A stretch of DNA of 64,000 bases from Nitrosopumilus sp. (GTDB lineage: Archaea; Thermoproteota; Nitrososphaeria; Nitrososphaerales; Nitrosopumilaceae), in contig OZ244732.1 in NCBI GenBank assembly GCA_965219345.1, positions 768,001 to 832,000 on the forward strand, read 5' to 3'. A program made the translations under genes and the position numbers. The notes under the pieces were generated by a model. The model made no database searches. It was not told the origin of the DNA and saw only the letters and a program-made list of their open reading frames with translations. This document shows positions 1-64,000 of this stretch, piece by piece; position 1 is the stretch's first letter, and the number at the start of each line of letters is the position of its first letter.

Positions 1-677
1 TTTATTTTGGTTGGTCTAGACTCTATCTTTGTAAGATTGACATTTTCCTTGTGAAAACTCTCTATAATTCTATGTAAAGAACCTGGTTCATGTTTAATCG
101 AAAAAATAATTGAGGTTTTGTCATTTCCTGTTTCAGGACTGTTTGTTTTTGACAGTATCAGAAATCTTGTATAATTATCCAAATTATTAGCAACATTTTC
201 AGCAATAATAGGCATCTTATGTATGACTGATGCTGCTTTACTAGCTACACACGCACAATTTTTCTTATTTAATTCTTTGACAATTTTTACACTACCTGCT
301 GTATCATATGCCGGAATTGTTTTCATGTTATGTTGCTCAATAAATTTTCTACATTGACCTAAAGCTTGTGGATGTGAATAAATGGTATCTACTTCTTCTA
401 ATTTACCAATTCCAATTAAACAGTGTTCAATTCTATGGTAGATTTCACCTGTTGCATTTAGTGATGTTGTATACAGTAGATCATAGCTTTCGCCAACGCT
501 TCCTTCCAATGAATTCTCTACCGGCAAAATTGCATACTCTGTTTTATCTATGGACGTGTTTTCTAAAACTTCTGCAAATGTTGTAAGAGGGATAGTTTCA
601 ATTTCTTCATTAAAAAATGATCTTGCTGCAGCTTCACTGTATGCCCCTCGTTCACCTTGGAACGAAACATGAATCAT
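1..677 (-). CDS. pheA: Prephenate dehydratase (3' end runs off window)
   Basis: Manual translation from ATG 677: MIHVSFQGERGAYSE...PVENS.EG...SHPQALGQC...NYTRF...TKIESRP. Confidence 0.93.
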   Translation of the reverse strand, partial: MIHVSFQGERGAYSEAAARSFFNEEIETIPLTTFAEVLENTSIDKTEYAILPVENSLEGSVGESYDLLYTTSLNATGEIYHRIEHCLIGIGKLEEVDTIYSHPQALGQCRKFIEQHNMKTIPAYDTAGSVKIVKELNKKNCACVASKAASVIHKMPIIAENVANNLDNYTRFLILSKTNSPETGNDKTSIIFSIKHEPGSLHRIIESFHKENVNLTKIESRPTKI

Positions 678-680
678 TTC

Positions 681-1232
681 TTAATCTCTCAAATTGAAGA
701 AATCGCTTTTGCCAAAGTTTGTTGAAAGTTTTCTTTCATCAATCCATGCACATTCTGTACATTTTATGGCATCACGCATTGGTACAACTTTACCTCCACA
801 TTTTCTACATTTTGTGAATAAAATTCCTAAATGTGGTTCACTAATTGTTGCATGAATTGTACCATTAAGATGACTAAGAATCTTTAGTGCTACTATATCA
901 TTTACTAGTGCTACATTTCTTATTCTAATATTTCGCGTTCCACATATGCATTCCACTTTTGATGTAGTAGGTTTTCCATTAATGTAATCCATTGATACTG
1001 CAATCATAGATGACATCACAGCTGCAACTGTTCCAATAACAATGTCCCCATCTTTTGGAATTGATAGAGTTTTTGGATGCTTTACGCCAGCAACCCGTGT
1101 TGTCTTGTCAATATCTTTCTGTCCTATGGTTGCTGCTCGAACCATATCTCCATCATCGAAAGTGTTGTATCCGGCCTCATATTCTTCAATGGAAGCTATT
1201 TTGTCTCCTGGGAATGTTGCATTTTCAGACAT
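681..1232 (-). CDS. csl4: Exosome complex RNA-binding protein Csl4
   Basis: PGD..A..EEY N-terminus, S1 domain, C-terminal CxxC/CxxC Zn ribbon ending E.RKLS. Confidence 0.9.
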   Translation of the reverse strand: MSENATFPGDKIASIEEYEAGYNTFDDGDMVRAATIGQKDIDKTTRVAGVKHPKTLSIPKDGDIVIGTVAAVMSSMIAVSMDYINGKPTTSKVECICGTRNIRIRNVALVNDIVALKILSHLNGTIHATISEPHLGILFTKCRKCGGKVVPMRDAIKCTECAWIDERKLSTNFGKSDFFNLRD

Positions 1233-1319
1233 GCTGAGATTTTTGTTGTTAATGATTATAATTGTTTGTGGTCTGATGATCTTGGCAAATCATATATCTC
1301 TAAAAATTTGAAAAAAGTC

Positions 1320-2396
1320 ATGAAAGCTTTGGTATATGATCAATATACTGCAGATGATAATTTTTCTAAAATCTTAAAAATCAAAGATATTCCTTCTCCT
1401 GAACCAAAATCTAGTGAAATAGTTTTCAAGGTAAAAGTAGCAGCTCTTAACTATGATGATATTTGGGGAATGCGAGGAAAACCATTAGCAATCCCATTAC
1501 CACATATCTCTGGAACTGATGCTGCAGGAGAAGTTACTGCAGTCGGTAGTGATGTAAAAAATATCAAAGTAGGCGATAGAGTAGTTTCTCATGGAAATTT
1601 GTCATGTAGAGTTTGCAAAGCATGTACTGATGGAAGAGAATATGATTGCAGGAAACGAACTATTTGGGGTTTTGAAACAGGTCCACTTTGGGGTGGGTAT
1701 TGCGAAGAAACTCATCTTCCAGAAGTTAATGTTGTCAAGATTCCTGAAGGTATGTCATACGATGATGCTGCAGCTGCATCAATGACATTAGTTACATCAT
1801 GGCATATGCTTATTGGAAGAGCAAAAATTCAACCCGGACAATTAGTTTTGATTATGGGCGGCAGTTCTGGCGTAGGAAATTTTGGAATTCAAATCGCAAA
1901 ACTTTTTGGATGTACCGTAATTGCTACTGCTAGTCCTGATAAGTTAGATAAATTATTGGAACTGGGAGCTGATTATGCCATAAATCATAGAGATGAAAAC
2001 TGGCACAAAGAAGTGCGGTCAATTGCAAAAAATATTCCAAAACCTTTTGGAGATATGCCCGGAGTTGATGTAATTTTTGAACATATTGGCGGTTCTCATT
2101 GGAATAAAGAACTGACTTTGCTAAACTATGGAGGAACAATTGTGACTACCGGGGCCACAACAGGCTATGATGCCAAGACTGACTTACGTCATATTTTCTT
2201 TAAGGGAATCAACATTTTAGGCTCAACTCAAGGAACAAGAGCTGAATTAGAACAAGGTCTCTATTGGATGTCTCAAGATAAAATAAAATCTATAATTGAT
2301 TCGGTATATCCACTTGAACAGGCAGCAGAGGCTCACACCAAAATGCTCAAAGGCAAGGGACTTTTTGGAAAAATCTTAATGAAACCTAATTTATGA
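1320..2396 (+). CDS. Zinc-binding MDR-family dehydrogenase/reductase
   Basis: MKALVY start at 1320; structural Zn motif CRVCKACTDGREYDC; GGSSGVG Rossmann motif. Confidence 0.88.
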   Translation: MKALVYDQYTADDNFSKILKIKDIPSPEPKSSEIVFKVKVAALNYDDIWGMRGKPLAIPLPHISGTDAAGEVTAVGSDVKNIKVGDRVVSHGNLSCRVCKACTDGREYDCRKRTIWGFETGPLWGGYCEETHLPEVNVVKIPEGMSYDDAAAASMTLVTSWHMLIGRAKIQPGQLVLIMGGSSGVGNFGIQIAKLFGCTVIATASPDKLDKLLELGADYAINHRDENWHKEVRSIAKNIPKPFGDMPGVDVIFEHIGGSHWNKELTLLNYGGTIVTTGATTGYDAKTDLRHIFFKGINILGSTQGTRAELEQGLYWMSQDKIKSIIDSVYPLEQAAEAHTKMLKGKGLFGKILMKPNL

Positions 2397-3002
2397 TTGA
2401 TGATGACAGATCCAAAAGCAAATTCAATCTTAGATGAAGCAAATAGATTATTTCTCCAAGGAAAACCAAAAGAAGCAATTACATATTACAATAAAATTCT
2501 AAATGATAACCCAAAACACCTTAGTTCACTTAACAATAAGGGATATGCTCTAAGTAGACTCAAAGATTTTGATAGCGCTATGAAATGTTATGATATTGCT
2601 CTTCAACTGTATCCAAACGATCTTTCTGTATTGGTAAATAAAATTTCGACTATTCGTAAACAAGGAAACTTTGTTGAAGCATTATCGCTTTGTGATAAAA
2701 TTTTAAAGGACAACCCAAAATACAATGTTGTCTTATACCATAAAGAACGAATTTTGTTTTCTATGGAAAAATTTGAGGAATCCATTTTATGTTGCAATAA
2801 TATTTTGAAAGATTATCCGGATAATGGCGATGTTTTATTTGACAAATCATGTAATCTTGTAATGCTCTCAAACTTTGATGAAGCACTAAATCTACTTGAA
2901 CATGCAATTTCTCAAGGAATTCAATACAAAGTTAAGGCAAAAAAATCTAAATCATTTGAAAAATTATCAGATCATTCCAGATTCCAAAGGTTAGTGTCTT
3001 GA
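2397..3002 (+). CDS. Tetratricopeptide repeat protein
   Basis: Repeated TPR signatures (EAI.YY.K.L..NP, NNKGYAL..L). Confidence 0.85.
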   Translation: MMMTDPKANSILDEANRLFLQGKPKEAITYYNKILNDNPKHLSSLNNKGYALSRLKDFDSAMKCYDIALQLYPNDLSVLVNKISTIRKQGNFVEALSLCDKILKDNPKYNVVLYHKERILFSMEKFEESILCCNNILKDYPDNGDVLFDKSCNLVMLSNFDEALNLLEHAISQGIQYKVKAKKSKSFEKLSDHSRFQRLVS

Positions 3003-3998
3003 CTATAGCCAATGTGGAATTTCTAAATACCCTTCAATGCTTTCTTTTCGTAAAATTTTGAGAAGGGCATTTGCCTGAGGCGAGGACAATACTGGTTTGT
3101 CAAACTGATTGTCTGTGGAAATTCTTGGGCATGCTACTTGAACAAAAGCATCAATTCCTTTAAGATTTCTTAATCTCTCATTTGTAATATCAGTCAGTGC
3201 AAATAACTGAACTTCTTTCCCCTCTTTTTCCAATTCTTTTTTAATTTTTAAAGCAAATATCTTGGATAGTTGTCCTTCTTTTAGTCCTATAATTACTCCA
3301 AATGATTTTGCTTCAGCTGCTTTGTATATTGCAAGTGTGGCTTTCTTTTTTAATTTCTGTGCAAATTCTGTAACTTCTCTTACTTCATTAAAGTAAGGAT
3401 CCAAAACATATGTTGGTAAATTTGTTGACAGTGCAATTCCTGCTGCATGGAAATTACTTTGTCCTAAAAACACATAGGCATCCACTTCTTTTTTTAGTTC
3501 TGATGCAGGATAAAACTCACAACCAAATACTTGACCATCATTTAATTGTCCTTTTCCTTTTCCAATTTTGACTTGAATTCCATTTTCTGTTAAAATCTTT
3601 TCAACTTTATCTATCTGGTGTAAATGCTGACTATCTGTAACTAACGAAATTGTTTTTCCTTTTAATACATCTCCACATTTTTTTGCAACACCATCAAATT
3701 CAACATCATCAAAAGCATCAATTAAGACTAAATTTTTTTCTAGCGATTCAGTATTTATTGTATGTCCAATGTTGAATTGAATTTCTGCTCCCAGAACTTT
3801 TGAGCCATTTGAATTAAGGTCACAAGTTCCCCATGTTGTATCTGCTAAAACATATGCTGGAATTCCAAATTTTTTTGTAATTTTCATAGCAGTTTCTTGA
3901 ACCTGTGGCAAAATTCCATCAGGTCCATTTAATGAGACTGATACCGGATTTTTATCTTCAATTTCTTTGAAAATTCTTTCCTCATCTATTACTATCAA
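3003..3998 (-). CDS. dph2: Diphthamide biosynthesis enzyme Dph2
   Basis: WGTCD, GQVFGC and ACPRI cysteine motifs. Confidence 0.92.
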   Translation of the reverse strand: MIVIDEERIFKEIEDKNPVSVSLNGPDGILPQVQETAMKITKKFGIPAYVLADTTWGTCDLNSNGSKVLGAEIQFNIGHTINTESLEKNLVLIDAFDDVEFDGVAKKCGDVLKGKTISLVTDSQHLHQIDKVEKILTENGIQVKIGKGKGQLNDGQVFGCEFYPASELKKEVDAYVFLGQSNFHAAGIALSTNLPTYVLDPYFNEVREVTEFAQKLKKKATLAIYKAAEAKSFGVIIGLKEGQLSKIFALKIKKELEKEGKEVQLFALTDITNERLRNLKGIDAFVQVACPRISTDNQFDKPVLSSPQANALLKILRKESIEGYLEIPHWL

Positions 3999-4079
3999 TT
4001 CAGCTTGGAGTCGAACTTTATTAATTTAAATCAACTGTACTTACAACACCTAAAAATGTCTGAGTGATTCAACTAATTC

Positions 4080-5408
4080 ATGGTTGAAAAAACTGTTCTC
4101 AATATTGGGTTTGATGATACTGATTCCCCTAAAGGAATGTGTACCACATTTTTAGCATACAAAATTGTTGATTTTCTTCGAAAACAGAAAACTGAATTTC
4201 TTGACTTTCCAAGATTAATTCGGTTTAATCCTAACATTCCGTGGAAAACTCGTGGTAATGGTGCAGTTTCAATCAGAATAAAGACTAAACATCCTTCAAA
4301 GCTGAAAAATCAAATTAAAAATCTTGTTTCAAAATATTCTGATATTAAAAATGGGGCAAATCCCGGCTTAGTATTTTTTGAAAGTGATCTAATCCCTGCT
4401 GAATTTACAAATTTTAGTAATTTAGCTCTGTGGCAATTAATTAAAAGAAACAATGCAAAAAGATTTGCTGAAAAAAATGATCTTGAATTTTTCTATAAAG
4501 GAAATGGCCAAGGACTTGTTGGCGCAATTGGTGCAATAGGATATGATTTCCAAGATCACACATTAGAACTTTTGAGCTATCGTAAAAGGACAAAATTTGG
4601 AAAAGAAAGAAAAATTTCTACTGAAAGTGTGAAAATTATGCAGGAAAAAACTTCTCCAAATACGTTCAATAGTTTTGATACAAAGAAAGAACGAATTTTA
4701 ATTACTCCGCATGGCCCTGATCCTGTATTTTATGGTGTTAGAGGTGAAAATGTAGATTCATTAGTATATGCTACAAGGATTCTAAAAAGTGATGAAAAAT
4801 TAGATGGCTACATGATCTTCAAATCTAATCAAGGTACCGGGGATCATTTGAAAAACGAATTGAATTTTGAAAATATGAAACCTTACGCTTCTGGAAAAAT
4901 CAATGGAATTGTATCAAATACACCAAAACCTGTAAAAGGTGGACACGTCTTTTTCAAAATCCTTTCTAAAAATCATGAGTACTGGTGTGCTGTTTACAAA
5001 CCAACAGGAATTTCATCTATTGCTTCAAACTTGATTAAGGGGGATAAAATATGTGTAGGTGGCGGTGTTCGAAAAGCATCAAAAAAATTTCCTCGAACTG
5101 TTAATCTTGAATTCATTAATATTATTCACCTTGAAAAGAATCTTTCAAAATCTAATCCCATTTGCAAAAAATGTAACAAAAAAATGAAGTCTAAAGGTCA
5201 GAATCAAGGATTTCAGTGTATCCGATGTGGAAAAAAAGCTTCGAAAAAGATAACTGTTGAAATTTCAAGAAAAGTCAGAAAACAATTGTATATTCCAAAT
5301 ATGTCTGCTCATAGACACCTGACAAGGCCTTTACAACGCATTGGAATATCTAACAAAACTTCAAAATTTGATAAATCTCTTTCATGGTTTCGTGTTTATG
5401 GAAACTAA
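4080..5408 (+). CDS. tiaS: tRNA(Ile2) agmatinylcytidine synthetase
   Basis: GFDDTDS..GMCTT, NPNIPWKTRGNG, PHGPDPVFYGVRG, Zn ribbon, RHLTRP. Confidence 0.93.
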   Translation: MVEKTVLNIGFDDTDSPKGMCTTFLAYKIVDFLRKQKTEFLDFPRLIRFNPNIPWKTRGNGAVSIRIKTKHPSKLKNQIKNLVSKYSDIKNGANPGLVFFESDLIPAEFTNFSNLALWQLIKRNNAKRFAEKNDLEFFYKGNGQGLVGAIGAIGYDFQDHTLELLSYRKRTKFGKERKISTESVKIMQEKTSPNTFNSFDTKKERILITPHGPDPVFYGVRGENVDSLVYATRILKSDEKLDGYMIFKSNQGTGDHLKNELNFENMKPYASGKINGIVSNTPKPVKGGHVFFKILSKNHEYWCAVYKPTGISSIASNLIKGDKICVGGGVRKASKKFPRTVNLEFINIIHLEKNLSKSNPICKKCNKKMKSKGQNQGFQCIRCGKKASKKITVEISRKVRKQLYIPNMSAHRHLTRPLQRIGISNKTSKFDKSLSWFRVYGN

Positions 5409-5409
5409 G

Positions 5410-5484
5410 TAGCGGGGAGTAGATTTGAACTACTGATTTGCGGGTTATGAGCCCGCCGGGATGACCTGACTTCCCCACCCCGCT
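5410..5484 (-). tRNA. Initiator tRNA-Met (CAT)
   Basis: Reverse complement folds to a cloverleaf with A1-U72 and GGG-CTCATAA-CCC anticodon arm (three G-C pairs). Confidence 0.95.
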
Positions 5485-5566
5485 GATCCATAAATGAAGA
5501 TCAGCCGTATATACGCTTTATCAAATTTTTAAAGCAATTAATAGGATTTGAAAAGATTATCTTTCT

Positions 5567-6664
5567 GTGGACAAGAAAATTCGAATCATTGCAATAATTG
5601 CTGTTGGGATATTTTCTTTTTTTGTTCTAACATCTACGTCAGATCCTATTCCATTACCACTACCGTTGTCCACTTCAAATTCTGAAAGTGATTCTGTAAG
5701 TATTTTAGCTGAAAATCTTGACAAACCTCGTGCAATTGCTGTTTCTGATGACAGAATTTTTGTTACAGAAAAAGATGGATTCATTAGAGTTATTCAAGAC
5801 AATAATCTGTTAGAATCACCATTAGCTACATTACGCCCCGCCAATGTATTTGATGGAGGATTATTAGGCATTGCACTTCATCCAGATTTTTCAAATAATC
5901 ATTACATCTATGTATTTCTGACCTATGAGGAAGATGGATATTTGTGGAATAAGATTCTGCAAATAACTGAATCTGAAAATAAATTACAAGATGCTGAAAC
6001 TGTATTTGATAAAATTCCTGGTTCGACATTTACAAATGGTGGTTTTATAAAATTTGGACCTGACGGAAAATTATATGTAGGCACTGGAACCGTTTCTGAT
6101 TCATCTCACCTTCCACAAGAACTTGATTCCTTATCTGGAAAAATTTTAAGATTAAATGATGATGGCACTATCCCAAACGATAACCCATTTTCTGGTTCTC
6201 CAGTCTATTCCTTAGGACATCGAAACCCTCAAGGAATGACTTGGGATGATGATGGTAACATGTTTGTAGCAGAATTTGGACCTGAAAAAAATGACGAAAT
6301 TAATCTAATTCAAGCAGGAAAAAATTATGGCTGGCCTGAACAACAATGTTCCGGTAATGATAACTTTGAAAATCCCATTCTTTGTTATGATCCAAGCATT
6401 GAACCAGGCGGCATTCTATTTTATTCCGGAGATAAACTTGATTTTGAATCTCCATTCATTATGGCTTCTATGAGAGCAACTAATCTTTATCAGCTAGACT
6501 TTGATGAGGGGCTTAGCTCTCAAAAATCTATTCTCAGTGGAATTGGTCGTGTTCGTGATGTAGTACAAGGTTCTGATGGGAGTCTTTATGTAATAACTTC
6601 AAATACTGATGGAAAAGGTTTTCCAGATAGAATGGATGATAAATTATTGAGGATATTAAAATAA
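5567..6664 (+). CDS. PQQ-dependent sugar (glucose/sorbosone) dehydrogenase, membrane-anchored
   Basis: N-terminal TM; GLLGIALHPDF, FGPDGKLYV, GHRNPQG, NYGWP, GRVRDV. Confidence 0.9.
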   Translation: MDKKIRIIAIIAVGIFSFFVLTSTSDPIPLPLPLSTSNSESDSVSILAENLDKPRAIAVSDDRIFVTEKDGFIRVIQDNNLLESPLATLRPANVFDGGLLGIALHPDFSNNHYIYVFLTYEEDGYLWNKILQITESENKLQDAETVFDKIPGSTFTNGGFIKFGPDGKLYVGTGTVSDSSHLPQELDSLSGKILRLNDDGTIPNDNPFSGSPVYSLGHRNPQGMTWDDDGNMFVAEFGPEKNDEINLIQAGKNYGWPEQQCSGNDNFENPILCYDPSIEPGGILFYSGDKLDFESPFIMASMRATNLYQLDFDEGLSSQKSILSGIGRVRDVVQGSDGSLYVITSNTDGKGFPDRMDDKLLRILK

Positions 6665-6665
6665 A

Positions 6666-7922
6666 ATGCCCGACTCGTCAATTTCAAGATTTTTTGAAAA
6701 ATCAAGAAAAGAAAGATTAGATCTTGTTGCAAATTTCGCAAACCTCTCTGATGAAGAATTAGATATTTTGCAAAGCAATAATGGAGGAATTTCTTTTGAC
6801 AAGGCAGATAAAATGGTGGAAAACACTATTGGCACATTTTCACTTCCTTTGGGGGTTGCAACAAATTTCAAAATTAATGGAAAAGACTACCTCATTCCAA
6901 TGGTTATTGAAGAACCCTCTGTGATTGCAGCAGCGTCCAAAGGAGCCAAAATTGCAAGAATTAAAGGTGGATTTGAAGTTACAGCAGACGAATCTTACAG
7001 CATTGGTCAAATACAAGTGCTGGATGTCGATATTCCTTCTGCAATTCAAAAAATCAATGACTCTTCAAACGATATTCTCCAACTAGCAAATTCCAAAAGC
7101 AATACGTTGTCTAAAATGGGAAAAGGTGCAAAAGAAATCTCTTGTAAAGAAATTGATACACCATCTGGCAAAATGCTAATTGCCGAGATCTTAATTGATG
7201 TTGGAGATGCCATGGGTGCAAATATTACCAATACCATGTGCGAAGCTGTTTCACCCTTGATTGAAAAGATTTCAGGTGGACGAACATTACTTCGAATATT
7301 ATCAAATTATTCTACCAGAAGAATTGCAAAAGCAAAAGCAGTATTTGAAAAAGAGGCTGTCGGAGGAGAAGAAGTTGTTAATAATATTATTCTGGCATTT
7401 GAATTTGCTGATAATGATGTCTACCGAGCAGTTACCCATAACAAAGGTGTACTTAATGGAACTATAGCTGTTGCAAATGCAATTGGTCAGGACAGTAGAG
7501 CAATTGAAGCTGCAGCAAATGCTTATGCTGCAAAATCTGGCAGATATCGTTCTCTTAGTAAATGGAGTAAAGATAACGACGGTAATTTAGTTGGAACCCT
7601 GGAAATTCCTCTTTCTGTTGGAATTGTAGGTGGAATTGTAAATGTTCATCCCGTTGCTAAAGTTTGCACAAAGATTCTTGGGGTCTCAACGGCACAAGAG
7701 CTTGCATGTGTAATGATTGCTACTGGTCTAGCCCAAAATTATAGTGCTATTCGAGCTCTTGCAACTGAAGGAATTCAAAAGGGACACATGCGTCTGCACG
7801 CAAGAAATCTTGCTGCTGCTGCGGGAGCTACACCTGAACAGATAGATAAAATTGTTCAAAAAATGATTGAAGAAAAGAAAATTTCACTTGATAGAGCCAA
7901 AGAATTACTTGAGCAAATTTAA
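6666..7922 (+). CDS. mvaA: HMG-CoA reductase, class II
   Basis: EEPSVIAAAS, DAMGAN, THNKG, GIQKGHM.LHA. Confidence 0.93.
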   Translation: MPDSSISRFFEKSRKERLDLVANFANLSDEELDILQSNNGGISFDKADKMVENTIGTFSLPLGVATNFKINGKDYLIPMVIEEPSVIAAASKGAKIARIKGGFEVTADESYSIGQIQVLDVDIPSAIQKINDSSNDILQLANSKSNTLSKMGKGAKEISCKEIDTPSGKMLIAEILIDVGDAMGANITNTMCEAVSPLIEKISGGRTLLRILSNYSTRRIAKAKAVFEKEAVGGEEVVNNIILAFEFADNDVYRAVTHNKGVLNGTIAVANAIGQDSRAIEAAANAYAAKSGRYRSLSKWSKDNDGNLVGTLEIPLSVGIVGGIVNVHPVAKVCTKILGVSTAQELACVMIATGLAQNYSAIRALATEGIQKGHMRLHARNLAAAAGATPEQIDKIVQKMIEEKKISLDRAKELLEQI

Positions 7923-7955
7923 ACATGCGATTATATACCTAAAAAGTGAAAACAA

Positions 7956-8939
7956 TTGGAAATGTCTCAAGTAAGATTTGCTATCCCTAAAGGGAGCCTA
8001 GAGGATGCTACGTTCAAACTGTTAGAAAAATCTTGGACCAAAGTAAACAGAAAGAGTAGAGCTTATCGAGTATATCTTGATGATCCAAACATCATCATCA
8101 AGATGCTTCGTCCTCAAGAGATTCCAACTTTGGTTGCAGAGGGATTGTATGATGTGGGTATTACTGGCAAAGATTGGGTAGCTGAAACAAATTCTGATGT
8201 TGAACCCATTTTAGATTTAGAATATGGCAAAATTAGACTGGTTATAGCTTTTCCAGACAAATATCGTTACAAAAATCTTGACGAAATGATTGCAGATTAT
8301 GGCAAAAAGAAAAAAACACTTCGTATATCTTCAGAATATCTTACCACTGCCTCCAAATTTCTAAAACAATTAAAATCTTACAAAAAATATTATGGCTCTA
8401 AAGATCCACTAATTGTAACTCCATGGGTTAGATTGGGAACTAACAAAAATGTCCAAATTCATCTATCCTTTGGCGCAACTGAGGCAAAACCTCCCGAAGA
8501 TGTGGATGCAATAATGGATGTTACTGAAACTGGTACAACTCTAAAACAAAATAAATTGAAAATTGTTGATGAAGTGCTTGCCTCTACCGCACATTTGATT
8601 GTAAACAAGAAATCATTAAAGGATCCAAAAAAACGTGAAAAAATATTTGATATTGTAACCCTTATGAGAGGTGCCGTTCGTGGCAGAAAATATTTGCACA
8701 TTTACCTAAACGTTGAAGAGAAAAATCTGAAAAAACTTCTAACACAGATGCCCTCCCTCAAAAAACCTACATTAAGTCCCCTTAGTGAAAAGGGGTGGTA
8801 TGGGGTAAATACAGTCATAAAAAAAGATGAATTTTACAAACTTATCCCTAAATTGAGGAAGATTGCTCAAGGCCTCGTAGTTCATGAACCGCGACAAATA
8901 CTAGAGCTTGAGGAGATTAAACGTGACGAAGAAAATTGA
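7956..8939 (+). CDS. hisG: ATP phosphoribosyltransferase (long form)
   Basis: AIPKGSL, RPQEIP, GATE, DVTETGTTL, C-terminal PTLSPL regulatory domain. Confidence 0.95.
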   Translation: MEMSQVRFAIPKGSLEDATFKLLEKSWTKVNRKSRAYRVYLDDPNIIIKMLRPQEIPTLVAEGLYDVGITGKDWVAETNSDVEPILDLEYGKIRLVIAFPDKYRYKNLDEMIADYGKKKKTLRISSEYLTTASKFLKQLKSYKKYYGSKDPLIVTPWVRLGTNKNVQIHLSFGATEAKPPEDVDAIMDVTETGTTLKQNKLKIVDEVLASTAHLIVNKKSLKDPKKREKIFDIVTLMRGAVRGRKYLHIYLNVEEKNLKKLLTQMPSLKKPTLSPLSEKGWYGVNTVIKKDEFYKLIPKLRKIAQGLVVHEPRQILELEEIKRDEEN

Positions 8940-10210
8940 TAAGAATAATCAAAGTCACTAATGTTGAAAAATTTGCAGCCAAAATAATACCAAAACAGCC
9001 TCAAAAAAACAGAAGAATTGTAGAATCTGTTCTAAAAAATGTCAAAAAAAATGGAGACAAAGCAGTCCGTAAGTATGAAAAAAAATTCACTGGCGCAAAT
9101 CTTTCTTCATTACGGTTAACTCAAACAGAGATAAAAAATGCATACTCTAAAGTTTCTAAAACCGAACTCAGCGCATTACGTTTAGCGAAAGCTAGACTTG
9201 AAAAAACAGAATATGCAATTAAATCAATCTTAAAAAATAAAACTATTAACAACGATGGAATTAAAATCTCTAAAAAATTTATTCCGATTCGGAGCGCTGG
9301 ATGTTACATACCGGGTGGATTGGCAAAATATCCAAGCTCTGTAATAATGTCTGTAGTTCCAGCTAAAATTGCTGGTGTTAAAAGAGTTGTAGTAGTATCT
9401 CCTCCAAATTCAGATGGAAAAATTAACCCATTAACAACTGTATCTGCAAATATTTGTGGTGCTGATGAAATTTACAAAACGGGTGGTGCACAATCGATTG
9501 CAGCATTATCATACGGTACCAAGACAATTTCTAAAGTTGATAAAATTGTTGGTCCCGGAGGTTCATTTGTTACTACTGCAAAATCTTTGTTAAGTGATCA
9601 GACTGGAATCGATATGCTTGCAGGTCCGACTGAATTAGGAATTATCGCAGATAATTTAACTAATCCAAAATTTGTTGCACTAGATCTCATTTCTCAGGCT
9701 GAACACAGCCGTGATACTTTTTGTTATTTGATTACGACTTCTGAAAAACTTGCAAAATCTGTTCGCACAATTATCTCTGAACTAATGCCAAAAATCCAAA
9801 GAGGAAATTTTGTAAAATCCAGTCTAAAAAATAATGGATTTATTGCAATCTGCCAAACTAAATCTGATATGATACAACTTGCAAATACTTTGGCACCTGA
9901 ACACTTGGAAATAATGGCAAAAAATCCTGAGTCACTTTCCTCAAAAATCACTACGCCAGGACTAATTTTGCTTGGAAACAATACCCCTTCATCTGCTAGT
10001 GACTATGTTTTAGGCTCAAATCACATTCTTCCTACCAATGGATTTGGAAAAACTCGTGGGTCACTTTCAGTTTTAGACTTTATCAAGGTAAACACGCAGG
10101 TTACCTGCTCAAAATCATCACTATCCAAAATTTCAAAATACCTTGAAGTTTTAACGAATGCCGAAGGGCTTCCCAATCACTATGAGGCAGTTCGAGGTAG
10201 ACTAAAATGA
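8936..10210 (+). CDS. hisD: Histidinol dehydrogenase
   Basis: YIPGG..YPSS, AGPTE, SQAEH, APEHL, NHILPT. Confidence 0.95.
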   Translation: MIRIIKVTNVEKFAAKIIPKQPQKNRRIVESVLKNVKKNGDKAVRKYEKKFTGANLSSLRLTQTEIKNAYSKVSKTELSALRLAKARLEKTEYAIKSILKNKTINNDGIKISKKFIPIRSAGCYIPGGLAKYPSSVIMSVVPAKIAGVKRVVVVSPPNSDGKINPLTTVSANICGADEIYKTGGAQSIAALSYGTKTISKVDKIVGPGGSFVTTAKSLLSDQTGIDMLAGPTELGIIADNLTNPKFVALDLISQAEHSRDTFCYLITTSEKLAKSVRTIISELMPKIQRGNFVKSSLKNNGFIAICQTKSDMIQLANTLAPEHLEIMAKNPESLSSKITTPGLILLGNNTPSSASDYVLGSNHILPTNGFGKTRGSLSVLDFIKVNTQVTCSKSSLSKISKYLEVLTNAEGLPNHYEAVRGRLK

Positions 10211-11277
10211 AAAAAAACTGGTTTAAAGAAAAAACAAAGAAATTTTCTTCCATTGGAGGATACCAAAAACCTGGACTTAATCAGAATGCATTAAAGCTTG
10301 ATTCCAATGAAAATTATGTAATTTCAAAACAGTTTCAAAATGACATTATATCATCAGCAAGAAAAGCTTCTGACGTAAGAGAATATCCACTTGGCGGAGT
10401 AGAACGCCTGATCCAGATGATATCTAAATTTGTTAAAGTGCCTTCTTCAATGATTGGTGTTGGTAACGGCTCTGATCAAATTTTGGATTTGATACTTTCC
10501 AATTTTGCGTCAAAGCAGACCAAAATTCTTACTTCTAATCCTACTTTTGGATTTTTTGAAGAGAGATGTAAATTATATTCAATACCATTGATTGCAATTC
10601 CATTTTCAAATGATATGAAATTAGACATTAAAGATTTTGTTAAACAATCTAAAAATGCGGATATACTATACCTTGACTCTCCAAACAATCCTACGGGATT
10701 TCAGTTTTCAAAAAATGAATTGCAAAGACTCATCAAATCTTTTAATGGTCTTATAATAATTGATGAGGCCTATGGAGAATTTGGTGACTATTCTCTCTCA
10801 AGTATGGTAAAAACTCAAGAAAATCTAATTGTCGTGCAAACTCTTTCAAAATCATTTGGATTAGCTGGACTTAGACTTGGATATTTCATTGCTAATAAGA
10901 AATTCACTAAAATCTTTATGGATGTCTTACAATATCCATATCCTCTAAGTACCATCACTATCGAATCTGGAATTCTAGCTTTAAAAAAATTAAAACCTAT
11001 GAAAAATGCAGCAATTAACATCAAACTTGAAAGAAAAAGAATTATTAAGAATTTACAGAAATATGATTCCTTTCAGGTCTTTGATTCCAAGGCTAATTTT
11101 GTGCTATTTGACGCCCAAGGAATCTACAAACGAGTCCATTCAGCACTTGCTGAGCAAGGAATTTCGACTCGAAAACTAGGAAAAATAGGAAATCATGGAG
11201 GATGTCTTAGAGTAACAATTGGAACAAAAGAAATGAACTCAAAATTTTTACTAGCTATTCGTGATTTATTAGGATGA
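10207..11277 (+). CDS. hisC: Histidinol-phosphate aminotransferase
   Basis: GNGSD, SPNNPTG, DEAY, TLSKSFGLAGLRLGY. Confidence 0.95.
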   Translation: MKKNWFKEKTKKFSSIGGYQKPGLNQNALKLDSNENYVISKQFQNDIISSARKASDVREYPLGGVERLIQMISKFVKVPSSMIGVGNGSDQILDLILSNFASKQTKILTSNPTFGFFEERCKLYSIPLIAIPFSNDMKLDIKDFVKQSKNADILYLDSPNNPTGFQFSKNELQRLIKSFNGLIIIDEAYGEFGDYSLSSMVKTQENLIVVQTLSKSFGLAGLRLGYFIANKKFTKIFMDVLQYPYPLSTITIESGILALKKLKPMKNAAINIKLERKRIIKNLQKYDSFQVFDSKANFVLFDAQGIYKRVHSALAEQGISTRKLGKIGNHGGCLRVTIGTKEMNSKFLLAIRDLLG

Positions 11278-12248
11278 CTTTAACAAAAAAATCTGAAGGG
11301 ATCTACGTTGATGATTCTTACATTGATGTCCTAAATGAAATTGATGCTATAATTTTTGATTGCGATGGCGTTTTAATTGACGTTTCAAAATCATATGATT
11401 CAGCAATACTTAAAACAACTCGATATGTTTTAGAGAATTTTGCAAAAATTAATGATTCCATAGATGTGGATTTTAAAATAATTGATGGATTCAAGTCAAC
11501 AGGCGGATTCAATGATGAAGTTGATCTAACATATGCTGCAATAATTTCTCTAGTTGCAGCAAAAAAATTAGAAAAAGATCAAACAAGTTTTATCTTTGAT
11601 GTAATAAAAAATGCCGATTCTAGTGGCATAATATCTGTGGAAAAATATCTTGAAAATCAAGTTGACATTTCTGATATCAAAAAGCAATTATCCTATCCTG
11701 GAATTCATCATGAAAATCCGCTGTATCAAATATTTGATCAACTTTTTTACGGACCTGAATTATATCGGAAATTATTTAGAAACACTTCAAAATTTTCCGA
11801 GTCTGGTTTAATTGAGCAAGATGATGTAATTTTGAATAATTCATTGCTTGAAAAATTACAAAATAAACTTGACTCCAAAATTGCAGTGGTAACAGGCAGA
11901 GGAAAAGAATCTATCAGCTATTCCTTAAAGACGTTATTAGAAAAATTTGATCTGAAAAATTCTGTGTTTCTAGAAGATGAATCAAGGGAGCTCGCAAAAC
12001 CAAATCCTCGATCACTCATAAATGCGATTAACGGAATGAATGGTATCTCTACTCTGTTTGTTGGAGATTCTATGGAAGATTTTATCATGGCTACTAAGGC
12101 CACCAACTTGGGAAGCAAAACCACTTTTTGTGGAATTATTGGTACTACCAAAAATCCACAAGAAAAACTTGAATTATTTCAGCGAAACGGAGCCATTCTA
12201 GTATTAGATTCAATCCATCTACTTCCGAAGGTATTAAATTTAGAATAA
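11274..12248 (+). CDS. HAD-superfamily hydrolase in his operon (candidate histidinol-phosphatase)
   Basis: FDCDGVL, VTGR, KPNP, VGDS..D motifs; translationally coupled to hisC. Confidence 0.75.
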   Translation: MTLTKKSEGIYVDDSYIDVLNEIDAIIFDCDGVLIDVSKSYDSAILKTTRYVLENFAKINDSIDVDFKIIDGFKSTGGFNDEVDLTYAAIISLVAAKKLEKDQTSFIFDVIKNADSSGIISVEKYLENQVDISDIKKQLSYPGIHHENPLYQIFDQLFYGPELYRKLFRNTSKFSESGLIEQDDVILNNSLLEKLQNKLDSKIAVVTGRGKESISYSLKTLLEKFDLKNSVFLEDESRELAKPNPRSLINAINGMNGISTLFVGDSMEDFIMATKATNLGSKTTFCGIIGTTKNPQEKLELFQRNGAILVLDSIHLLPKVLNLE

Positions 12249-12265
12249 AGCAGATCACATAACCT

Positions 12266-12862
12266 GTGAGAAATATGAAACCGCGAAAGGCATCAATTAA
12301 ACGAAGTACCAAAGAAACAAGCGTTCAAGTATCCGTTAATCTAGATGGAACTGGAAAAACAAGCATTAAAACCGGCATTAATTTTCTTGATCACTTGATT
12401 GTATCGTTTGGTACACATAGTATGATGGATCTGAAAGTTGACGCAAAATCAAATGATGGAATTGAACACCACCTAATTGAGGATACTGCAATTTCGATAG
12501 GACAAGCAATTGATAAAGCATTGAGCTCAAGAAGTGGAATTACAAGATTCAGCTATGCATCTGTTCCAATGGATGAGTCTCTTGCTGAAGCTTCAATTGA
12601 TTTAGTAAAACGTCCATTTTGGAAGTTAACTTTGTCAATTAAACGAAGTAAAATTGAAGGCATCTCCAAAGAAGATCTGGAACACTTTTTCCAGTCACTT
12701 CTTCAGAATCTTAACAGCTGCATTCACCTCACTGTAAAGTATGGCGAAAATGATCATCACAAGGTTGAGGCTGCCATAAAGTCACTTGCTGTTGCATTAA
12801 GATCAGCTTTATCGTATGATAAAAAACAAAAAGGTATTCCAAGTACGAAAGGTTCAATGTAA
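12266..12862 (+). CDS. hisB: Imidazoleglycerol-phosphate dehydratase
   Basis: [20 protein letters not shown]. Confidence 0.95.
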
Positions 12863-13467
12863 TGGTCAAAGTAGCAATATTTGATTATGGCGCTGGAAAT
12901 ATTTTCAGCCTTAAAAATTCATTTGAAAATGCGGGAGCTTCGGTTGATGTAATTAATAATTTCAAGAAACCTAATGAATATTCTGGTTTGTTGCTTCCTG
13001 GTGTAGGAAACTTTGATCCTGCAGTCAAAAGTATTATTCAATCTTCAAAAACTGGATTCAAGGACTTTGTAAATGACACTCCTGTTTTAGGAATCTGTCT
13101 TGGAATGGAAATGTTTTTTGAAAAAAGTGAAGAGGGAAAAGAAGAAGGCCTTGGGGTAATGGATGGTGAGGTAATTGTTCTTCCTGACACCATGAAAGTC
13201 CCTCACATGGGATGGAATGATTTAGAGATAAAAAAACCAGGCAAACTTCTAGAAGGGGTTGAGAATGGTTCTTGGGTTTATTTTGTACACTCGTATAGGG
13301 CTAAACCAAATTCCAATGATATAATCACTGCAGAATCTGATTATGGAATTAAAGTTCCAGCAATAGTTGAACAAGACAACTTTTTTGGGACTCAATTTCA
13401 TCCAGAAAAATCCAGCTCCGTTGGAAAAATTATGATAAAGAACTTTCTTGATGTGTGTAAAAGATGA
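12862..13467 (+). CDS. hisH: Imidazole glycerol phosphate synthase glutaminase subunit
   Basis: DYGAGN, GICLG, PHMGWN, QFHPEKS. Confidence 0.95.
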   Translation: MVKVAIFDYGAGNIFSLKNSFENAGASVDVINNFKKPNEYSGLLLPGVGNFDPAVKSIIQSSKTGFKDFVNDTPVLGICLGMEMFFEKSEEGKEEGLGVMDGEVIVLPDTMKVPHMGWNDLEIKKPGKLLEGVENGSWVYFVHSYRAKPNSNDIITAESDYGIKVPAIVEQDNFFGTQFHPEKSSSVGKIMIKNFLDVCKR

Positions 13468-14171
13468 AAATCATTCCCGCAATTGATCTAATGGATGGCC
13501 AAGTAGTTCGGCTCTACAAAGGTGATCCAAAGCGAAAAACAGTGTATAGTGATAATCCTGTTGAAATTGCAAAAAAATGGGAGGCAGATGGTGCTGATAT
13601 GTTGCATATAGTTGATTTAGATGCAACTTTGGGAATTGGCTCTAATCTTTCAATAGTAAAGAAAATTCTGGAGGAAATTTCAATCCCGGTTGAAGTTGCT
13701 GGAGGCCTACGAGATGAGTCATTGATTCTAGATGTCATCAAAATTTCAAGCAGAATAGTAATTGGAACTTTAGCCTTTGAAGACAAAGAGCTTGTTAAAA
13801 AATTACTCTTATCCTTGGGACCTGAAAAAATTGTAATTTCAGTTGATCACAAAGATGGTGAAACAGTAATACATGGTTGGCAAGATAGTGCTGGAATCAA
13901 ACCAATTGATGCAATCAAAGAATTTCTTGATATGGGATTTACAGAATTCTTATTGACAAATATTAGTCGTGATGGGACACTTGAAGGGCCTGATTTGGAG
14001 TTTCTAGCACAAGCATGTCAATTAGAGAATACAAATGTAATTGCAAGTGGTGGAATTTCAAATGTTGATGATGTTAAGGATGTAAAAGAAAAAAATGCAT
14101 TTGGAGTTATACTTGGAAAGGCTCTTTATGAAAATAAAATATCAATTGAGGAGGCAAAGAAGATAGTATGA
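13464..14171 (+). CDS. hisA: ProFAR isomerase
   Basis: [28 protein letters not shown]. Confidence 0.95.
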
Positions 14172-14971
14172 CTTTGACAAAACGAATCATTCCCTGTCTT
14201 GATGTAAAGAATGGCAGAGTTGTCAAGGGACTTCGTTTTGAATCAACTAAGGATGCAGGTGATCCTGTTGAACTTGCTGAAAAGTATAGCAATGAAGGAG
14301 CTGATGAGCTTGTATTTTTGGATATTACTGCATCTGATGAACAAAGAGAGATCATTAAAGATTTAGTAAGAAAAGTTGCATCAGTAATTGATATTCCATT
14401 TACTGTTGGCGGTGGTGTTAAATCATTAGAGGATGCTAGGAATATCCTTCTAAATGGTGCTGATAAAGTTGGAATTAATACTGGTGCTATAAAGAACCCA
14501 CAAGTAATTACTGAATTGATGGAACTCTTTGGCCGTCAATGTATTGTAGTTGCAATTGATGTTAAAAGAAATTTTGATGTTGATAATGAAAAAAATATTT
14601 TCACTGAAAATGATAAAAAATTCTGGTTTGAAGTTTTCATCTATGGTGGAAAGGAAAAAACAGGAATCGATGCCATTTCATGGGCAAAAAAAGCAGAAAA
14701 TCTTGGTGCTGGCGAAATTCTTCTTACTAGTATTGATAAGGATGGAACAAAAGATGGCTATGATATTTTGCTTACAAAATCAATTGTTGATTCAGTATCC
14801 ATTCCAGTAATAGCATCTGGTGGCTGCGGAAATCCTGATGATATGGTGGATGTATTCAGGGAGTCAAATGTTGATGCCGCACTTGCTGCTTCAATTTTTC
14901 ACTATCAGGCTCATGGGGTGAACGGTGTTAAGACACATCTTAAAGGGAAAGAAATTCCTGTAAGATTATAA
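14168..14971 (+). CDS. hisF: Imidazole glycerol phosphate synthase cyclase subunit
   Basis: [28 protein letters not shown]. Confidence 0.95.
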
Positions 14972-14994
14972 TAGCTATTTCTCGAGTCATAACT

Positions 14995-15324
14995 ATGCAA
15001 AAATCCATTGATGATATAGATTTTGAAAAAAGTGGCGGATTAATTCCAATTATAGTTCAGGACGCAACTACAAAAGATGTTTTGACACTTGCCTATTCCA
15101 ATAAGGAATCTCTTGAACTAACAAAGAAAACTGGAAACTCTTGGTTTTGGAGTCGTTCAAGAAATAAACTTTGGATGAAAGGTGAAGAATCAGGCAATAC
15201 TCAAAAGGTAAAAGAAATTCTTGTTGATTGTGATTCCGATGCAATTATTTATCTTGTCGAACCGTTGGGACCAGCTTGCCATACTGGTGAACGAGTTTGT
15301 TTTCACAATAATTTAGAAAAATAA
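14995..15324 (+). CDS. hisI: Phosphoribosyl-AMP cyclohydrolase (monofunctional)
   Basis: WSRSR..LW.KGEESG, DCDSD, ACHTG...CF. Confidence 0.95.
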   Translation: MQKSIDDIDFEKSGGLIPIIVQDATTKDVLTLAYSNKESLELTKKTGNSWFWSRSRNKLWMKGEESGNTQKVKEILVDCDSDAIIYLVEPLGPACHTGERVCFHNNLEK

Positions 15325-15325
15325 T

Positions 15326-15796
15326 CTAACAAATTGGTTTTATGTGTGCTCCAGGAACAACTCTTTCATCAATTTCAAAATCTAGGTTTGAATAATTAGT
15401 TCCTCTAAAAACTAATGACCATTTTCCAATCAAGTCGTCAACAGAACAAAATACATCATATTCTTCAAGTCCAGGTTCAAAATAAAAATTAAATTTTGAT
15501 TTTTTAGCTCCATCAAATGGAACTGAATCCCATACTAACTGATGAGTTGCATTCCCCGGTCTCATTATATCAATCTGCCCTTTCTCATCAAATTCTAGTC
15601 CATCAGCTACCATGAAGATCTTTTCACCTATGGCATATTTACTTCGATCAATCTCAAATGGTCCTGAAGACTGCCATTCTTTTGGTAATGGTTTGTAATC
15701 TGCATCCTCTGATTCTTGATATGGCACAAAAATTAAAGTCAAAATTATTGCAAGAATTACTATTCCTCCAACAATAATTACCGGACTCGTTTTCAT
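15326..15796 (-). CDS. Membrane-anchored hypothetical protein
   Basis: 156 aa ORF with N-terminal hydrophobic helix, converging on hisI. Confidence 0.7.
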   Translation of the reverse strand: MKTSPVIIVGGIVILAIILTLIFVPYQESEDADYKPLPKEWQSSGPFEIDRSKYAIGEKIFMVADGLEFDEKGQIDIMRPGNATHQLVWDSVPFDGAKKSKFNFYFEPGLEEYDVFCSVDDLIGKWSLVFRGTNYSNLDFEIDERVVPGAHIKPIC

Positions 15797-16017
15797 ATGA
15801 GAAAATCTTTTAAAAAAATCTCTAAAAACCTTACCATTAATAAAAAATCAATAAAAAGTAGCTTTTTTCTGAATATTTCCTAAAACTATGGGCCACTTTG
15901 AAGCTTTTTCCTATATTTGTGCCAAAATTATCACTATATTTTACCTTCATTAAAATTAAGTAATACTTAACTTGATATTAGGATTTTTTATGTATATTCT
16001 AAAAGGAGTAACTAATC

Positions 16018-17232
16018 TTGGCTAGAACATTATTGCAGTGCAGAGAGTGTAAAAGAGAGTACGAACCTACTTTCAAGTATATTTGTGATGACTGTTTCGG
16101 ACCACTTGATGTAAGGTATGATTTTCCAACAGTTACCAGGGATACATTTTCTAATCGTGAGCAAACGTATTGGCGATATTTTGAATTACTCCCAATAGAA
16201 GACAAATCAAATATTGTAAGCATTGATGCAGGAATGACACCATTAACCAAAGCAGAAAAACTGGGTGAAAAACTTGGTTTGAAAAATCTTTACATCAAAA
16301 ATGATTCCGTTAATCCAACATTTTCATTTAAAGACAGACCTGCAGGTGTTGCAGTATCAAAAGCAAAGGAGTTTGGATTATCAGCTGTTGGTTGTGCATC
16401 CACTGGTAATTTGGCATCAGCTACTGCAGCTCATGCCGCAAAAGGCGGATTTCCATGTCATGTATTTGCTCCAAGTAACATCGAGATGGCAAAAATTGCA
16501 CAAGCATTATCGTATGGTGCAAACTACATTGCAGTTGATGGAACATATGACGATGCAAACAGAATTGCTGCACAAATAGGCGACAGTAAAGGAATTGGAA
16601 TCGTAAATATTAATATGCGTTCCCACTATGTTGAAGGCTCTAAAACTTTGGCATATGAAGTTGCAGAACAGCTTGACTGGCAGGTACCTGATCAACTAAT
16701 AGTTCCAGTAGGCAGTGGTGCAATGCTTAACGCAATTTGTAAGGGATTTGAAGAACTACAACAGGTATCGTTGTTAAATGATGTAACTGGCATGCACATG
16801 ATTGCAGCACAGCCGCACGGATGTGCTCCCATTGTTGATGCATTTAAGAAAAATTCCAAAGAAATTGTTCCAGTTGAATACCCTGATACTGTAGCAAAGA
16901 GCTTGGCAATAGGTGATCCTGGAGATGGAAGATATGTGTTAAAACGACTGGCACAATACAATGGATTTGCAGAAGAATGTAACGATAAAGAAATTTTAGA
17001 TGCTATACTACTTTTAGCAAGAACAGAAGGCATATTCACAGAGCCTGCAGGAGGCGTTTCCGTTGCTGTACTGCGAAAGATGGTAGAGCAAGGAAAGATT
17101 GACAAAAACGACAGAGTAGTGTGTTATGTTACTGGAAACGGACTCAAGGCAACCGAATCAATCATGGAAGTGTTACAAAAGCCAAAAGTAATGAAAGCAG
17201 ATATTGCAGAAATTTCGACGGTGGTAAACTAG
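16018..17232 (+). CDS. thrC: Threonine synthase family PLP enzyme
   Basis: N-terminal Zn knuckle, NPTFSFKDR, ASTGN, EG.KT.AYE, TGNGLK. Confidence 0.9.
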   Translation: MARTLLQCRECKREYEPTFKYICDDCFGPLDVRYDFPTVTRDTFSNREQTYWRYFELLPIEDKSNIVSIDAGMTPLTKAEKLGEKLGLKNLYIKNDSVNPTFSFKDRPAGVAVSKAKEFGLSAVGCASTGNLASATAAHAAKGGFPCHVFAPSNIEMAKIAQALSYGANYIAVDGTYDDANRIAAQIGDSKGIGIVNINMRSHYVEGSKTLAYEVAEQLDWQVPDQLIVPVGSGAMLNAICKGFEELQQVSLLNDVTGMHMIAAQPHGCAPIVDAFKKNSKEIVPVEYPDTVAKSLAIGDPGDGRYVLKRLAQYNGFAEECNDKEILDAILLLARTEGIFTEPAGGVSVAVLRKMVEQGKIDKNDRVVCYVTGNGLKATESIMEVLQKPKVMKADIAEISTVVN

Positions 17233-17234
17233 TA

Positions 17235-18575
17235 ATGGCAAACATCACATTTACAATTCCATCCGTGCTAAACCAGGGAGGCGGTGAGAAAAAGACTGAG
17301 ATCTCAGCTGATTCTCTTCACGATGCGTTTGCAAAGATATCTGAAGCAATGGGCGATGATTTCAAGCGCAGAGTTTTAGAAAATGACGAAACTCCACGAT
17401 CTTTGATTAACATTTACATCAACGGAAAAAATGCCAAGTTTACTAATGGTATGGAAACCGCCCTTGAAGACGGTGACGAAGTCTACATATTGCCAGCAGT
17501 GGCAGGTGGTTCTGAAGAACTGTCCAATAAGGAATTGGACAGATTCTCTAGACAAGTAATGCTGGAAGAGATTGGTTATCAGGGTCAACTGAAATTAAAG
17601 AATGCCAAAGTTTGCGTCGTTGGTACCGGCGGCCTTGGTAATCCAATTACTACGAGACTTGCCGCAATGGGCATTGGTACTTTGCGTATTGTTGATCGGG
17701 ATGTAATTGAATTATCCAATCTGCATAGACAGACAATGTTTGATGAAGATGATGTGGGACAAGTAAAAGTCGAAGTTGCCGCAAAGAAATTGCAAAAACT
17801 AAATCCTGATTGCAAGATAGAGGCACTGGCAGTATCAGTCAATGATTATACTGCACTGGAAGTAGTTGAGGGATGCGATGTCGTAGTTGATGCCCTAGAT
17901 AGTGTCAATGCAAGATATGCATTAAACAAGGCATGTGTAAAGTATGGAATTCCGTTTGTTACGGGCGCTGCAGTTGGGGTATCTGGGCAAATATTTACAA
18001 TACTTCCTGGAACCAGTGCATGCTATCACTGCATGTTTCCTGCATTAGATGAGGATGCAATGCCTACATGCAGCATTGAGGGAGTACATCCGTCCATACT
18101 GTCTGTCGTTGGCGGAATCGAGGTTGCCGAAGCAGTCAAAGTAATTCTTGGCAAAAAACCAAGTCTCTCTGAAAAAATATTACATATTGATATTGAAAGT
18201 CTTGACTTTGCAAGTACCCGAACTTTCAAAGCAGAGGAATGTCCGGTCTGTGGTTCCGGCAAATTAGAGCAAGTGGCAAAAGAAGAGCTGTTGTTAGAGG
18301 AACTATGTGGCAGAAATCGCGGAAAGAGAACGTTCTCCATAACACCTACTGCTACCTTTGATCTTGATGTCAATTCTGTAACCTGCGCTGCAAAAGAAAA
18401 GGGATTTTTAGTTGAGAATCAAAGTGACCTTGGATTATCACTGCGAACAAATGCGATGTCAGTTAGTTTCATGAAGAAAGGCTCTGCAGTTGTTGTTGGA
18501 CCAAAAGATGGGCAAGAAGCTATTTCACTATACAAAGAATTGTTAGGAAAAGAGACAATCAAAACAGCAAATTAG
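17235..18575 (+). CDS. MoaD/ThiS ubiquitin-like domain fused to ThiF/MoeB E1-like adenylyltransferase
   Basis: ATG 17235; Ubl ends ILPAVAGG; then RFSRQ, GTGGLG, SNLHRQ, CYHC, PTC..EG, CPVC, LCGR. Confidence 0.9.
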   Translation: MANITFTIPSVLNQGGGEKKTEISADSLHDAFAKISEAMGDDFKRRVLENDETPRSLINIYINGKNAKFTNGMETALEDGDEVYILPAVAGGSEELSNKELDRFSRQVMLEEIGYQGQLKLKNAKVCVVGTGGLGNPITTRLAAMGIGTLRIVDRDVIELSNLHRQTMFDEDDVGQVKVEVAAKKLQKLNPDCKIEALAVSVNDYTALEVVEGCDVVVDALDSVNARYALNKACVKYGIPFVTGAAVGVSGQIFTILPGTSACYHCMFPALDEDAMPTCSIEGVHPSILSVVGGIEVAEAVKVILGKKPSLSEKILHIDIESLDFASTRTFKAEECPVCGSGKLEQVAKEELLLEELCGRNRGKRTFSITPTATFDLDVNSVTCAAKEKGFLVENQSDLGLSLRTNAMSVSFMKKGSAVVVGPKDGQEAISLYKELLGKETIKTAN

Positions 18576-18642
18576 TCATCCGGCATTCTGAAATTAATCT
18601 GCCAACTAAATCATTATATTATTTCATCATATCCCACTTGTA

Positions 18643-19659
18643 TTGATCACTCTTTCTGATTTGCAAAAGTTTGATTCCGAGCAGATGTATGGGGTATATG
18701 ACAGGTGGAATGCTATTTCAAGTGAATCTTACAACAATGATTTTGATGTAGTTGATTTTTCTGACATTGATAATGTTATCTTTGCAGGAATGGGAGGATC
18801 CGGCGCGATTGGCGACTTGTTTTCAGCCATACTATCAAACACTGACATTCATGTGTCGGCAACCAAAGGCTATCATATTCCAAAGACTGTAGACTCCAAA
18901 TCACTGGTAATTACTACTAGCATCTCTGGAAATACTGATGAAACACTATCTGTTTTAGAGTCTGCAAAAAAAACAGACTGCAAGCTGGTTGCATTTTCTT
19001 CTGGCGGAAAGATGGAGTCGTTTTGTTTGAACAATTCTATAGAGTACAGAAAAATTCCTATGATTCATTCTCCCAGGGCATCATTTACCGCCTATCTCTA
19101 TTCGATGCTAAGAATTCTGGAGACTGTTATTCCTGTCTCAAAACATGACATTGATGAGTCCATCAAAAAAATGGATGATATGTGCACCAAAATATCTTCT
19201 AACAATCTAACTGAAAGCAATCCCTCACTGTCTTTAGCGGAACGGATTGATGGAATTCCTTTAATTTACTATCCGTGGGGCTTACAACCATCTGCAATTC
19301 GTTTTAAAAATTCGCTACAAGAAAATTCAAAAATACATGCGATCGCCGAAGACGTAGTTGAGGCATGTCACAACGGAATTGTTTCATGGGAGACTGACTC
19401 TAACGTTGTTCCAATTTTGTTGAGAGGAACGGATGATTATGTCAAAACCAAAGAAAGATGGGAAATTCTGAAAGAATACTTTGATTCAGCTGATATTTCA
19501 TACAAAGAAATCTTTAGTGTTGAGGGAAACATACTATCAAAACTGATCAATCTGATATACTTGCTTGACTATTCCACCATATACTTGTCAGTCAAACGAC
19601 AAGTAAACCCGTCAACTGTAGACTCTATAACATTTGTCAAGGAACGTCTGCGATTATGA
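18643..19659 (+). CDS. SIS-domain bifunctional phosphoglucose/phosphomannose isomerase-like protein
   Basis: GMGGSG..GD, S.SGNT.ET, SSGGK, PRAS, ENSK, EACHN. Confidence 0.85.
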   Translation: MITLSDLQKFDSEQMYGVYDRWNAISSESYNNDFDVVDFSDIDNVIFAGMGGSGAIGDLFSAILSNTDIHVSATKGYHIPKTVDSKSLVITTSISGNTDETLSVLESAKKTDCKLVAFSSGGKMESFCLNNSIEYRKIPMIHSPRASFTAYLYSMLRILETVIPVSKHDIDESIKKMDDMCTKISSNNLTESNPSLSLAERIDGIPLIYYPWGLQPSAIRFKNSLQENSKIHAIAEDVVEACHNGIVSWETDSNVVPILLRGTDDYVKTKERWEILKEYFDSADISYKEIFSVEGNILSKLINLIYLLDYSTIYLSVKRQVNPSTVDSITFVKERLRL

Positions 19660-19679
19660 TATCTTGATTACCTTACCTC

Positions 19680-19823
19680 ACAAAGAAATTCAAATACTTT
19701 GCAAACCGTCAAGACCATGTGAGATTTTGCATAGTGCTGCGGATATTACTCTTGCAAAAACCAATCTAGGATTTGCCCCAAAATTTCCTTGAAAAGTGGA
19801 TTAGAACGATTCTTATCCGAAAA
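19680..19823 (+). pseudogene. C-terminal remnant of an NAD-dependent sugar epimerase/dehydratase
   Basis: Manual translation KPSRPCEILHSAADITLAKTNLGFAPK, frameshift, SLKSGLERFL resembles an extended-SDR C-terminus. Confidence 0.6.
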
Positions 19824-19824
19824 A

Positions 19825-19903
19825 TACACTGTAACATCTTCGAGGGTTTTCATCGATTTCAAATTGCTGTTACATTCGAGGGCCGGGGTGTTACGTTAGA
19901 GGG
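19825..19903 (+). repeat. ~75 bp dispersed repeat, copy 1
   Basis: TACACTGTAACATCTTCGAGGGTTTTCATCGATTTCAAATTGCTGTTACATTCGAGGGCCGGGGTGTTACGTTAGAGGG. Confidence 0.95.
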
Positions 19904-19949
19904 GATTCTGTGTAACCTTCGACAGGTGAAATATGAATTTTATTCAAAA

Positions 19950-20025
19950 TGGAGGCAGAAGGATTTGAACCTTCGAACCCCCAGTTACGAATCCGGGTGC
20001 CTTATCCAAGCTAGACTGTGCCCCC
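19950..20025 (-). tRNA. Non-canonical tRNA-like gene (C8, 8-nt anticodon loop AUUCGUAA; CGU or UCG ambiguous)
   Basis: Reverse complement GGGGGCA-CA-GTCT-AGCTTGGATA-AGGC-A-CCCGG-ATTCGTAA-CTGGG-GGTTC-GAAGG-TTCAAAT-CCTTC-TGCCTCC-A; all four stems pair. Confidence 0.75.
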
Positions 20026-20032
20026 AAAATTG

Positions 20033-20089
20033 AAAAAAACCCCCCATTTTCGTAAACAGACAATGATGCATTACATTGTCCAATGGGGG
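20033..20089 (-). terminator. Hairpin plus T-tract immediately upstream of the tRNA-like gene
   Basis: Nested stems CCCCCATT/AATGGGGG and GACAATG/CATTGTC followed by a T7 run on the minus strand. Confidence 0.45.
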
Positions 20090-20237
20090 CTTGTTTATCC
20101 TAACCGAGGATCGACAAGGAAGAATAGACTTCATTGTTAATTGAAAAAAATCCTATAAAAATTTTAATGTCAATGTTTGCTCAGTGAGGCATTCTGAATA
20201 ATGGTCTTCCACTTGTTCTTACCATCAACATCAACCA

Positions 20238-20588
20238 TTGAAGCTTGAGCTGGAGTCTTGCCTTTCAATGCACGGCAAAAAACGAATTGAGAAAAGAAGT
20301 AAAGAGGATGCATTGAGTATTTTGACTGAGGGTTATATGGTAATGGAGAGAGGGATAAAGCTGTTTGATCAGATTAGTAAAAAGAAACTGTCAGTCATCA
20401 CGGAGGGAAACAACACCGAATACATCAAAAAGGCCATAGAACTACTCGCCGGAGAATGCACCGATCGGGTAGATGTGATTGATGGTGCTGAGGGTAGCAC
20501 GGAAATCAATCAACTAAAAACATTGTTTAAGTTTTTCAAGAAAGTCCCACATGACAACAAGGTTCTTTTTGTATGGGTTGTGAGGTGA
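20238..20588 (+). CDS. Hypothetical protein
   Basis: 116 aa ORF, no recognisable motif; start uncertain. Confidence 0.45.
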   Translation: MKLELESCLSMHGKKRIEKRSKEDALSILTEGYMVMERGIKLFDQISKKKLSVITEGNNTEYIKKAIELLAGECTDRVDVIDGAEGSTEINQLKTLFKFFKKVPHDNKVLFVWVVR

Positions 20589-20687
20589 ATATAACTTCAA
20601 TGGAAAGCGATGAAAAAACACATGCATACAAGTTTGAAAAAAACGATTCTAACACAATTGCTACAAAGGGGATTGAGAATAATTTTG

Positions 20688-21590
20688 GGTGATTATCAAT
20701 CATTCACCACCAGTACATAATCAGGCAATAATGAGAAAGTGTCCTCATCTCTATTGTTGTATCTCCATTCCCTCTCCTTGATGTACAACAGAAACTTTTC
20801 AGAGCCAACACCGTGATGCTTGCCGTTCTCTCTTTTGCAAAACTCCAAAAACCTTCAGTTCCGTTGATGCAGGCATCGCCTTTTCCAAACATCCTACTGT
20901 GATTAGCTGACAGATGACGATAACCATGAAACATCAATGAGTCATAACCTTCCCACTTGTCTGTATACGCAATGCTTCCTTTCCTTACTTTCTTGATGGT
21001 TCCAGCAAGAAGTGTCCTGGCTTTCACATTTGTGACAATCTCAACGTGAACCCTTCCCTTTCTCTCTAGAATTCCAAATACAATTGCCTCGTTTTTGGCA
21101 CCACGTCCACGATCTCCCTTCCCTTTGCCTCCAAAATACGCGCCTCATCAGCCCCAATTTTGCCCTTTGGTTTTTGTCTGACTTCAAGATGGCATGACAT
21201 GGAAAGCGTATACAATCAGATGCATTTAGTGCAGTAGGATAACTGACATCTGCCTCTCTTGCTGCACGTCTTGCACTAATCCCAGGATCAAAGAGTCTGA
21301 TTAGAATCAACCATTTTGTAAAACCAACATTGACTGTATCCAACCATGTTCCACCAAACGGCCTGTAATCTATTTTACAATCTTCGCATCTTAATTTTCC
21401 TCTTAATATGATGTAATACTTTTTGGAACCACATGAGGTACAACGAACTGTATTTTTCTTTTGGAATTCCTTACAGGGAAATTCCAATGCAGTTGATTTG
21501 TTGTAAATTATTTTGGATAATTCAATCAAGTTGATTGCTTTTCCCAATAATTGTGTGAAATCAGTTGGCGGTAACAGGTTTACAATCACC
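20688..21590 (-). mobile_element. IS1595-family element with frameshifted transposase
   Basis: Zn ribbon CTSC..CEDC, YTD.W..Y..L, NH, ING.EGFWS split over ORFs 21041-21589 and 20704-21027; imperfect ~25 bp IR GGTGATT...ACC.CCA at both ends. Confidence 0.8.
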
Positions 21591-21632
21591 TATTGTTTTA
21601 TGACGCGTGATGATAATGATTAGCATTGTAAT

Positions 21633-22076
21633 CAGTACTTGGGAAAGTAACCAGCCAACATCTCCCAAATGGTATTCTGATTTACTTTTCTTAAAGAAAT
21701 CTACAACGATAATGCCAAAGATGCATTTGAGAATTTCAATTGTGATGATTGGATTTGCATGTGAGATGGAATAATTATTTCTTAACATACAATTTGCAAT
21801 TATCCATGCATTAAACAAAATCAACGGATAAAAAAAGTATAAAAATCTCATACTATGATTCCTACTGCAAGTTCTTGGTCTGAATTTTCTAACACATACA
21901 TAACCCGTTTCTATTCCACAACATGTAGAATTTTTAATGTGTGCAAAAGTAACATCATAATAATTCACATTTGATGGAGCAGTACACCCCCATCAAGCTT
22001 TTTCTATCATGATTATTCTATCAAATGATCAAAAATTGGTTTTTTAGGATAATTGGAGTTGCTTTCCCAAGTACTG
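21633..22076 (-). mobile_element. Internally deleted ISH3-family element (MITE-like, 444 bp)
   Basis: 18/19 bp IR CAGTACTTGGGAAAG(T/C)AAC; 5 bp TSD GTAAT both sides; transposase tail GIETGY...RPRT.SRNH..R..YF. Confidence 0.9.
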
Positions 22077-22202
22077 GTAATACGATCGGAATAATTAATG
22101 AAGTTAATCAAAAAAAATATTTATGGCAAAAAACTAAGGCTAAAAAATTGAGTTTATCATAATTTTCAAAATAATCGATCAGGTCAATTGTGTGAATACA
22201 AG

Positions 22203-23342
22203 TTATTCAGGTAATAACTCAGGATATGCCACAAAGAGTTCATCCAGATATGGTTGTGGAAAATCATTATTTACAATATGCTGATAACGCATTTCATTTG
22301 GAAATGGTAATTGCAATAACCATGTAGCATAGTCATCCATATCAGGCGGATTGCCTTGCGGTGGTGTTGGATTGTATCCAAGATCTGGTCTGTTTTGATC
22401 TACCCATGTTTGATTGTAAACTGGTATTGGATCTGAAAGAGCAAAGTTAGAACGAATGTTTGCTAACATTGATTCATGGTATGTGTAATCATCTGCAGAC
22501 CAATTAGCTGTTTTAGTATCTGTATCATACATATCGGTCATACCATCATGTATGGCAATTGTTCTAGTAACACCAATTATATTTCCAGGTGAAATGTATA
22601 GTTCTGCTATCTGGTCACCAAATCTAGGTTGCTCTATTTTCATAGTGATGATTTCTTGTTGGGGACCTGTGTTGTCAAATTCATAAGGAATTACACCCTC
22701 ATTACGCAATACAGGTGGAGAAATATCCCATCGCTCTTGATGTGCTTCATTGACGTAACGCTGATCAAGTATTTTTACAAATGATGGAGAACGAATTAGA
22801 ATTTCATTTTTTAAACAAGATTCATGGTATTGTGCTGGATCAAATATTTCATCTGGATCTTCATATCCAGCATCAATATCAGGCATTACATAAGAATAAT
22901 CAATGATTATATCAAACTCTTCACCAACAGGCACTTGGCTTGGAGTATCAATCGTATATGTTGGTAAATTTGTTGGACATCCATAAGTCATGCTAGATGA
23001 AAATGATGAAGTTGAATTAGATACAATGCTAGATGAATGAGTAATTATTCGTTCATTAGATAATACAATAGAAATACCAGATTCATGAATTTCAGGAGTT
23101 ATAATTTCTTCAGACACATTATGTGGAATTATCTTCCAATTTAATTTGTCTGCGGTTCTTTCAGTAACACATGCAGGTTGTCCATTTGTACGAATGGTTA
23201 AAACCAGATTTTCTTTACAGATTACATTTTCAGGGGCAATTCCAGATTCTAATTGATGTTTAGGACTATCAATGGATGAAGAAAATGCCATAGAAGATGA
23301 TACAATAAAAAGTAGAGGTATCAAAAGCAATATTTTATTCAT
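22203..23342 (-). CDS. Secreted hypothetical protein with Nitrosopumilus-type N-terminal SP.KQ...G....V.C...PACV motif
   Basis: Signal peptide then SPKHQLESGIAPENVICKENLVL...PACV. Confidence 0.75.
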   Translation of the reverse strand: MNKILLLIPLLFIVSSSMAFSSSIDSPKHQLESGIAPENVICKENLVLTIRTNGQPACVTERTADKLNWKIIPHNVSEEIITPEIHESGISIVLSNERIITHSSSIVSNSTSSFSSSMTYGCPTNLPTYTIDTPSQVPVGEEFDIIIDYSYVMPDIDAGYEDPDEIFDPAQYHESCLKNEILIRSPSFVKILDQRYVNEAHQERWDISPPVLRNEGVIPYEFDNTGPQQEIITMKIEQPRFGDQIAELYISPGNIIGVTRTIAIHDGMTDMYDTDTKTANWSADDYTYHESMLANIRSNFALSDPIPVYNQTWVDQNRPDLGYNPTPPQGNPPDMDDYATWLLQLPFPNEMRYQHIVNNDFPQPYLDELFVAYPELLPE

Positions 23343-23418
23343 TTATGACTACATTCTATTGTTTTAAGTTAAAAAAAGTAACTATACTTTACGCTGTTCC
23401 AAATTCTGTACATTTGAG

Positions 23419-23495
23419 TACACTAACATCTTCGAGGGTTTTCATCGATTTCAGATTACTGTTACATTCGAGGGCTAGAGTGTTACGTTAGAGGG
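23419..23495 (+). repeat. ~75 bp dispersed repeat, copy 2 (2 nt deletion in first motif)
   Basis: TACACTAACATCTTCGAGGGTTTTCATCGATTTCAGATTACTGTTACATTCGAGGGCTAGAGTGTTACGTTAGAGGG. Confidence 0.95.
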
Positions 23496-23751
23496 CTAGT
23501 CTACAGCTAGCTCAAATGTGCCTTTTTTGCCGTCAATTATTATCTCGTCATTTTCCACAAATTGATGCTTTTCATACAACTGAGTCAGTATTATGCAGTC
23601 CTTGTTATTTACCTTCATGTCACAGGTTTTCCCCTTAAATTTCAGCTTGAAAATCTCATCTTTCGCAGGAAACTCATCCCTGATTGATTTTGGCAGGACC
23701 TACATACTTGTATTTGGCCTCACTTGCAGACAGATTCTTTACAAACTTCAA
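23496..23751 (-). pseudogene. Small frameshifted gene coupled to the REase stop (possible B3/AbrB-like DNA-binding fold)
   Basis: MKFVKNLSASEAKYKYVG, frameshift, DEFPAKDEIFKLKFKGK...GTFELAVD*; TTG overlaps REase TGA. Confidence 0.45.
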
Positions 23752-24460
23752 AGCACCTTCTCCCTGTTTGTGAAGCATGAATCAAGCTTGTCTGGCAGTA
23801 CCCTAAATCCTGTTCCATGATCATGAGGTCTTCCGTCTGGATATTGTCCAATTCTAATATCTACAAGAATTTTCCCATCTTTGAGTAGTTTGATGAAATT
23901 ATCAAAATCAACTCCGTGCATCATCCAAGCCTCATTGAAATGAAATTCTTCGTCTTTGCCACTTCCTCTACAATCTGCCTTGACATACAACAAGTTTCTA
24001 GGATACTTTCGATTAAATGCTTTTTCTAGTTCTTGTTTTTCCCAGTATGGACTAGGCATTGTACCACAATCAGAATGAGTAATCTCTACTATATTATCAT
24101 GAACATCTAATCTTGAATCCGTCTTTGCTATAAAGGGTGTTCTTTGATACTGCGTTTAGTGTTGTGTGTAGCTTTTTTCTGTCATTTTTTGAAGGGCGGC
24201 CAAACTTTTTGCAATAGTTTTGTGTTAACTTTTTCAGGCATTGGTGATTTTGTAAACAATGTAAACATATTAGAAGATCCTTTTCTTGCTGACTTTAGTT
24301 CTGTTTGGTGTCCGTTTGGCCCTGCAATGTTATTTTCCTCAATTCCTAGCAAGTCCTCTAATGTCTTGCCGATACCTGTGTTTCCGCCTCTATGGGTTTT
24401 GATGAATCCTTGGTTTTCTATTTTCTTTAGATCATCTACGAGTTCACTGTATTTTTTCAC
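23748..24460 (-). pseudogene. MvaI/BcnI-family restriction endonuclease, frameshifted
   Basis: GNTGIGKTLEDLLGIEENN, ELKS.R, TLFTK.P and C-terminal HDHGTGFR split across two ORFs. Confidence 0.85.
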
Positions 24461-24567
24461 AAATCGAATCTGTATTGCATGATAATAACAATTTCCTAAC
24501 AATGTCTATAAAGATGGAAGTTTATCTCTACAATTGTCATCTAGTGATTAAAACAATCATTGTGTTG

Positions 24568-24873
24568 CTATTGTAAACCAATCTCTACAGGCATTATGTT
24601 CTTGACCAATTCTGATTTTATTTTTGTTTTTTCAACAACTTCAAACATTTTTTTTATGTCGGATGGCACATTAACCTCTAAAACCTTACAGTCTTGTTTT
24701 TCTTTATGTTTCAAGTATTCATGTGCAAAAGATCGACTTATTGATCTTATGCCAGTGAAATCCAATAACACTTGATCCTTATTTTCAAAATCCTCTGCCT
24801 TGAATATGTTTGAAACCATATTTCGTAGGGATAAATCTTCAGAGACTCTATCCTTTAACAGTAATATGATCAT
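24568..24873 (-). CDS. STAS-like (DUF4325-type) protein
   Basis: VLLDFTGIRSISRSFAHE motif. Confidence 0.8.
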   Translation of the reverse strand: MIILLLKDRVSEDLSLRNMVSNIFKAEDFENKDQVLLDFTGIRSISRSFAHEYLKHKEKQDCKVLEVNVPSDIKKMFEVVEKTKIKSELVKNIMPVEIGLQ

Positions 24874-24915
24874 TTGTTATCTATCCTATAGAATATAATC
24901 ATATTATAAAATACT

Positions 24916-25704
24916 TTATTCAACATAATCATAAATATTGATTGTAGGCGTCCCTTTTGGGATTCTAACTGTGATTAATGTTCCACTTAAACCCCCAGTA
25001 TCAGTCAATCTGTATAAATTATCTGCATCACTATCAATGTGAACTGCTCCATTTCCAGATACAATAAAAAATTTAGCATTAAGCCCTTTTGTAAACAAAT
25101 TAAGCGAAGTTCTTAAACCAAATCCTCGATCTTCGTCTTTAGTTGAAACACCGTTTAATGCTTCACGTATTGCATAACTCGCTTCGTGATTGAAACCTTT
25201 TTCTTTGAAAGTTTGTGGTATGGTTATTCCATTATCATAAAAAGATAGATCAATGAAATCTTTGCGATCATAACGCTGTCCCATGATTAATACTCTAGTG
25301 AATTGTGAATGTTGGTATATGTTATCCACTAATTCACTGACAACATACTTGAATGCTGATTCTCCACCAAAATCATGAGGATTTCTTTGCATATCAAATA
25401 TTTTCTTCAGATGCAACTCTACATCATCATAATTGGAAGGCAATTCTACAATTGGAGTGTAGGTCTTATTGAAATTGGATGATGATGAATTTATTATCGT
25501 GTTAATGTAATTTGCAACTGGATAATTCGTAGGTTCAATATATTTATCCCTATTTTCGATAATCAATTCACTTAATGGAAGAAGGGTAGTAGGATGGATG
25601 AAATATATTGCACTTAAATCTAATTTGTCATCTTTGTCAAAATTGCATTTATGGTTGATGTATTCAATATACTCTGAAACTAAATTTGGATACTGAGCTG
25701 ACAT
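24916..25704 (-). CDS. GHKL/HATPase-domain protein (anti-sigma/kinase-like)
   Basis: SELVDNIYQHS (N box), YDNGITI (G1), GVSTK...RGFGL (G2), GTLI. Confidence 0.85.
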   Translation of the reverse strand: MSAQYPNLVSEYIEYINHKCNFDKDDKLDLSAIYFIHPTTLLPLSELIIENRDKYIEPTNYPVANYINTIINSSSSNFNKTYTPIVELPSNYDDVELHLKKIFDMQRNPHDFGGESAFKYVVSELVDNIYQHSQFTRVLIMGQRYDRKDFIDLSFYDNGITIPQTFKEKGFNHEASYAIREALNGVSTKDEDRGFGLRTSLNLFTKGLNAKFFIVSGNGAVHIDSDADNLYRLTDTGGLSGTLITVRIPKGTPTINIYDYVE

Positions 25705-25753
25705 CTTCTATGTTTGTGATGTTTTCCAATATATAATGATCAATAATTTCAAT

Positions 25754-27073
25754 TCAATACCTCATAAGAATTACACTTTCCCGCGTCATCGTATCGCCTG
25801 TATCTTTTGATATGTTCTCTGGTGCATTCTTTGATGGCATTGCCTTGTTTGGTATGCCTCTTTGGATTATCTTGTCAACCTTGAATCCGTACTTGCCCCC
25901 CAATTCCATAGTGATCAGGTCAGTTGGCATTACAACACGTCTCACTGTTCTGTTTGCAACTACAAAACAACAATGACTATTTTTTGGTACTAGATTATGT
26001 GATATTTCATCGAGACATTTATCAAGATCATAAAAGAACGAATAAACTGCTTCTGCTCTGCATGGTTTTTTGTTCTTTGTTAGCTCAATGTCGTTTTTTC
26101 TAACCTTGTCTAATGTATTATTCAATATTTCAGAACCCAAGTCATTACCTATTTTGTATCTTCCACCCAAACCTACTTTGTCAACTGCCAAAGCCTGTTC
26201 TTCTGGCAGTTCAAGCCAGAGACTAGAGTGTTTTGAGAACTGGCCATAAGCTACAGTAGTTCCATGATCACCATAAGGAGGAGAAGTAACAACAAGATGA
26301 TCTTTTTTGTCTTGCAATATATCATCATCAATCTTTGAGAAATTTTCCGTAATGTCTCGTGAATCTCCAAGCAATACGTGAGACTGCCCTTTGGGCATTG
26401 CATTAATCATATCGTTCATCTTGCTTATGTTGTCTTGTGCGATTTGTCTGAAAATTTCTATTGGTTTTGGATTGAATGCCACTCTATCAGAATCTGACAT
26501 TTTGTGAATCTTCCAAGCACCATTACGCTGATAGCTTGACTTTCTAATTGTCAATGAAAGGCATATCTTGAAAAAATCTCTTACATCTTTGTCTCTGATC
26601 TGAAATATATTATGTTTTAGAATGGCAAGTGTCTTTGTCGTATCTGGCTTATACCAATTATCAAGATCTAGTTTATCTGGCAAACACTCTGAATGATAAT
26701 CAGAATCAAGATAGTCTCTTGCAGAATTGCTCAATATTTTCTTTAGTGCCTTGTTTAGGTCTTTGTGTATCGGTGTTGTCTTGACCTTTGATAGTAAAAC
26801 AGCAAACGGGTTTATGTCAATTTCGACAGCTTGGTTTCCGTGTAATATAGATTCTAGCAACACACCGCCAGAACCCATGAAGGGGTCAAAGACTACGTCT
26901 GTTTTGTTCTTGGCATACTTTGCGATAACTCGTTTTGCAATCTCTGGATGTATCCTTGCAGGATAAAGATACAAAGCATGTGTGTAATTTTTTGTACTTT
27001 TATCTAAAAAAGTCCATTCTGTTTTTTGCAATTGCTTGTTGTACAGATATTCAGTATTTGTGATTTGTGCCAT
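25754..27073 (-). CDS. N4-cytosine-type DNA methyltransferase, MvaI-like cognate MTase
   Basis: YPA, DPFMGSG (motif I), DINP, TSPPYG (motif IV); same strand as the MvaI-like REase. Confidence 0.85.
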   Translation of the reverse strand: MAQITNTEYLYNKQLQKTEWTFLDKSTKNYTHALYLYPARIHPEIAKRVIAKYAKNKTDVVFDPFMGSGGVLLESILHGNQAVEIDINPFAVLLSKVKTTPIHKDLNKALKKILSNSARDYLDSDYHSECLPDKLDLDNWYKPDTTKTLAILKHNIFQIRDKDVRDFFKICLSLTIRKSSYQRNGAWKIHKMSDSDRVAFNPKPIEIFRQIAQDNISKMNDMINAMPKGQSHVLLGDSRDITENFSKIDDDILQDKKDHLVVTSPPYGDHGTTVAYGQFSKHSSLWLELPEEQALAVDKVGLGGRYKIGNDLGSEILNNTLDKVRKNDIELTKNKKPCRAEAVYSFFYDLDKCLDEISHNLVPKNSHCCFVVANRTVRRVVMPTDLITMELGGKYGFKVDKIIQRGIPNKAMPSKNAPENISKDTGDTMTRESVILMRY

Positions 27074-27280
27074 AATGCGATCACCTATTTTTTGACTGGC
27101 TTTACGTTGATTAGGTTCTGTCAACTTAACGGGTGTCAGGCACAAATCTTCTGCCTGTCAAAACTCGGGACACATGGTTAGGTAATATGTCAAATTTTCT
27201 CGATAAATTGCCATATGATCAGCGATCTAAAGCAAAAGATCGGATGTACGTTTATTATCAAAATCAAGGAGGCTCAAATC

Positions 27281-27739
27281 ATGATTAAAACTAAATCCAT
27301 TTACAAGCCAGTTGAAGAAGAAGATGGACTTCGAGTCTTAATTACAAGATGGTATCCAAGAGGTGTTAAAAGAGACAAATATGATATTTGGGTACGAGAA
27401 TTAGCTCCAAGTCCAGAACTTTTAAAAAAATATAAAAATTCTGAAATTAAATGGAATGATTTTACAATATCTTTATTGTCAGAATTACGAGATAGTATTG
27501 ATAGTATTGAAGCTATACATGCACTACAAACACAAAGTCATATGCAAAATGTAACTCTGCTTTGTTATGAAAAGGATGGGGAACCATGTCATAGACACAT
27601 GGTTAGAGATTTGATTGAAGCACCATCATTGTTACCATCATTGTTACAATCATCGTTTGAACCTATACACACTGATCACCATGAATTTACTCCTATGCAG
27701 GAACATGTTCCCGACGAGGAGTGTCTTGTCGTACCCTGA
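27281..27739 (+). CDS. DUF488 family protein
   Basis: DG.RVLITR.YPRG, LAPS..L, TLLCYE...PCHR; AAGGAGG upstream. Confidence 0.85.
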   Translation: MIKTKSIYKPVEEEDGLRVLITRWYPRGVKRDKYDIWVRELAPSPELLKKYKNSEIKWNDFTISLLSELRDSIDSIEAIHALQTQSHMQNVTLLCYEKDGEPCHRHMVRDLIEAPSLLPSLLQSSFEPIHTDHHEFTPMQEHVPDEECLVVP

Positions 27740-28060
27740 ATCATTTATGTGTAATCCTTCAAGAATTACTTCTTTTTTCCAAGGATATTTTCTAATACCT
27801 TCATATATTCCCCATTCTAAAATTTGTTGATCATGAGGATTTTTTGATTTACAACTTGAGCATCTATATTTCATACGTGGTTGAACATCATAATTATGAA
27901 TAGTTAGAAAAGGTTCTTCACTAAAGAGATTTTTTTGAACTGTTACTTCTTGTTCATTCCTTTTTACAAATCTAGTACTGCATTCTTGAGGTTTGATAAA
28001 TCCTAAACTTTTATTGTCTGCATAAATATGATGCTTCTGGATTATTTCAACAAACCAAAG
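27650..28060 (-). pseudogene. 5'-truncated hypothetical protein (YRC..C..H...LEW motif)
   Basis: Plausible protein tail; upstream part abuts a transposase remnant on the opposite strand. Confidence 0.5.
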
Positions 28061-28061
28061 A

Positions 28062-28448
28062 AATTGCAGGAACAAAACCCAAAGTGATAATCACAGACGG
28101 TTTACATTCTTATGCAAGGCATACCGTAAGGAGTTTTGGACACAAGAAAGAAGATACAGAACATTACACATTAAACATATTCATCTTAAAGGTGATATGA
28201 ATAACAATAAACAGGAACGATTTAACGGTGAATTTCGTGACCGTGAGAAGGTAATGCGTGGAATAAAGAAAACAGATTCAGCAATGTTTGATGGATATCA
28301 AATCTATCACAACTATGTACGCCCACATATGGGATTAAATGGTAAAACTCCTGCCGAGGTTTGTGGCATTGATGTTAAAGGAATTAACAAATGGCTTACA
28401 TTGATACAAAATGCAAGTAAGAATGATTATACAAAATCTGTGTTCTAA
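28062..28448 (+). pseudogene. IS6-like DDE transposase C-terminal remnant
   Basis: PKVIITDGL.SY, NN..ERFNG..R.R, YHNY.RPH..L.GKTPAE, NKW.TLIQNA; second tail (NKWKTIIQNAS) near 28900; IS6-like IR GGCTCTGTTGCAAG ending 28998. Confidence 0.75.
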
Positions 28449-28457
28449 ATAATTAAT

Positions 28458-28745
28458 TTATTTTTTAAGAACTGCAAGACCTAATGCAATTCCTCCTAAT
28501 ACTCCACCACCGATAATCAAAGCTTTTCCTAAATCACTTTTCCATACATGCTTTGCAAATTCTGTGACAGATTCGTATGGATCATGTTCATCATAGTGTG
28601 TTGCACAATTTCCAGTTTTGGAATCGCATTCTGCATGTAAATGACCATTTCTGAAATGAACTTTGTCCAGTTTTTCTCCTACTGATGGTTTCCAATTAAG
28701 ATTATTTTGATAATCTTCAATCCTCATATTCCTATAAGGAAACAC
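28458..28745 (-). CDS. Hypothetical protein with C-terminal TM helix
   Basis: 95 aa ORF, His-rich core, GGGVLGGIALG tail. Confidence 0.55.
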   Translation of the reverse strand: MFPYRNMRIEDYQNNLNWKPSVGEKLDKVHFRNGHLHAECDSKTGNCATHYDEHDPYESVTEFAKHVWKSDLGKALIIGGGVLGGIALGLAVLKK

Positions 28746-28998
28746 TAGAATTTAAGAGATCTAAATAATATAATAACCTAGAAATATTTTAGGAACAAAG
28801 TCCTTAAGTTTGAGTTTAACGCAATAACTAAAGTTATGGAAAACACCGATAATGATTTGTTAGAAAGAGCAGTCCAAGCCTCAATGACTGAAGTAGATGG
28901 AAAAAATAAGTGGAAAACCATCATTCAAAACGCCTCACTAAACACAACTACCGAGTAATTTTTTTGGAGAAATTAGGTCACCAACTTGCAACAGAGCC

Positions 28999-29340
28999 AA
29001 GGATGATAAAAAACGAAAATTTTATCCTAATTCCCGTTTCAAATCTGGTAGTATTAGATATAGGGATATGGAGGATGTATGGATAATCAATCGCAAGTAT
29101 TGGAGAAATGAAAAGAAAACTCCTACAAAATTACCCTCGGAAATAATCCAAAAAGTCCTTCAATACACAAGTAAGCCCGATGATCTGGTTTTAGATCCTT
29201 TTTTGGGATCAGGTCAAGTCGCAGTAGTTAGTAAAGAAATGGGTAGACGTTATCTGGGATTTGAAATGATTAAGGAGTACTATGATTTTGCTAAAAAAAG
29301 GATTGGTAATGCCAAGATCCAGAAATTATTAGAAGACTAG
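28999..29340 (+). pseudogene. N6/N4 DNA methyltransferase (beta class) C-terminal fragment
   Basis: DVW.I, P.KLP, DLVLDPFLGSG, RRYLGFE; begins directly at an IS6-like IR. Confidence 0.8.
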
Positions 29341-29430
29341 CATGCTGTTCAATTCGGGACATGAGGGGCAAATGTCCAGAGTTTGGAACAGTGTAAGATT
29401 TTTTAGCAGGGGTATTTCTATCAACAATAC

Positions 29431-29994
29431 ATGGTTCCAAATACCAAGGATTTTGAATTAAAATTATCTGAATTGTTGAGAAATGCAGAACTACAAAAGC
29501 GGAGATTCACAGATATTTCTTCTGGAAATCTCCACCAATTGGTAGGTGGTTATCCATCAACAAAGAATGAAGATCATGCGATGCCAACTTGTTGTAATGT
29601 CATGCGTAAGTTTCAAAAACCAAATGACGAAATTTTACATGAATCACCTAGTGGTCAAAGTACGACATTAGTGATTCGTTATCATCTTCCTAGATCTTTA
29701 TACAAAATAGCAGTTGGCAATACAAAAATCTGTCCAATTTGTAAAGATTCCAACTTCAATAATATTGAACCCAAATTCATGTTTGCAGTATATTTTAACA
29801 TAAATAACAAACATGTCATGATCCATAAAAATAATATTCATAAACTAGAGATTCATGGCGGTATCCATAATTATAATTCAGGGGATTGGAAATATTTTGT
29901 TACAGAAGACGAAGCTAAAAGTTATGCTGAAAGTATCCATAAATCAAAAGCACTTCCAAGGCCAACATATTGTAAAACATGTTACAACAGTTAG
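29431..29994 (+). CDS. Hypothetical two-domain protein with Cys/His motifs
   Basis: LH..VGGYP...H.MP.CC.VM N-domain; CPIC and CKTC motifs. Confidence 0.65.
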   Translation: MVPNTKDFELKLSELLRNAELQKRRFTDISSGNLHQLVGGYPSTKNEDHAMPTCCNVMRKFQKPNDEILHESPSGQSTTLVIRYHLPRSLYKIAVGNTKICPICKDSNFNNIEPKFMFAVYFNINNKHVMIHKNNIHKLEIHGGIHNYNSGDWKYFVTEDEAKSYAESIHKSKALPRPTYCKTCYNS

Positions 29995-30099
29995 TATCAT
30001 CAAATGATGTGGAAGTACTTTCCTTTGATAAACATAAAGTATCTCTACCCAAAGGAGATTTGAAGAAAGGTAACTGTTCACGTCATTTGACCCCCCCGT

Positions 30100-30516
30100 C
30101 TAGACGTATTTTGCCATCTCTGCGAGGTGATCCAGCCCCGCGTTCTTCCACGTCGCAAAGCATGTGAAGATGTTGCCCATCGGGTCTGCAGTCTTCTCTG
30201 ACCGCAGCGCGCCGCGAATCTTCCTTATGCTGTTCAGCAGGACGGTGGGAGGCCTGCCTGACCTTGGGCCGTCCTGCAGGCCACCGGGTCCGCGGCTCTT
30301 GAACCTCTCAATCCACAGCCTGACGCACCTTGACGTAACGCCAAATACCTCCGCAACGTGGGAGACGGGGTCGCCCAGCTTGAGTACTGCGCGTACTGCA
30401 AGCATCCTGACCCGTGCCCTGAGATCCTTTTCTGCACCTATTGCGTCATCTAGCTCTTCTAGTCTGTCCATAGGACTCGTGATTCGTATGATCAATAAGC
30501 TTTGCTGTCCGATCAA
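30100..30516 (-). pseudogene. IS630-family transposase HTH remnant (GC-rich)
   Basis: VAEVFGVT...VRLWI.RF...G..GL.D.PRSGRPP; no DDE domain. Confidence 0.8.
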
Positions 30517-30758
30517 TTTATGCGGAAATTACTTTGGAGCGTCACTATGGGCTCGCACACTTCTTTTGGAGAAGATCTTAAAACTCACTTTAGGACGGCA
30601 AACCTTGGAGATCACTTATTTTGAACAGAGCCTTATTTTCGGGGAATAAGTATTCCTGATCCCAGGCATTGCTGTACGGAAACCGGTCAAACTATTGGAA
30701 AATCACATGGAATGTACAAGGATAGTACTGATCTGGCATTATACGGTATGCTTAAATA

Positions 30759-31049
30759 TTGGTCGCCAAACATACAGCTACGTCAAAACCACAAAACTTT
30801 ACAGTAACTTTTGTAATTCAGGGACAAGGGTTTTCGGTAGAGATAGATCCCAAACAACAAGTTATAGAAGGAGTTGTAAAGGCATTGCAACAGTCAGGTA
30901 ACTCGGGTGATGCAAATGAATGGAAAGTAAGAACCGAGAGTGGGCAAGAGCTATTTACAGACAAAAGTTTCGAAGAGCAAGAGATCAAGAGCACAACCAA
31001 ATTGTTTCTTAACAAAGGCCCCGGTCGTGGTGGAATTACCAATCCTTGA
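30759..31049 (+). CDS. Ubiquitin-like protein (DUF2604/BilA-like) with GG followed by a 4-residue tail
   Basis: Beta-grasp pattern; AL..SGN.G...EW.VR..G..L...LFLNKGPGRGG-ITNP. Confidence 0.8.
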   Translation: MVAKHTATSKPQNFTVTFVIQGQGFSVEIDPKQQVIEGVVKALQQSGNSGDANEWKVRTESGQELFTDKSFEEQEIKSTTKLFLNKGPGRGGITNP

Positions 31050-31506
31050 ACCCGCAGTTTCAAAAATAAAATTTGAACAGGCAGTTAATGAGCTTAAATC
31101 AGTTCAGGAAACCTACAAAAAAGTTTGGAAGCTACGGCATATAAAATATCCTATAATCTTAATTGACATTTTATCGGAAAATAAAAACACAGGACTAACG
31201 CTTCTTCTGAATCTTGAAAATTGGGATTTTCTTCCCCCGAGTGCCACATTAATAGATAAAGACCTACGAAATAATCTGACTCCGGATCATGTACCTGAAT
31301 CATTTGATAATCCTCAGCACCCTGTTAAGCATATCGTTTTTAATCAGAACTTGAGACAAATCTGGTTTTGCAGCCCAGGTTTTTTTGAATATCATCAGTT
31401 CTATCCAGAAGACAGGTGGGAATTGATCAAAAAGACGGGTGAAGGAACTATAACTTGGATCGTTGAAAGAGCATGTAACTTAATTGACATACAGGGATTG
31501 GAATGA
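31027..31506 (+). CDS. Prokaryotic E2-like conjugating enzyme (BilB-like)
   Basis: GTG start overlapping the Ubl GG codons; NWDFLPPS, FCSPG..EYH...DRW (putative catalytic Cys). Confidence 0.78.
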   Translation: MVELPILEPAVSKIKFEQAVNELKSVQETYKKVWKLRHIKYPIILIDILSENKNTGLTLLLNLENWDFLPPSATLIDKDLRNNLTPDHVPESFDNPQHPVKHIVFNQNLRQIWFCSPGFFEYHQFYPEDRWELIKKTGEGTITWIVERACNLIDIQGLE

Positions 31507-31976
31507 CGTCACTTGTAAATATAAAAAAAATAAATCTTTCAATCTGTGTGCTGGAATATACTTTCAATTTTCTTCAAGAATATGGACACGAGCATTTAGA
31601 GGCTCACGCCATTTGGGTGGGAAAGAAAACAGGCATAGTGTTTGACGTATTGGACGTGTGGTTTCCAGCTCAGATTAACAGTGCCACATCATATGAGGTC
31701 CCAGAGGAGGAAGAATTCAAGATTAATGTAGAGCTAAACAGACAAAAGTTAATCGCAATCGCCCAGATCCATACCCACCCCGATTCTGCATTCCATAGTA
31801 GCATTGATGACGAAGGTTCTGAACTAGTCCTTCCTGGTTCGCTCAGCATTGTAATACCGAACTTTGGTTTTATAAAACAAGATGATCTTTCATTATGGAA
31901 AGTATACCGGTACACAGGAAAATCTTGGGAACAACTATCTGACCAGGAAGTAGTTAAAATATGTCACCTGATTTAA
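31503..31976 (+). CDS. JAB/JAMM metalloprotease (BilC-like deubiquitinase)
   Basis: E...QIHTHP..AFHS..DD JAMM motif; SIVIP.FG. Confidence 0.9.
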   Translation: MTSLVNIKKINLSICVLEYTFNFLQEYGHEHLEAHAIWVGKKTGIVFDVLDVWFPAQINSATSYEVPEEEEFKINVELNRQKLIAIAQIHTHPDSAFHSSIDDEGSELVLPGSLSIVIPNFGFIKQDDLSLWKVYRYTGKSWEQLSDQEVVKICHLI

Positions 31977-33484
31977 ACTTCAACGATCAGTCAGTTCAGA
32001 AAAATCTTTCTGCAATGTCTACAATAATTGGACAAAATAACGATCTGGTTTTTCGTAAACGATTAGATTCCTACAAAGTACGTGTTATTCTTCAAGACTC
32101 TGTAAAGAACAACGAAAATTTACGTAATGCATGTTCTGCATCGCTCAACTTGTTGCCCAGGCTTTTACGCAACGTGAGCTACTCAGGCACTTTAGACATT
32201 ATGAAGTCTTTCCCACAGTCCCATGTCTCAAAAATCATTATTGGAGACGGTGATGATCCATCAACCACATTGATTTTTGGAAGGGAACCCATGTCTGTAA
32301 AAAATCCGCTATATGTTAGTTCAGCAGGTTGGAGCTGCTATCTTTCAAGGGAAACCCCCTGTCCATGGACGGCAAAGGAATACAACAGTTTGTCTTCAAT
32401 GTTTGCAGGCTCTCTTGCCGTTGGGGAAATCTTCAAAGATCTGGTTCCTGAAATTCCTTCCAAAAAAATCAGTACTTTAGAATATGATTTGATAACGCAT
32501 GGCACTACTCAGCAACCTCTACTCCAGCCCAAAATTCCAGAAATAATTCACCTTGACGATTTATTGCTGGTAGGATGCGGCGCAATCGGCCAAGCATTTT
32601 GTTATGCACTCATGACAGCATCAAAGCTAAGCGGAAGAATAGGGCTTGTCGATAACGACAAACTTGAAAAGTCAAATGAACAGAGATATTTTTGCGCTTT
32701 TGAGGAAAGTAGAGGATATCTCAAGTCAGTGTTCTTGGCAAGATTTCTCAAAGCAGGTAATCCCGCACTATCTACAACACACATACCTATGAAATATGAA
32801 GATTATGCTAATGGTCTTTCGTGCAGCTCCGCACCAGAAGAGGCTGTTTCCGCGGTAGATAATGTTTGGACCAGACTGAACATACAGGCAGGAATGCCGA
32901 AGATACTTTGGAATGGGTGGACTGACGTTGACACGGGGACTTTGCGGTACGGAATTGGCAAGCATTCAATCCTAGGAAAATATGCATGTCTGGGATGCTC
33001 ATATTATCCAAGCGGGACATCCCCTTCACAAATGGACCTAAATGAACTGTTGACTGGATTTGCTAGGAAAGAAATTAAACAAAAATTACGGCAAAACGCA
33101 ATCTGCACTCCCCAAGACATCCAATCGGTCGCTTCCAAGACAGGTATCCCGATTGAGCAACTTCTACCTAATGTTGGCAAGCCCTTCAAAGATCTCTTGC
33201 ATGGAAATTGTGGCGTTTTCACATTGAGGTCTCTTGGACATGATGCTGTAGCACCCACTCCGCATGTTCCTGTTTTATGTGGAATTTTATTGGCAACCCA
33301 AGTAATACTAGAACACCTTGAGCTTCCATCAAACACAGTAAAAGTTAATTCATCAGCAGATTTTGATGCACTCGGCATTCCTAACAGGGATTGCATAACA
33401 AATATGCAAAAAAATCCAGAATGTTTTTGTGGTGATTCTGTCTACCAAAACGCATACAAGGATAAATGGGGTTGTCTGGATTAG
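31961..33484 (+). CDS. ThiF/E1-like Ubl-activating enzyme (BilD-like)
   Basis: Inactive-adenylation-like N-half; VGCGAIG, D.D..E.SN..RY, SAVDN...R, CLGC and C.C Zn sites, inserted domain ending HGNCG. Confidence 0.88.
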   Translation: MSPDLNFNDQSVQKNLSAMSTIIGQNNDLVFRKRLDSYKVRVILQDSVKNNENLRNACSASLNLLPRLLRNVSYSGTLDIMKSFPQSHVSKIIIGDGDDPSTTLIFGREPMSVKNPLYVSSAGWSCYLSRETPCPWTAKEYNSLSSMFAGSLAVGEIFKDLVPEIPSKKISTLEYDLITHGTTQQPLLQPKIPEIIHLDDLLLVGCGAIGQAFCYALMTASKLSGRIGLVDNDKLEKSNEQRYFCAFEESRGYLKSVFLARFLKAGNPALSTTHIPMKYEDYANGLSCSSAPEEAVSAVDNVWTRLNIQAGMPKILWNGWTDVDTGTLRYGIGKHSILGKYACLGCSYYPSGTSPSQMDLNELLTGFARKEIKQKLRQNAICTPQDIQSVASKTGIPIEQLLPNVGKPFKDLLHGNCGVFTLRSLGHDAVAPTPHVPVLCGILLATQVILEHLELPSNTVKVNSSADFDALGIPNRDCITNMQKNPECFCGDSVYQNAYKDKWGCLD

Positions 33485-33650
33485 CTACACCATTTATGCA
33501 GAGATTGACCGCCTAGAATTTATAACGAACTCGATTAACCAGCAGTATTAGACATGCACTATTTTTAGGTCCAGTCTAGATACCAAATTCAAAAGCAATA
33601 GAAATGGCATGGTCTCGGAACGCAACAGAACACATAGGCTGATGGGTTTC

Positions 33651-34094
33651 TCAAAGCTTCTTGTTTTTCATCCTTATCATATCGCTGAATGACAGATTAT
33701 TACGTTCCATATCCTCAAGATCTTGGACCATTTCAATTCCCACCACAATCTTATTGTTATTCCAAAAATTGTCAATGATTGAATGCCATTCAGCAAGTTT
33801 ATCCTGTAATGTATCACTGAAAAATCGTATGTTTCCAGTTTGTAGAAGCCCCAAGTATACATTGCTGCTGGGAAGTCTGTCATTTTGGTCGGATATGGTA
33901 CGTTCTCTTTCTCTGTTTGGTAAAATGTTCAATGCTCGGTTTATTTCAATGCGAAGTATGCGTGCCATGTCACGCTTGTTTGATTTTCTCTCAAAGTGTT
34001 TTTGTGATTTGTATAGGATAAACCCAGCAGTTACAATGACGACACCTCTTACAATTGCATTTACGATTTCTTCCAGTGGTAGGAGTAGAGTCAT
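33651..34094 (-). CDS. Hypothetical protein with N-terminal TM helix
   Basis: 147 aa ORF; hydrophobic N-terminus then helical region. Confidence 0.55.
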   Translation of the reverse strand: MTLLLPLEEIVNAIVRGVVIVTAGFILYKSQKHFERKSNKRDMARILRIEINRALNILPNRERERTISDQNDRLPSSNVYLGLLQTGNIRFFSDTLQDKLAEWHSIIDNFWNNNKIVVGIEMVQDLEDMERNNLSFSDMIRMKNKKL

Positions 34095-34257
34095 CTGGCT
34101 ATTGGCTTACCAAACATAAGTTTGAGAACCGTAGAATCTCTTACATCAAACTCTGCTATCTTGGTTTTTGGATCCCATGCTGTGTTTCCTAACCTGACTA
34201 GTTTATCTGATTAATTTCATCACTCAAGGTTTGGATCAGAACATTTTGTATCATTCC

Positions 34258-35121
34258 ATGAGTAGAAACTGGAAAAAATACAACCAAACACTAGTAAGAA
34301 GAGGTGAAATCATGCTGTCTTTTGACGCAATAGACTCATGGACAAAAGAACTCAAAGAAATGAACCGTGGAAAAGAAGGACACCAGTATGTTTATCCTGA
34401 ATCATTCATGGAAGCACTGGGATACTGCCATGCATATCTGCATCTTCCATATAGACAAACTGAAGGTCTGATAAAATCACATCTCAAATCCAAGACAGAA
34501 ACACCAACATATTCTGCCATCTGGAAAAGAGTAAACAAGCTTGACATCAAGATGAGCCCAAAGCTGGGAAAAGACATTGTCATTGCAATAGATAGTTCAG
34601 GAATCAAGGTTGCAGACAGGGGTGAGTGGATGAGACAGAAATGGCAGAAAAGAAGAGGATTTCTCAAGATTCATGTGGCAGCAGATGTAAAATCAAAACA
34701 GATTACAGGTTTGGAAATTACAGATGATCATTCCCATGATTCCAAATCTTTTGTATCACTAGTTGAGCAGTCAAAGCAATTTGGAAATGTGACTAAGACA
34801 CTAGCTGATGGTGCATATGACACAAAAGATAATTTTTCATATTTGTACCATGGTAACATAATTCCAGGAATCAAGACAAGAAAGAACTCATCAGTTACTA
34901 CTGATTGCTATCCAAGAAGAAAGGCAGTACTGGCCCAAATTTTCAATTATGATTTGTGGAAGAACAGCGTAAGCTATGGCGATAGGTGGATCGTAGAAGG
35001 AGTGTTTTCTGCATTCAAAAGAATGTTTGGAGAGCATGTCACATCGCACAGGAGAGAAAACATGATTCATGAGTTGAAAATGAAGGTCTGTCTGTACAAC
35101 AAGATGATTGTAATACAGTAG
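34258..35121 (+). CDS. IS5-family (IS903-like) transposase, apparently intact
   Basis: NW..YN..LV.RG, LPYRQTEG, IDSSGIK...GEW, KIHVA.D, ADGAYD, RW.VE..FS..KR.FG. Confidence 0.92.
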   Translation: MSRNWKKYNQTLVRRGEIMLSFDAIDSWTKELKEMNRGKEGHQYVYPESFMEALGYCHAYLHLPYRQTEGLIKSHLKSKTETPTYSAIWKRVNKLDIKMSPKLGKDIVIAIDSSGIKVADRGEWMRQKWQKRRGFLKIHVAADVKSKQITGLEITDDHSHDSKSFVSLVEQSKQFGNVTKTLADGAYDTKDNFSYLYHGNIIPGIKTRKNSSVTTDCYPRRKAVLAQIFNYDLWKNSVSYGDRWIVEGVFSAFKRMFGEHVTSHRRENMIHELKMKVCLYNKMIVIQ

Positions 35122-35162
35122 AAAAATCAAAATTGTTTCAAATGGTTAGATGGTGTTAATGA

Positions 35163-35381
35163 TTAGTTGGTGTTGGGAAACAAAGCAGGATCCCATATAC
35201 TTTTCTCAAGAAGTCTTAATGGTTCATCGTTTTCGTTATAAGAATCCTGAAGTATTTGCAACATCACCTTGTCATGTATGCTGTTGATTGTTGGTTCGGC
35301 ATTTGCATCAAATTTGATCCACATTTGAACCTTATCGAGTTCTTTTACTGTATTAACTGGTACTTTTTCATCTCCTGCCAT
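35163..35381 (-). CDS. Small hypothetical protein downstream of the SocA-like gene
   Basis: 72 aa ORF overlapping the end of 35345-35815. Confidence 0.4.
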   Translation of the reverse strand: MAGDEKVPVNTVKELDKVQMWIKFDANAEPTINSIHDKVMLQILQDSYNENDEPLRLLEKSIWDPALFPNTN

Positions 35382-35815
35382 ATCTTTTGTACCTGCGATT
35401 CAGTGAAATTTTTTCGTTTTGCTACTACCCAACCTATGATAGTTTTATCACCAACGCCATACCCATGCACTTTCTTTAGATAGTGCAATGAGGCAGCAAT
35501 TTCTAGATCATCTATGTTCTTGTTGTTAATGAATTTTAGAAATTTTTCAAAATTCTTCTTATCATCACTCTTCTTGAGTTCGATGTCATCGGGTATCTGA
35601 TCATAGTTTTCTAGGCTGAACGCGTTGTGTGCAAGTAAAGAGCAGTAAGGTCCACGTAAATACCATGAAAAATCATATCCCAAATATACACCACACGACT
35701 GTAAGAGATATACCAATTTCTGGAGCTTAAGCCGTTCATCAAATTCGTCCATTGAAAAATTGTAGTCTTTTATTTGTTTGAGAATGAATCCAAGCTCCAC
35801 TGACTCACGATTCAT
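35345..35815 (-). CDS. YwgA/SocA(Panacea)-like putative antitoxin
   Basis: LQKLVYLLQ..G..LGY.F.WY..GPY and LE..ASL.YL motifs. Confidence 0.6.
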   Translation of the reverse strand: MNRESVELGFILKQIKDYNFSMDEFDERLKLQKLVYLLQSCGVYLGYDFSWYLRGPYCSLLAHNAFSLENYDQIPDDIELKKSDDKKNFEKFLKFINNKNIDDLEIAASLHYLKKVHGYGVGDKTIIGWVVAKRKNFTESQVQKIWQEMKKYQLIQ

Positions 35816-35860
35816 TGGTCAAATTACCGACCACTGCCTTTTAAATTTTGCATATTCAGT

Positions 35861-37094
35861 AGTCTGTTGCACAACCACGCCTAAAACCTGACTGATGCCA
35901 ACAATTTTTACCATTGGGACAAACATTGGTGCGCCAAAAGACACTTGGATCAGGAACCTGCCAACCATACACAGTGGCATCCACAGACAACGCAAAGTAC
36001 GTGGAGCGTGGCAGGATGCTTGCCATGCACCAGGATCCGGGGTGGGAGCAGGAGCTGAAATCTGCAAATTGCCGCAAGAACGGGGCGCCGTTTCTGTATG
36101 CAGAGTCCCTGTTTGTATCAATTGCCATCATAAGATCCATGGCGCAGATACCCTACAGGCAGCTACGAGCATGGTATCAGAGATGATGCCCGGCGTTCCA
36201 ATGCCGGATCACGCCACCATGTTCAGGAGAATTCGTGGTCTCAGCGTCCAGGCCATGGGCAGCATGGTTGCCGTTACTGCAAGGGACGGCACCAGGCATG
36301 TTCTATGCAGTAGATACAACAGGCATCAAGGTGGCCAACAGGGGGGAGTGGATAAATAAAAAGTGGAAGGTCAGGCGCGGGTTTATTAAGATGCACGCGC
36401 TGGTAGACACCGACACGGGGCTGATCCTCTCGCTGAAGATCACAGACGGCTCTGTGGGGGATTCCAAGACGTTTGTCCCCATGCTGAACCAGGTACTTGG
36501 TACGGCAGGATCAGGACACAGCAGCAACAACAGCAAGCTGAACCAGGCGGAGCTTGGTACGGCAGGATCAGGACAACAGGATGCAGCCAAAGGTGCAGAT
36601 GCCGAGGCGGCCGCCGTCCCCAAAGGCATCTCGATCCTGGGGGACGGCGCATATGCATCACGAAATATCCACAAGGAGTGCAAGAACCGCGGCATCACGC
36701 CCCACTCATCCGGCTTGGGATCAACTCCACTGCACGCGGCAAGGGATCCGGCGATGCGTGGGGGCTGGCAGTGCGGGATCAGCTTGGAGGGTCGCCTGTC
36801 AGCCCCGTGGGAACGCTTACAAGCAAACAGAAAGAGGAGAACCAGAAAAAGTGGAAGAGTAGGGTGAGATACGGAAGGCGCTGGATAGTGGGGATCGTGT
36901 TTTCTGCCTTTAAGAGGATATTTGGCGAGTATGTGATGGCAGCAAAGCGGGAGAATATGATCCACAAGATCATGCTCAAGGTCGCCACGTACAACATGAT
37001 TACGTCAAGGGGAGGATGGGCCTGATGTAGCACGGCGTGAACCTGCACTGCAAGGTGTCACCAAGCCATGGGTGTGGAGGTTGTGCAACAGACT
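35861..37094 (+). mobile_element. IS5-family element with frameshifted, GC-rich transposase
   Basis: Perfect 16 bp IR AGTCTGTTGCACAACC; VDTTGIK..RGEW, GDGAY, RW.V..VFSA.KR.FG split over several frames. Confidence 0.9.
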
Positions 37095-37137
37095 AAATAA
37101 AAGATATATTATTTAGCTGCTACAACAACAAAAGTCT

Positions 37138-38421
37138 GTGATCTCAGAAATTTTTTTACATGTTGGGCTCCCCAAAACTGCAACTTCAAGCATCCAAGCT
37201 ACATTGTTTTCAAGAAAAAATTCACAGTTTTTAGAAGACAACGACTGCCTTTATCCAAAATATTTGCGTGCAAATCACTCCGGACTCTACAGCAATTTTT
37301 GTAACCATCCAGAAAAACGGGCTATAAATATAAGACGCGGGTATGATAGCGAGAAAATTAAAAAAGAAAGTGAAAAATATTTGCACAATTTTGAAAGAGA
37401 CATTAAAAAAACCGCATGCTCTAAGCTAATTATTTCCAACGAAGCTATTTCAGTTTTGACAATGGATAATTTATTAAATTTACGAGATTATCTTTTATCA
37501 ACATGTGGCAAACAAGTTAAATTTAACATTATAATATCTGTTAGAAATCCAATTTCACTATTAACGAGTGAGATCCAGCAAAAGGTCAAAGATGGCAGCA
37601 GCACTGAACAAGTAGCATTAAAAATTATGATGAAAAAAAGTCACAGTCTGTTTCAGGAAAGAATCGAAAAGTTTACAAAAGTATTTGGAAGTGAATCAGT
37701 AAAGGTCTACAGTTTTGAAGAAGCAGTTAAACATGAATTTGGCCCTGTTGGTTATTTCTTAGCTTTTACACTAAATGTAAATAATAATAATAATAATGAA
37801 ATTAGTAGACTTTACTATAAAGTATCTAATGTAGGATTATCAATGTTTTCAGTAAAATTTCTGTCATACGTAAATATGAAAATGCCTCTAATAATAGATG
37901 GAAAGCCACAGAAAAATAGATCTTTGGGTGATACTGAAGCACTTTTTAACGTATGTGGGGGGGGGGGAAGAGAAGAGACGCGTGTGTGTCCTAAATATGA
38001 CATTTCTTATACTGATAAGACGACAATAATTGAAAACAGTCGTCATGATGTTGACTGGCTAAGAAAAAATTATGGAATAGACTATTCATCCCCAAAGCTT
38101 TTTAGCAAAAATCAAAATAACACTGGGATTACAGAAAAAACTATTCATGATTTAAAAAATGCATTTCCAAATCTGTCACGTCCTCTCAGACTTTTATTGA
38201 TAGAATTCTTACAACTATGTTCGGATTCTGTAGATAATGATGAAAAAAACAGAACATCCATCTTGAATCTAATTCATGATCTGAAAAAATACAGAGTTAG
38301 CTGGAAAATAATTCATAAAATAGATTTTGAAAAAACAGGTTTAAAGATAATATCAAAAATTCTACCAGAGTCTGCAACAGATAAAATGGTTGCTTTTTAT
38401 GTGAGTAAGATTAGAGCATGA
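37138..38421 (+). CDS. Sulfotransferase-like P-loop protein
   Basis: LHVGLPKTATSSIQ, IISNE, VRNP...S..QQ; contains G11 and (AAT)6 tracts. Confidence 0.7.
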   Translation: MISEIFLHVGLPKTATSSIQATLFSRKNSQFLEDNDCLYPKYLRANHSGLYSNFCNHPEKRAINIRRGYDSEKIKKESEKYLHNFERDIKKTACSKLIISNEAISVLTMDNLLNLRDYLLSTCGKQVKFNIIISVRNPISLLTSEIQQKVKDGSSTEQVALKIMMKKSHSLFQERIEKFTKVFGSESVKVYSFEEAVKHEFGPVGYFLAFTLNVNNNNNNEISRLYYKVSNVGLSMFSVKFLSYVNMKMPLIIDGKPQKNRSLGDTEALFNVCGGGGREETRVCPKYDISYTDKTTIIENSRHDVDWLRKNYGIDYSSPKLFSKNQNNTGITEKTIHDLKNAFPNLSRPLRLLLIEFLQLCSDSVDNDEKNRTSILNLIHDLKKYRVSWKIIHKIDFEKTGLKIISKILPESATDKMVAFYVSKIRA

Positions 38422-38443
38422 CAGTACAAAACTTGCGGATGTA

Positions 38444-38828
38444 ATGAAGGATACTTCGGAATACCTGGACAAACCCACGGTAAATGAAATTGTGGCAGTT
38501 TATGCGGGCAAAGGATACGACAGCATACCAATTCGTGAACGCCTAAAAAATAAAAACGTCAGCGCACGTATTCCATTTCGAAAGAATGGTGAATCACCAG
38601 GAATCAAACCATGCAAGAAATACAATTCGGTTCGTTATGCTGCGGAGGGATTCTTTGCATGGTTGAAGAACGGATTTTGCAGGACCAGAATCAGTTCAGT
38701 TCAGATCAGTTCAGAATCAGATCAGAACCAGATCAGAACCAGATATGAAAAGAATTGTGACAACTATCTTGGATTTGTTTATCCGGCATCAACTGTAATG
38801 TATTGGAGGGTGGTATTGGAATGAGTTC
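38444..38828 (+). pseudogene. IS5-family transposase C-terminal remnant with short tandem repeats
   Basis: YA.KGYDS..IR..L, R...E.FFAWLK...R..RYEK...NYLGFV; CAGATCAG/AACCAG repeat expansion at ~38683-38745. Confidence 0.8.
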
Positions 38829-38902
38829 ACTGTAACATCTTCGAGGGTTTTCATCGATTTCAAATTACTGTTACGTTCGAGGGCCGGGGTGTTACGTTAG
38901 GG
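38828..38902 (+). repeat. ~75 bp dispersed repeat, copy 3
   Basis: CACTGTAACATCTTCGAGGGTTTTCATCGATTTCAAATTACTGTTACGTTCGAGGGCCGGGGTGTTACGTTAGGG. Confidence 0.95.
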
Positions 38903-38938
38903 CACTAAGTTTGTATGGGATAGATTTGTGATAAATTT

Positions 38939-39244
38939 ATGAATTTTCAAGAATTTTGGAGAAGATTATCTGTAGAGTTAAAGACCAATAAAAAATTCAA
39001 GACTTTGAAACGTTCAAAACCTTTTGAAGCCTATGCAGACATTAATACCATAACTGTTATACCCAACTCAAACAAACCAAGACCAGTCCCGATCAAAGAA
39101 TTCCAAAAAATGTGGGAGATCATGAAAAATCACATCAGGAGTGAGAGATACGTCAATACCAATAGGCGATATTCTTCATCTCATAATTCATCATACATCA
39201 GCGCGTTAATCGATCATGTTGTATCTGATCATAACATGGAATAG
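38939..39244 (+). CDS. Hypothetical basic protein
   Basis: 101 aa ORF; FKTL...KPF, NSSYI.ALI. Confidence 0.6.
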   Translation: MNFQEFWRRLSVELKTNKKFKTLKRSKPFEAYADINTITVIPNSNKPRPVPIKEFQKMWEIMKNHIRSERYVNTNRRYSSSHNSSYISALIDHVVSDHNME

Positions 39245-39259
39245 TCAGCAAGCCAGTTT

Positions 39260-40440
39260 TGACCATCACCACAGATGAATTAATCATAAAGACAGCACAT
39301 GAAAAAAGACAGGAGTTAAAGAAGAGTTATGAGAATGAAAAGTCTGATGTAAATCCACTTGTATTGATATAATTGCCTGATTCACGTAAGGGAATATCAG
39401 ATAGAAAAGATCAAGTAATCAGACTTTTGGATTCAAGATTCGGAACAAATACAAACAATGGCAAGCTTGCAACCCATCCTTCAGGCAAAGATAATCACAT
39501 AAAACGAAAACATGAAAAGACCCATCTTAGTGCAGAGTTTCGCAAGATTTTCTCTAATGTTGCAAACAGGCAACATATCATAGATAAAATTTCATTGAAC
39601 GTTCCACAGTTAGAACGGAAATTAATACCTGATGCAGAGATTGTAGAATTGGACAAGAACCAAAGCCTTCAGGGAACTTTACTCATCGGACAATCAGATG
39701 CTATGAATCTACAAAACAGGTTTGATTCGTTTGCAAGAGAAATGACAGAACCTTTTGCAAAAGAATATTCCCGCGGAATTATCAGACGATGCATTCATCA
39801 GCTCTTTGAGAAAAACACCAAAGTAACCGATCTTATGGACACGGCAAACATAACACTGTCTCCAAAAAACAAAGATCATTTTATCAGGACAATATCTGAA
39901 TCAAAATCTCAATTTGCCCGAGATGTTGCTGAAAAAATCAACCGTGAAACAGAAGATATTCTAAAATGGAATGTTCCAAAGTACAGAGTACGCCAAGTCT
40001 ATGACAAAAAAGACTACAAAAAAATGCATAGTATCACCAGCTTATATCAAAACAGATAATACAAAACGAAATCCGATTTATGGATTTCCTTGAAGAAGAA
40101 AATAAAGTAAGGCGGTGGTTTAAAAACGAGGTAAATGACAAGAAATACTTTGCCATAAAATATGATGATCCTGAAACTGGGGAACCTCATGCATTTTACG
40201 TTGACTTTGTTATTTGTATGACGGATAGAAGAATCGGATTGTTTGACACAAAAGCAGGATTTACAGCTAAAATTACCAAGCCAAAAGCTGAAGCATTGTC
40301 AGGATATCTCAGAGACAATAAATCAAAGAAGGTTTTTGGCGGTATTGCAGTATTTGAAAATGGCGAATGGCTGTACAATGGCAATGAGGAAACATGTATT
40401 TGATGACAAGGATTTTTCAGACTGGAGGCCTCTTGTTTTA
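39260..40440 (+). pseudogene. Type III restriction Res subunit, fragmented C-terminal part
   Basis: NPLVLI*LP (internal stop), WFKN, FAI.Y, FYVDF...GLFDTK PD-(D/E)xK region; frameshifts. Confidence 0.75.
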
Positions 40441-40454
40441 TCCCGAGTTTTCTG

Positions 40455-40532
40455 GCCCCCACGTAACAGTTTAGCCCTCGAATGTAACAGTAATCTGAAA
40501 TCGATAAAAACCCCCGAAGATGTTACAGTGTA
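40455..40532 (-). repeat. ~75 bp dispersed repeat, copy 4 (inverted)
   Basis: Reverse complement TACACTGTAACATCTTCGGGGGTTTTTATCGATTTCAGATTACTGTTACATTCGAGGGCTAAACTGTTACGTGGGGGC. Confidence 0.95.
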
Positions 40533-40754
40533 GAATAAAGATTACGGAGAAAAAATGATTATGATATTATGGCAGAAAATATGCAAAAATACACACAAAC
40601 CATTGAAAAAATCACATAATAATCCAAAAAAGTGTTAATAATATTGGGATCATCTCTGGAAATTAATTGGTTTTTTGTAATATTTACAACAAAATATCTA
40701 AAAATTACACAAAATATTACGTAGGCATGAAAAAATACAATATTTCACTAATTT

Positions 40755-40783
40755 ATGGACGAATCGTCCATTAGCGTTATATA
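40755..40783 (+). promoter_or_regulatory. S-layer promoter: perfect palindrome plus TATA box
   Basis: ATGGACGA-A-TCGTCCAT (40755-40771), TTATATA at 40777, ATG at 40811. Confidence 0.6.
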
Positions 40784-40810
40784 CTAACTCTGAAGAAAAA
40801 AACCAATAAC

Positions 40811-43800
40811 ATGAATAATGAATTAGGACGCAAAATAACTAGTCTTACACTAATGACAATAATGGTCGCTGGTGGTATGACATTTGCAGCACCAGGAATG
40901 GTGCCTGCAGCTCATGCAGCCAACGCTACATTATTTGTCTCCGCAGAAAGCTCAATGTTTGAAAACATGTTCTTCGGCGCTCAAGTAATTGAGATCGTAA
41001 TATCTGATCCACTAATTGCATCATTAGATGATGCTCATGGCTCTCCCGACGTTGAAGTCAACGGCGATGATGTAGTCATGTTACAAGCATCTGATGGTTC
41101 TTGGTATGCATACATTGCAGACTCGGACTTTGCAATTATAGCTGATGAGGCTGACACCGCAGAGAACCGTACCGGTCTAAACTTTGGTTTAGCCTGTTCT
41201 AATGGTTCGGCATCAAAAGCATTCATTGACGAAGCAACAACATTTACACAAGTAGTTGATGTTTGGTTCTCTGGTAATATTTTAGCCAGTAACGCTCGCG
41301 ATGGCGATGGCGATGGCGATGGCGATACAGTTGGAATTTGTACTTCTATAGATGCAGGTGTTGATTCAGCTGCAAACATAGTAGGAAGTGCAAAGGGTGT
41401 TAACACCGTACTAGGTAATCTTGGTCAAATATCCTTAATTGATGCACACTTATGGCCATTTATTCAAACATACGACTTTAACCCAACCGGTTCAGCTGTA
41501 GTTGAATATAACAAGGCAGGAGCCAACGAACGTGTTACTCTAACTTTCGATCTAACGGATGGTATTGCAACATATACACAAGACAGAACTAATGTACCGC
41601 TCGGTGCACAAGTCCATATTGAGATTGGTGATCCAATGTTAAACTTTGATCCAACATCTTCAGATGGATTTACCTTTGACACCGATGGTGCAATAACTGT
41701 TGGTGATGGTAAAAACAATTTTGATGCTTTAGATATCGCAGAATTAGGCTTTGGACTAAATGGTGCATTTATCGTAACTGAAAACTTCACAGACGGTGAT
41801 ATTAGAATACTAGACATACAACCTAACGCTGACGGTGGAACATCTACTGATGTTGGTATATTTGAAACAGGTGCAAATACTGCAATCTTTTCAACTACTG
41901 ACGATTCAGACATCTCCACAGTTTACGTACTTTCTAACGCAACAAGAGGCCTATCAGGTATTGTTGATTATAATGATACCCCAACATCATATGTCGTAAC
42001 CCATGAATTTGGAATTATCGACATGGACGCATCAAGCGTCGGTGATGAATGGAACTCTGGTGAAGAAATGACAGTTCTTTTGGTTGATGCGGATCAAAAT
42101 CTAAACAGCTTAGCTGATGAAGATTTAGATCTTAACAATCCAGATGTAACAATCATTCCTTCACTACAAATTGGTAGTCCTTTGTCACTGACAGATGGTG
42201 CAACGGTTGAAGGTATGGTTGTAGAGGTTGATTCTTTCAGTTTTATTGGAAGAGTAAATGCTACTGTAAACAATGATGATCAAAATCTAAAAATAGATAC
42301 TGGTATCCTTGTATCTGAACTTAGATCACTAAGTGATGCCGATGGCACTGGATTTGTATATCTTAACTATGATATCAGATCACTCGTAAAAGCTCCTGTT
42401 ACTGCTATGAAAGTAATAGGTAATAATAGCGGCGGTACTAATGTTGGTACACAAGAAACTGAGGACGCTTTGAACGCTTTGAATAGCGCACAAGCTTTGC
42501 AAAGATTCCATATTACCGGAACAGATGATAATCTTGTTGAAGATGAGACTATCATTCTAGCCTTTACTACTCGTGGCAGCTTGACAGACGTACAAAAAGG
42601 TGATCCATTTGTTGTAGACTTTTTCTCCTTTGGAGATAGAGTAAACAATGCAATCTATAGATTAGAGTTGGAAGAAACTGGCGACAACACCGGTGAATTT
42701 ATCGGAAGCGTTGAATATGTCATGACCAACCAACTTAATCAAGTGGCCGCAACATATGATGGATTATCTACAATTTTGGATACTATCAGTATTATTGTAA
42801 CTGAAGATTTGACTGACGAAGATGGACCACGAATCAATTACCTTGATTTAGGTGCTGACGGAGTCTCAACTCAGATTGCAGATCAAGAAGACGCACCAAC
42901 ACATAGTGGTGTCGTTGACTTGGATCTGGATACATACAAAATTGCAGACACTGTAGTGATTACATTGACTGATATGGATCTTAATACAAATTCTGATCTA
43001 ATTGATATCTTTGTAGCACAAAATACTGGTTTAGTAGATAATCCTATTCCTTCACCAATCAACCATCTCTTGGATGTCACCTTTGACGATATTGCATATA
43101 CCGAACTTGGTAAAACTGATGGATTTGTTCTTGTAGAAACTGGCCCAGCAACTGGTACATTTACCGGTAGCTTCCAGATTCCACCTAACTTTGATCATGA
43201 CGAAGACGTAAACAGTGATCGCGTAACAACTACAGGTACAGATATCGAAGTAAACTATCAAGACCATAGAGATGCCTCTGGTGAAACTATTGAGGTAGGC
43301 GATGGTGCAGGTGTTAGAGCCAATACTGGTTCTATCTCACTTGACAGAACCGTCTATCCAGTTCCATGGGGCCTCGTAGATGACTTTGCTGATATACGCG
43401 GCAAAACAACAAACGGATACTCTATATTCCCAGTCCACGCATCCGGAATTGAGGACTCTATAGATAACCGTCAAGGCGCCGGTGAAGAAGAGATCAGCCC
43501 AGATGGCGGTGATGTGACTATACATATCAGAGTCGCAGACCCAGATCTCGATATATCCGCAGCAGGTCAAGATACTATAGAAGCTAATAGAGCACCAATT
43601 TCTGACGACAATGACCCAGTTGGCCCAGTAAAGATCACAGTATCTAGAGGTGCTGACGAACTTACTCTTGCATATGCAGGTGGTACTGATACATCTGATG
43701 ATAAAACAATCGTCGTAGGTCCAGATACCGACACTGAGGCAAGAACAATGGGACCAATAGTAGAAGTAGCAGGTGATACTGGTGTCTTCGAACTTGATTT

Positions 43801-45544
43801 CGGAATCCGATATACTGATGGCCCAGCTTCAACACTTTGTCCAGCAACAAGTACCTACACTGCCCTTAATCTATCACTCGACGATGGTTCTGCAGCTGCT
43901 AGATTTGGCGAAGAGCCACCTAGTGGTGAAGAATTCTGTATACTTCAAGGTGATATTCTCACTGTAGAGTATACTGATGAGGTTGATGCATCTGGTAATG
44001 AAAATACTGTAACTGATTCAGCAACCTTCGATCTTCGAAATGGTGTGCTACAATCAGACAAATCAGTATACATTATCGGTAGTGATATGATCCTCACTGT
44101 CATCGAACCCGATTGGGATCGTGATAATGATGGCGCAGAGACCTATGATCTCGATGCAATCGAGTGGGACTCTGATGCAGCAGTCTTATCTATGGGTGAC
44201 CGAGGACGTAACTCAGCATCATTTGACCCAGAACCCTCAGACTTGAGAGAAACAGGTGACTCTACTGGAATCTTCCAGATTGTTATCGAAATTCCAAACG
44301 AAATCGCTGGAGATAATCTAGAGAGAGGTGAGGAAATTACTCTCGAATATACTGATTGGGGACCATCTGGTGCCAGATACGTTGGACAAGAGAACGAAGA
44401 CATGCAAGTAACTGTTTACACATCAAACTTTGGAGCAACTATTGAACTTGACCAAAAAGTCTACACATGGACTGACAAAGTCTACATTACTATTGTAGCC
44501 CCTGATCACAACTTTGACGGACAACTTATCGATACAATCGGAGATACAGATGTTGACCCAATAAAGGTCTCAACTCGTCATTTCGACCTAGATCGATATA
44601 GTCTCGTTGAAACAGGAACTGATACGGGTATATTCACGGGTGAGGTAATCCTTACAGGATTCTCCCATGATTCCAATGGTGATGGCGAAGCAACTGGACC
44701 AACCGCACCTACAAGTGACGATGGTGCAGGCCCAACCGATGGTTTCCTAGAAACTCGTCATGATGACGGACTCACTGTATCCTTTGAATACTCGGAGGAT
44801 TCGACTGTAGTCGGCTCAGCATTGATTAGATGGAATATTGGTGAAGTCCAATGGCTCGAAGCAAGTTATCCAGCTAGCGGAACAGGTGTTGTAAGAATAA
44901 TTGATCCAGATCTGAACTTGAATCCAGAAGCAGTCGACAACTTTGATGTCGCTACATGGTCTGACTCCGATGCAGGAGGTATTTCCTTAACTGTAACTGA
45001 AACTAACGAAGCAACCGGAATATTCGAAGGAACTGTGTTCTTCACAACTTCCAACGAATCGTCTGGTCACAGACTTAGAGTTGCAGAAGGTGACACTGTC
45101 ACCTCAGAATATGAGGACTTTACATTACCTGATCCATACACAAGTGCAGACGAACTTGATATCACTGCCACTACGTTAATCGGTACTATTGTGCCACCTC
45201 TCGAGAGAGTATCAGCTGCTAACTTGAGAACAGTTGACGCATTCGGTAACAGCTTGGATGCTGTATCCGTTGATCAACAGGTACAAATCAGTGTTGACTT
45301 AGCTAATGGTCAGGATAGAGAGCAAGTATTTGCATACTTGGTACAGATTCAGGATGGTAACGGTGTTACGGTCTCACTCGCATGGATTACAGGTCAACTT
45401 TCAAGTGGTCAATCATTCAGCCCGGCTTTATCATGGATTCCAACCGAAGGTGGTAGCTACACAGCAACCGTATTTGTCTGGGAATCAATTGATAATCCAA
45501 CGGCATTATCACCACCAGTTAGTACAACCATAAGTGTAAGTTAA
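40811..45544 (+). CDS. Major S-layer protein (thaumarchaeal SlaA-type)
   Basis: MNNE.GRKITSLTLMTIM..GG leader, very acidic 1577 aa, repeated ETG..TG.F Ig-like units, C-terminal FVWES..NP.ALS. Confidence 0.9.
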   Translation: MNNELGRKITSLTLMTIMVAGGMTFAAPGMVPAAHAANATLFVSAESSMFENMFFGAQVIEIVISDPLIASLDDAHGSPDVEVNGDDVVMLQASDGSWYAYIADSDFAIIADEADTAENRTGLNFGLACSNGSASKAFIDEATTFTQVVDVWFSGNILASNARDGDGDGDGDTVGICTSIDAGVDSAANIVGSAKGVNTVLGNLGQISLIDAHLWPFIQTYDFNPTGSAVVEYNKAGANERVTLTFDLTDGIATYTQDRTNVPLGAQVHIEIGDPMLNFDPTSSDGFTFDTDGAITVGDGKNNFDALDIAELGFGLNGAFIVTENFTDGDIRILDIQPNADGGTSTDVGIFETGANTAIFSTTDDSDISTVYVLSNATRGLSGIVDYNDTPTSYVVTHEFGIIDMDASSVGDEWNSGEEMTVLLVDADQNLNSLADEDLDLNNPDVTIIPSLQIGSPLSLTDGATVEGMVVEVDSFSFIGRVNATVNNDDQNLKIDTGILVSELRSLSDADGTGFVYLNYDIRSLVKAPVTAMKVIGNNSGGTNVGTQETEDALNALNSAQALQRFHITGTDDNLVEDETIILAFTTRGSLTDVQKGDPFVVDFFSFGDRVNNAIYRLELEETGDNTGEFIGSVEYVMTNQLNQVAATYDGLSTILDTISIIVTEDLTDEDGPRINYLDLGADGVSTQIADQEDAPTHSGVVDLDLDTYKIADTVVITLTDMDLNTNSDLIDIFVAQNTGLVDNPIPSPINHLLDVTFDDIAYTELGKTDGFVLVETGPATGTFTGSFQIPPNFDHDEDVNSDRVTTTGTDIEVNYQDHRDASGETIEVGDGAGVRANTGSISLDRTVYPVPWGLVDDFADIRGKTTNGYSIFPVHASGIEDSIDNRQGAGEEEISPDGGDVTIHIRVADPDLDISAAGQDTIEANRAPISDDNDPVGPVKITVSRGADELTLAYAGGTDTSDDKTIVVGPDTDTEARTMGPIVEVAGDTGVFELDFGIRYTDGPASTLCPATSTYTALNLSLDDGSAAARFGEEPPSGEEFCILQGDILTVEYTDEVDASGNENTVTDSATFDLRNGVLQSDKSVYIIGSDMILTVIEPDWDRDNDGAETYDLDAIEWDSDAAVLSMGDRGRNSASFDPEPSDLRETGDSTGIFQIVIEIPNEIAGDNLERGEEITLEYTDWGPSGARYVGQENEDMQVTVYTSNFGATIELDQKVYTWTDKVYITIVAPDHNFDGQLIDTIGDTDVDPIKVSTRHFDLDRYSLVETGTDTGIFTGEVILTGFSHDSNGDGEATGPTAPTSDDGAGPTDGFLETRHDDGLTVSFEYSEDSTVVGSALIRWNIGEVQWLEASYPASGTGVVRIIDPDLNLNPEAVDNFDVATWSDSDAGGISLTVTETNEATGIFEGTVFFTTSNESSGHRLRVAEGDTVTSEYEDFTLPDPYTSADELDITATTLIGTIVPPLERVSAANLRTVDAFGNSLDAVSVDQQVQISVDLANGQDREQVFAYLVQIQDGNGVTVSLAWITGQLSSGQSFSPALSWIPTEGGSYTATVFVWESIDNPTALSPPVSTTISVS

Positions 45545-45563
45545 GACAACTAGTTCTAATTAT

Positions 45564-45580
45564 CCCTTTTCCTTTTTTTT
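45564..45580 (+). terminator. Pyrimidine/T-tract terminator after S-layer gene
   Basis: CCCTTTTCCTTTTTTTT ~20 nt after the stop. Confidence 0.55.
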
Positions 45581-45654
45581 GAATCCAACTTAACGATAGT
45601 TATGAACGATTTTTCCAGAAGTAATATCTAGTAGAACACTAATAATCAATTAAA

Positions 45655-46623
45655 ATGAAATCTCAAATTTTATTTTCCATATTGATTATTTTTTTGCTTG
45701 TAAATATCCCAAGTTCGTTTTCAGAATTAGAGCTGTTCACAAACAGCAAGGTCTATTCCACCGAACATAATTTACAAATTTACGGTAAAGGATTGCCTGA
45801 AGAAAACCTGATTCTGCGACTCTTTGCCCCTGACGCAACAATCACAAAGTTTGATCAAATTATTACAGACTCCGATGGGTCTTTTAATTATAATTTATTA
45901 AGTTGGCCAGAACCTTCCACAAATTTTCCATACGGAACATACTCGGTTGAGGTAATCAGTACTGAACAAGATGGAATCTCTAAAATAATTGATGTAAAGT
46001 TTACATCAACAACAGACTTGATTGACGTACCTGTTGAAAGACATGTTAGCACCTTGGTGTTTGCTCCTGAAACTGCTGCAATAAATCAACCATTTCGAGT
46101 TTTTGTGCAAACAACCAGTGATGGTCTTTTAATTGGAAATGAACCTGCTGAACTGCTTGGAACCACCCATGTCCATCTGCCATCCGGCCTTTCTATTTCT
46201 CTGATTAACTCATTTGATGCCTTACACCAAGGATTGTATTTTGCCGATTTTACTCCAAAGGAAGAGGGAACACATGTCTTTCATGTTGTTGCTTTTAGCC
46301 AAGGAACAACATCTCATAGCTCCGCTGCAACCAACGTTCTAACCCAAGATCTTGGCGGAATTTCTGATCAAATAATCAAACTTAACACGGTTTTAGATGA
46401 GACCTCGGGAGAGCTTGATACCCTGAAATCTGAAATTGCAGGATTTGACGCTACTATAGAACGCTCAAGCCGACAAATAGACGAAAACATTGGAACCATC
46501 TCCACTTCTGTAAAATTCATTAGTGAAGCTTCCTCCCAACTTAACGCATTGATGTTGCCAATTATTGCGTCCATTGGACTTATTGTAGCCCTACAAATTA
46601 CAATTCTTGCACGAAGAAGATAG
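45655..46623 (+). CDS. Secreted protein with coiled coil and C-terminal membrane anchor
   Basis: Signal peptide, Ig-like region, heptad coiled coil, TM plus RRR. Confidence 0.75.
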   Translation: MKSQILFSILIIFLLVNIPSSFSELELFTNSKVYSTEHNLQIYGKGLPEENLILRLFAPDATITKFDQIITDSDGSFNYNLLSWPEPSTNFPYGTYSVEVISTEQDGISKIIDVKFTSTTDLIDVPVERHVSTLVFAPETAAINQPFRVFVQTTSDGLLIGNEPAELLGTTHVHLPSGLSISLINSFDALHQGLYFADFTPKEEGTHVFHVVAFSQGTTSHSSAATNVLTQDLGGISDQIIKLNTVLDETSGELDTLKSEIAGFDATIERSSRQIDENIGTISTSVKFISEASSQLNALMLPIIASIGLIVALQITILARRR

Positions 46624-46654
46624 TTATAATAATGCTGGAAAAGAAAATTAAATA

Positions 46655-49600
46655 ATGCCCAAGGTGGCGATTTTCTTTTCTATCGTACTTTTTTCAACCA
46701 TATTGACAGGTTCTTACGCGTTTGCTTCTGGAGATATGATCCTTGAGGAAAGCATACCAAAACAAATCGAATTTAATTCAGACATAATTAAAATTGATTC
46801 TAACTTTTTTACAGAAAATAATCTCAAGCGATATCTGGTTTTTGGAACAAACCCACAAAACTCTGATTTCTTAAAAAACCATTCCTCGTACGGAATTCAC
46901 TCTAACAGTGGATTTTTCTATGTGACAGTACTTTCAGAAGACAGCGCATCAAGTTTAATCTCCAAAGGGTATGGTGTGACTGAAGATTTTAAATTAGATT
47001 TTCATTCTACCGATGAGGATCCAATTGATGCATCACGAATTGCGCAAATATCTCGTTCCGATGCCGCACAAAAAAATTATAATGTTACCGGAAATGGGAC
47101 AACAATTGCAATTATAGATACGGGAGTTGATTTTTCCAATCCAGACATTCAACATTCTCTTGCCCGAGACGACAAGAATCACCCCATAATGCTTGATCCG
47201 GATGGCCAGGGAATTATTCTAACAAATGCAACCTTCTTTGCATTTATTGACAAAGATCAACTTATCAGAAATTACGACAAACCCCTTCCTCCTGGCATGA
47301 CATCTTCAACATATGTGACAAAGCAAGGAGTTTTTCTGGATGTGTCGCAAGGAGGTATTGGTACTGAAATTTCCATCTATAACTCATTTTTTCCACAACT
47401 AGGCTCCTCAATTATCTTTAACGGAACTTTATCTGAGGACATGAAAATTGGACAAGACAGCGGAAACTACATCAAATCAAAAAGTGGAGTATACCACCTT
47501 GGTGTAATTTATCAAGGTGCCCTACAGGGGCCTCTAGCGCGAATACAAGTAGTACCCGTGCTTGTAGTTGACTCTTTCATTCCAGGAGTTTATGATACAA
47601 TAATACCTGATCTGAGTACCTCGTGGGAAGATTATACAAAGTTTGATCTAGAAAAAGGCCAAGAACCAAAATATGATTTTGATTTTACTGATGAAAAACC
47701 AATTGTACTGGGAAGTGGAAAAGAGTTTCTTGTATATGACTCAAACAGTGATGGCAAAAATGATTTTAGCGCGGGAACAGTTGGTGCACAAGTCTTGGAT
47801 GTTTATGGAGTTATACAAAACAAAACTGCAGATATTGATGATACTCTAAGAGCAATCAACGGAACATTGCTTCCCGCATTAGATCCTGACGGTGAATTTT
47901 TTGGCCTGATGACTGATTTTATGGGACATGGTACATCCAGTGCGGCATCCATTACCTCAAGAGGAATTGAAACTTATGATATCTATAACAATACCAAGAA
48001 ATATTCCATCACTGGCGTAGCTCCTGATGCAAAGATTATTCCTGTAAAGGCATTGTGGTTTGGTGATACTGTTTATGGATGGCTATGGGCAGCCGGATTC
48101 GACAATACAGAACATGATTGGAAATTTACAGGAAAGCCTAGAGTTGACATCATTTCAAACAGTTGGGGCGTATCCAACTTCCCTTCCTTAAAGACACCCC
48201 CGGGCATGGATATTCTTTCTTTGATACTTGGCGTACTTGTAACGCCTCATTCGTTGGATGATGATTATCCGGGAGTTACAATAGTTTCCAGTGCTGGAAA
48301 TTCCGGACCTGGGTATGGAACAATAGGACTGCCAACCGCATCTCCCTATGGAATTTCAGTAGGTGCAACCACCAACAATGTCTTTGTAGGTTATGGTCCA
48401 TTCAAGGATGAACCAAGATTTGGAAACACAACATCAAATTACAATGACGTAGTTGATTTCTCCAGTAAAGGCCCTGGTATTATTGGTGATCCAAAGCCAG
48501 ACTTGATGAGTATGGGAGCGCATGGATTTACCCCATCAAATGTTTTAAAGCCTGAAAAAGATTCTCGCGATGAATCATTTTCTCTGTTTGGAGGAACCAG
48601 TATGGCGGCACCTATCGTATCTGGTAGCGCAGCAATTTTGATTGAAGGTATGAAAAAACAGTCCCAGGACGTTGATCCGTTTATGATCAAAAATATTTTA
48701 ATGTCTACCGCAACTGATCTTAAAAATGATCCATTTACTCAGGGTTCCGGATTGGTTGACGTCTCTTCAGCTTTGGATTATGTTAATGGAAAAGATGGAC
48801 TGTTCATAGTATACACCGATGCATCACATGGTAACATCAAGAAAATTTTAGATCCCGTAATGGATAAAGTAAACTCAACTGCAATTGGGCTTGAAAGATT
48901 TCAACTGCCGTCCAGTTCCATTCCCATGGCCAGTTGGTTTGCGGGACAACTATTCCCTGAAGAAAGAAGCTCCGCTACTTTTACTATTGCTAATCCCTCT
49001 GAAAGTGAGATCACGATTTCCATAACGCCAAAAAAATTATCTTTAATTGCAAAAAATGAATTTGGCGGAACAACAACTGTACAACAACAGGATTCAATAC
49101 TTAACAAGTCCGGAACATATGCTCCTAATTATATCAAGCTTTCAGATGTGAAACATCATTCTACCTTAAATGAATTTTTTGATGAGACCGATCCTATTCC
49201 TGATGATTCGTCATTGATGATACTGAATGTAAATTTTCCATTTGATACGTTTATGAATGGAACTTCGGATGTCTATGCCGATGATTTCAAAATTTCTTCC
49301 TTGTATATTTACGATTGGCTAGATAACAATAACGACACAAAAATTACAAGCAATGAACTATCCTTGGTAAATAGAGCTGGTTCCTGGGGAACTGTTCAAG
49401 AACTTAGGGTCGCCGATCCAAATGAAAAATTTGAAGGAACTCCTTTGGTTGGAGTATATCCGGTCCCGACAAGATATTCATACTGGCTGGGTGATACAAA
49501 AATGAATTCCACCTCTATGGATTATACATTATCTGCAAGCTATTATCAGAAGGAAAAATGGTCTGTGCTCTGGCCTGAATCCCAAACAATTACCGTGCCT

Positions 49601-50464
49601 CCAAAAGATGTTGCTACGGTTGATGTGACATTAGTTGTTCCAACCGGTTTGCAGACAGGAGTATATCAGGGATTCCTGACTTTTGAGGGTGAAAAACATT
49701 CGGTAAATACTCCGGTATCCTTTGTAATTAAGCAACTAGTCGATCAAAATGATTCTACTGTAGTTATTCACGGCAAACAAAGTGATGATGTTCTTTATGG
49801 AAATGGATACATCAAAGGAGCATTTGATATGGCTAATCGCTATATGGCGGGAGATTGGAGACAATATTATTTTAGCATTCAAGATGAATCGATTAGTTCG
49901 GCATCGATTGAACTTTCATGGATGGCTGATGATACCAATCTGTCTGTCTTTGTAATGGATCCATCCGGGCAGATTGTTCAAACAAATGTTCCGTCTGGGG
50001 TGTTTGGCCATTTTCTGGACTGGCCTTCACTTGATTGGTTAGGCAATTCTATCTTTAGTCAAGGTGGCGGGTTCTTTCCCGTAAAAAATAAAGATGACAC
50101 ATCAACTGTTCTTTATGTTCCAATTAACCAAACTGGTACTTACGCTCTTTTGATACATTCAACATTGTTTGGAGGAAATTCTACAACAGAACCAATTACA
50201 TTAGCGGCAAAATTTACAAATATTTCATCTCAAGTTGAACAGACAGAAACAGAGTTTGAACCAAATGACCCTATTTTAAAAGACGACTCTGACACAATCT
50301 CCAAAACAAAAATTCTTCCTGATGATTCTGTTCAAACAGATAATTCTGGTTTGTCCTTTAATCTGGGAGTTACTCTTGGATTAATTACCGGAGCTGCAAT
50401 CGGGGTTGTCATCATATTCATCGTTAGACTAAAACATGAAGAAAAATTAAACAAGGTTTATTAG
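46655..50464 (+). CDS. Membrane-anchored S8 subtilisin-family serine protease
   Basis: IIDTGVD, HGT, AGNSG, GTSMAAP catalytic motifs; C-terminal TM. Confidence 0.92.
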   Translation: MPKVAIFFSIVLFSTILTGSYAFASGDMILEESIPKQIEFNSDIIKIDSNFFTENNLKRYLVFGTNPQNSDFLKNHSSYGIHSNSGFFYVTVLSEDSASSLISKGYGVTEDFKLDFHSTDEDPIDASRIAQISRSDAAQKNYNVTGNGTTIAIIDTGVDFSNPDIQHSLARDDKNHPIMLDPDGQGIILTNATFFAFIDKDQLIRNYDKPLPPGMTSSTYVTKQGVFLDVSQGGIGTEISIYNSFFPQLGSSIIFNGTLSEDMKIGQDSGNYIKSKSGVYHLGVIYQGALQGPLARIQVVPVLVVDSFIPGVYDTIIPDLSTSWEDYTKFDLEKGQEPKYDFDFTDEKPIVLGSGKEFLVYDSNSDGKNDFSAGTVGAQVLDVYGVIQNKTADIDDTLRAINGTLLPALDPDGEFFGLMTDFMGHGTSSAASITSRGIETYDIYNNTKKYSITGVAPDAKIIPVKALWFGDTVYGWLWAAGFDNTEHDWKFTGKPRVDIISNSWGVSNFPSLKTPPGMDILSLILGVLVTPHSLDDDYPGVTIVSSAGNSGPGYGTIGLPTASPYGISVGATTNNVFVGYGPFKDEPRFGNTTSNYNDVVDFSSKGPGIIGDPKPDLMSMGAHGFTPSNVLKPEKDSRDESFSLFGGTSMAAPIVSGSAAILIEGMKKQSQDVDPFMIKNILMSTATDLKNDPFTQGSGLVDVSSALDYVNGKDGLFIVYTDASHGNIKKILDPVMDKVNSTAIGLERFQLPSSSIPMASWFAGQLFPEERSSATFTIANPSESEITISITPKKLSLIAKNEFGGTTTVQQQDSILNKSGTYAPNYIKLSDVKHHSTLNEFFDETDPIPDDSSLMILNVNFPFDTFMNGTSDVYADDFKISSLYIYDWLDNNNDTKITSNELSLVNRAGSWGTVQELRVADPNEKFEGTPLVGVYPVPTRYSYWLGDTKMNSTSMDYTLSASYYQKEKWSVLWPESQTITVPPKDVATVDVTLVVPTGLQTGVYQGFLTFEGEKHSVNTPVSFVIKQLVDQNDSTVVIHGKQSDDVLYGNGYIKGAFDMANRYMAGDWRQYYFSIQDESISSASIELSWMADDTNLSVFVMDPSGQIVQTNVPSGVFGHFLDWPSLDWLGNSIFSQGGGFFPVKNKDDTSTVLYVPINQTGTYALLIHSTLFGGNSTTEPITLAAKFTNISSQVEQTETEFEPNDPILKDDSDTISKTKILPDDSVQTDNSGLSFNLGVTLGLITGAAIGVVIIFIVRLKHEEKLNKVY

Positions 50465-50488
50465 CAATTTGGCGAGAAATCAGATTGA

Positions 50489-51094
50489 ATGTCAGAGCTT
50501 GGGACAAAAAAGTCTGGCGGATTATCCCGAAGGGACTTTTTAAAGTTAATGGGTGCCGCAGGCACAGGATTAGCATTTGCTCCATTTATTCCATTTGGCA
50601 ATTTCATGCCAAACCCAAACCAGGCATCCCTTGAAAAAGTACCGGTAATCCTGCCTGATGGGACCCAGGCTAATATCAACACCTATCCGATTAATTTCTC
50701 TGAAGTGATTACATATCCGGCCACTGGTGATCCTGCACTTGATGCGGAAGCATTTCGCAAGTGGCAGTTCATTAGATTGCCTGAAGAACTAGGTGGTGCA
50801 AAAAATGATCAATCCGCTATCCGGGCATTCAGTATGATATGCCTTCATCTTTGGTGTTTGTGGAAGTATTGGCCAGACGAAGGGCGGAAGAGAGGTGAAT
50901 GTCCCTGTCATGGTAGTATGTATGATCCATCAACCGGAACAGCTTTTGTAGGTCCGGCATCAGTACAAGCTCCGCCATCAAATACGTTAGCTAAATTGGA
51001 TTTTGAAATTGACTCGGATGGATTTGTATTTATCCTACCGCCAAAGTTTGATGTAAATGAGAATGGAGTAATTGGATATGGCCGTTTCGCTTGA
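50489..51094 (+). CDS. petC: Rieske 2Fe-2S protein of complex III (Tat signal)
   Basis: SRRDFLK; CLHLWC and CPCHGSMY. Confidence 0.92.
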   Translation: MSELGTKKSGGLSRRDFLKLMGAAGTGLAFAPFIPFGNFMPNPNQASLEKVPVILPDGTQANINTYPINFSEVITYPATGDPALDAEAFRKWQFIRLPEELGGAKNDQSAIRAFSMICLHLWCLWKYWPDEGRKRGECPCHGSMYDPSTGTAFVGPASVQAPPSNTLAKLDFEIDSDGFVFILPPKFDVNENGVIGYGRFA

Positions 51095-52673
51095 AAGAAG
51101 AACTGGGATAGTTGCCCTCATTTACTGGCTTTGGGATGGCATAGATAGAACAATATTTACCGCAATCAAGTTTTCATTCCCCGCCAGATTTGTTAGTCCA
51201 TTTGGATTCTTAGGGATGCTTACCTTTGTTGTATTTATCATTCTTGGAGTTTCAGGAGCTCTACTCATGTTTTATTATCAGCCTATTCTGGATAGGGCGT
51301 GGGATAGCGTTCAATTCATCAATGATGACGTTCCATTTGGTTTCCACATAAGGAATATTCACTATCATGGTTCCAATGCAATGGTACTCTTAGCTGTTCT
51401 TCACATGTATTACCAGTTCTTTAGTGGACGATACAAAATTAGAAATGAAGTTTTATGGATGTCTGGTGTCATTCTTGGCACTGTTACTATTCTTGAGGCA
51501 TTCACCGGATATGATGTCATATTCAGTGAAAGAGCAGAACTTGCAATTAGTATTGCGGCGTCTCTGACGACATCAATTCCTGTAGTGGGACCAACTATTC
51601 GTGATGCGGCGCTTGGCAGTGGATTCTCGGACTTTGTGTTAAGATTCTATGCACAGCATGTGTTCTTGCTACCGATAGTAATGCTGGGATTAATGGCAGT
51701 CCATTTCCCAAGATTCTTGGTATTTGACGTACCTATGGTCATGGCCATTTCCGGCGCTATTCTCATTACTGGTGGGGTGTTCCCGATTGATCTGGGATTC
51801 AAATTTGAGCCGACAGTACCGCCAGGAGTAACGGTTCCTGAATGGTATCTTACAGGAATTTATGCATTCATGAGGACTCAGTATGACAAGTTTGTAACGG
51901 GACTGTTATGGCCCCTGATATTTATCACCTCACTTCTGTTTATACCGTTCCTTGACAGATACAAGAAATTCTCATGGAGGGAAAGACCAATAGTTACATC
52001 ATTTGGCATTACCAGCCTTGCCCAGATTATGGTCACTACATATTGGGGATTCTATATTTCACCTGATGTCACCATTCCGTTGGTAGAGCGTTTAGTAATT
52101 GATCCAATATTCTTCTACTCTACAATGATCTTGATGGTACCGCTAGGATTTGGATTTACATACATGATGATCAAACTTGCAAATGAATCTGAAAGAAAAT
52201 CAAAACTTGCAAAAAGTACAGGCCCGCAAAAAGTTGCCACAATCAATCTTTCTGAAAAATGGATTAACTGGCTGCTAGTTGCCTTGTTGGCATTCCAGGT
52301 ATTCCTAAACATTGCAGCATACAATGCCGCTTTGACAGGAATGAAGAACATGTCGTTATTCTTTGTTGGAATAATCTTGTTGGTGTTTGCAGCATTCTTC
52401 CATCTTTACAGATATGCTATGAGTGAGGAAAAGAATGCACCGCCACCACCTCCACCTGTTCCAGTACGGGAAGAAAAGCCAAAACTACCTGCACCAGATG
52501 CATCCGCTGGGCCAGGCAAACTTCCGGAAGGTGATACTGCATCCGAAGGAAAATCAGAACCAAAAGAATTGGTTCAAGAAGTTCCTGCGCCAAAGACCCA
52601 AGCAGATTTGGGTGTTAATGCAGATAACAATCCAAATACTGGCTCTGATGGACCTGAGGGGTTGAAGAAATGA
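51078..52673 (+). CDS. petB: Cytochrome b subunit of complex III
   Basis: RNIHYHGSN, LH, W.SGV, PEWY; Pro-rich C-tail. Confidence 0.92.
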   Translation: MAVSLERRTGIVALIYWLWDGIDRTIFTAIKFSFPARFVSPFGFLGMLTFVVFIILGVSGALLMFYYQPILDRAWDSVQFINDDVPFGFHIRNIHYHGSNAMVLLAVLHMYYQFFSGRYKIRNEVLWMSGVILGTVTILEAFTGYDVIFSERAELAISIAASLTTSIPVVGPTIRDAALGSGFSDFVLRFYAQHVFLLPIVMLGLMAVHFPRFLVFDVPMVMAISGAILITGGVFPIDLGFKFEPTVPPGVTVPEWYLTGIYAFMRTQYDKFVTGLLWPLIFITSLLFIPFLDRYKKFSWRERPIVTSFGITSLAQIMVTTYWGFYISPDVTIPLVERLVIDPIFFYSTMILMVPLGFGFTYMMIKLANESERKSKLAKSTGPQKVATINLSEKWINWLLVALLAFQVFLNIAAYNAALTGMKNMSLFFVGIILLVFAAFFHLYRYAMSEEKNAPPPPPPVPVREEKPKLPAPDASAGPGKLPEGDTASEGKSEPKELVQEVPAPKTQADLGVNADNNPNTGSDGPEGLKK

Positions 52674-53131
52674 GTACATCTACGTCACAACACGCGTATG
52701 GCATTGGAGTAATTGCACTAATCATTGGCATGTCTGTCTCAATAATATTTTACACCTCATTTTATCTTCCTGAATCTTTAGAAAAACCATCTGTATCAGA
52801 ACATATCTTAAATCCTGAGCAAGATTTTATCATTGAAATTGTTCCGGGGGCAACAATTGAAGGAAATGAGAATTATGTTCCAAATTCGCCAACAGTATTA
52901 TTGAATATCGATAATAAAGTGATTTGGCAAAATAATGATGACACGGCACATACTGTAACTCCTGATCATAGGCACTCTGATTCTTACAGTGGTGATTTTG
53001 GTTCTTCTGGAGTTATAAAACCTGGTGACGTGTATGAATTTCTATTCACAGAGCCTCAAGAGGTTCTTTATCACTGTGAACCTCATCCATGGATGACCGG
53101 ATCACTATCTGTAGAGAAGAGTAGATTCTAG
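52670..53131 (+). CDS. Membrane-anchored plastocyanin-like cupredoxin (probable cytochrome c1 substitute)
   Basis: HTVT and YHCEPHPWM type-1 Cu ligands. Confidence 0.9.
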   Translation: MSTSTSQHAYGIGVIALIIGMSVSIIFYTSFYLPESLEKPSVSEHILNPEQDFIIEIVPGATIEGNENYVPNSPTVLLNIDNKVIWQNNDDTAHTVTPDHRHSDSYSGDFGSSGVIKPGDVYEFLFTEPQEVLYHCEPHPWMTGSLSVEKSRF

Positions 53132-53478
53132 ATAGAATATTTTGCAAAAATTATTTGACTTTCAATTTCTTTATGCTGCTCAATAATTGATACCCTAAAT
53201 TTTATTTCATATTCTTGTTTTGGTTCAAATTTAATTAGTGCAGTAAACTCTGCCTTGTTTTCAGGCATTACGTCTTTGTTGATGAATAATCTTGAAACAT
53301 GTTGTGATATGCTCTTTCCATTACATGACTTGTAGACTATGTGTTCATTTGAATCCAAAATCTGGGTATTTATCACAACTCCGTCATATCTTCCTGGATA
53401 TGAAACAGAAATTGTTCCCCTGATTTCAGAATTTGGATGAATATCAATTGAATTTAATTTAAATTCTATATCTTTCAT
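53128..53478 (-). CDS. Hypothetical protein
   Basis: 116 aa beta-rich ORF converging on the cupredoxin. Confidence 0.65.
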   Translation of the reverse strand: MKDIEFKLNSIDIHPNSEIRGTISVSYPGRYDGVVINTQILDSNEHIVYKSCNGKSISQHVSRLFINKDVMPENKAEFTALIKFEPKQEYEIKFRVSIIEQHKEIESQIIFAKYSI

Positions 53479-53581
53479 GAAAATATCACCTACAAATCAG
53501 AATAAATAATTTTGTTAGGCGGGCCCAAAGGGTCCCAGAACATTTTATCCACTAATATAGACCCAACATTACATACTAATA

Positions 53582-54185
53582 TTGAAATTAAAGATATCTG
53601 ATATTCAAGAAAATGCATATCAAAATTTTGTAGATTCTATAAAGGGATAAGGAAACTTTTAGAAAATACAATAGTTATCTAAATCTATTTTTGGAATTAA
53701 TTCCAAATGAAACATACAGACAATATTTGGGTTATGAACCAAAAATCAGAAATGTAGAGTTACTATCTATTGCATTTATTCAAATAGCCCAAAATGATGT
53801 TAAATCTGTTAAAGGTATCATACAAGCCTATACAAGAAACTTGAAGGAACAGATTGAAGATGAAAAACTTTCTCCTGCAACTGCTAAAAATCGACTCAAA
53901 CCAATCAAGGCATTAATGAAATCAAATGATATTGATATGTCTTGGTATCTAATTGATAAATCACTTCCAAAACCAGGCAAGAGTAAAGATAGATCATACA
54001 AAAGAGAAGAACTTCAATCTATGATGATGAGTTCAACAGATTTGACTGATAAAGTTGTTGTTGTTTTATTTTCTTCTGCTGGTTTTAGAGTAGAAGCATG
54101 GAATTATTTTTGTTGGGAAGATGTTATATTTTTTAGAAATAAAGATGAATCTTTCAAAGGTGGGGCTATCCGTATTTACCATCCC
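53582..54185 (+). pseudogene. Tyrosine integrase, frameshifted and C-terminally truncated
   Basis: AYQNFVDSIK, frameshift, ...DRSY.REEL..M...D...V....S.G.R; H-R-Y catalytic half missing. Confidence 0.78.
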
Positions 54186-54199
54186 CAAAGAAAATTACA

Positions 54200-54952
54200 A
54201 AGAATTTAGATGATTTAGATATTAAAATCCAAAACCTTCAAAACCAAAATAAAATCCTAGAACAAATTGCACAGGCAATCTTCAAATCATGGTTTGTTGA
54301 CTATGATGGAGTAACAGAATTTGAGGATTCAGAGTTAGGCAAGATACCAAAAGGGTGGAGTGTAAAAAAATTAAGTGATTTTATTTCTGCTGATAAGGGT
54401 CTGTCCTATAAAGGAAAATTTTTGTCCACTTTTGGTACTCCATTAATTAATTTAGGAAATATTGAAAAAAATGGAGGATACATTGAACATAAAATTAAAC
54501 ATTATACTGGTGAATTTAAAACAGAACATGTTATTTCTTCAAAGGATATAGTAATTGCAAATACCGACATTACACAAGATCGTTTGGTTTTAGGCAGTCC
54601 CGCATTAATCCCTCCATTAGATTCGGAAGAAATAATCTTTACACATCATATTTTTGCTGTGAGGAATAATTCAAATTTTAGAAAATATTTCTTATATCAT
54701 TTACTTAAAACACAAAATTACCATCAACATGTTGTTGGTTATGCAACAGGAACAACAGTTTTGGCCATATCTAAAGAAGCAGTATTAGACTTTCAATTTG
54801 TATTACCAAATGATGATTTAATAAAAAAGTTTGATAAAATTGCTTCAGATATACAAGAATCATTATTTAGAAATAATTCTACTATTCAATCTTTAACAAA
54901 AATTCGTGACATATTCCTTCCAAAACTAATGTCAGGACAAATAAGGATGTAA
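54200..54952 (+). pseudogene. hsdS: Type I RM specificity subunit, C-terminal half
   Basis: LDIKI.NL...N..LEQIAQAIFKSWF..SELG.IPKGW, TRD, L..IRD..LPKLMSG. Confidence 0.85.
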
Positions 54953-55142
54953 AGACATTTCAAGTATTTACAATAAATTAGCAAAAGTTACGTTTCGTTA
55001 GAAGAACATTACATAGAATCAGGAAAAATCATAATCATGCAATCTTGCGCATATGGAACATACTTTATTGGAAAGAGGAGGATTTTACAAAAAATACAGA
55101 ATAAAGATTTATCAATATCTATGAAAAAATATTCATAGGTAA

Positions 55143-55964
55143 ATGTTGCAGAAAATAAAGGAAAATCCAATATCGTACTCATTAAAGGAGGTCCCAATTG
55201 ATGCCATCACAGTATGGGAAGAAGCGCAGACAAGAACATTAGATAATACTGACATTGATTCTCTTGCTAATTCAATAGCGCAAGAAGGACTACAGAATCC
55301 GCCAATGGTACAAAAAGATGGGAATAATTCTTACCTGCTCATGGCAGGGCAACGAAGACTTGCAGCTCTCAAGAAATTGGGTTCCAAGACAATTCCAGTA
55401 CTTGTATTATCAAAGAACAGTTCTTGTGACATACATGATGCAAAAGCAGTCTCAATAATTGAAAATTTACACAGAAAAGACATGAGCATCTCTGAGATGG
55501 TGGCATCATGCCAATTTTTAGCAGAAAAAATGGGTAAAACAGATGCTGCCAAGGCCTTGGGAATAAATCGTTCAACATTACATGGATATCTTGGATTCGG
55601 TGCAGTTCCAGACGGGATTAAACAAATGGTTCCCAAAGTATTGTCTAAAAGAGATGCAATTCGATTATGCAAAGTAATTCCAGTGGAATCAAAAGCAATT
55701 GAACTAGTTGAGAAAATAAAAAGGTATGACTCTGCACAAAAAAAGAGATATTTGGATGCACTGGAGCAGCTAGGAAACAATGTAGAACATTCTGAAATTC
55801 AAAAACTTGCAAATTCGTTTAGGGCAAGACGGAATTTGTCATTAAAGATACCCAAGAGCCAGGCAAAGGGGCTATCCAAAATATCCCGAGAAAACAATAT
55901 GGAACCTGCAGAGTTTGCACAAAAAATAGTTACAAACTATTTGACCAAAAAAGGTTTCAAGTAA
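55143..55964 (+). CDS. ParB/Spo0J-like protein with HTH
   Basis: LA.SI...GLQNP, AGQRRL.A, ENL.R.D, HTH (AAKALGINRSTL), possible C-terminal RHH. Confidence 0.85.
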   Translation: MLQKIKENPISYSLKEVPIDAITVWEEAQTRTLDNTDIDSLANSIAQEGLQNPPMVQKDGNNSYLLMAGQRRLAALKKLGSKTIPVLVLSKNSSCDIHDAKAVSIIENLHRKDMSISEMVASCQFLAEKMGKTDAAKALGINRSTLHGYLGFGAVPDGIKQMVPKVLSKRDAIRLCKVIPVESKAIELVEKIKRYDSAQKKRYLDALEQLGNNVEHSEIQKLANSFRARRNLSLKIPKSQAKGLSKISRENNMEPAEFAQKIVTNYLTKKGFK

Positions 55965-56094
55965 TTTCATAATATTCAACAATTTGTCTAAGAAATATAT
56001 CAAATTACAAATGTATTGTTTAAATAATTTGTAACGACATGACAACTTTATTTTAAAATAAATCGTTATAATTACAAATAGAACAAGAAAAATC

Positions 56095-56262
56095 TCATAC
56101 TCTGATTTGTCCTGACATTAGTTTTGGGAGTAGAGCATCACGAATTTTTGTTAAAGAAAGAATTTGGTTTGCACTGTATTCCAATTTTTCATAGATAGGA
56201 TTTAGTATGCTATCAAAATTAGAAGAAATGTTACCCGATTGTTGATTAGGTAAACAGATTTT
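56095..56262 (-). pseudogene. hsdS: Second hsdS C-terminal tail, inverted
   Basis: Manual translation KICLPN...FDSILNPI...QILSLTKIRDALLPKLMSGQIRV*. Confidence 0.8.
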
Positions 56263-56883
56263 GGTATTTTCAATTATTTCTGAGGGAAATGACGGATATG
56301 CAGATGTGTGTGTGTGTGAATCTGCTACTCATGATGGCAACATCACAAGTGACTCGTATGGTGCATGGAATCACGTTGGAGCCACACATCAGAAATGCCA
56401 CATCCATTACATCAGAGAAATTGATGATACGATTAATCGCAAGAATCCAGGAGCAGAGTTTGAATCATTTGCAAAAAAGTTCAAGAAGATAATTTATGAT
56501 TCTCATAATGCAGTATCAATTGCAGATAAATCAAAAAGACTTTTGGCAAAAAAGAATCTTGAACGCAGAATATCATACATCATATCAAAACAATACCATG
56601 AGAAAAATTGTATTAGATTTGTAAAAAGAATCAGACGTGAGAGAAAAATGCTCTTCACATTCTTGGTTACTGGAACCGACTCTCACAATAACACAGCAGA
56701 AAGGGCAATAAGGCCAAACGTAATAATTTGAAAAATTACAAATGTACATCGCTCAGAGAATGGTGCATATGCTCACAAGGTGTTGATGAGTATAAAGGAG
56801 ACATGCAGATTACGAGGATTAAATTTTCATGATTATTCTTTAGAATATCTTGGGAATTTCACTTCAAAATTCTAGACAGTTAC
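56263..56883 (+). pseudogene. IS66-family transposase remnant
   Basis: SD.Y..W, HQKC..H..RE, NN.AERAIRP.V, internal stop, TCR; right end ...TTAC. Confidence 0.85.
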
Positions 56884-56967
56884 TTTTGCATTCTTTAAAA
56901 CTCTGAGTGTTTCTATATTTTAACGGGTGCAATGTTTTTGTATGATATACTTTTAGATTTTATATCA

Positions 56968-57321
56968 TCAGATATCTAAAATTTCTTTCTTAATCTTATG
57001 TGTTATTAATTCATAAAATTCTATAGTTACACTATCCATTTTTTTAATTATTTTATCTGATCTTACAGTTACAATTCTTTTACACATTACTTGAGATTGT
57101 TCTCCTAGTTCCACATTTTCTAAGGAATGTGGTTTTATTGGAACGGGGTAAGGATCGTGGTTTTGATTAGTTGTTATGCCAACACAAACAAAAAATCTAC
57201 CACGATGAAATTCTTTTCTAGAAATTACTGGTAATGGTCTGACTTTTCTTTGTTTTTGATCTCCATAACTAGGATCAGCTAGTACTATATCCCGAGAATC
57301 AATCTTAATCTGATTTGTCAA
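56968..57321 (-). CDS. PemK/MazF-family toxin
   Basis: DIVL...Y.D...K.RP..VIS, GITT, S.V.C..I.TV. Confidence 0.8.
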   Translation of the reverse strand: MTNQIKIDSRDIVLADPSYGDQKQRKVRPLPVISRKEFHRGRFFVCVGITTNQNHDPYPVPIKPHSLENVELGEQSQVMCKRIVTVRSDKIIKKMDSVTIEFYELITHKIKKEILDI

Positions 57322-57335
57322 TAGTGTTGTTTTTT

Positions 57336-57452
57336 CTAGTCATTCATAACATTTTGTGTGAGGAGATCCAAGTCTTTTTCTACATTATCTATGGGTTCAT
57401 TTTCTGCAATTTCTAAAGATACTTTCTTTCTTGCAGGTTTCGTAGTGCTCAT
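57336..57452 (-). pseudogene. Possible truncated antitoxin upstream of MazF-like gene
   Basis: Position only; 38 aa ORF. Confidence 0.3.
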
Positions 57453-57553
57453 GCTACCAGATCCATAATTGGTATAAAAACATCCTTGTGTATGAACCCT
57501 TGAGATTGCCGAGTTCAAATCCCCGTGGGTCCAAATTAATCAGCAAATCGACA

Positions 57554-57628
57554 CGGGCCCAAAGGGCTTCGATCCCTTGACCATTGGATTAGAAGTCCAA
57601 CACTCTATCCATGCTGAGCTATGGGCCC
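57554..57628 (-). tRNA. tRNA-Arg (TCT)
   Basis: Reverse complement GGGCCCATAGCTCAGCATGGATAGAGTGTTGGACTTCTAATCCAATGGTCAAGGGATCGAAGCCCTTTGGGCCCG. Confidence 0.95.
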
Positions 57629-57661
57629 AAAAACCTAGCGATTAATTACCATTTTAAGGGT

Positions 57662-58504
57662 TTACAGCCACTTTTTTTGGTGGCTGTCTCTTTCCATTTT
57701 GAAGAGGAATTGTTGTGCATAACCAGCATATGGCCCAAAATGACTTACAATTTTTTCATGAAGAATGTCATATTGTTTTTCTGTAATTGTTTTTGTTTCA
57801 AGACAAAATTCATCACGATAATATTTTTCTAAAATTCTAACCATCCATCTGTCTAATGGAAATGCCTCCAATTTGTTTAATGAAAATAACATTACACAAT
57901 CTGCAACCTTATTTCCAACACCAGGAATACAACGAATACTCTCTTTGGTCTCAAAATATTTAGATCTTTTCAAACTCTCAAAGTCTATTTCTTTTGAAAA
58001 AATCATATTTGCTGCACTTTTGACGAATTTAGCTCGATATCCAACCCCACAGCTTCCAATTTCATTAATTGATGCTTTACCAAGTTTCTCTGGTTTGGGA
58101 AATAAAAAAAACTCCTGATTTTCAAATTCGATCTTTGTTCCAAACTTTTTTGATATATTTTCAAGACTAGTTTTTATTTTTTGAATGCTGGAGTTTGAAG
58201 AAATAATAAATGAAATCAAACATTGAAAAGGATCTTGCTTGAGAATTCTTAAACCGGGATATTTTTTCACAGCCATCCTGACTGTGTTATCTCTTGAAAT
58301 TGATTTGATTACGTTATCTAAACTATCATTTTTTCTAAAGAAATCTATCTTCAAATTTTGATACGACTTGATAATTCCATTTTTATCTATACGCAGAACA
58401 TTTTGACCATTAATGCCATCCCAATAACCTTCATTTTTTTTCCAAAGAAATACCTGACCGCTATTTATTGAATTTTCAACATTTATTGTACAATTTTCTT
58501 GCAT
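57662..58504 (-). CDS. HhH-GPD DNA glycosylase (Ogg1/AlkA family)
   Basis: GLRIL.QDPF, FP.P, GYRAK, PGVG.KVADC, FPLD, AGYAQQ.LF. Confidence 0.9.
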   Translation of the reverse strand: MQENCTINVENSINSGQVFLWKKNEGYWDGINGQNVLRIDKNGIIKSYQNLKIDFFRKNDSLDNVIKSISRDNTVRMAVKKYPGLRILKQDPFQCLISFIISSNSSIQKIKTSLENISKKFGTKIEFENQEFFLFPKPEKLGKASINEIGSCGVGYRAKFVKSAANMIFSKEIDFESLKRSKYFETKESIRCIPGVGNKVADCVMLFSLNKLEAFPLDRWMVRILEKYYRDEFCLETKTITEKQYDILHEKIVSHFGPYAGYAQQFLFKMERDSHQKKWL

Positions 58505-58505
58505 T

Positions 58506-59771
58506 TCAGACAGTTATTGTCTCATCAACTGCAGGCGCATGTGCTTCAAATCCAAACTTCTCATGAATTTCTTGGGCAAACAAGTCACATGACTCTGAAT
58601 CTCCATGAACTGTAAGCACTTTTGGATTTCCTTTAATTTTTTTCATCATATCAAACAATCCGTTTCTATCTGCGTGTCCCGAAAACTCAAACTGTTTTAC
58701 TTCTGCCGTTACATTGACATCTTTGCCTCTTGTTGATACCTTTCCCGTTTCAAGCAATTTTCTTCCTGGCGTTCCTTCACCTTGATATGATACCAGAGCA
58801 ATTCCATTTTTATCATCAAATGATAGCTGTTGCAAATAAAATACAGCGTTTCCTCCAACTAGCATCCCGGCAGGTGAGATTACTACGCAAGGTTCATCCA
58901 TTGCACGTTTTCTTTTATTATGTTCCCTAATTGCAGTTGCACTATTAATTGCATCAGCAAAAACTTTTGGGTCTCGTAAATATTCTGGATGTCTAGACAT
59001 TATTTCATTTACTTTGAGCGCCATCCCATCCATGATAATTTTGTGTTTAAAGTTTGCATTTCTTAAAATACATGCAATCTCTTGAGAACGTTCAACTGAG
59101 AATGATGGAATGAATAGTGTTCCTTTCCTATCCATTACTTCATTCGCAAACTCAATTAATTCTTGTTCAGATTCTTTTCTAGGTTTCTGTTCTGTTTGAG
59201 AATATGTACTCTCAGTTATTAGAAGATCAATTTCACCTATGTCAAGGTCTGCCTCTCGAAGCATTCTTGAACCATTTGTTTTGATATCCCCAGTATAGAA
59301 AAGTCGTTTTTTCTCTGATTCTACCAAAACAGTACTTCCGCCAATTACATGTCCTGATTCTCTTAACTCAAAAGATGCATTTCCCTTGGCAACTTTTTGT
59401 TTAAACGCAATTTCCTTGGCATTTTTCATCATGTTGTTTAGTTCAGGCAGGTCAAATGGGTGTGAATTCTTTTCAATTTTTAGCATATCTTCAATCAATA
59501 ACCTTGATAGGTCAAAGGTTGGCGGTGTAGCATAGACATCAGTATTTCCACTTACAAAAAGAGACGGTACATTTCCTGAATGATCTAAATGAGCATGAGT
59601 AATTATGATTGCATCTACATCTTTGGGTTTTACGTGAAGTGGATATGTTGGCGGTGTTCCCCTTCTTCCAAACATCACTCCGTAATCAAGTAAGAAATTT
59701 GTTCCATTACAATTAACTAAAAAGCCAGATCTACCAACCTCTTTTGCAGCTCCTAAAACTTTAACATCCAA
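58506..59771 (-). CDS. Beta-CASP MBL-fold ribonuclease (aCPSF-like)
   Basis: GA..EVGRS, THAHLDH, GHVIG, ESTY, FSGHAD, VHGD. Confidence 0.9.
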   Translation of the reverse strand: MDVKVLGAAKEVGRSGFLVNCNGTNFLLDYGVMFGRRGTPPTYPLHVKPKDVDAIIITHAHLDHSGNVPSLFVSGNTDVYATPPTFDLSRLLIEDMLKIEKNSHPFDLPELNNMMKNAKEIAFKQKVAKGNASFELRESGHVIGGSTVLVESEKKRLFYTGDIKTNGSRMLREADLDIGEIDLLITESTYSQTEQKPRKESEQELIEFANEVMDRKGTLFIPSFSVERSQEIACILRNANFKHKIIMDGMALKVNEIMSRHPEYLRDPKVFADAINSATAIREHNKRKRAMDEPCVVISPAGMLVGGNAVFYLQQLSFDDKNGIALVSYQGEGTPGRKLLETGKVSTRGKDVNVTAEVKQFEFSGHADRNGLFDMMKKIKGNPKVLTVHGDSESCDLFAQEIHEKFGFEAHAPAVDETITV

Positions 59772-60458
59772 GAATTAAAATAAAATCTCAACTACGTTAA
59801 AACCTTCTTAGATTGATCCGATCATTATGCTTTTTATATAATCTACACAAGCTTTAATTAGTGTAAGCTAAGATCCGATCCTCATGGGAAGAAGTTATGA
59901 CGAATGGATAAAGGCGCAAGATCAAACAGTAGTAGCTAAAACACGTAAAGATGATGAAGCAAACAAACCGCTCTTAAACCAAATTAACTGGATTTGGGTT
60001 AACAACCTTTTGAATAAGAAACCAGAACTTAACCCTTCTTCTGCAGAATTACTTGACTGGGTCACTTCTGGTCAAATAGACGCAATGAGAAAATAGACAA
60101 AACCTCTTTTGCAGCTCCTAAAACTTTAACGTCCAAGAATTAAAATAAAATCTCAACTACGTTAACCTTCTTAGGTTGATCCGATCATTATGCTTTTTAT
60201 ATAATCTACACAAGCTTTAATTAGTGTAAGCTAAGATCCGATCCTCATGGGAAGAAGTTATGACGAATGGATTAAGGCGCAAGATCAAGCACTCGTTACT
60301 AAAACACGTGCTGGTGATGAAGCAAACAAACCGCTCTTAAACCAAATTAACTGGATTTGGGTTAAAAATCTCTTGGATAAGAAACCAGAACTTAACCCTT
60401 CTTCTGCAGAATTACTTGACTGGGTCACTTCTGGTCAAATAGACGCAATGAGAAAATA
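59736..60458 (+). repeat. Tandem duplication, ~363 bp unit
   Basis: 59736-60095 is nearly identical to 60101-60458, including the intergenic region and the 70 aa gene. Confidence 0.95.
59884..60096 (+). CDS. Small hypothetical protein, copy 1
   Basis: MGRSYDEWIKAQD...NQINWIWV..ELLDWVTSGQIDAMRK. Confidence 0.85.
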   Translation: MGRSYDEWIKAQDQTVVAKTRKDDEANKPLLNQINWIWVNNLLNKKPELNPSSAELLDWVTSGQIDAMRK

Positions 60459-60459
60459 A
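60247..60459 (+). CDS. Small hypothetical protein, copy 2
   Basis: Same length, 7 aa differences from copy 1. Confidence 0.85.
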   Translation: MGRSYDEWIKAQDQALVTKTRAGDEANKPLLNQINWIWVKNLLDKKPELNPSSAELLDWVTSGQIDAMRK

Positions 60460-60599
60460 ACGTGCAACACACGTTATCTTTTTGTTTTTTTACCTCTTAA
60501 TCTGATTTCTGCGCACGTATTTCTTCGCGATCAATTCCATAACAGGGTTATGAATTTCAATCATGGTTTAAATAGTCACCAAGCACTGTTAATTTTGTA

Positions 60600-60902
60600 A
60601 TGCCAATAGCAATACTTCCAGACATTGATGAACAAAGATGTATCGGATGTGCACTATGTGTAGAAATCTGTACAACTCTTGGTCCAGATGTCCTTAGAGT
60701 AAAACCAGTTGAAGGCTGGAAGAGAGGTAAAGCATTTGTCTTTTATCCAGAGAGATGTATTTCAGATGGTGCATGCATCGGTGTATGTCCAACAAAATCA
60801 ATCTTTTGGATGAGACCAATGAATTATACTGCTGGACAACCAGTCCCTCTTCATAAAAACGGTGTCTTCATTAACGGTTGGGCAGAAGACGCAGCACTAT
60901 AA
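60600..60902 (+). CDS. 4Fe-4S dicluster ferredoxin
   Basis: CIGCALCVEIC and CISDGACIGVCP. Confidence 0.9.
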   Translation: MPIAILPDIDEQRCIGCALCVEICTTLGPDVLRVKPVEGWKRGKAFVFYPERCISDGACIGVCPTKSIFWMRPMNYTAGQPVPLHKNGVFINGWAEDAAL

Positions 60903-60940
60903 GCTGAATCTTTTAGCAAATTCTTTTTTATTATTTTTAA

Positions 60941-62452
60941 TTAAACAAAAGATTTTTTCTTGATTTTTTTTGGTAGTGTTTTTACAAAATGTTTCAAAAA
61001 TTTGTCATTTTTATCATAATGAATTTCCAAAAACTTGTTGTTATCAAAGAAACATCCCCATGTCTTTTCAAACGTAGGGAATTCTTTTGGATCAAAACCC
61101 ATTCTAGAAGTTTCATGATGTGCAGCTGGAAAGATATCTGAAATCTCAATTGGAATCAATCCTAACTGTGGATTATATTGGCATACCTGTATTGAATCAA
61201 AATCCCTGAATTTTCTCTCTAATCCAACATATTGATGAGACAAATATCCAGGCTTTGAACTTGATTCTTTGGTAATGATTAGTTTCTTTTTCTTTGATTT
61301 GAATTTTCTAACCATATTATGATATGCTTGAACCTCTGGACGAAATTGGTCTTCTTTATCGAATAGAAAAATAGCCTTTTCTTTGAATTTTGGTGTAGTA
61401 ACACCAAGATACTCATAATTATTTGTCATGACTTCAATCATTTCAAATAATTTTGGATGGGCCCTTGCCTTTTTCATTACATATTCCCATAATCTTCCTT
61501 CATGGATTGCCTGCTTTACTTTGTCGACTTCAAGTTTTATTGCATAGAGATTATGAATTGCTAGTTGATTGATTTTTTCAGCTGCTTCAAGCTGACGTAA
61601 CTCGTCGGGAGTATATTTTGAACATACCTCGCAATTACATGGAAATACGGTGATATCGGACAAATACCGTGTACCGTCATCTGTGATGTATCTAAGATGT
61701 TTTGCATAAAGCATGTAGGAAGCTGAATCAAATGTATCACATCCTAAAGCTACTGCAAATGGTATTGTTAGAGGATGTCCAGCCCCAAAGAGGTGTAAAG
61801 GAATAGAGTGCGGAATGTGTTTTTTTGCAGCTACAATCATCTGTGCTAATAGCCTATATTCATACGACTCCATAAATTCAACCGGACTTCCTAAAGCCAA
61901 CATCTGAAAACCAATATCTACTAATCTTTTTGCTGACTTTGCAACAAGTTCAAAATGTTCCCCGCCTTGAATTGGACCAATCCAAATCTGACCATTATCT
62001 TCACTGTCATCTAATGTCTGTTTTGAAACTTTGAGAGTATGTTTAACGTATGCTTCTGCTTTTTTTAATGGTAGCCCAAATCCTGTTGGCTTGTCAAGCG
62101 GAATTGCAAAATCTGCAAGTATTTTTTTTTCAAAATTTGCCATATCTGAAGGCAAAACATTAACATCTCCATATTCTAGAACTTGATAACCTCCAGAATC
62201 CGTCATAATTGCACCATCAAAATCTATAATTTTATGAATTCCTTTTTTTACTGCCTCATCGCCGTAACTGTTTTTCGTAATGTATGCATTTGTAATTACT
62301 AAATCAAAACCAATCTGTTGAATTTTTTTTGATGGGATTGTTTGCTTTACGGGATGAATGACAGGAACGTATGCTGGCGTCTCAATCTTTCCATGATTAG
62401 CGTAAAGAGTACCTATCCTTCCCGCCAAATCAGTTTTAGAAATTTCAAACAA
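60941..62452 (-). CDS. tgtA: Archaeosine tRNA-guanine(15) transglycosylase
   Basis: TDSGGYQ, IQGG, HLFGAGHP, DTFDSASY, CNCEVC, HNL. Confidence 0.93.
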   Translation of the reverse strand: MFEISKTDLAGRIGTLYANHGKIETPAYVPVIHPVKQTIPSKKIQQIGFDLVITNAYITKNSYGDEAVKKGIHKIIDFDGAIMTDSGGYQVLEYGDVNVLPSDMANFEKKILADFAIPLDKPTGFGLPLKKAEAYVKHTLKVSKQTLDDSEDNGQIWIGPIQGGEHFELVAKSAKRLVDIGFQMLALGSPVEFMESYEYRLLAQMIVAAKKHIPHSIPLHLFGAGHPLTIPFAVALGCDTFDSASYMLYAKHLRYITDDGTRYLSDITVFPCNCEVCSKYTPDELRQLEAAEKINQLAIHNLYAIKLEVDKVKQAIHEGRLWEYVMKKARAHPKLFEMIEVMTNNYEYLGVTTPKFKEKAIFLFDKEDQFRPEVQAYHNMVRKFKSKKKKLIITKESSSKPGYLSHQYVGLERKFRDFDSIQVCQYNPQLGLIPIEISDIFPAAHHETSRMGFDPKEFPTFEKTWGCFFDNNKFLEIHYDKNDKFLKHFVKTLPKKIKKKSFV

Positions 62453-62483
62453 GTAACTTCACAAACTTAAGGGCGTTATTTAA

Positions 62484-63032
62484 TCAATCAGTAAAAAATT
62501 TTTTCAAATCATTATTTTTCGTAACCAAACCAAGCCAATCCACTTCCTCATTACCCTCATTGCTAGAAATTAGAGTCATCACTTTTTCTACCACTTCTTG
62601 AATGCTTTTTCCACTAGTGTTAATTTGGAATGTCTTTTCTTGGAATTTACTTATTGTGTCATGTGCAATAATGCCTAGCACCTCACTACCCAAGTTTTCC
62701 TTGCTTTTCTTATCAGTATACTTTCTTTCTTTGTAGATTGAGATTAGATCATAGGGATTTCTTCTTAAAACGATCACTATCTTTACTCTGTTTTTATCTA
62801 AAACATAAGGTGCTAAATGACCAACAATCACTTCTTTCTCTGAAATTTTTTGTTTAAGGATTTTTTCTAGCTTTACAGTATCAATGTTGCATGTATCTTC
62901 ATTTTTTTCAAACAATCCTGCATCTTTTGCTATACTGTTAATATCAAGAATCGATAGTTCAAGCTTTTCAGCAATTTCTTGCGTAATGGTATGTTTTCCA
63001 ACTCCCGGATTTCCAGTAATTATTATTGACAT
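62484..63032 (-). CDS. Adenylate kinase AK6/Fap7-like P-loop kinase
   Basis: ITGNPGVGK, VGH, R.Y...K..EN..E. Confidence 0.82.
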   Translation of the reverse strand: MSIIITGNPGVGKHTITQEIAEKLELSILDINSIAKDAGLFEKNEDTCNIDTVKLEKILKQKISEKEVIVGHLAPYVLDKNRVKIVIVLRRNPYDLISIYKERKYTDKKSKENLGSEVLGIIAHDTISKFQEKTFQINTSGKSIQEVVEKVMTLISSNEGNEEVDWLGLVTKNNDLKKFFTD

Positions 63033-63105
63033 GTTATAAAATCATAATAAACTGCATTAAACGATTTCTGTAATACTAATAAGTAGAATTGGATTTTTGA
63101 CTATA

Positions 63106-64000
63106 TTGCAAATTGGTTTATTAGGTAAAGCAAATGTTGGAAAATCGACATTTTTTTCAGCTGCAACTGAAACCCCGGTAGCATCCGGTAATTTTCCTTT
63201 TACAACAATTGAACCAAATGTAGGTATGGCTTATGTTAAGGCAGATTGTGCTTGCAAACATTTTGGCATTCAACATGAAAATGAATTATGTAATAACGGT
63301 ACTCGCTTCATTCCAGTCAAACTCATTGATACTGCAGGATTGGTTCCAGGTGCACATGAAGGAAAGGGACTAGGAAATCAATTTCTTGATGATGCAAGAC
63401 AAGCTGAAGTTCTGATTCATGTAGTTGACATTGCTGGAAGTACTGATATTCAAGGACAACCAGTTCCAGCTGGGACACATGATCCTCTCAAAGATATTCT
63501 ATTTGTTCAAGATGAATTTGATCAGTGGTTTGCAGATATTCTTAAGAGAGAGTGGGACAAGATTACCCGTGAAATTGATCAGAAAAGGGCAAAACTCACT
63601 GATGGTATTGCAAAACGATTCACCGGATTGGGCATTAAGGACTATCAAGTACACGAAGTGTTACAACAGCTAGATCTTATTTCTAGAAATCCAAAGACAT
63701 GGAAAGATTCTGATATCCAAAGTTTTGTCAAAGAATTAAGAAAAAATACAAAACCGATGATTATTGCAGCAAATAAAGCAGATCTTTGTCAGGATCTTGA
63801 CATTCTTAAAAAAATATCAGATCCTGTAATTCTTTGTAGTGCTGAAACTGAATTACTTTTACGAAAAGCATCAAAAGCAGGAATCGTGAATTATTCTTCT
63901 GGAGATAAAGATTTTAAAATTATTGAAGGCAAAGAAATTCTACCTCCTCAACAAAAAGCATTAGATTTGGTAAAGTCAGTGTTTTCTAAAATTCCATCTA
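63106..64000 (+). CDS. ychF: YchF/Obg-family GTPase (3' end runs off window)
   Basis: Manual translation MQIGLLGKANVGKST, FPFTTIEPN, DTAGLVPGAHEGKGLGN.FL, ANKAD. Confidence 0.88.
   Translation, partial: MQIGLLGKANVGKSTFFSAATETPVASGNFPFTTIEPNVGMAYVKADCACKHFGIQHENELCNNGTRFIPVKLIDTAGLVPGAHEGKGLGNQFLDDARQAEVLIHVVDIAGSTDIQGQPVPAGTHDPLKDILFVQDEFDQWFADILKREWDKITREIDQKRAKLTDGIAKRFTGLGIKDYQVHEVLQQLDLISRNPKTWKDSDIQSFVKELRKNTKPMIIAANKADLCQDLDILKKISDPVILCSAETELLLRKASKAGIVNYSSGDKDFKIIEGKEILPPQQKALDLVKSVFSKIPS

Follow-up and report, generated by a model that had tools for sequence, protein, structure and literature searches.

A 78–80 nt repeat that occurs in four copies (c1–c4) in the 64 kb stretch of DNA analysed here (the window) probably represents the ends of a non-autonomous DDE transposon family of Nitrosopumilus-like archaea, which we named F1 and which would resemble MITEs and mobile insertion cassettes (MICs) in being mobilised in trans. 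A first-pass annotation had described the copies as ends of an undescribed trans-mobilised element. Part of this proposal stands: the copies are end-like, lack a transposase and carry phased candidate sites, related loci contain inverted-end mini-elements and one filled/empty site pair, and no earlier description was found. Its further claim that the repeats bound a 20.7 kb cargo transposon is not supported.

Repeat copies in the window

An unguided repeat search identified a direct family at 19827-19899, 23419-23491 and 38828-38900 (89–100% identity) and paired c1, c2 and c3 each with 40455-40532 (c4) in inverted orientation (86–94% identity), thereby recovering all four copies listed by the first-pass annotation. 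That list was complete for full copies, but had overlooked a short end of the same family and a degenerate mini-element (Table 1), which are linked by an inverted pair (23389-23416 versus 29369-29396, 25/28). A profile was built from the four window copies and three copies from related MAGs, so that these seven matches (E 5e-26 to 6e-24) arise by construction; the next match in the window had an E of 1.1, and the profile search revealed no fifth full-length copy in the 64 kb. The resulting five family sites, comprising four long ends, one of them with the abutting short end, and the mini-element, all lie within 21 kb. Members of an active MITE family would be scattered more widely, and this clustering counts against a MITE-like reading.

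All seven long copies (four in the window and three in MAGs) have one sharp terminus in common, and their flanks are unrelated. This outer border starts with TACACTG (c1, aaTACACTGTAACA; c4, tcTACACTGTAACA), and the inner border is ragged, ending at approximately +76 to +92. In c3, the right inverted repeat of an IS427-like IS fragment (GTATTGGAATGAGTTC, 38813-38828) adjoins the copy and takes the place of its first TA(C). This inverted repeat agrees with GTTTTGAGATGACTTC of a complete IS in L003 at 12/16 positions (counted by eye); the c3 flank was created by a later IS insertion. The inner edge of c4 lies 12 nt past the last residue of a type III Res pseudogene.

Table 1. Coordinates of repeat ends, mini-elements, two-ended units and neighbouring features in the window and at the related MAG loci.
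Feature	Position	Strand	Remarks
c1, solo long end	19825..19926	+	TACACTG terminus; sub-motifs 19830, 19868, 19889, fourth 19911
tRNA-Thr(CGU)-like gene	19949..20026	-	extra U in anticodon loop; between c1 and rest of island
IS1595-family transposase	20704..21589	-	split into two ORFs; Pfam/NCBIfam
Short end, same family	23390..23418	+	TACGCTGTTCCAAATTCTGTACATTTGAG; directly abuts c2
c2, long end	23419..23496	+	terminus with 2 nt deletion (TACAC--TAACA)
IS481-like rve_3 fragment	28032-28445		138 aa; Pfam
Degenerate ~55 nt mini-element	29341..29395	none	hairpin of two short ends, ATGCTGTTCAATTCGGGACAT ... ATGTCCAGAGTTTGGAACAGTGTA
IS630-family transposase remnant	30244..30471	-	residues 1-76 of 333 aa relative; GC-rich
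Intact IS5-family IS	34178..35187	+	296 aa transposase; inverted repeat TGCTGTGTTTCCTAAC; perfect 8 bp target duplication GGATCCCA
IS5-family (IS427-like) transposase fragment	38405..38828	+	5'-truncated; natural stop 38822-38824
c3, long end	38826..38905	+	starts TTCACTG
c3-c4 interior	38906..40454	+	101 aa ORF of no known family (38939-39244) and decayed type III restriction Res gene
c4, long end	40455..40532	-	sole inverted long end of window; inverted-pair search
Two-ended unit, 1,707 bp	window, c3-c4		no transposase by Pfam/NCBIfam
Two-ended unit, 692 bp	L001:9386-10077		no transposase by Pfam/NCBIfam
Two-ended unit, 1,282 bp	L002:8668-9949		no transposase by Pfam/NCBIfam
Mini-element	L001:9386-9462		inverted F1 termini
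Mini-element	L002:8668-8747		inverted F1 termini
Mini-element	L002:9872-9950		inverted F1 termini
IS5-family IS, 1.12 kb	L002:11036-12159		328 aa transposase matching DDE_Tnp_1 and IS5_2
Sister family F3	L003:714-2742		84 nt inverted ends around 254 aa and 158 aa ORFs; transposase-less

Phased sub-motifs of the long ends

The repeat copies carry phased sub-motifs of the form TGTWAC..TTCGAGGG. With up to two mismatches, the pattern TGTWACNTTNGAGGG has seven matches in the window, all of which fall inside copies (c1, 19868, 19889 and 19911; c2, 23460 and 23481; c3, 38869; c4, 40475-40489), compared with a mean of 2.16 in 100 shuffles, none of which reaches seven. The terminal sub-motif of c1 at 19830, read from the sequence as TGTAACATCTTCGAGGG, has an inner spacer of 3 nt and is therefore missed by this pattern. 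The spacings of 38, 21 and 22 nt that had been reported for c1 were confirmed, as was a fourth sub-motif, which is present in this copy only. The companion claim of three sub-motifs per copy needs qualification, as phased motifs do exist, but the third is degenerate in c3 and c4. The extra direct sub-motifs of the long end are putative transposase-binding sites. A structured RNA was rejected, because the long copies do not fold (z = -0.10, -0.21, 0.01 and -0.99).

Related loci and mini-elements

A genome scan located the repeat at at least three further loci (L001, L002 and L003) in two Nitrosopumilus-type MAGs. The scan pattern was specific to the long end, with sub-motifs 2 and 3 obligatory, so that their conservation in the MAG copies is by ascertainment and the three loci are a lower bound. 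In phage and plasmid collections, blastn with the repeat gave no match. Defence and IS genes abound both in the region in the window and at all three MAG sites, and tblastx comparisons among eight end-adjacent segments returned no matches at E <= 0.01, i.e. no shared cargo.

The long copies in the MAGs adjoin hairpin mini-elements of ~78 nt with the same TACACTGTT... inverted termini (Table 1). For the single MAG mini-element that was folded, L002:9872-9950, the hairpin has a z of -4.15, and none of 200 shuffles folds as well. Paired ends also bracket longer units in the window, in L001 and in L002, which contain no transposase, and the ends of a sister family, F3, likewise enclose a 254 aa ORF and a 158 aa ORF (membrane-like by eye). 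In the c3-c4 unit, the Res pseudogene corresponds to three parts of a 724 aa relative (residues 221-298, 408-584 and 596-723), which align within 39268-40443; it is frameshifted and has lost an internal portion. An autonomous parent with F1 ends enclosing a transposase was found neither in the window nor at the three MAG loci (52.8 kb).

A filled and an empty site

Presence/absence polymorphism at a homologous site was found in one case. The empty site in L003 reads ..gcatctgaaatttt|TACACTGTTACA, the latter part being the long end; in L002, the same flank is followed by a 1,282 bp unit bounded by F1 termini in inverted orientation (8668-9949), a second gaaatttt and the long end. The unit is thus flanked by an 8 bp direct repeat (8660-8667 and 9950-9957), which could stem from recombination rather than from insertion. 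Ten end pairs were compared by eye (c1-c4, c2-c4, c3-c4, 23390-29395, the L001 mini-element, L001:9386-10077, both L002 mini-elements, L002:8668-9810 and L002:8668-9949), and a flanking direct repeat was present in only one of them and in none from the window. The sole duplication case directly abuts another F1 end.

TA flanks CACTG in every copy except c3, and the first-pass annotation named Tc1/IS630 ends with a TA target among the possible parallels. Such a target is not supported: the only filled/empty comparison gives an 8 bp duplication, and TA, being palindromic, may belong to the inverted terminus itself and provides no evidence for or against a TA target.

Relation to IS5-family elements and search for a cognate transposase

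The terminal core of F1, CTG[TG]T..AT.TT, recurs in an IS5-family IS from the MAG that contains L002 (L002:11036-12159), where it forms part of the inverted repeat, but the similarity extends over only ~12 nt; the outermost 4 nt are unlike (TACA in F1 versus GGTT or TG in IS5-family elements). Observed versus expected counts of the core CTG[TG][TA]N[ACG][AG]T[CT][TC]T are 11 versus 0.54 in L002, 11 versus 1.04 in L003, 5 versus 1.1 in L001 and 8 versus 3.6 in the window. This core is shared by F1 ends, the inverted repeat of the L002 IS and the MITE derivatives of that IS (family F2), and one hybrid copy (L002:5604) combines the tip of F2 with the body of an F1 mini-element. As the perfect GGATCCCA duplication around the intact IS in the window demonstrates, the IS5-type elements of this genome are able to generate duplications of 8 bp. 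Target duplications were absent from all four F2 MITE copies (0/4), which weakens both the 8 bp rule and the analogy with IS5-family IS, and to our knowledge multi-site asymmetric ends are not typical of IS5-derived MITEs, which also counts against the IS5 part of our explanation.

The first-pass annotation saw no cognate recombinase in the island. The island does contain six transposase genes or fragments of four IS families (IS1595, IS481, IS630 and three IS5-family), namely five remnants and one intact IS, yet none has matching ends, and no cognate transposase for F1 ends was found in the window or at the three MAG loci. Two of these were considered individually: the IS630 remnant was rejected, as the 230 nt upstream of it contain no TACACTG-type sequence, and the IS427-like fragment beside c3 is not cognate to the repeat.

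Proposed organisation of the F1 family

According to the explanation that we favour, an F1 element would be bounded by inverted termini TACACTGT[AT].., each with one TGTWAC..TTCGAGGG motif, and its long end would carry two or three more direct copies of the motif, 21-22 nt apart. Internal deletion would give rise to hairpin mini-elements of ~55-80 nt, and paired ends would bracket 0.5-1.6 kb of unrelated DNA without a transposase gene. Movement would rely on a transposase supplied in trans. We infer that this enzyme is of the IS4/IS5 type (DDE_Tnp_1) and that it would, as a rule, duplicate 8 bp of the target. The sites in the window would be relics, which accumulated and were then rearranged in a defence/IS “junkyard” between pgi/tRNA and a large surface-protein gene, with other IS elements later inserting at their borders.

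Alternative explanations

The repeats might instead be site-specific recombination sites (att, res or cassette sites), at which an integrase or resolvase encoded elsewhere stacks modules, with c1–c3 as tandem module junctions and c4 as an inversion product. We consider this unlikely. Three copies in direct orientation do partition the island, different DNA lies next to each copy, nine of the ten end pairs lack a target duplication by eye, phased direct motifs resemble arm-type or accessory sites, and a Phage_integrase ORF of 245 aa is located 5.7 kb away from the copy in L002. A mobilome survey moreover describes integrated elements of thaumarchaea that were inserted in tandem at shared att sites (PMC6563490). 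Nevertheless, Pfam searches matched no tyrosine or serine recombinase domain among 37 + 98 island ORFs. The repeat is built of direct motifs with no inverted core pair around a spacer seen inside it, and there is no overlap between it and the neighbouring tRNA. Both the 8 bp duplicated flank and the hairpin mini-elements with their inverted termini are transposon features that are unexpected for att sites, and the bases at the terminus agree with those of an IS inverted repeat.

It is very improbable that the phased motifs are iterons, a centromere or an operator of an integrated plasmid-like element, bound by a small RHH or ParB-like protein. This idea draws on the 21-22 nt spacing, which is typical of iterons, and on a conserved block that begins within ~120 nt after the long end in L002 and L003. 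The block comprises an ORF of 47 aa that is RHH-like by eye without a family match, another of 117 aa, and an HTH ORF of 156 aa that matches ParB weakly (TIGR00180, E 0.006). These genes follow neither the four window copies nor the one in L001, in the window an ORF starts shortly after the repeat at c3 only, and the sharp inverted termini and mini-elements are left unexplained.

The least probable reading is that of the first-pass annotation, in which one cargo transposon of ~20.7 kb, with c1 and c4 as its inverted ends, brought in the defence island as a whole, and units of 17 kb and 1.7 kb are nested alternatives. Both copies do read TACACTGTAACA and lie at the apparent island edges, c1 within 166 nt of a pgi-like gene and c4 279 nt upstream of a 1577 aa ORF, but no target duplication surrounds them (flanks ccgaaaaa versus gaataaag) beyond the palindromic TA that is itself part of the terminus. 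Over 73 positions, c1 agrees with c4 at 61, the second-lowest value of the six window pairs, and best with c3 (70/73); c2-c4 reaches 64/73, and c3 and c4 are 86% complementary over 76 nt. Copy c1 lies in the 290 nt that separate the stop of the pgi-like gene (19659) from the tRNA 3' end; as the tRNA gene stands between it and the rest of the island, it looks like a solo insertion in the pgi/tRNA spacer. The supposed cargo is a decayed mosaic (a split REase, a truncated Res gene, and methyltransferase and DarG fragments, interspersed with the six IS genes or fragments) whose GC content varies from 33% to 56%, and the c3 flank stems from the later IS insertion.

Comparison with known systems

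MITEs and MICs consist of IS-derived inverted ends with or without passenger DNA and are moved in trans, as are the IS231-derived MICs of Bacillus cereus and Sulfolobus MITEs. F1 shares with them inverted termini, the lack of a transposase, hairpin-like mini forms, end pairs around unrelated passenger DNA, terminal bases common to a co-resident IS and one presence/absence case with a flanking direct repeat. Unlike them, it has one end type that spans 80-100 nt and contains 3-4 phased direct motifs. A parent IS whose ends are identical was not found, a target duplication came to light in a single case, and the passenger DNA in the window is a decayed restriction gene rather than an intact module.

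With the IS5-family IS of L002 and the window, F1 shares the core CTG[TG]T.AAT..T and co-occurrence in the same islands, and an 8 bp duplication is found both at the window IS and at the single filled site of F1; those IS have nothing equivalent to the long multi-motif end, and no F1-ended copy encodes the transposase. As in IS630/Tc1-mariner elements, TA adjoins a CA..TG-type terminus, each end has more than one candidate binding site, and an IS630 transposase remnant is present in the island; however, the filled/empty pair shows 8 bp rather than TA, F1 ends are asymmetric, and the remnant covers only 76 residues, with upstream DNA unrelated to the repeat. Several direct sites ~21-22 nt apart at one end and fewer at the other recall Tn7, Mu, Tn402 and IS21, elements of a type that often carries defence cargo according to the accessible part of one source (PMC8649781). 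In contrast to these, F1 tips are TACACTG rather than 5'-TG..CA-3', no 5 bp duplication was found, and the island has no pair of rve transposase and ATPase, its sole rve piece being the IS481-like fragment.

Significance for ammonia-oxidising archaea

MITE-like or transposase-less cassette elements are apparently undescribed for ammonia-oxidising archaea: a literature search found no published account of MITEs in this group, and the accessible text of the thaumarchaeal mobilome survey contains no occurrence of “MITE” (PMC6563490). On present evidence, F1 elements are of an ordinary type, and their host has been little studied. Its repeats mark rearrangement-prone borders in a variable defence region beside a putative surface-layer gene and can mislead the annotation of island limits. 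A far broader role is conceivable, if rather doubtful: F1 and its sister families might form a trans-mobilised cargo shuttle of marine ammonia-oxidising archaea, in which any two ends could capture and move the enclosed DNA, including whole defence modules, the phased-site ends would be read by a transposase encoded elsewhere, and insertions would be drawn to resident ends, so that defence islands would be built up and rearranged one module at a time. Should the ends indeed mobilise passenger DNA in trans, a streamlined marine archaeon would have in them one route for exchanging and shuffling defence genes.

A probable transposon-end family in the window and in related MAGs

A family of non-autonomous transposons, named F1, best explains the 78–80 nt repeat, which would be its long end; the family unites the repeat ends and a set of mini-elements. 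The first-pass annotation had placed four copies in the window, and both reading of the sites and independent repeat detection confirmed them: c1 at 19825(+), c2 at 23419(+), c3 at 38826(+) and c4 at 40455–40532(−). Unguided detection in the window returned a direct repeat family (19827–19899, 23419–23491 and 38828–38900; 89–100% identity) together with three inverted pairs with 40455–40532 (86–94% complementary). An nhmmer profile built from the four window copies and three MAG copies returned the former with E-values of 5e-26 to 6e-24; its next match in the window has E 1.1, and the 64 kb therefore contain no further full-length copy. The alignment revealed a ragged inner edge and a sharp outer edge at the terminus TACACTG, which is exact in c1 and c4, has lost 2 nt in c2 and reads TTCACTG in c3.

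Phased direct motifs inside the long end (sub-motifs 1–4) are candidate binding sites; in c1 they start at 19830, 19868, 19889 and 19911, just as first reported. Allowing at most 2 mismatches, the sub-motif pattern TGTWACNTTNGAGGG matches the window seven times, where 2.16 matches are expected (0 of 100 shuffles reach seven), and all seven fall within repeat copies. In the terminal motif at 19830 the inner spacer is longer than in TGTWACNTTNGAGGG, and this motif was read directly from the sequence; a mis-spaced pattern for the sub-motifs, TGTWACNNNNNGRGGG, gave no matches. With the MAG mini-elements as a guide, we also found a degenerate mini-element of the same family at 29341–29395. Furthermore, a short end at 23390–23418 abuts c2 and matches 29369–29396 in inverted orientation (25/28).

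A contig scan of 185,579 species genomes with the pattern TGTWACNTTNGAGGGNNNNNNTGTWACNTNNGRG gave at least three loci, in two MAGs. Three is a minimum, since TGTWACNTTNGAGGGNNNNNNTGTWACNTNNGRG requires sub-motifs 2 and 3, and for the same reason the conservation of these two sub-motifs in the MAG copies is by ascertainment. Loci L001 and L002 lie on one contig, and L003 belongs to a Nitrosopumilus MAG. The three MAG copies start TACACTGTT and are identical to the window copies at 55–61 of 73 positions. Elements of about 78 nt carry the same termini in inverted orientation (L001:9386–9462, L002:8668–8747 and L002:9872–9950), and solo short ends are found at L002:9785–9810 and L002:5604–5649. 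The element at L002:9872–9950, the sole mini-element folded, forms a hairpin (z = −4.15). The inverted ends of a sister family, F3, are 84 nt long and start GTTCTGTTACGTCTTCGG (L003:714–797 and 2659–2742). Its unit, L003:714–2742, brackets two ORFs, one of 254 aa and one of 158 aa (membrane-like by eye), neither of which is a transposase; a third, solo F3 end is located 2 kb away, at L003:4818–4901. L001 additionally contains a repeat of about 2 kb in three copies (15419–19363), with the same palindromic 30-mer at 15419, 17419 and 19314 and a pentapeptide-repeat ORF (15964–17022) in one unit.

Two other origins of the repeat were rejected. Folding of the window copies is no better than that of shuffles (z = −0.10, −0.21, 0.01 and −0.99), which speaks against a structured RNA, and Rfam gave no RNA family besides three tRNAs. 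A phage or plasmid source found no match by blastn (distant mode) in either collection.

We found no paper in the literature on miniature inverted-repeat transposable elements (MITEs) in Nitrosopumilus; for the ammonia-oxidising archaea as a group, 'mites' appeared, among the matches listed, only in one sponge-microbiome paper. The text of a study reporting 13 IS families in thaumarchaea (PMC6563490) does not contain the term 'MITE', and we found no description of an F1-type element in a survey of archaeal IS elements (PMC13343696).

The island between the outer copies

The stretch of about 20.7 kb between c1 and c4 is a junkyard of defence genes and IS elements. Its left flank comprises PALP, ThiF/MoeB-like and phosphoglucose-isomerase-like genes, with the isomerase-like gene ending at 19659, and its right flank is a 1577 aa ORF without a Pfam match. 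The nearest protein-atlas clusters of this ORF are Nitrososphaerota proteins, with a SlaA-like family on 12% of the members in one cluster, which is a lead only.

Features of the island between c1 and c4 (window coordinates)
Feature	Position	Strand	Remark
tRNA-Thr(CGU)-like gene	19949–20026	−	8-membered anticodon loop; just inside c1
IS1595 transposase	20704–21589		split
379 aa ORF	22203–23342		N-terminus signal-peptide-like (by eye)
MvaI/BcnI endonuclease	23748–24502		split
HATPase/DUF4325 pair	24568–25704		
Type II methyltransferase	25754–27145		intact
DUF488 protein	27215–27739		
IS481-like element	28032–28445		fragment
Methyltransferase	29068–29340		fragment
IS630 element	30244–30471	−	remnant, residues 1–76 of 333 aa relative
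BilA-D-like ubiquitin-type defence operon	30756–33484	+	
IS5-family IS	34178–35187		intact, 1,010 bp, perfect 8 bp duplication
DarG-like gene	35345–35815		fragment
IS5-family remnant	about 35890–37105		within 56% GC segment
Sulfotransferase-like ORF	37138–38421		by eye, without family match
IS427-like element	38405–38828		fragment

The earlier statement that no recombinase is evident in the island was wrong: several IS transposase genes or fragments are present (IS1595, IS481-like, IS630, IS5-family and IS427-like), and none of the island IS elements has TACACTG ends. It is also unlikely that c1 and c4 are the ends of a single 20.7 kb transposon, as had been proposed, given that there is no duplication, a tRNA gene lies just inside c1, and the content is mosaic and decayed. 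The identity between c1 and c4 (61/73) is the second-lowest of the six window pairs, and that between c1 and c3 is 70/73.

Several island features merit description in their own right. For the tRNA gene, ARAGORN gives a 4-base anticodon, 'tcgt', and Infernal a score of 39 bits vs 62–63 for the other two tRNAs; the Infernal alignment puts an extra U ahead of U33, yielding the anticodon CGU (Thr), and this may be either a gene copy in decay or an unusual tRNA. In this archaeal genome, the four genes of the ubiquitin-type operon encode a DUF2604 ubiquitin-like protein, BilB (CEHH/E2-like), BilC (JAB) and BilD (E1/ThiF), and match the Bil ubiquitin-like conjugation defence system. The segment around the IS5-family remnant looks like a foreign IS, because its GC content is 56% against about 35% for the genome and it holds a transposase remnant with inverted ends (TAGTCTGTTGCACAACC). 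Adjoining the IS1595 fragment, a 19 nt inverted pair (21633–21651 and 22058–22076; 95%; CAGTACTTGGGAAAGTAAC) brackets 444 bp and may be a further small inverted-repeat element. Outside the island, about 363 nt are duplicated in tandem at 59736–60461 (copies 95–98% identical), and the members of a separate 62 nt inverted pair (84%; 54884–54945 with 56102–56163) are spaced 1.2 kb apart.

DNA between the ends and evidence of movement

Between c3 and c4 lie an ORF of 101 aa and a type III Res gene in decay, of which a 228 aa ORF has 85% identity to relatives of about 723 aa. Residues 221–298, 408–584 and 596–723 map to 39268–40443(+), interrupted by frameshifts and a gap. The pseudogene, about 83–88% identical to 724 aa relatives, lacks residues 1–220 and 299–407. 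The units L001:9386–10077 and L002:8668–9949 carry small ORFs without known family, and the block common to L002 and L003 after the long end comprises ORFs of 47 aa (RHH-like by eye), 117 aa and 156 aa (HTH). Cargo common to different elements was not detected (0 tblastx matches at E ≤ 0.01 among 8 segments).

The flank ..ctgaagaaattattgc[ag]tctgaaatttt is common to L003 and L002. In L003 it leads straight into the long end; in L002 it leads into a unit of 1,282 bp bounded by inverted F1 termini (8668–9949), after which come a second gaaatttt and the long end. In this one case, the arrangement is what an insertion immediately beside a resident end, with duplication of 8 bp, would leave. The two states could also interconvert by recombination between the duplicated 17-mers, which leaves the origin of the duplicate itself unexplained. 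That the repeats are instead sites of a site-specific recombination system appears improbable, as neither a recombinase nor a core site supports it and the mini-elements would be left unexplained. A TA target, suggested by analogy with IS630, is inseparable from the terminus itself and disagrees with the L002/L003 filled/empty pair.

No flanking direct repeat was seen by eye at the other nine end pairs, including all window pairs. At c3 the present flank is secondary, because the right repeat of an IS427-like element replaced its TA(C). A complete IS427-like IS at L003:11923–12809 has 16/16 inverted repeats (GAAGTCATCTCAAAAC), and the homologous right repeat in the window (GTATTGGAATGAGTTC; 38813–38828; 12/16 by eye) runs into c3.

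Candidate transposases

Three IS types were rejected as the source of the cognate enzyme. IS630 is represented by a 76-residue remnant, and its ends are unrelated to the repeat. For the IS427-like IS, a fragment adjoins c3 and a complete element is found at a distance of 1.9 kb from the F1 copy in L003; the inverted repeat is unrelated to F1 ends, and the window fragment simply abuts and truncates c3. The sequence surrounding the IS1595 fragment between c1 and c2 contains no matching inverted repeats; IS1595/IS1016 ends probably read GGTTCTGTTGCA, which played no part in the analysis.

An IS of 1.12 kb at L002:11036–12159 encodes a 328 aa DDE_Tnp_1/IS5_2 transposase and has 43 nt inverted repeats starting CTGTTAAATTCTGGTGATC. 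Frequent in the MAG loci are short MITEs, named F2, whose ends (GGTTCTGGTAAATTTTGGTGATC) are almost the same as those of this IS. At the site that matches this IS, L003:11035–11079 consists of just the two IS inverted repeats joined to each other (about 45 nt), which resembles a MITE in the making.

The terminal core CTG[TG][TA]N[ACG][AG]T[CT][TC]T is common to F1, F2, F3 and this IS, with 11 occurrences vs 0.54 expected in L002, 11 vs 1.04 in L003, 5 vs 1.1 in L001 and 8 vs 3.6 in the window. In addition, the copy at L002:5604 combines the tip of F2 with the body of an F1 mini-element. In the window, the intact IS5-family IS is bounded by inverted repeats that match at 14/16 positions (TGCTGTGTTTCCTAAC) and by a perfect 8 bp duplication (GGATCCCA), so its insertion is probably recent. 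Against an IS4/IS5-type enzyme, the shared core is short, and by eye 0/4 F2 MITEs have a target duplication. Taken together, the shared core, the F2/F1 hybrid and the 8 bp duplication of the window IS point, with modest confidence, to an IS4/IS5-type enzyme as the F1 transposase, which would mobilise the family in trans.
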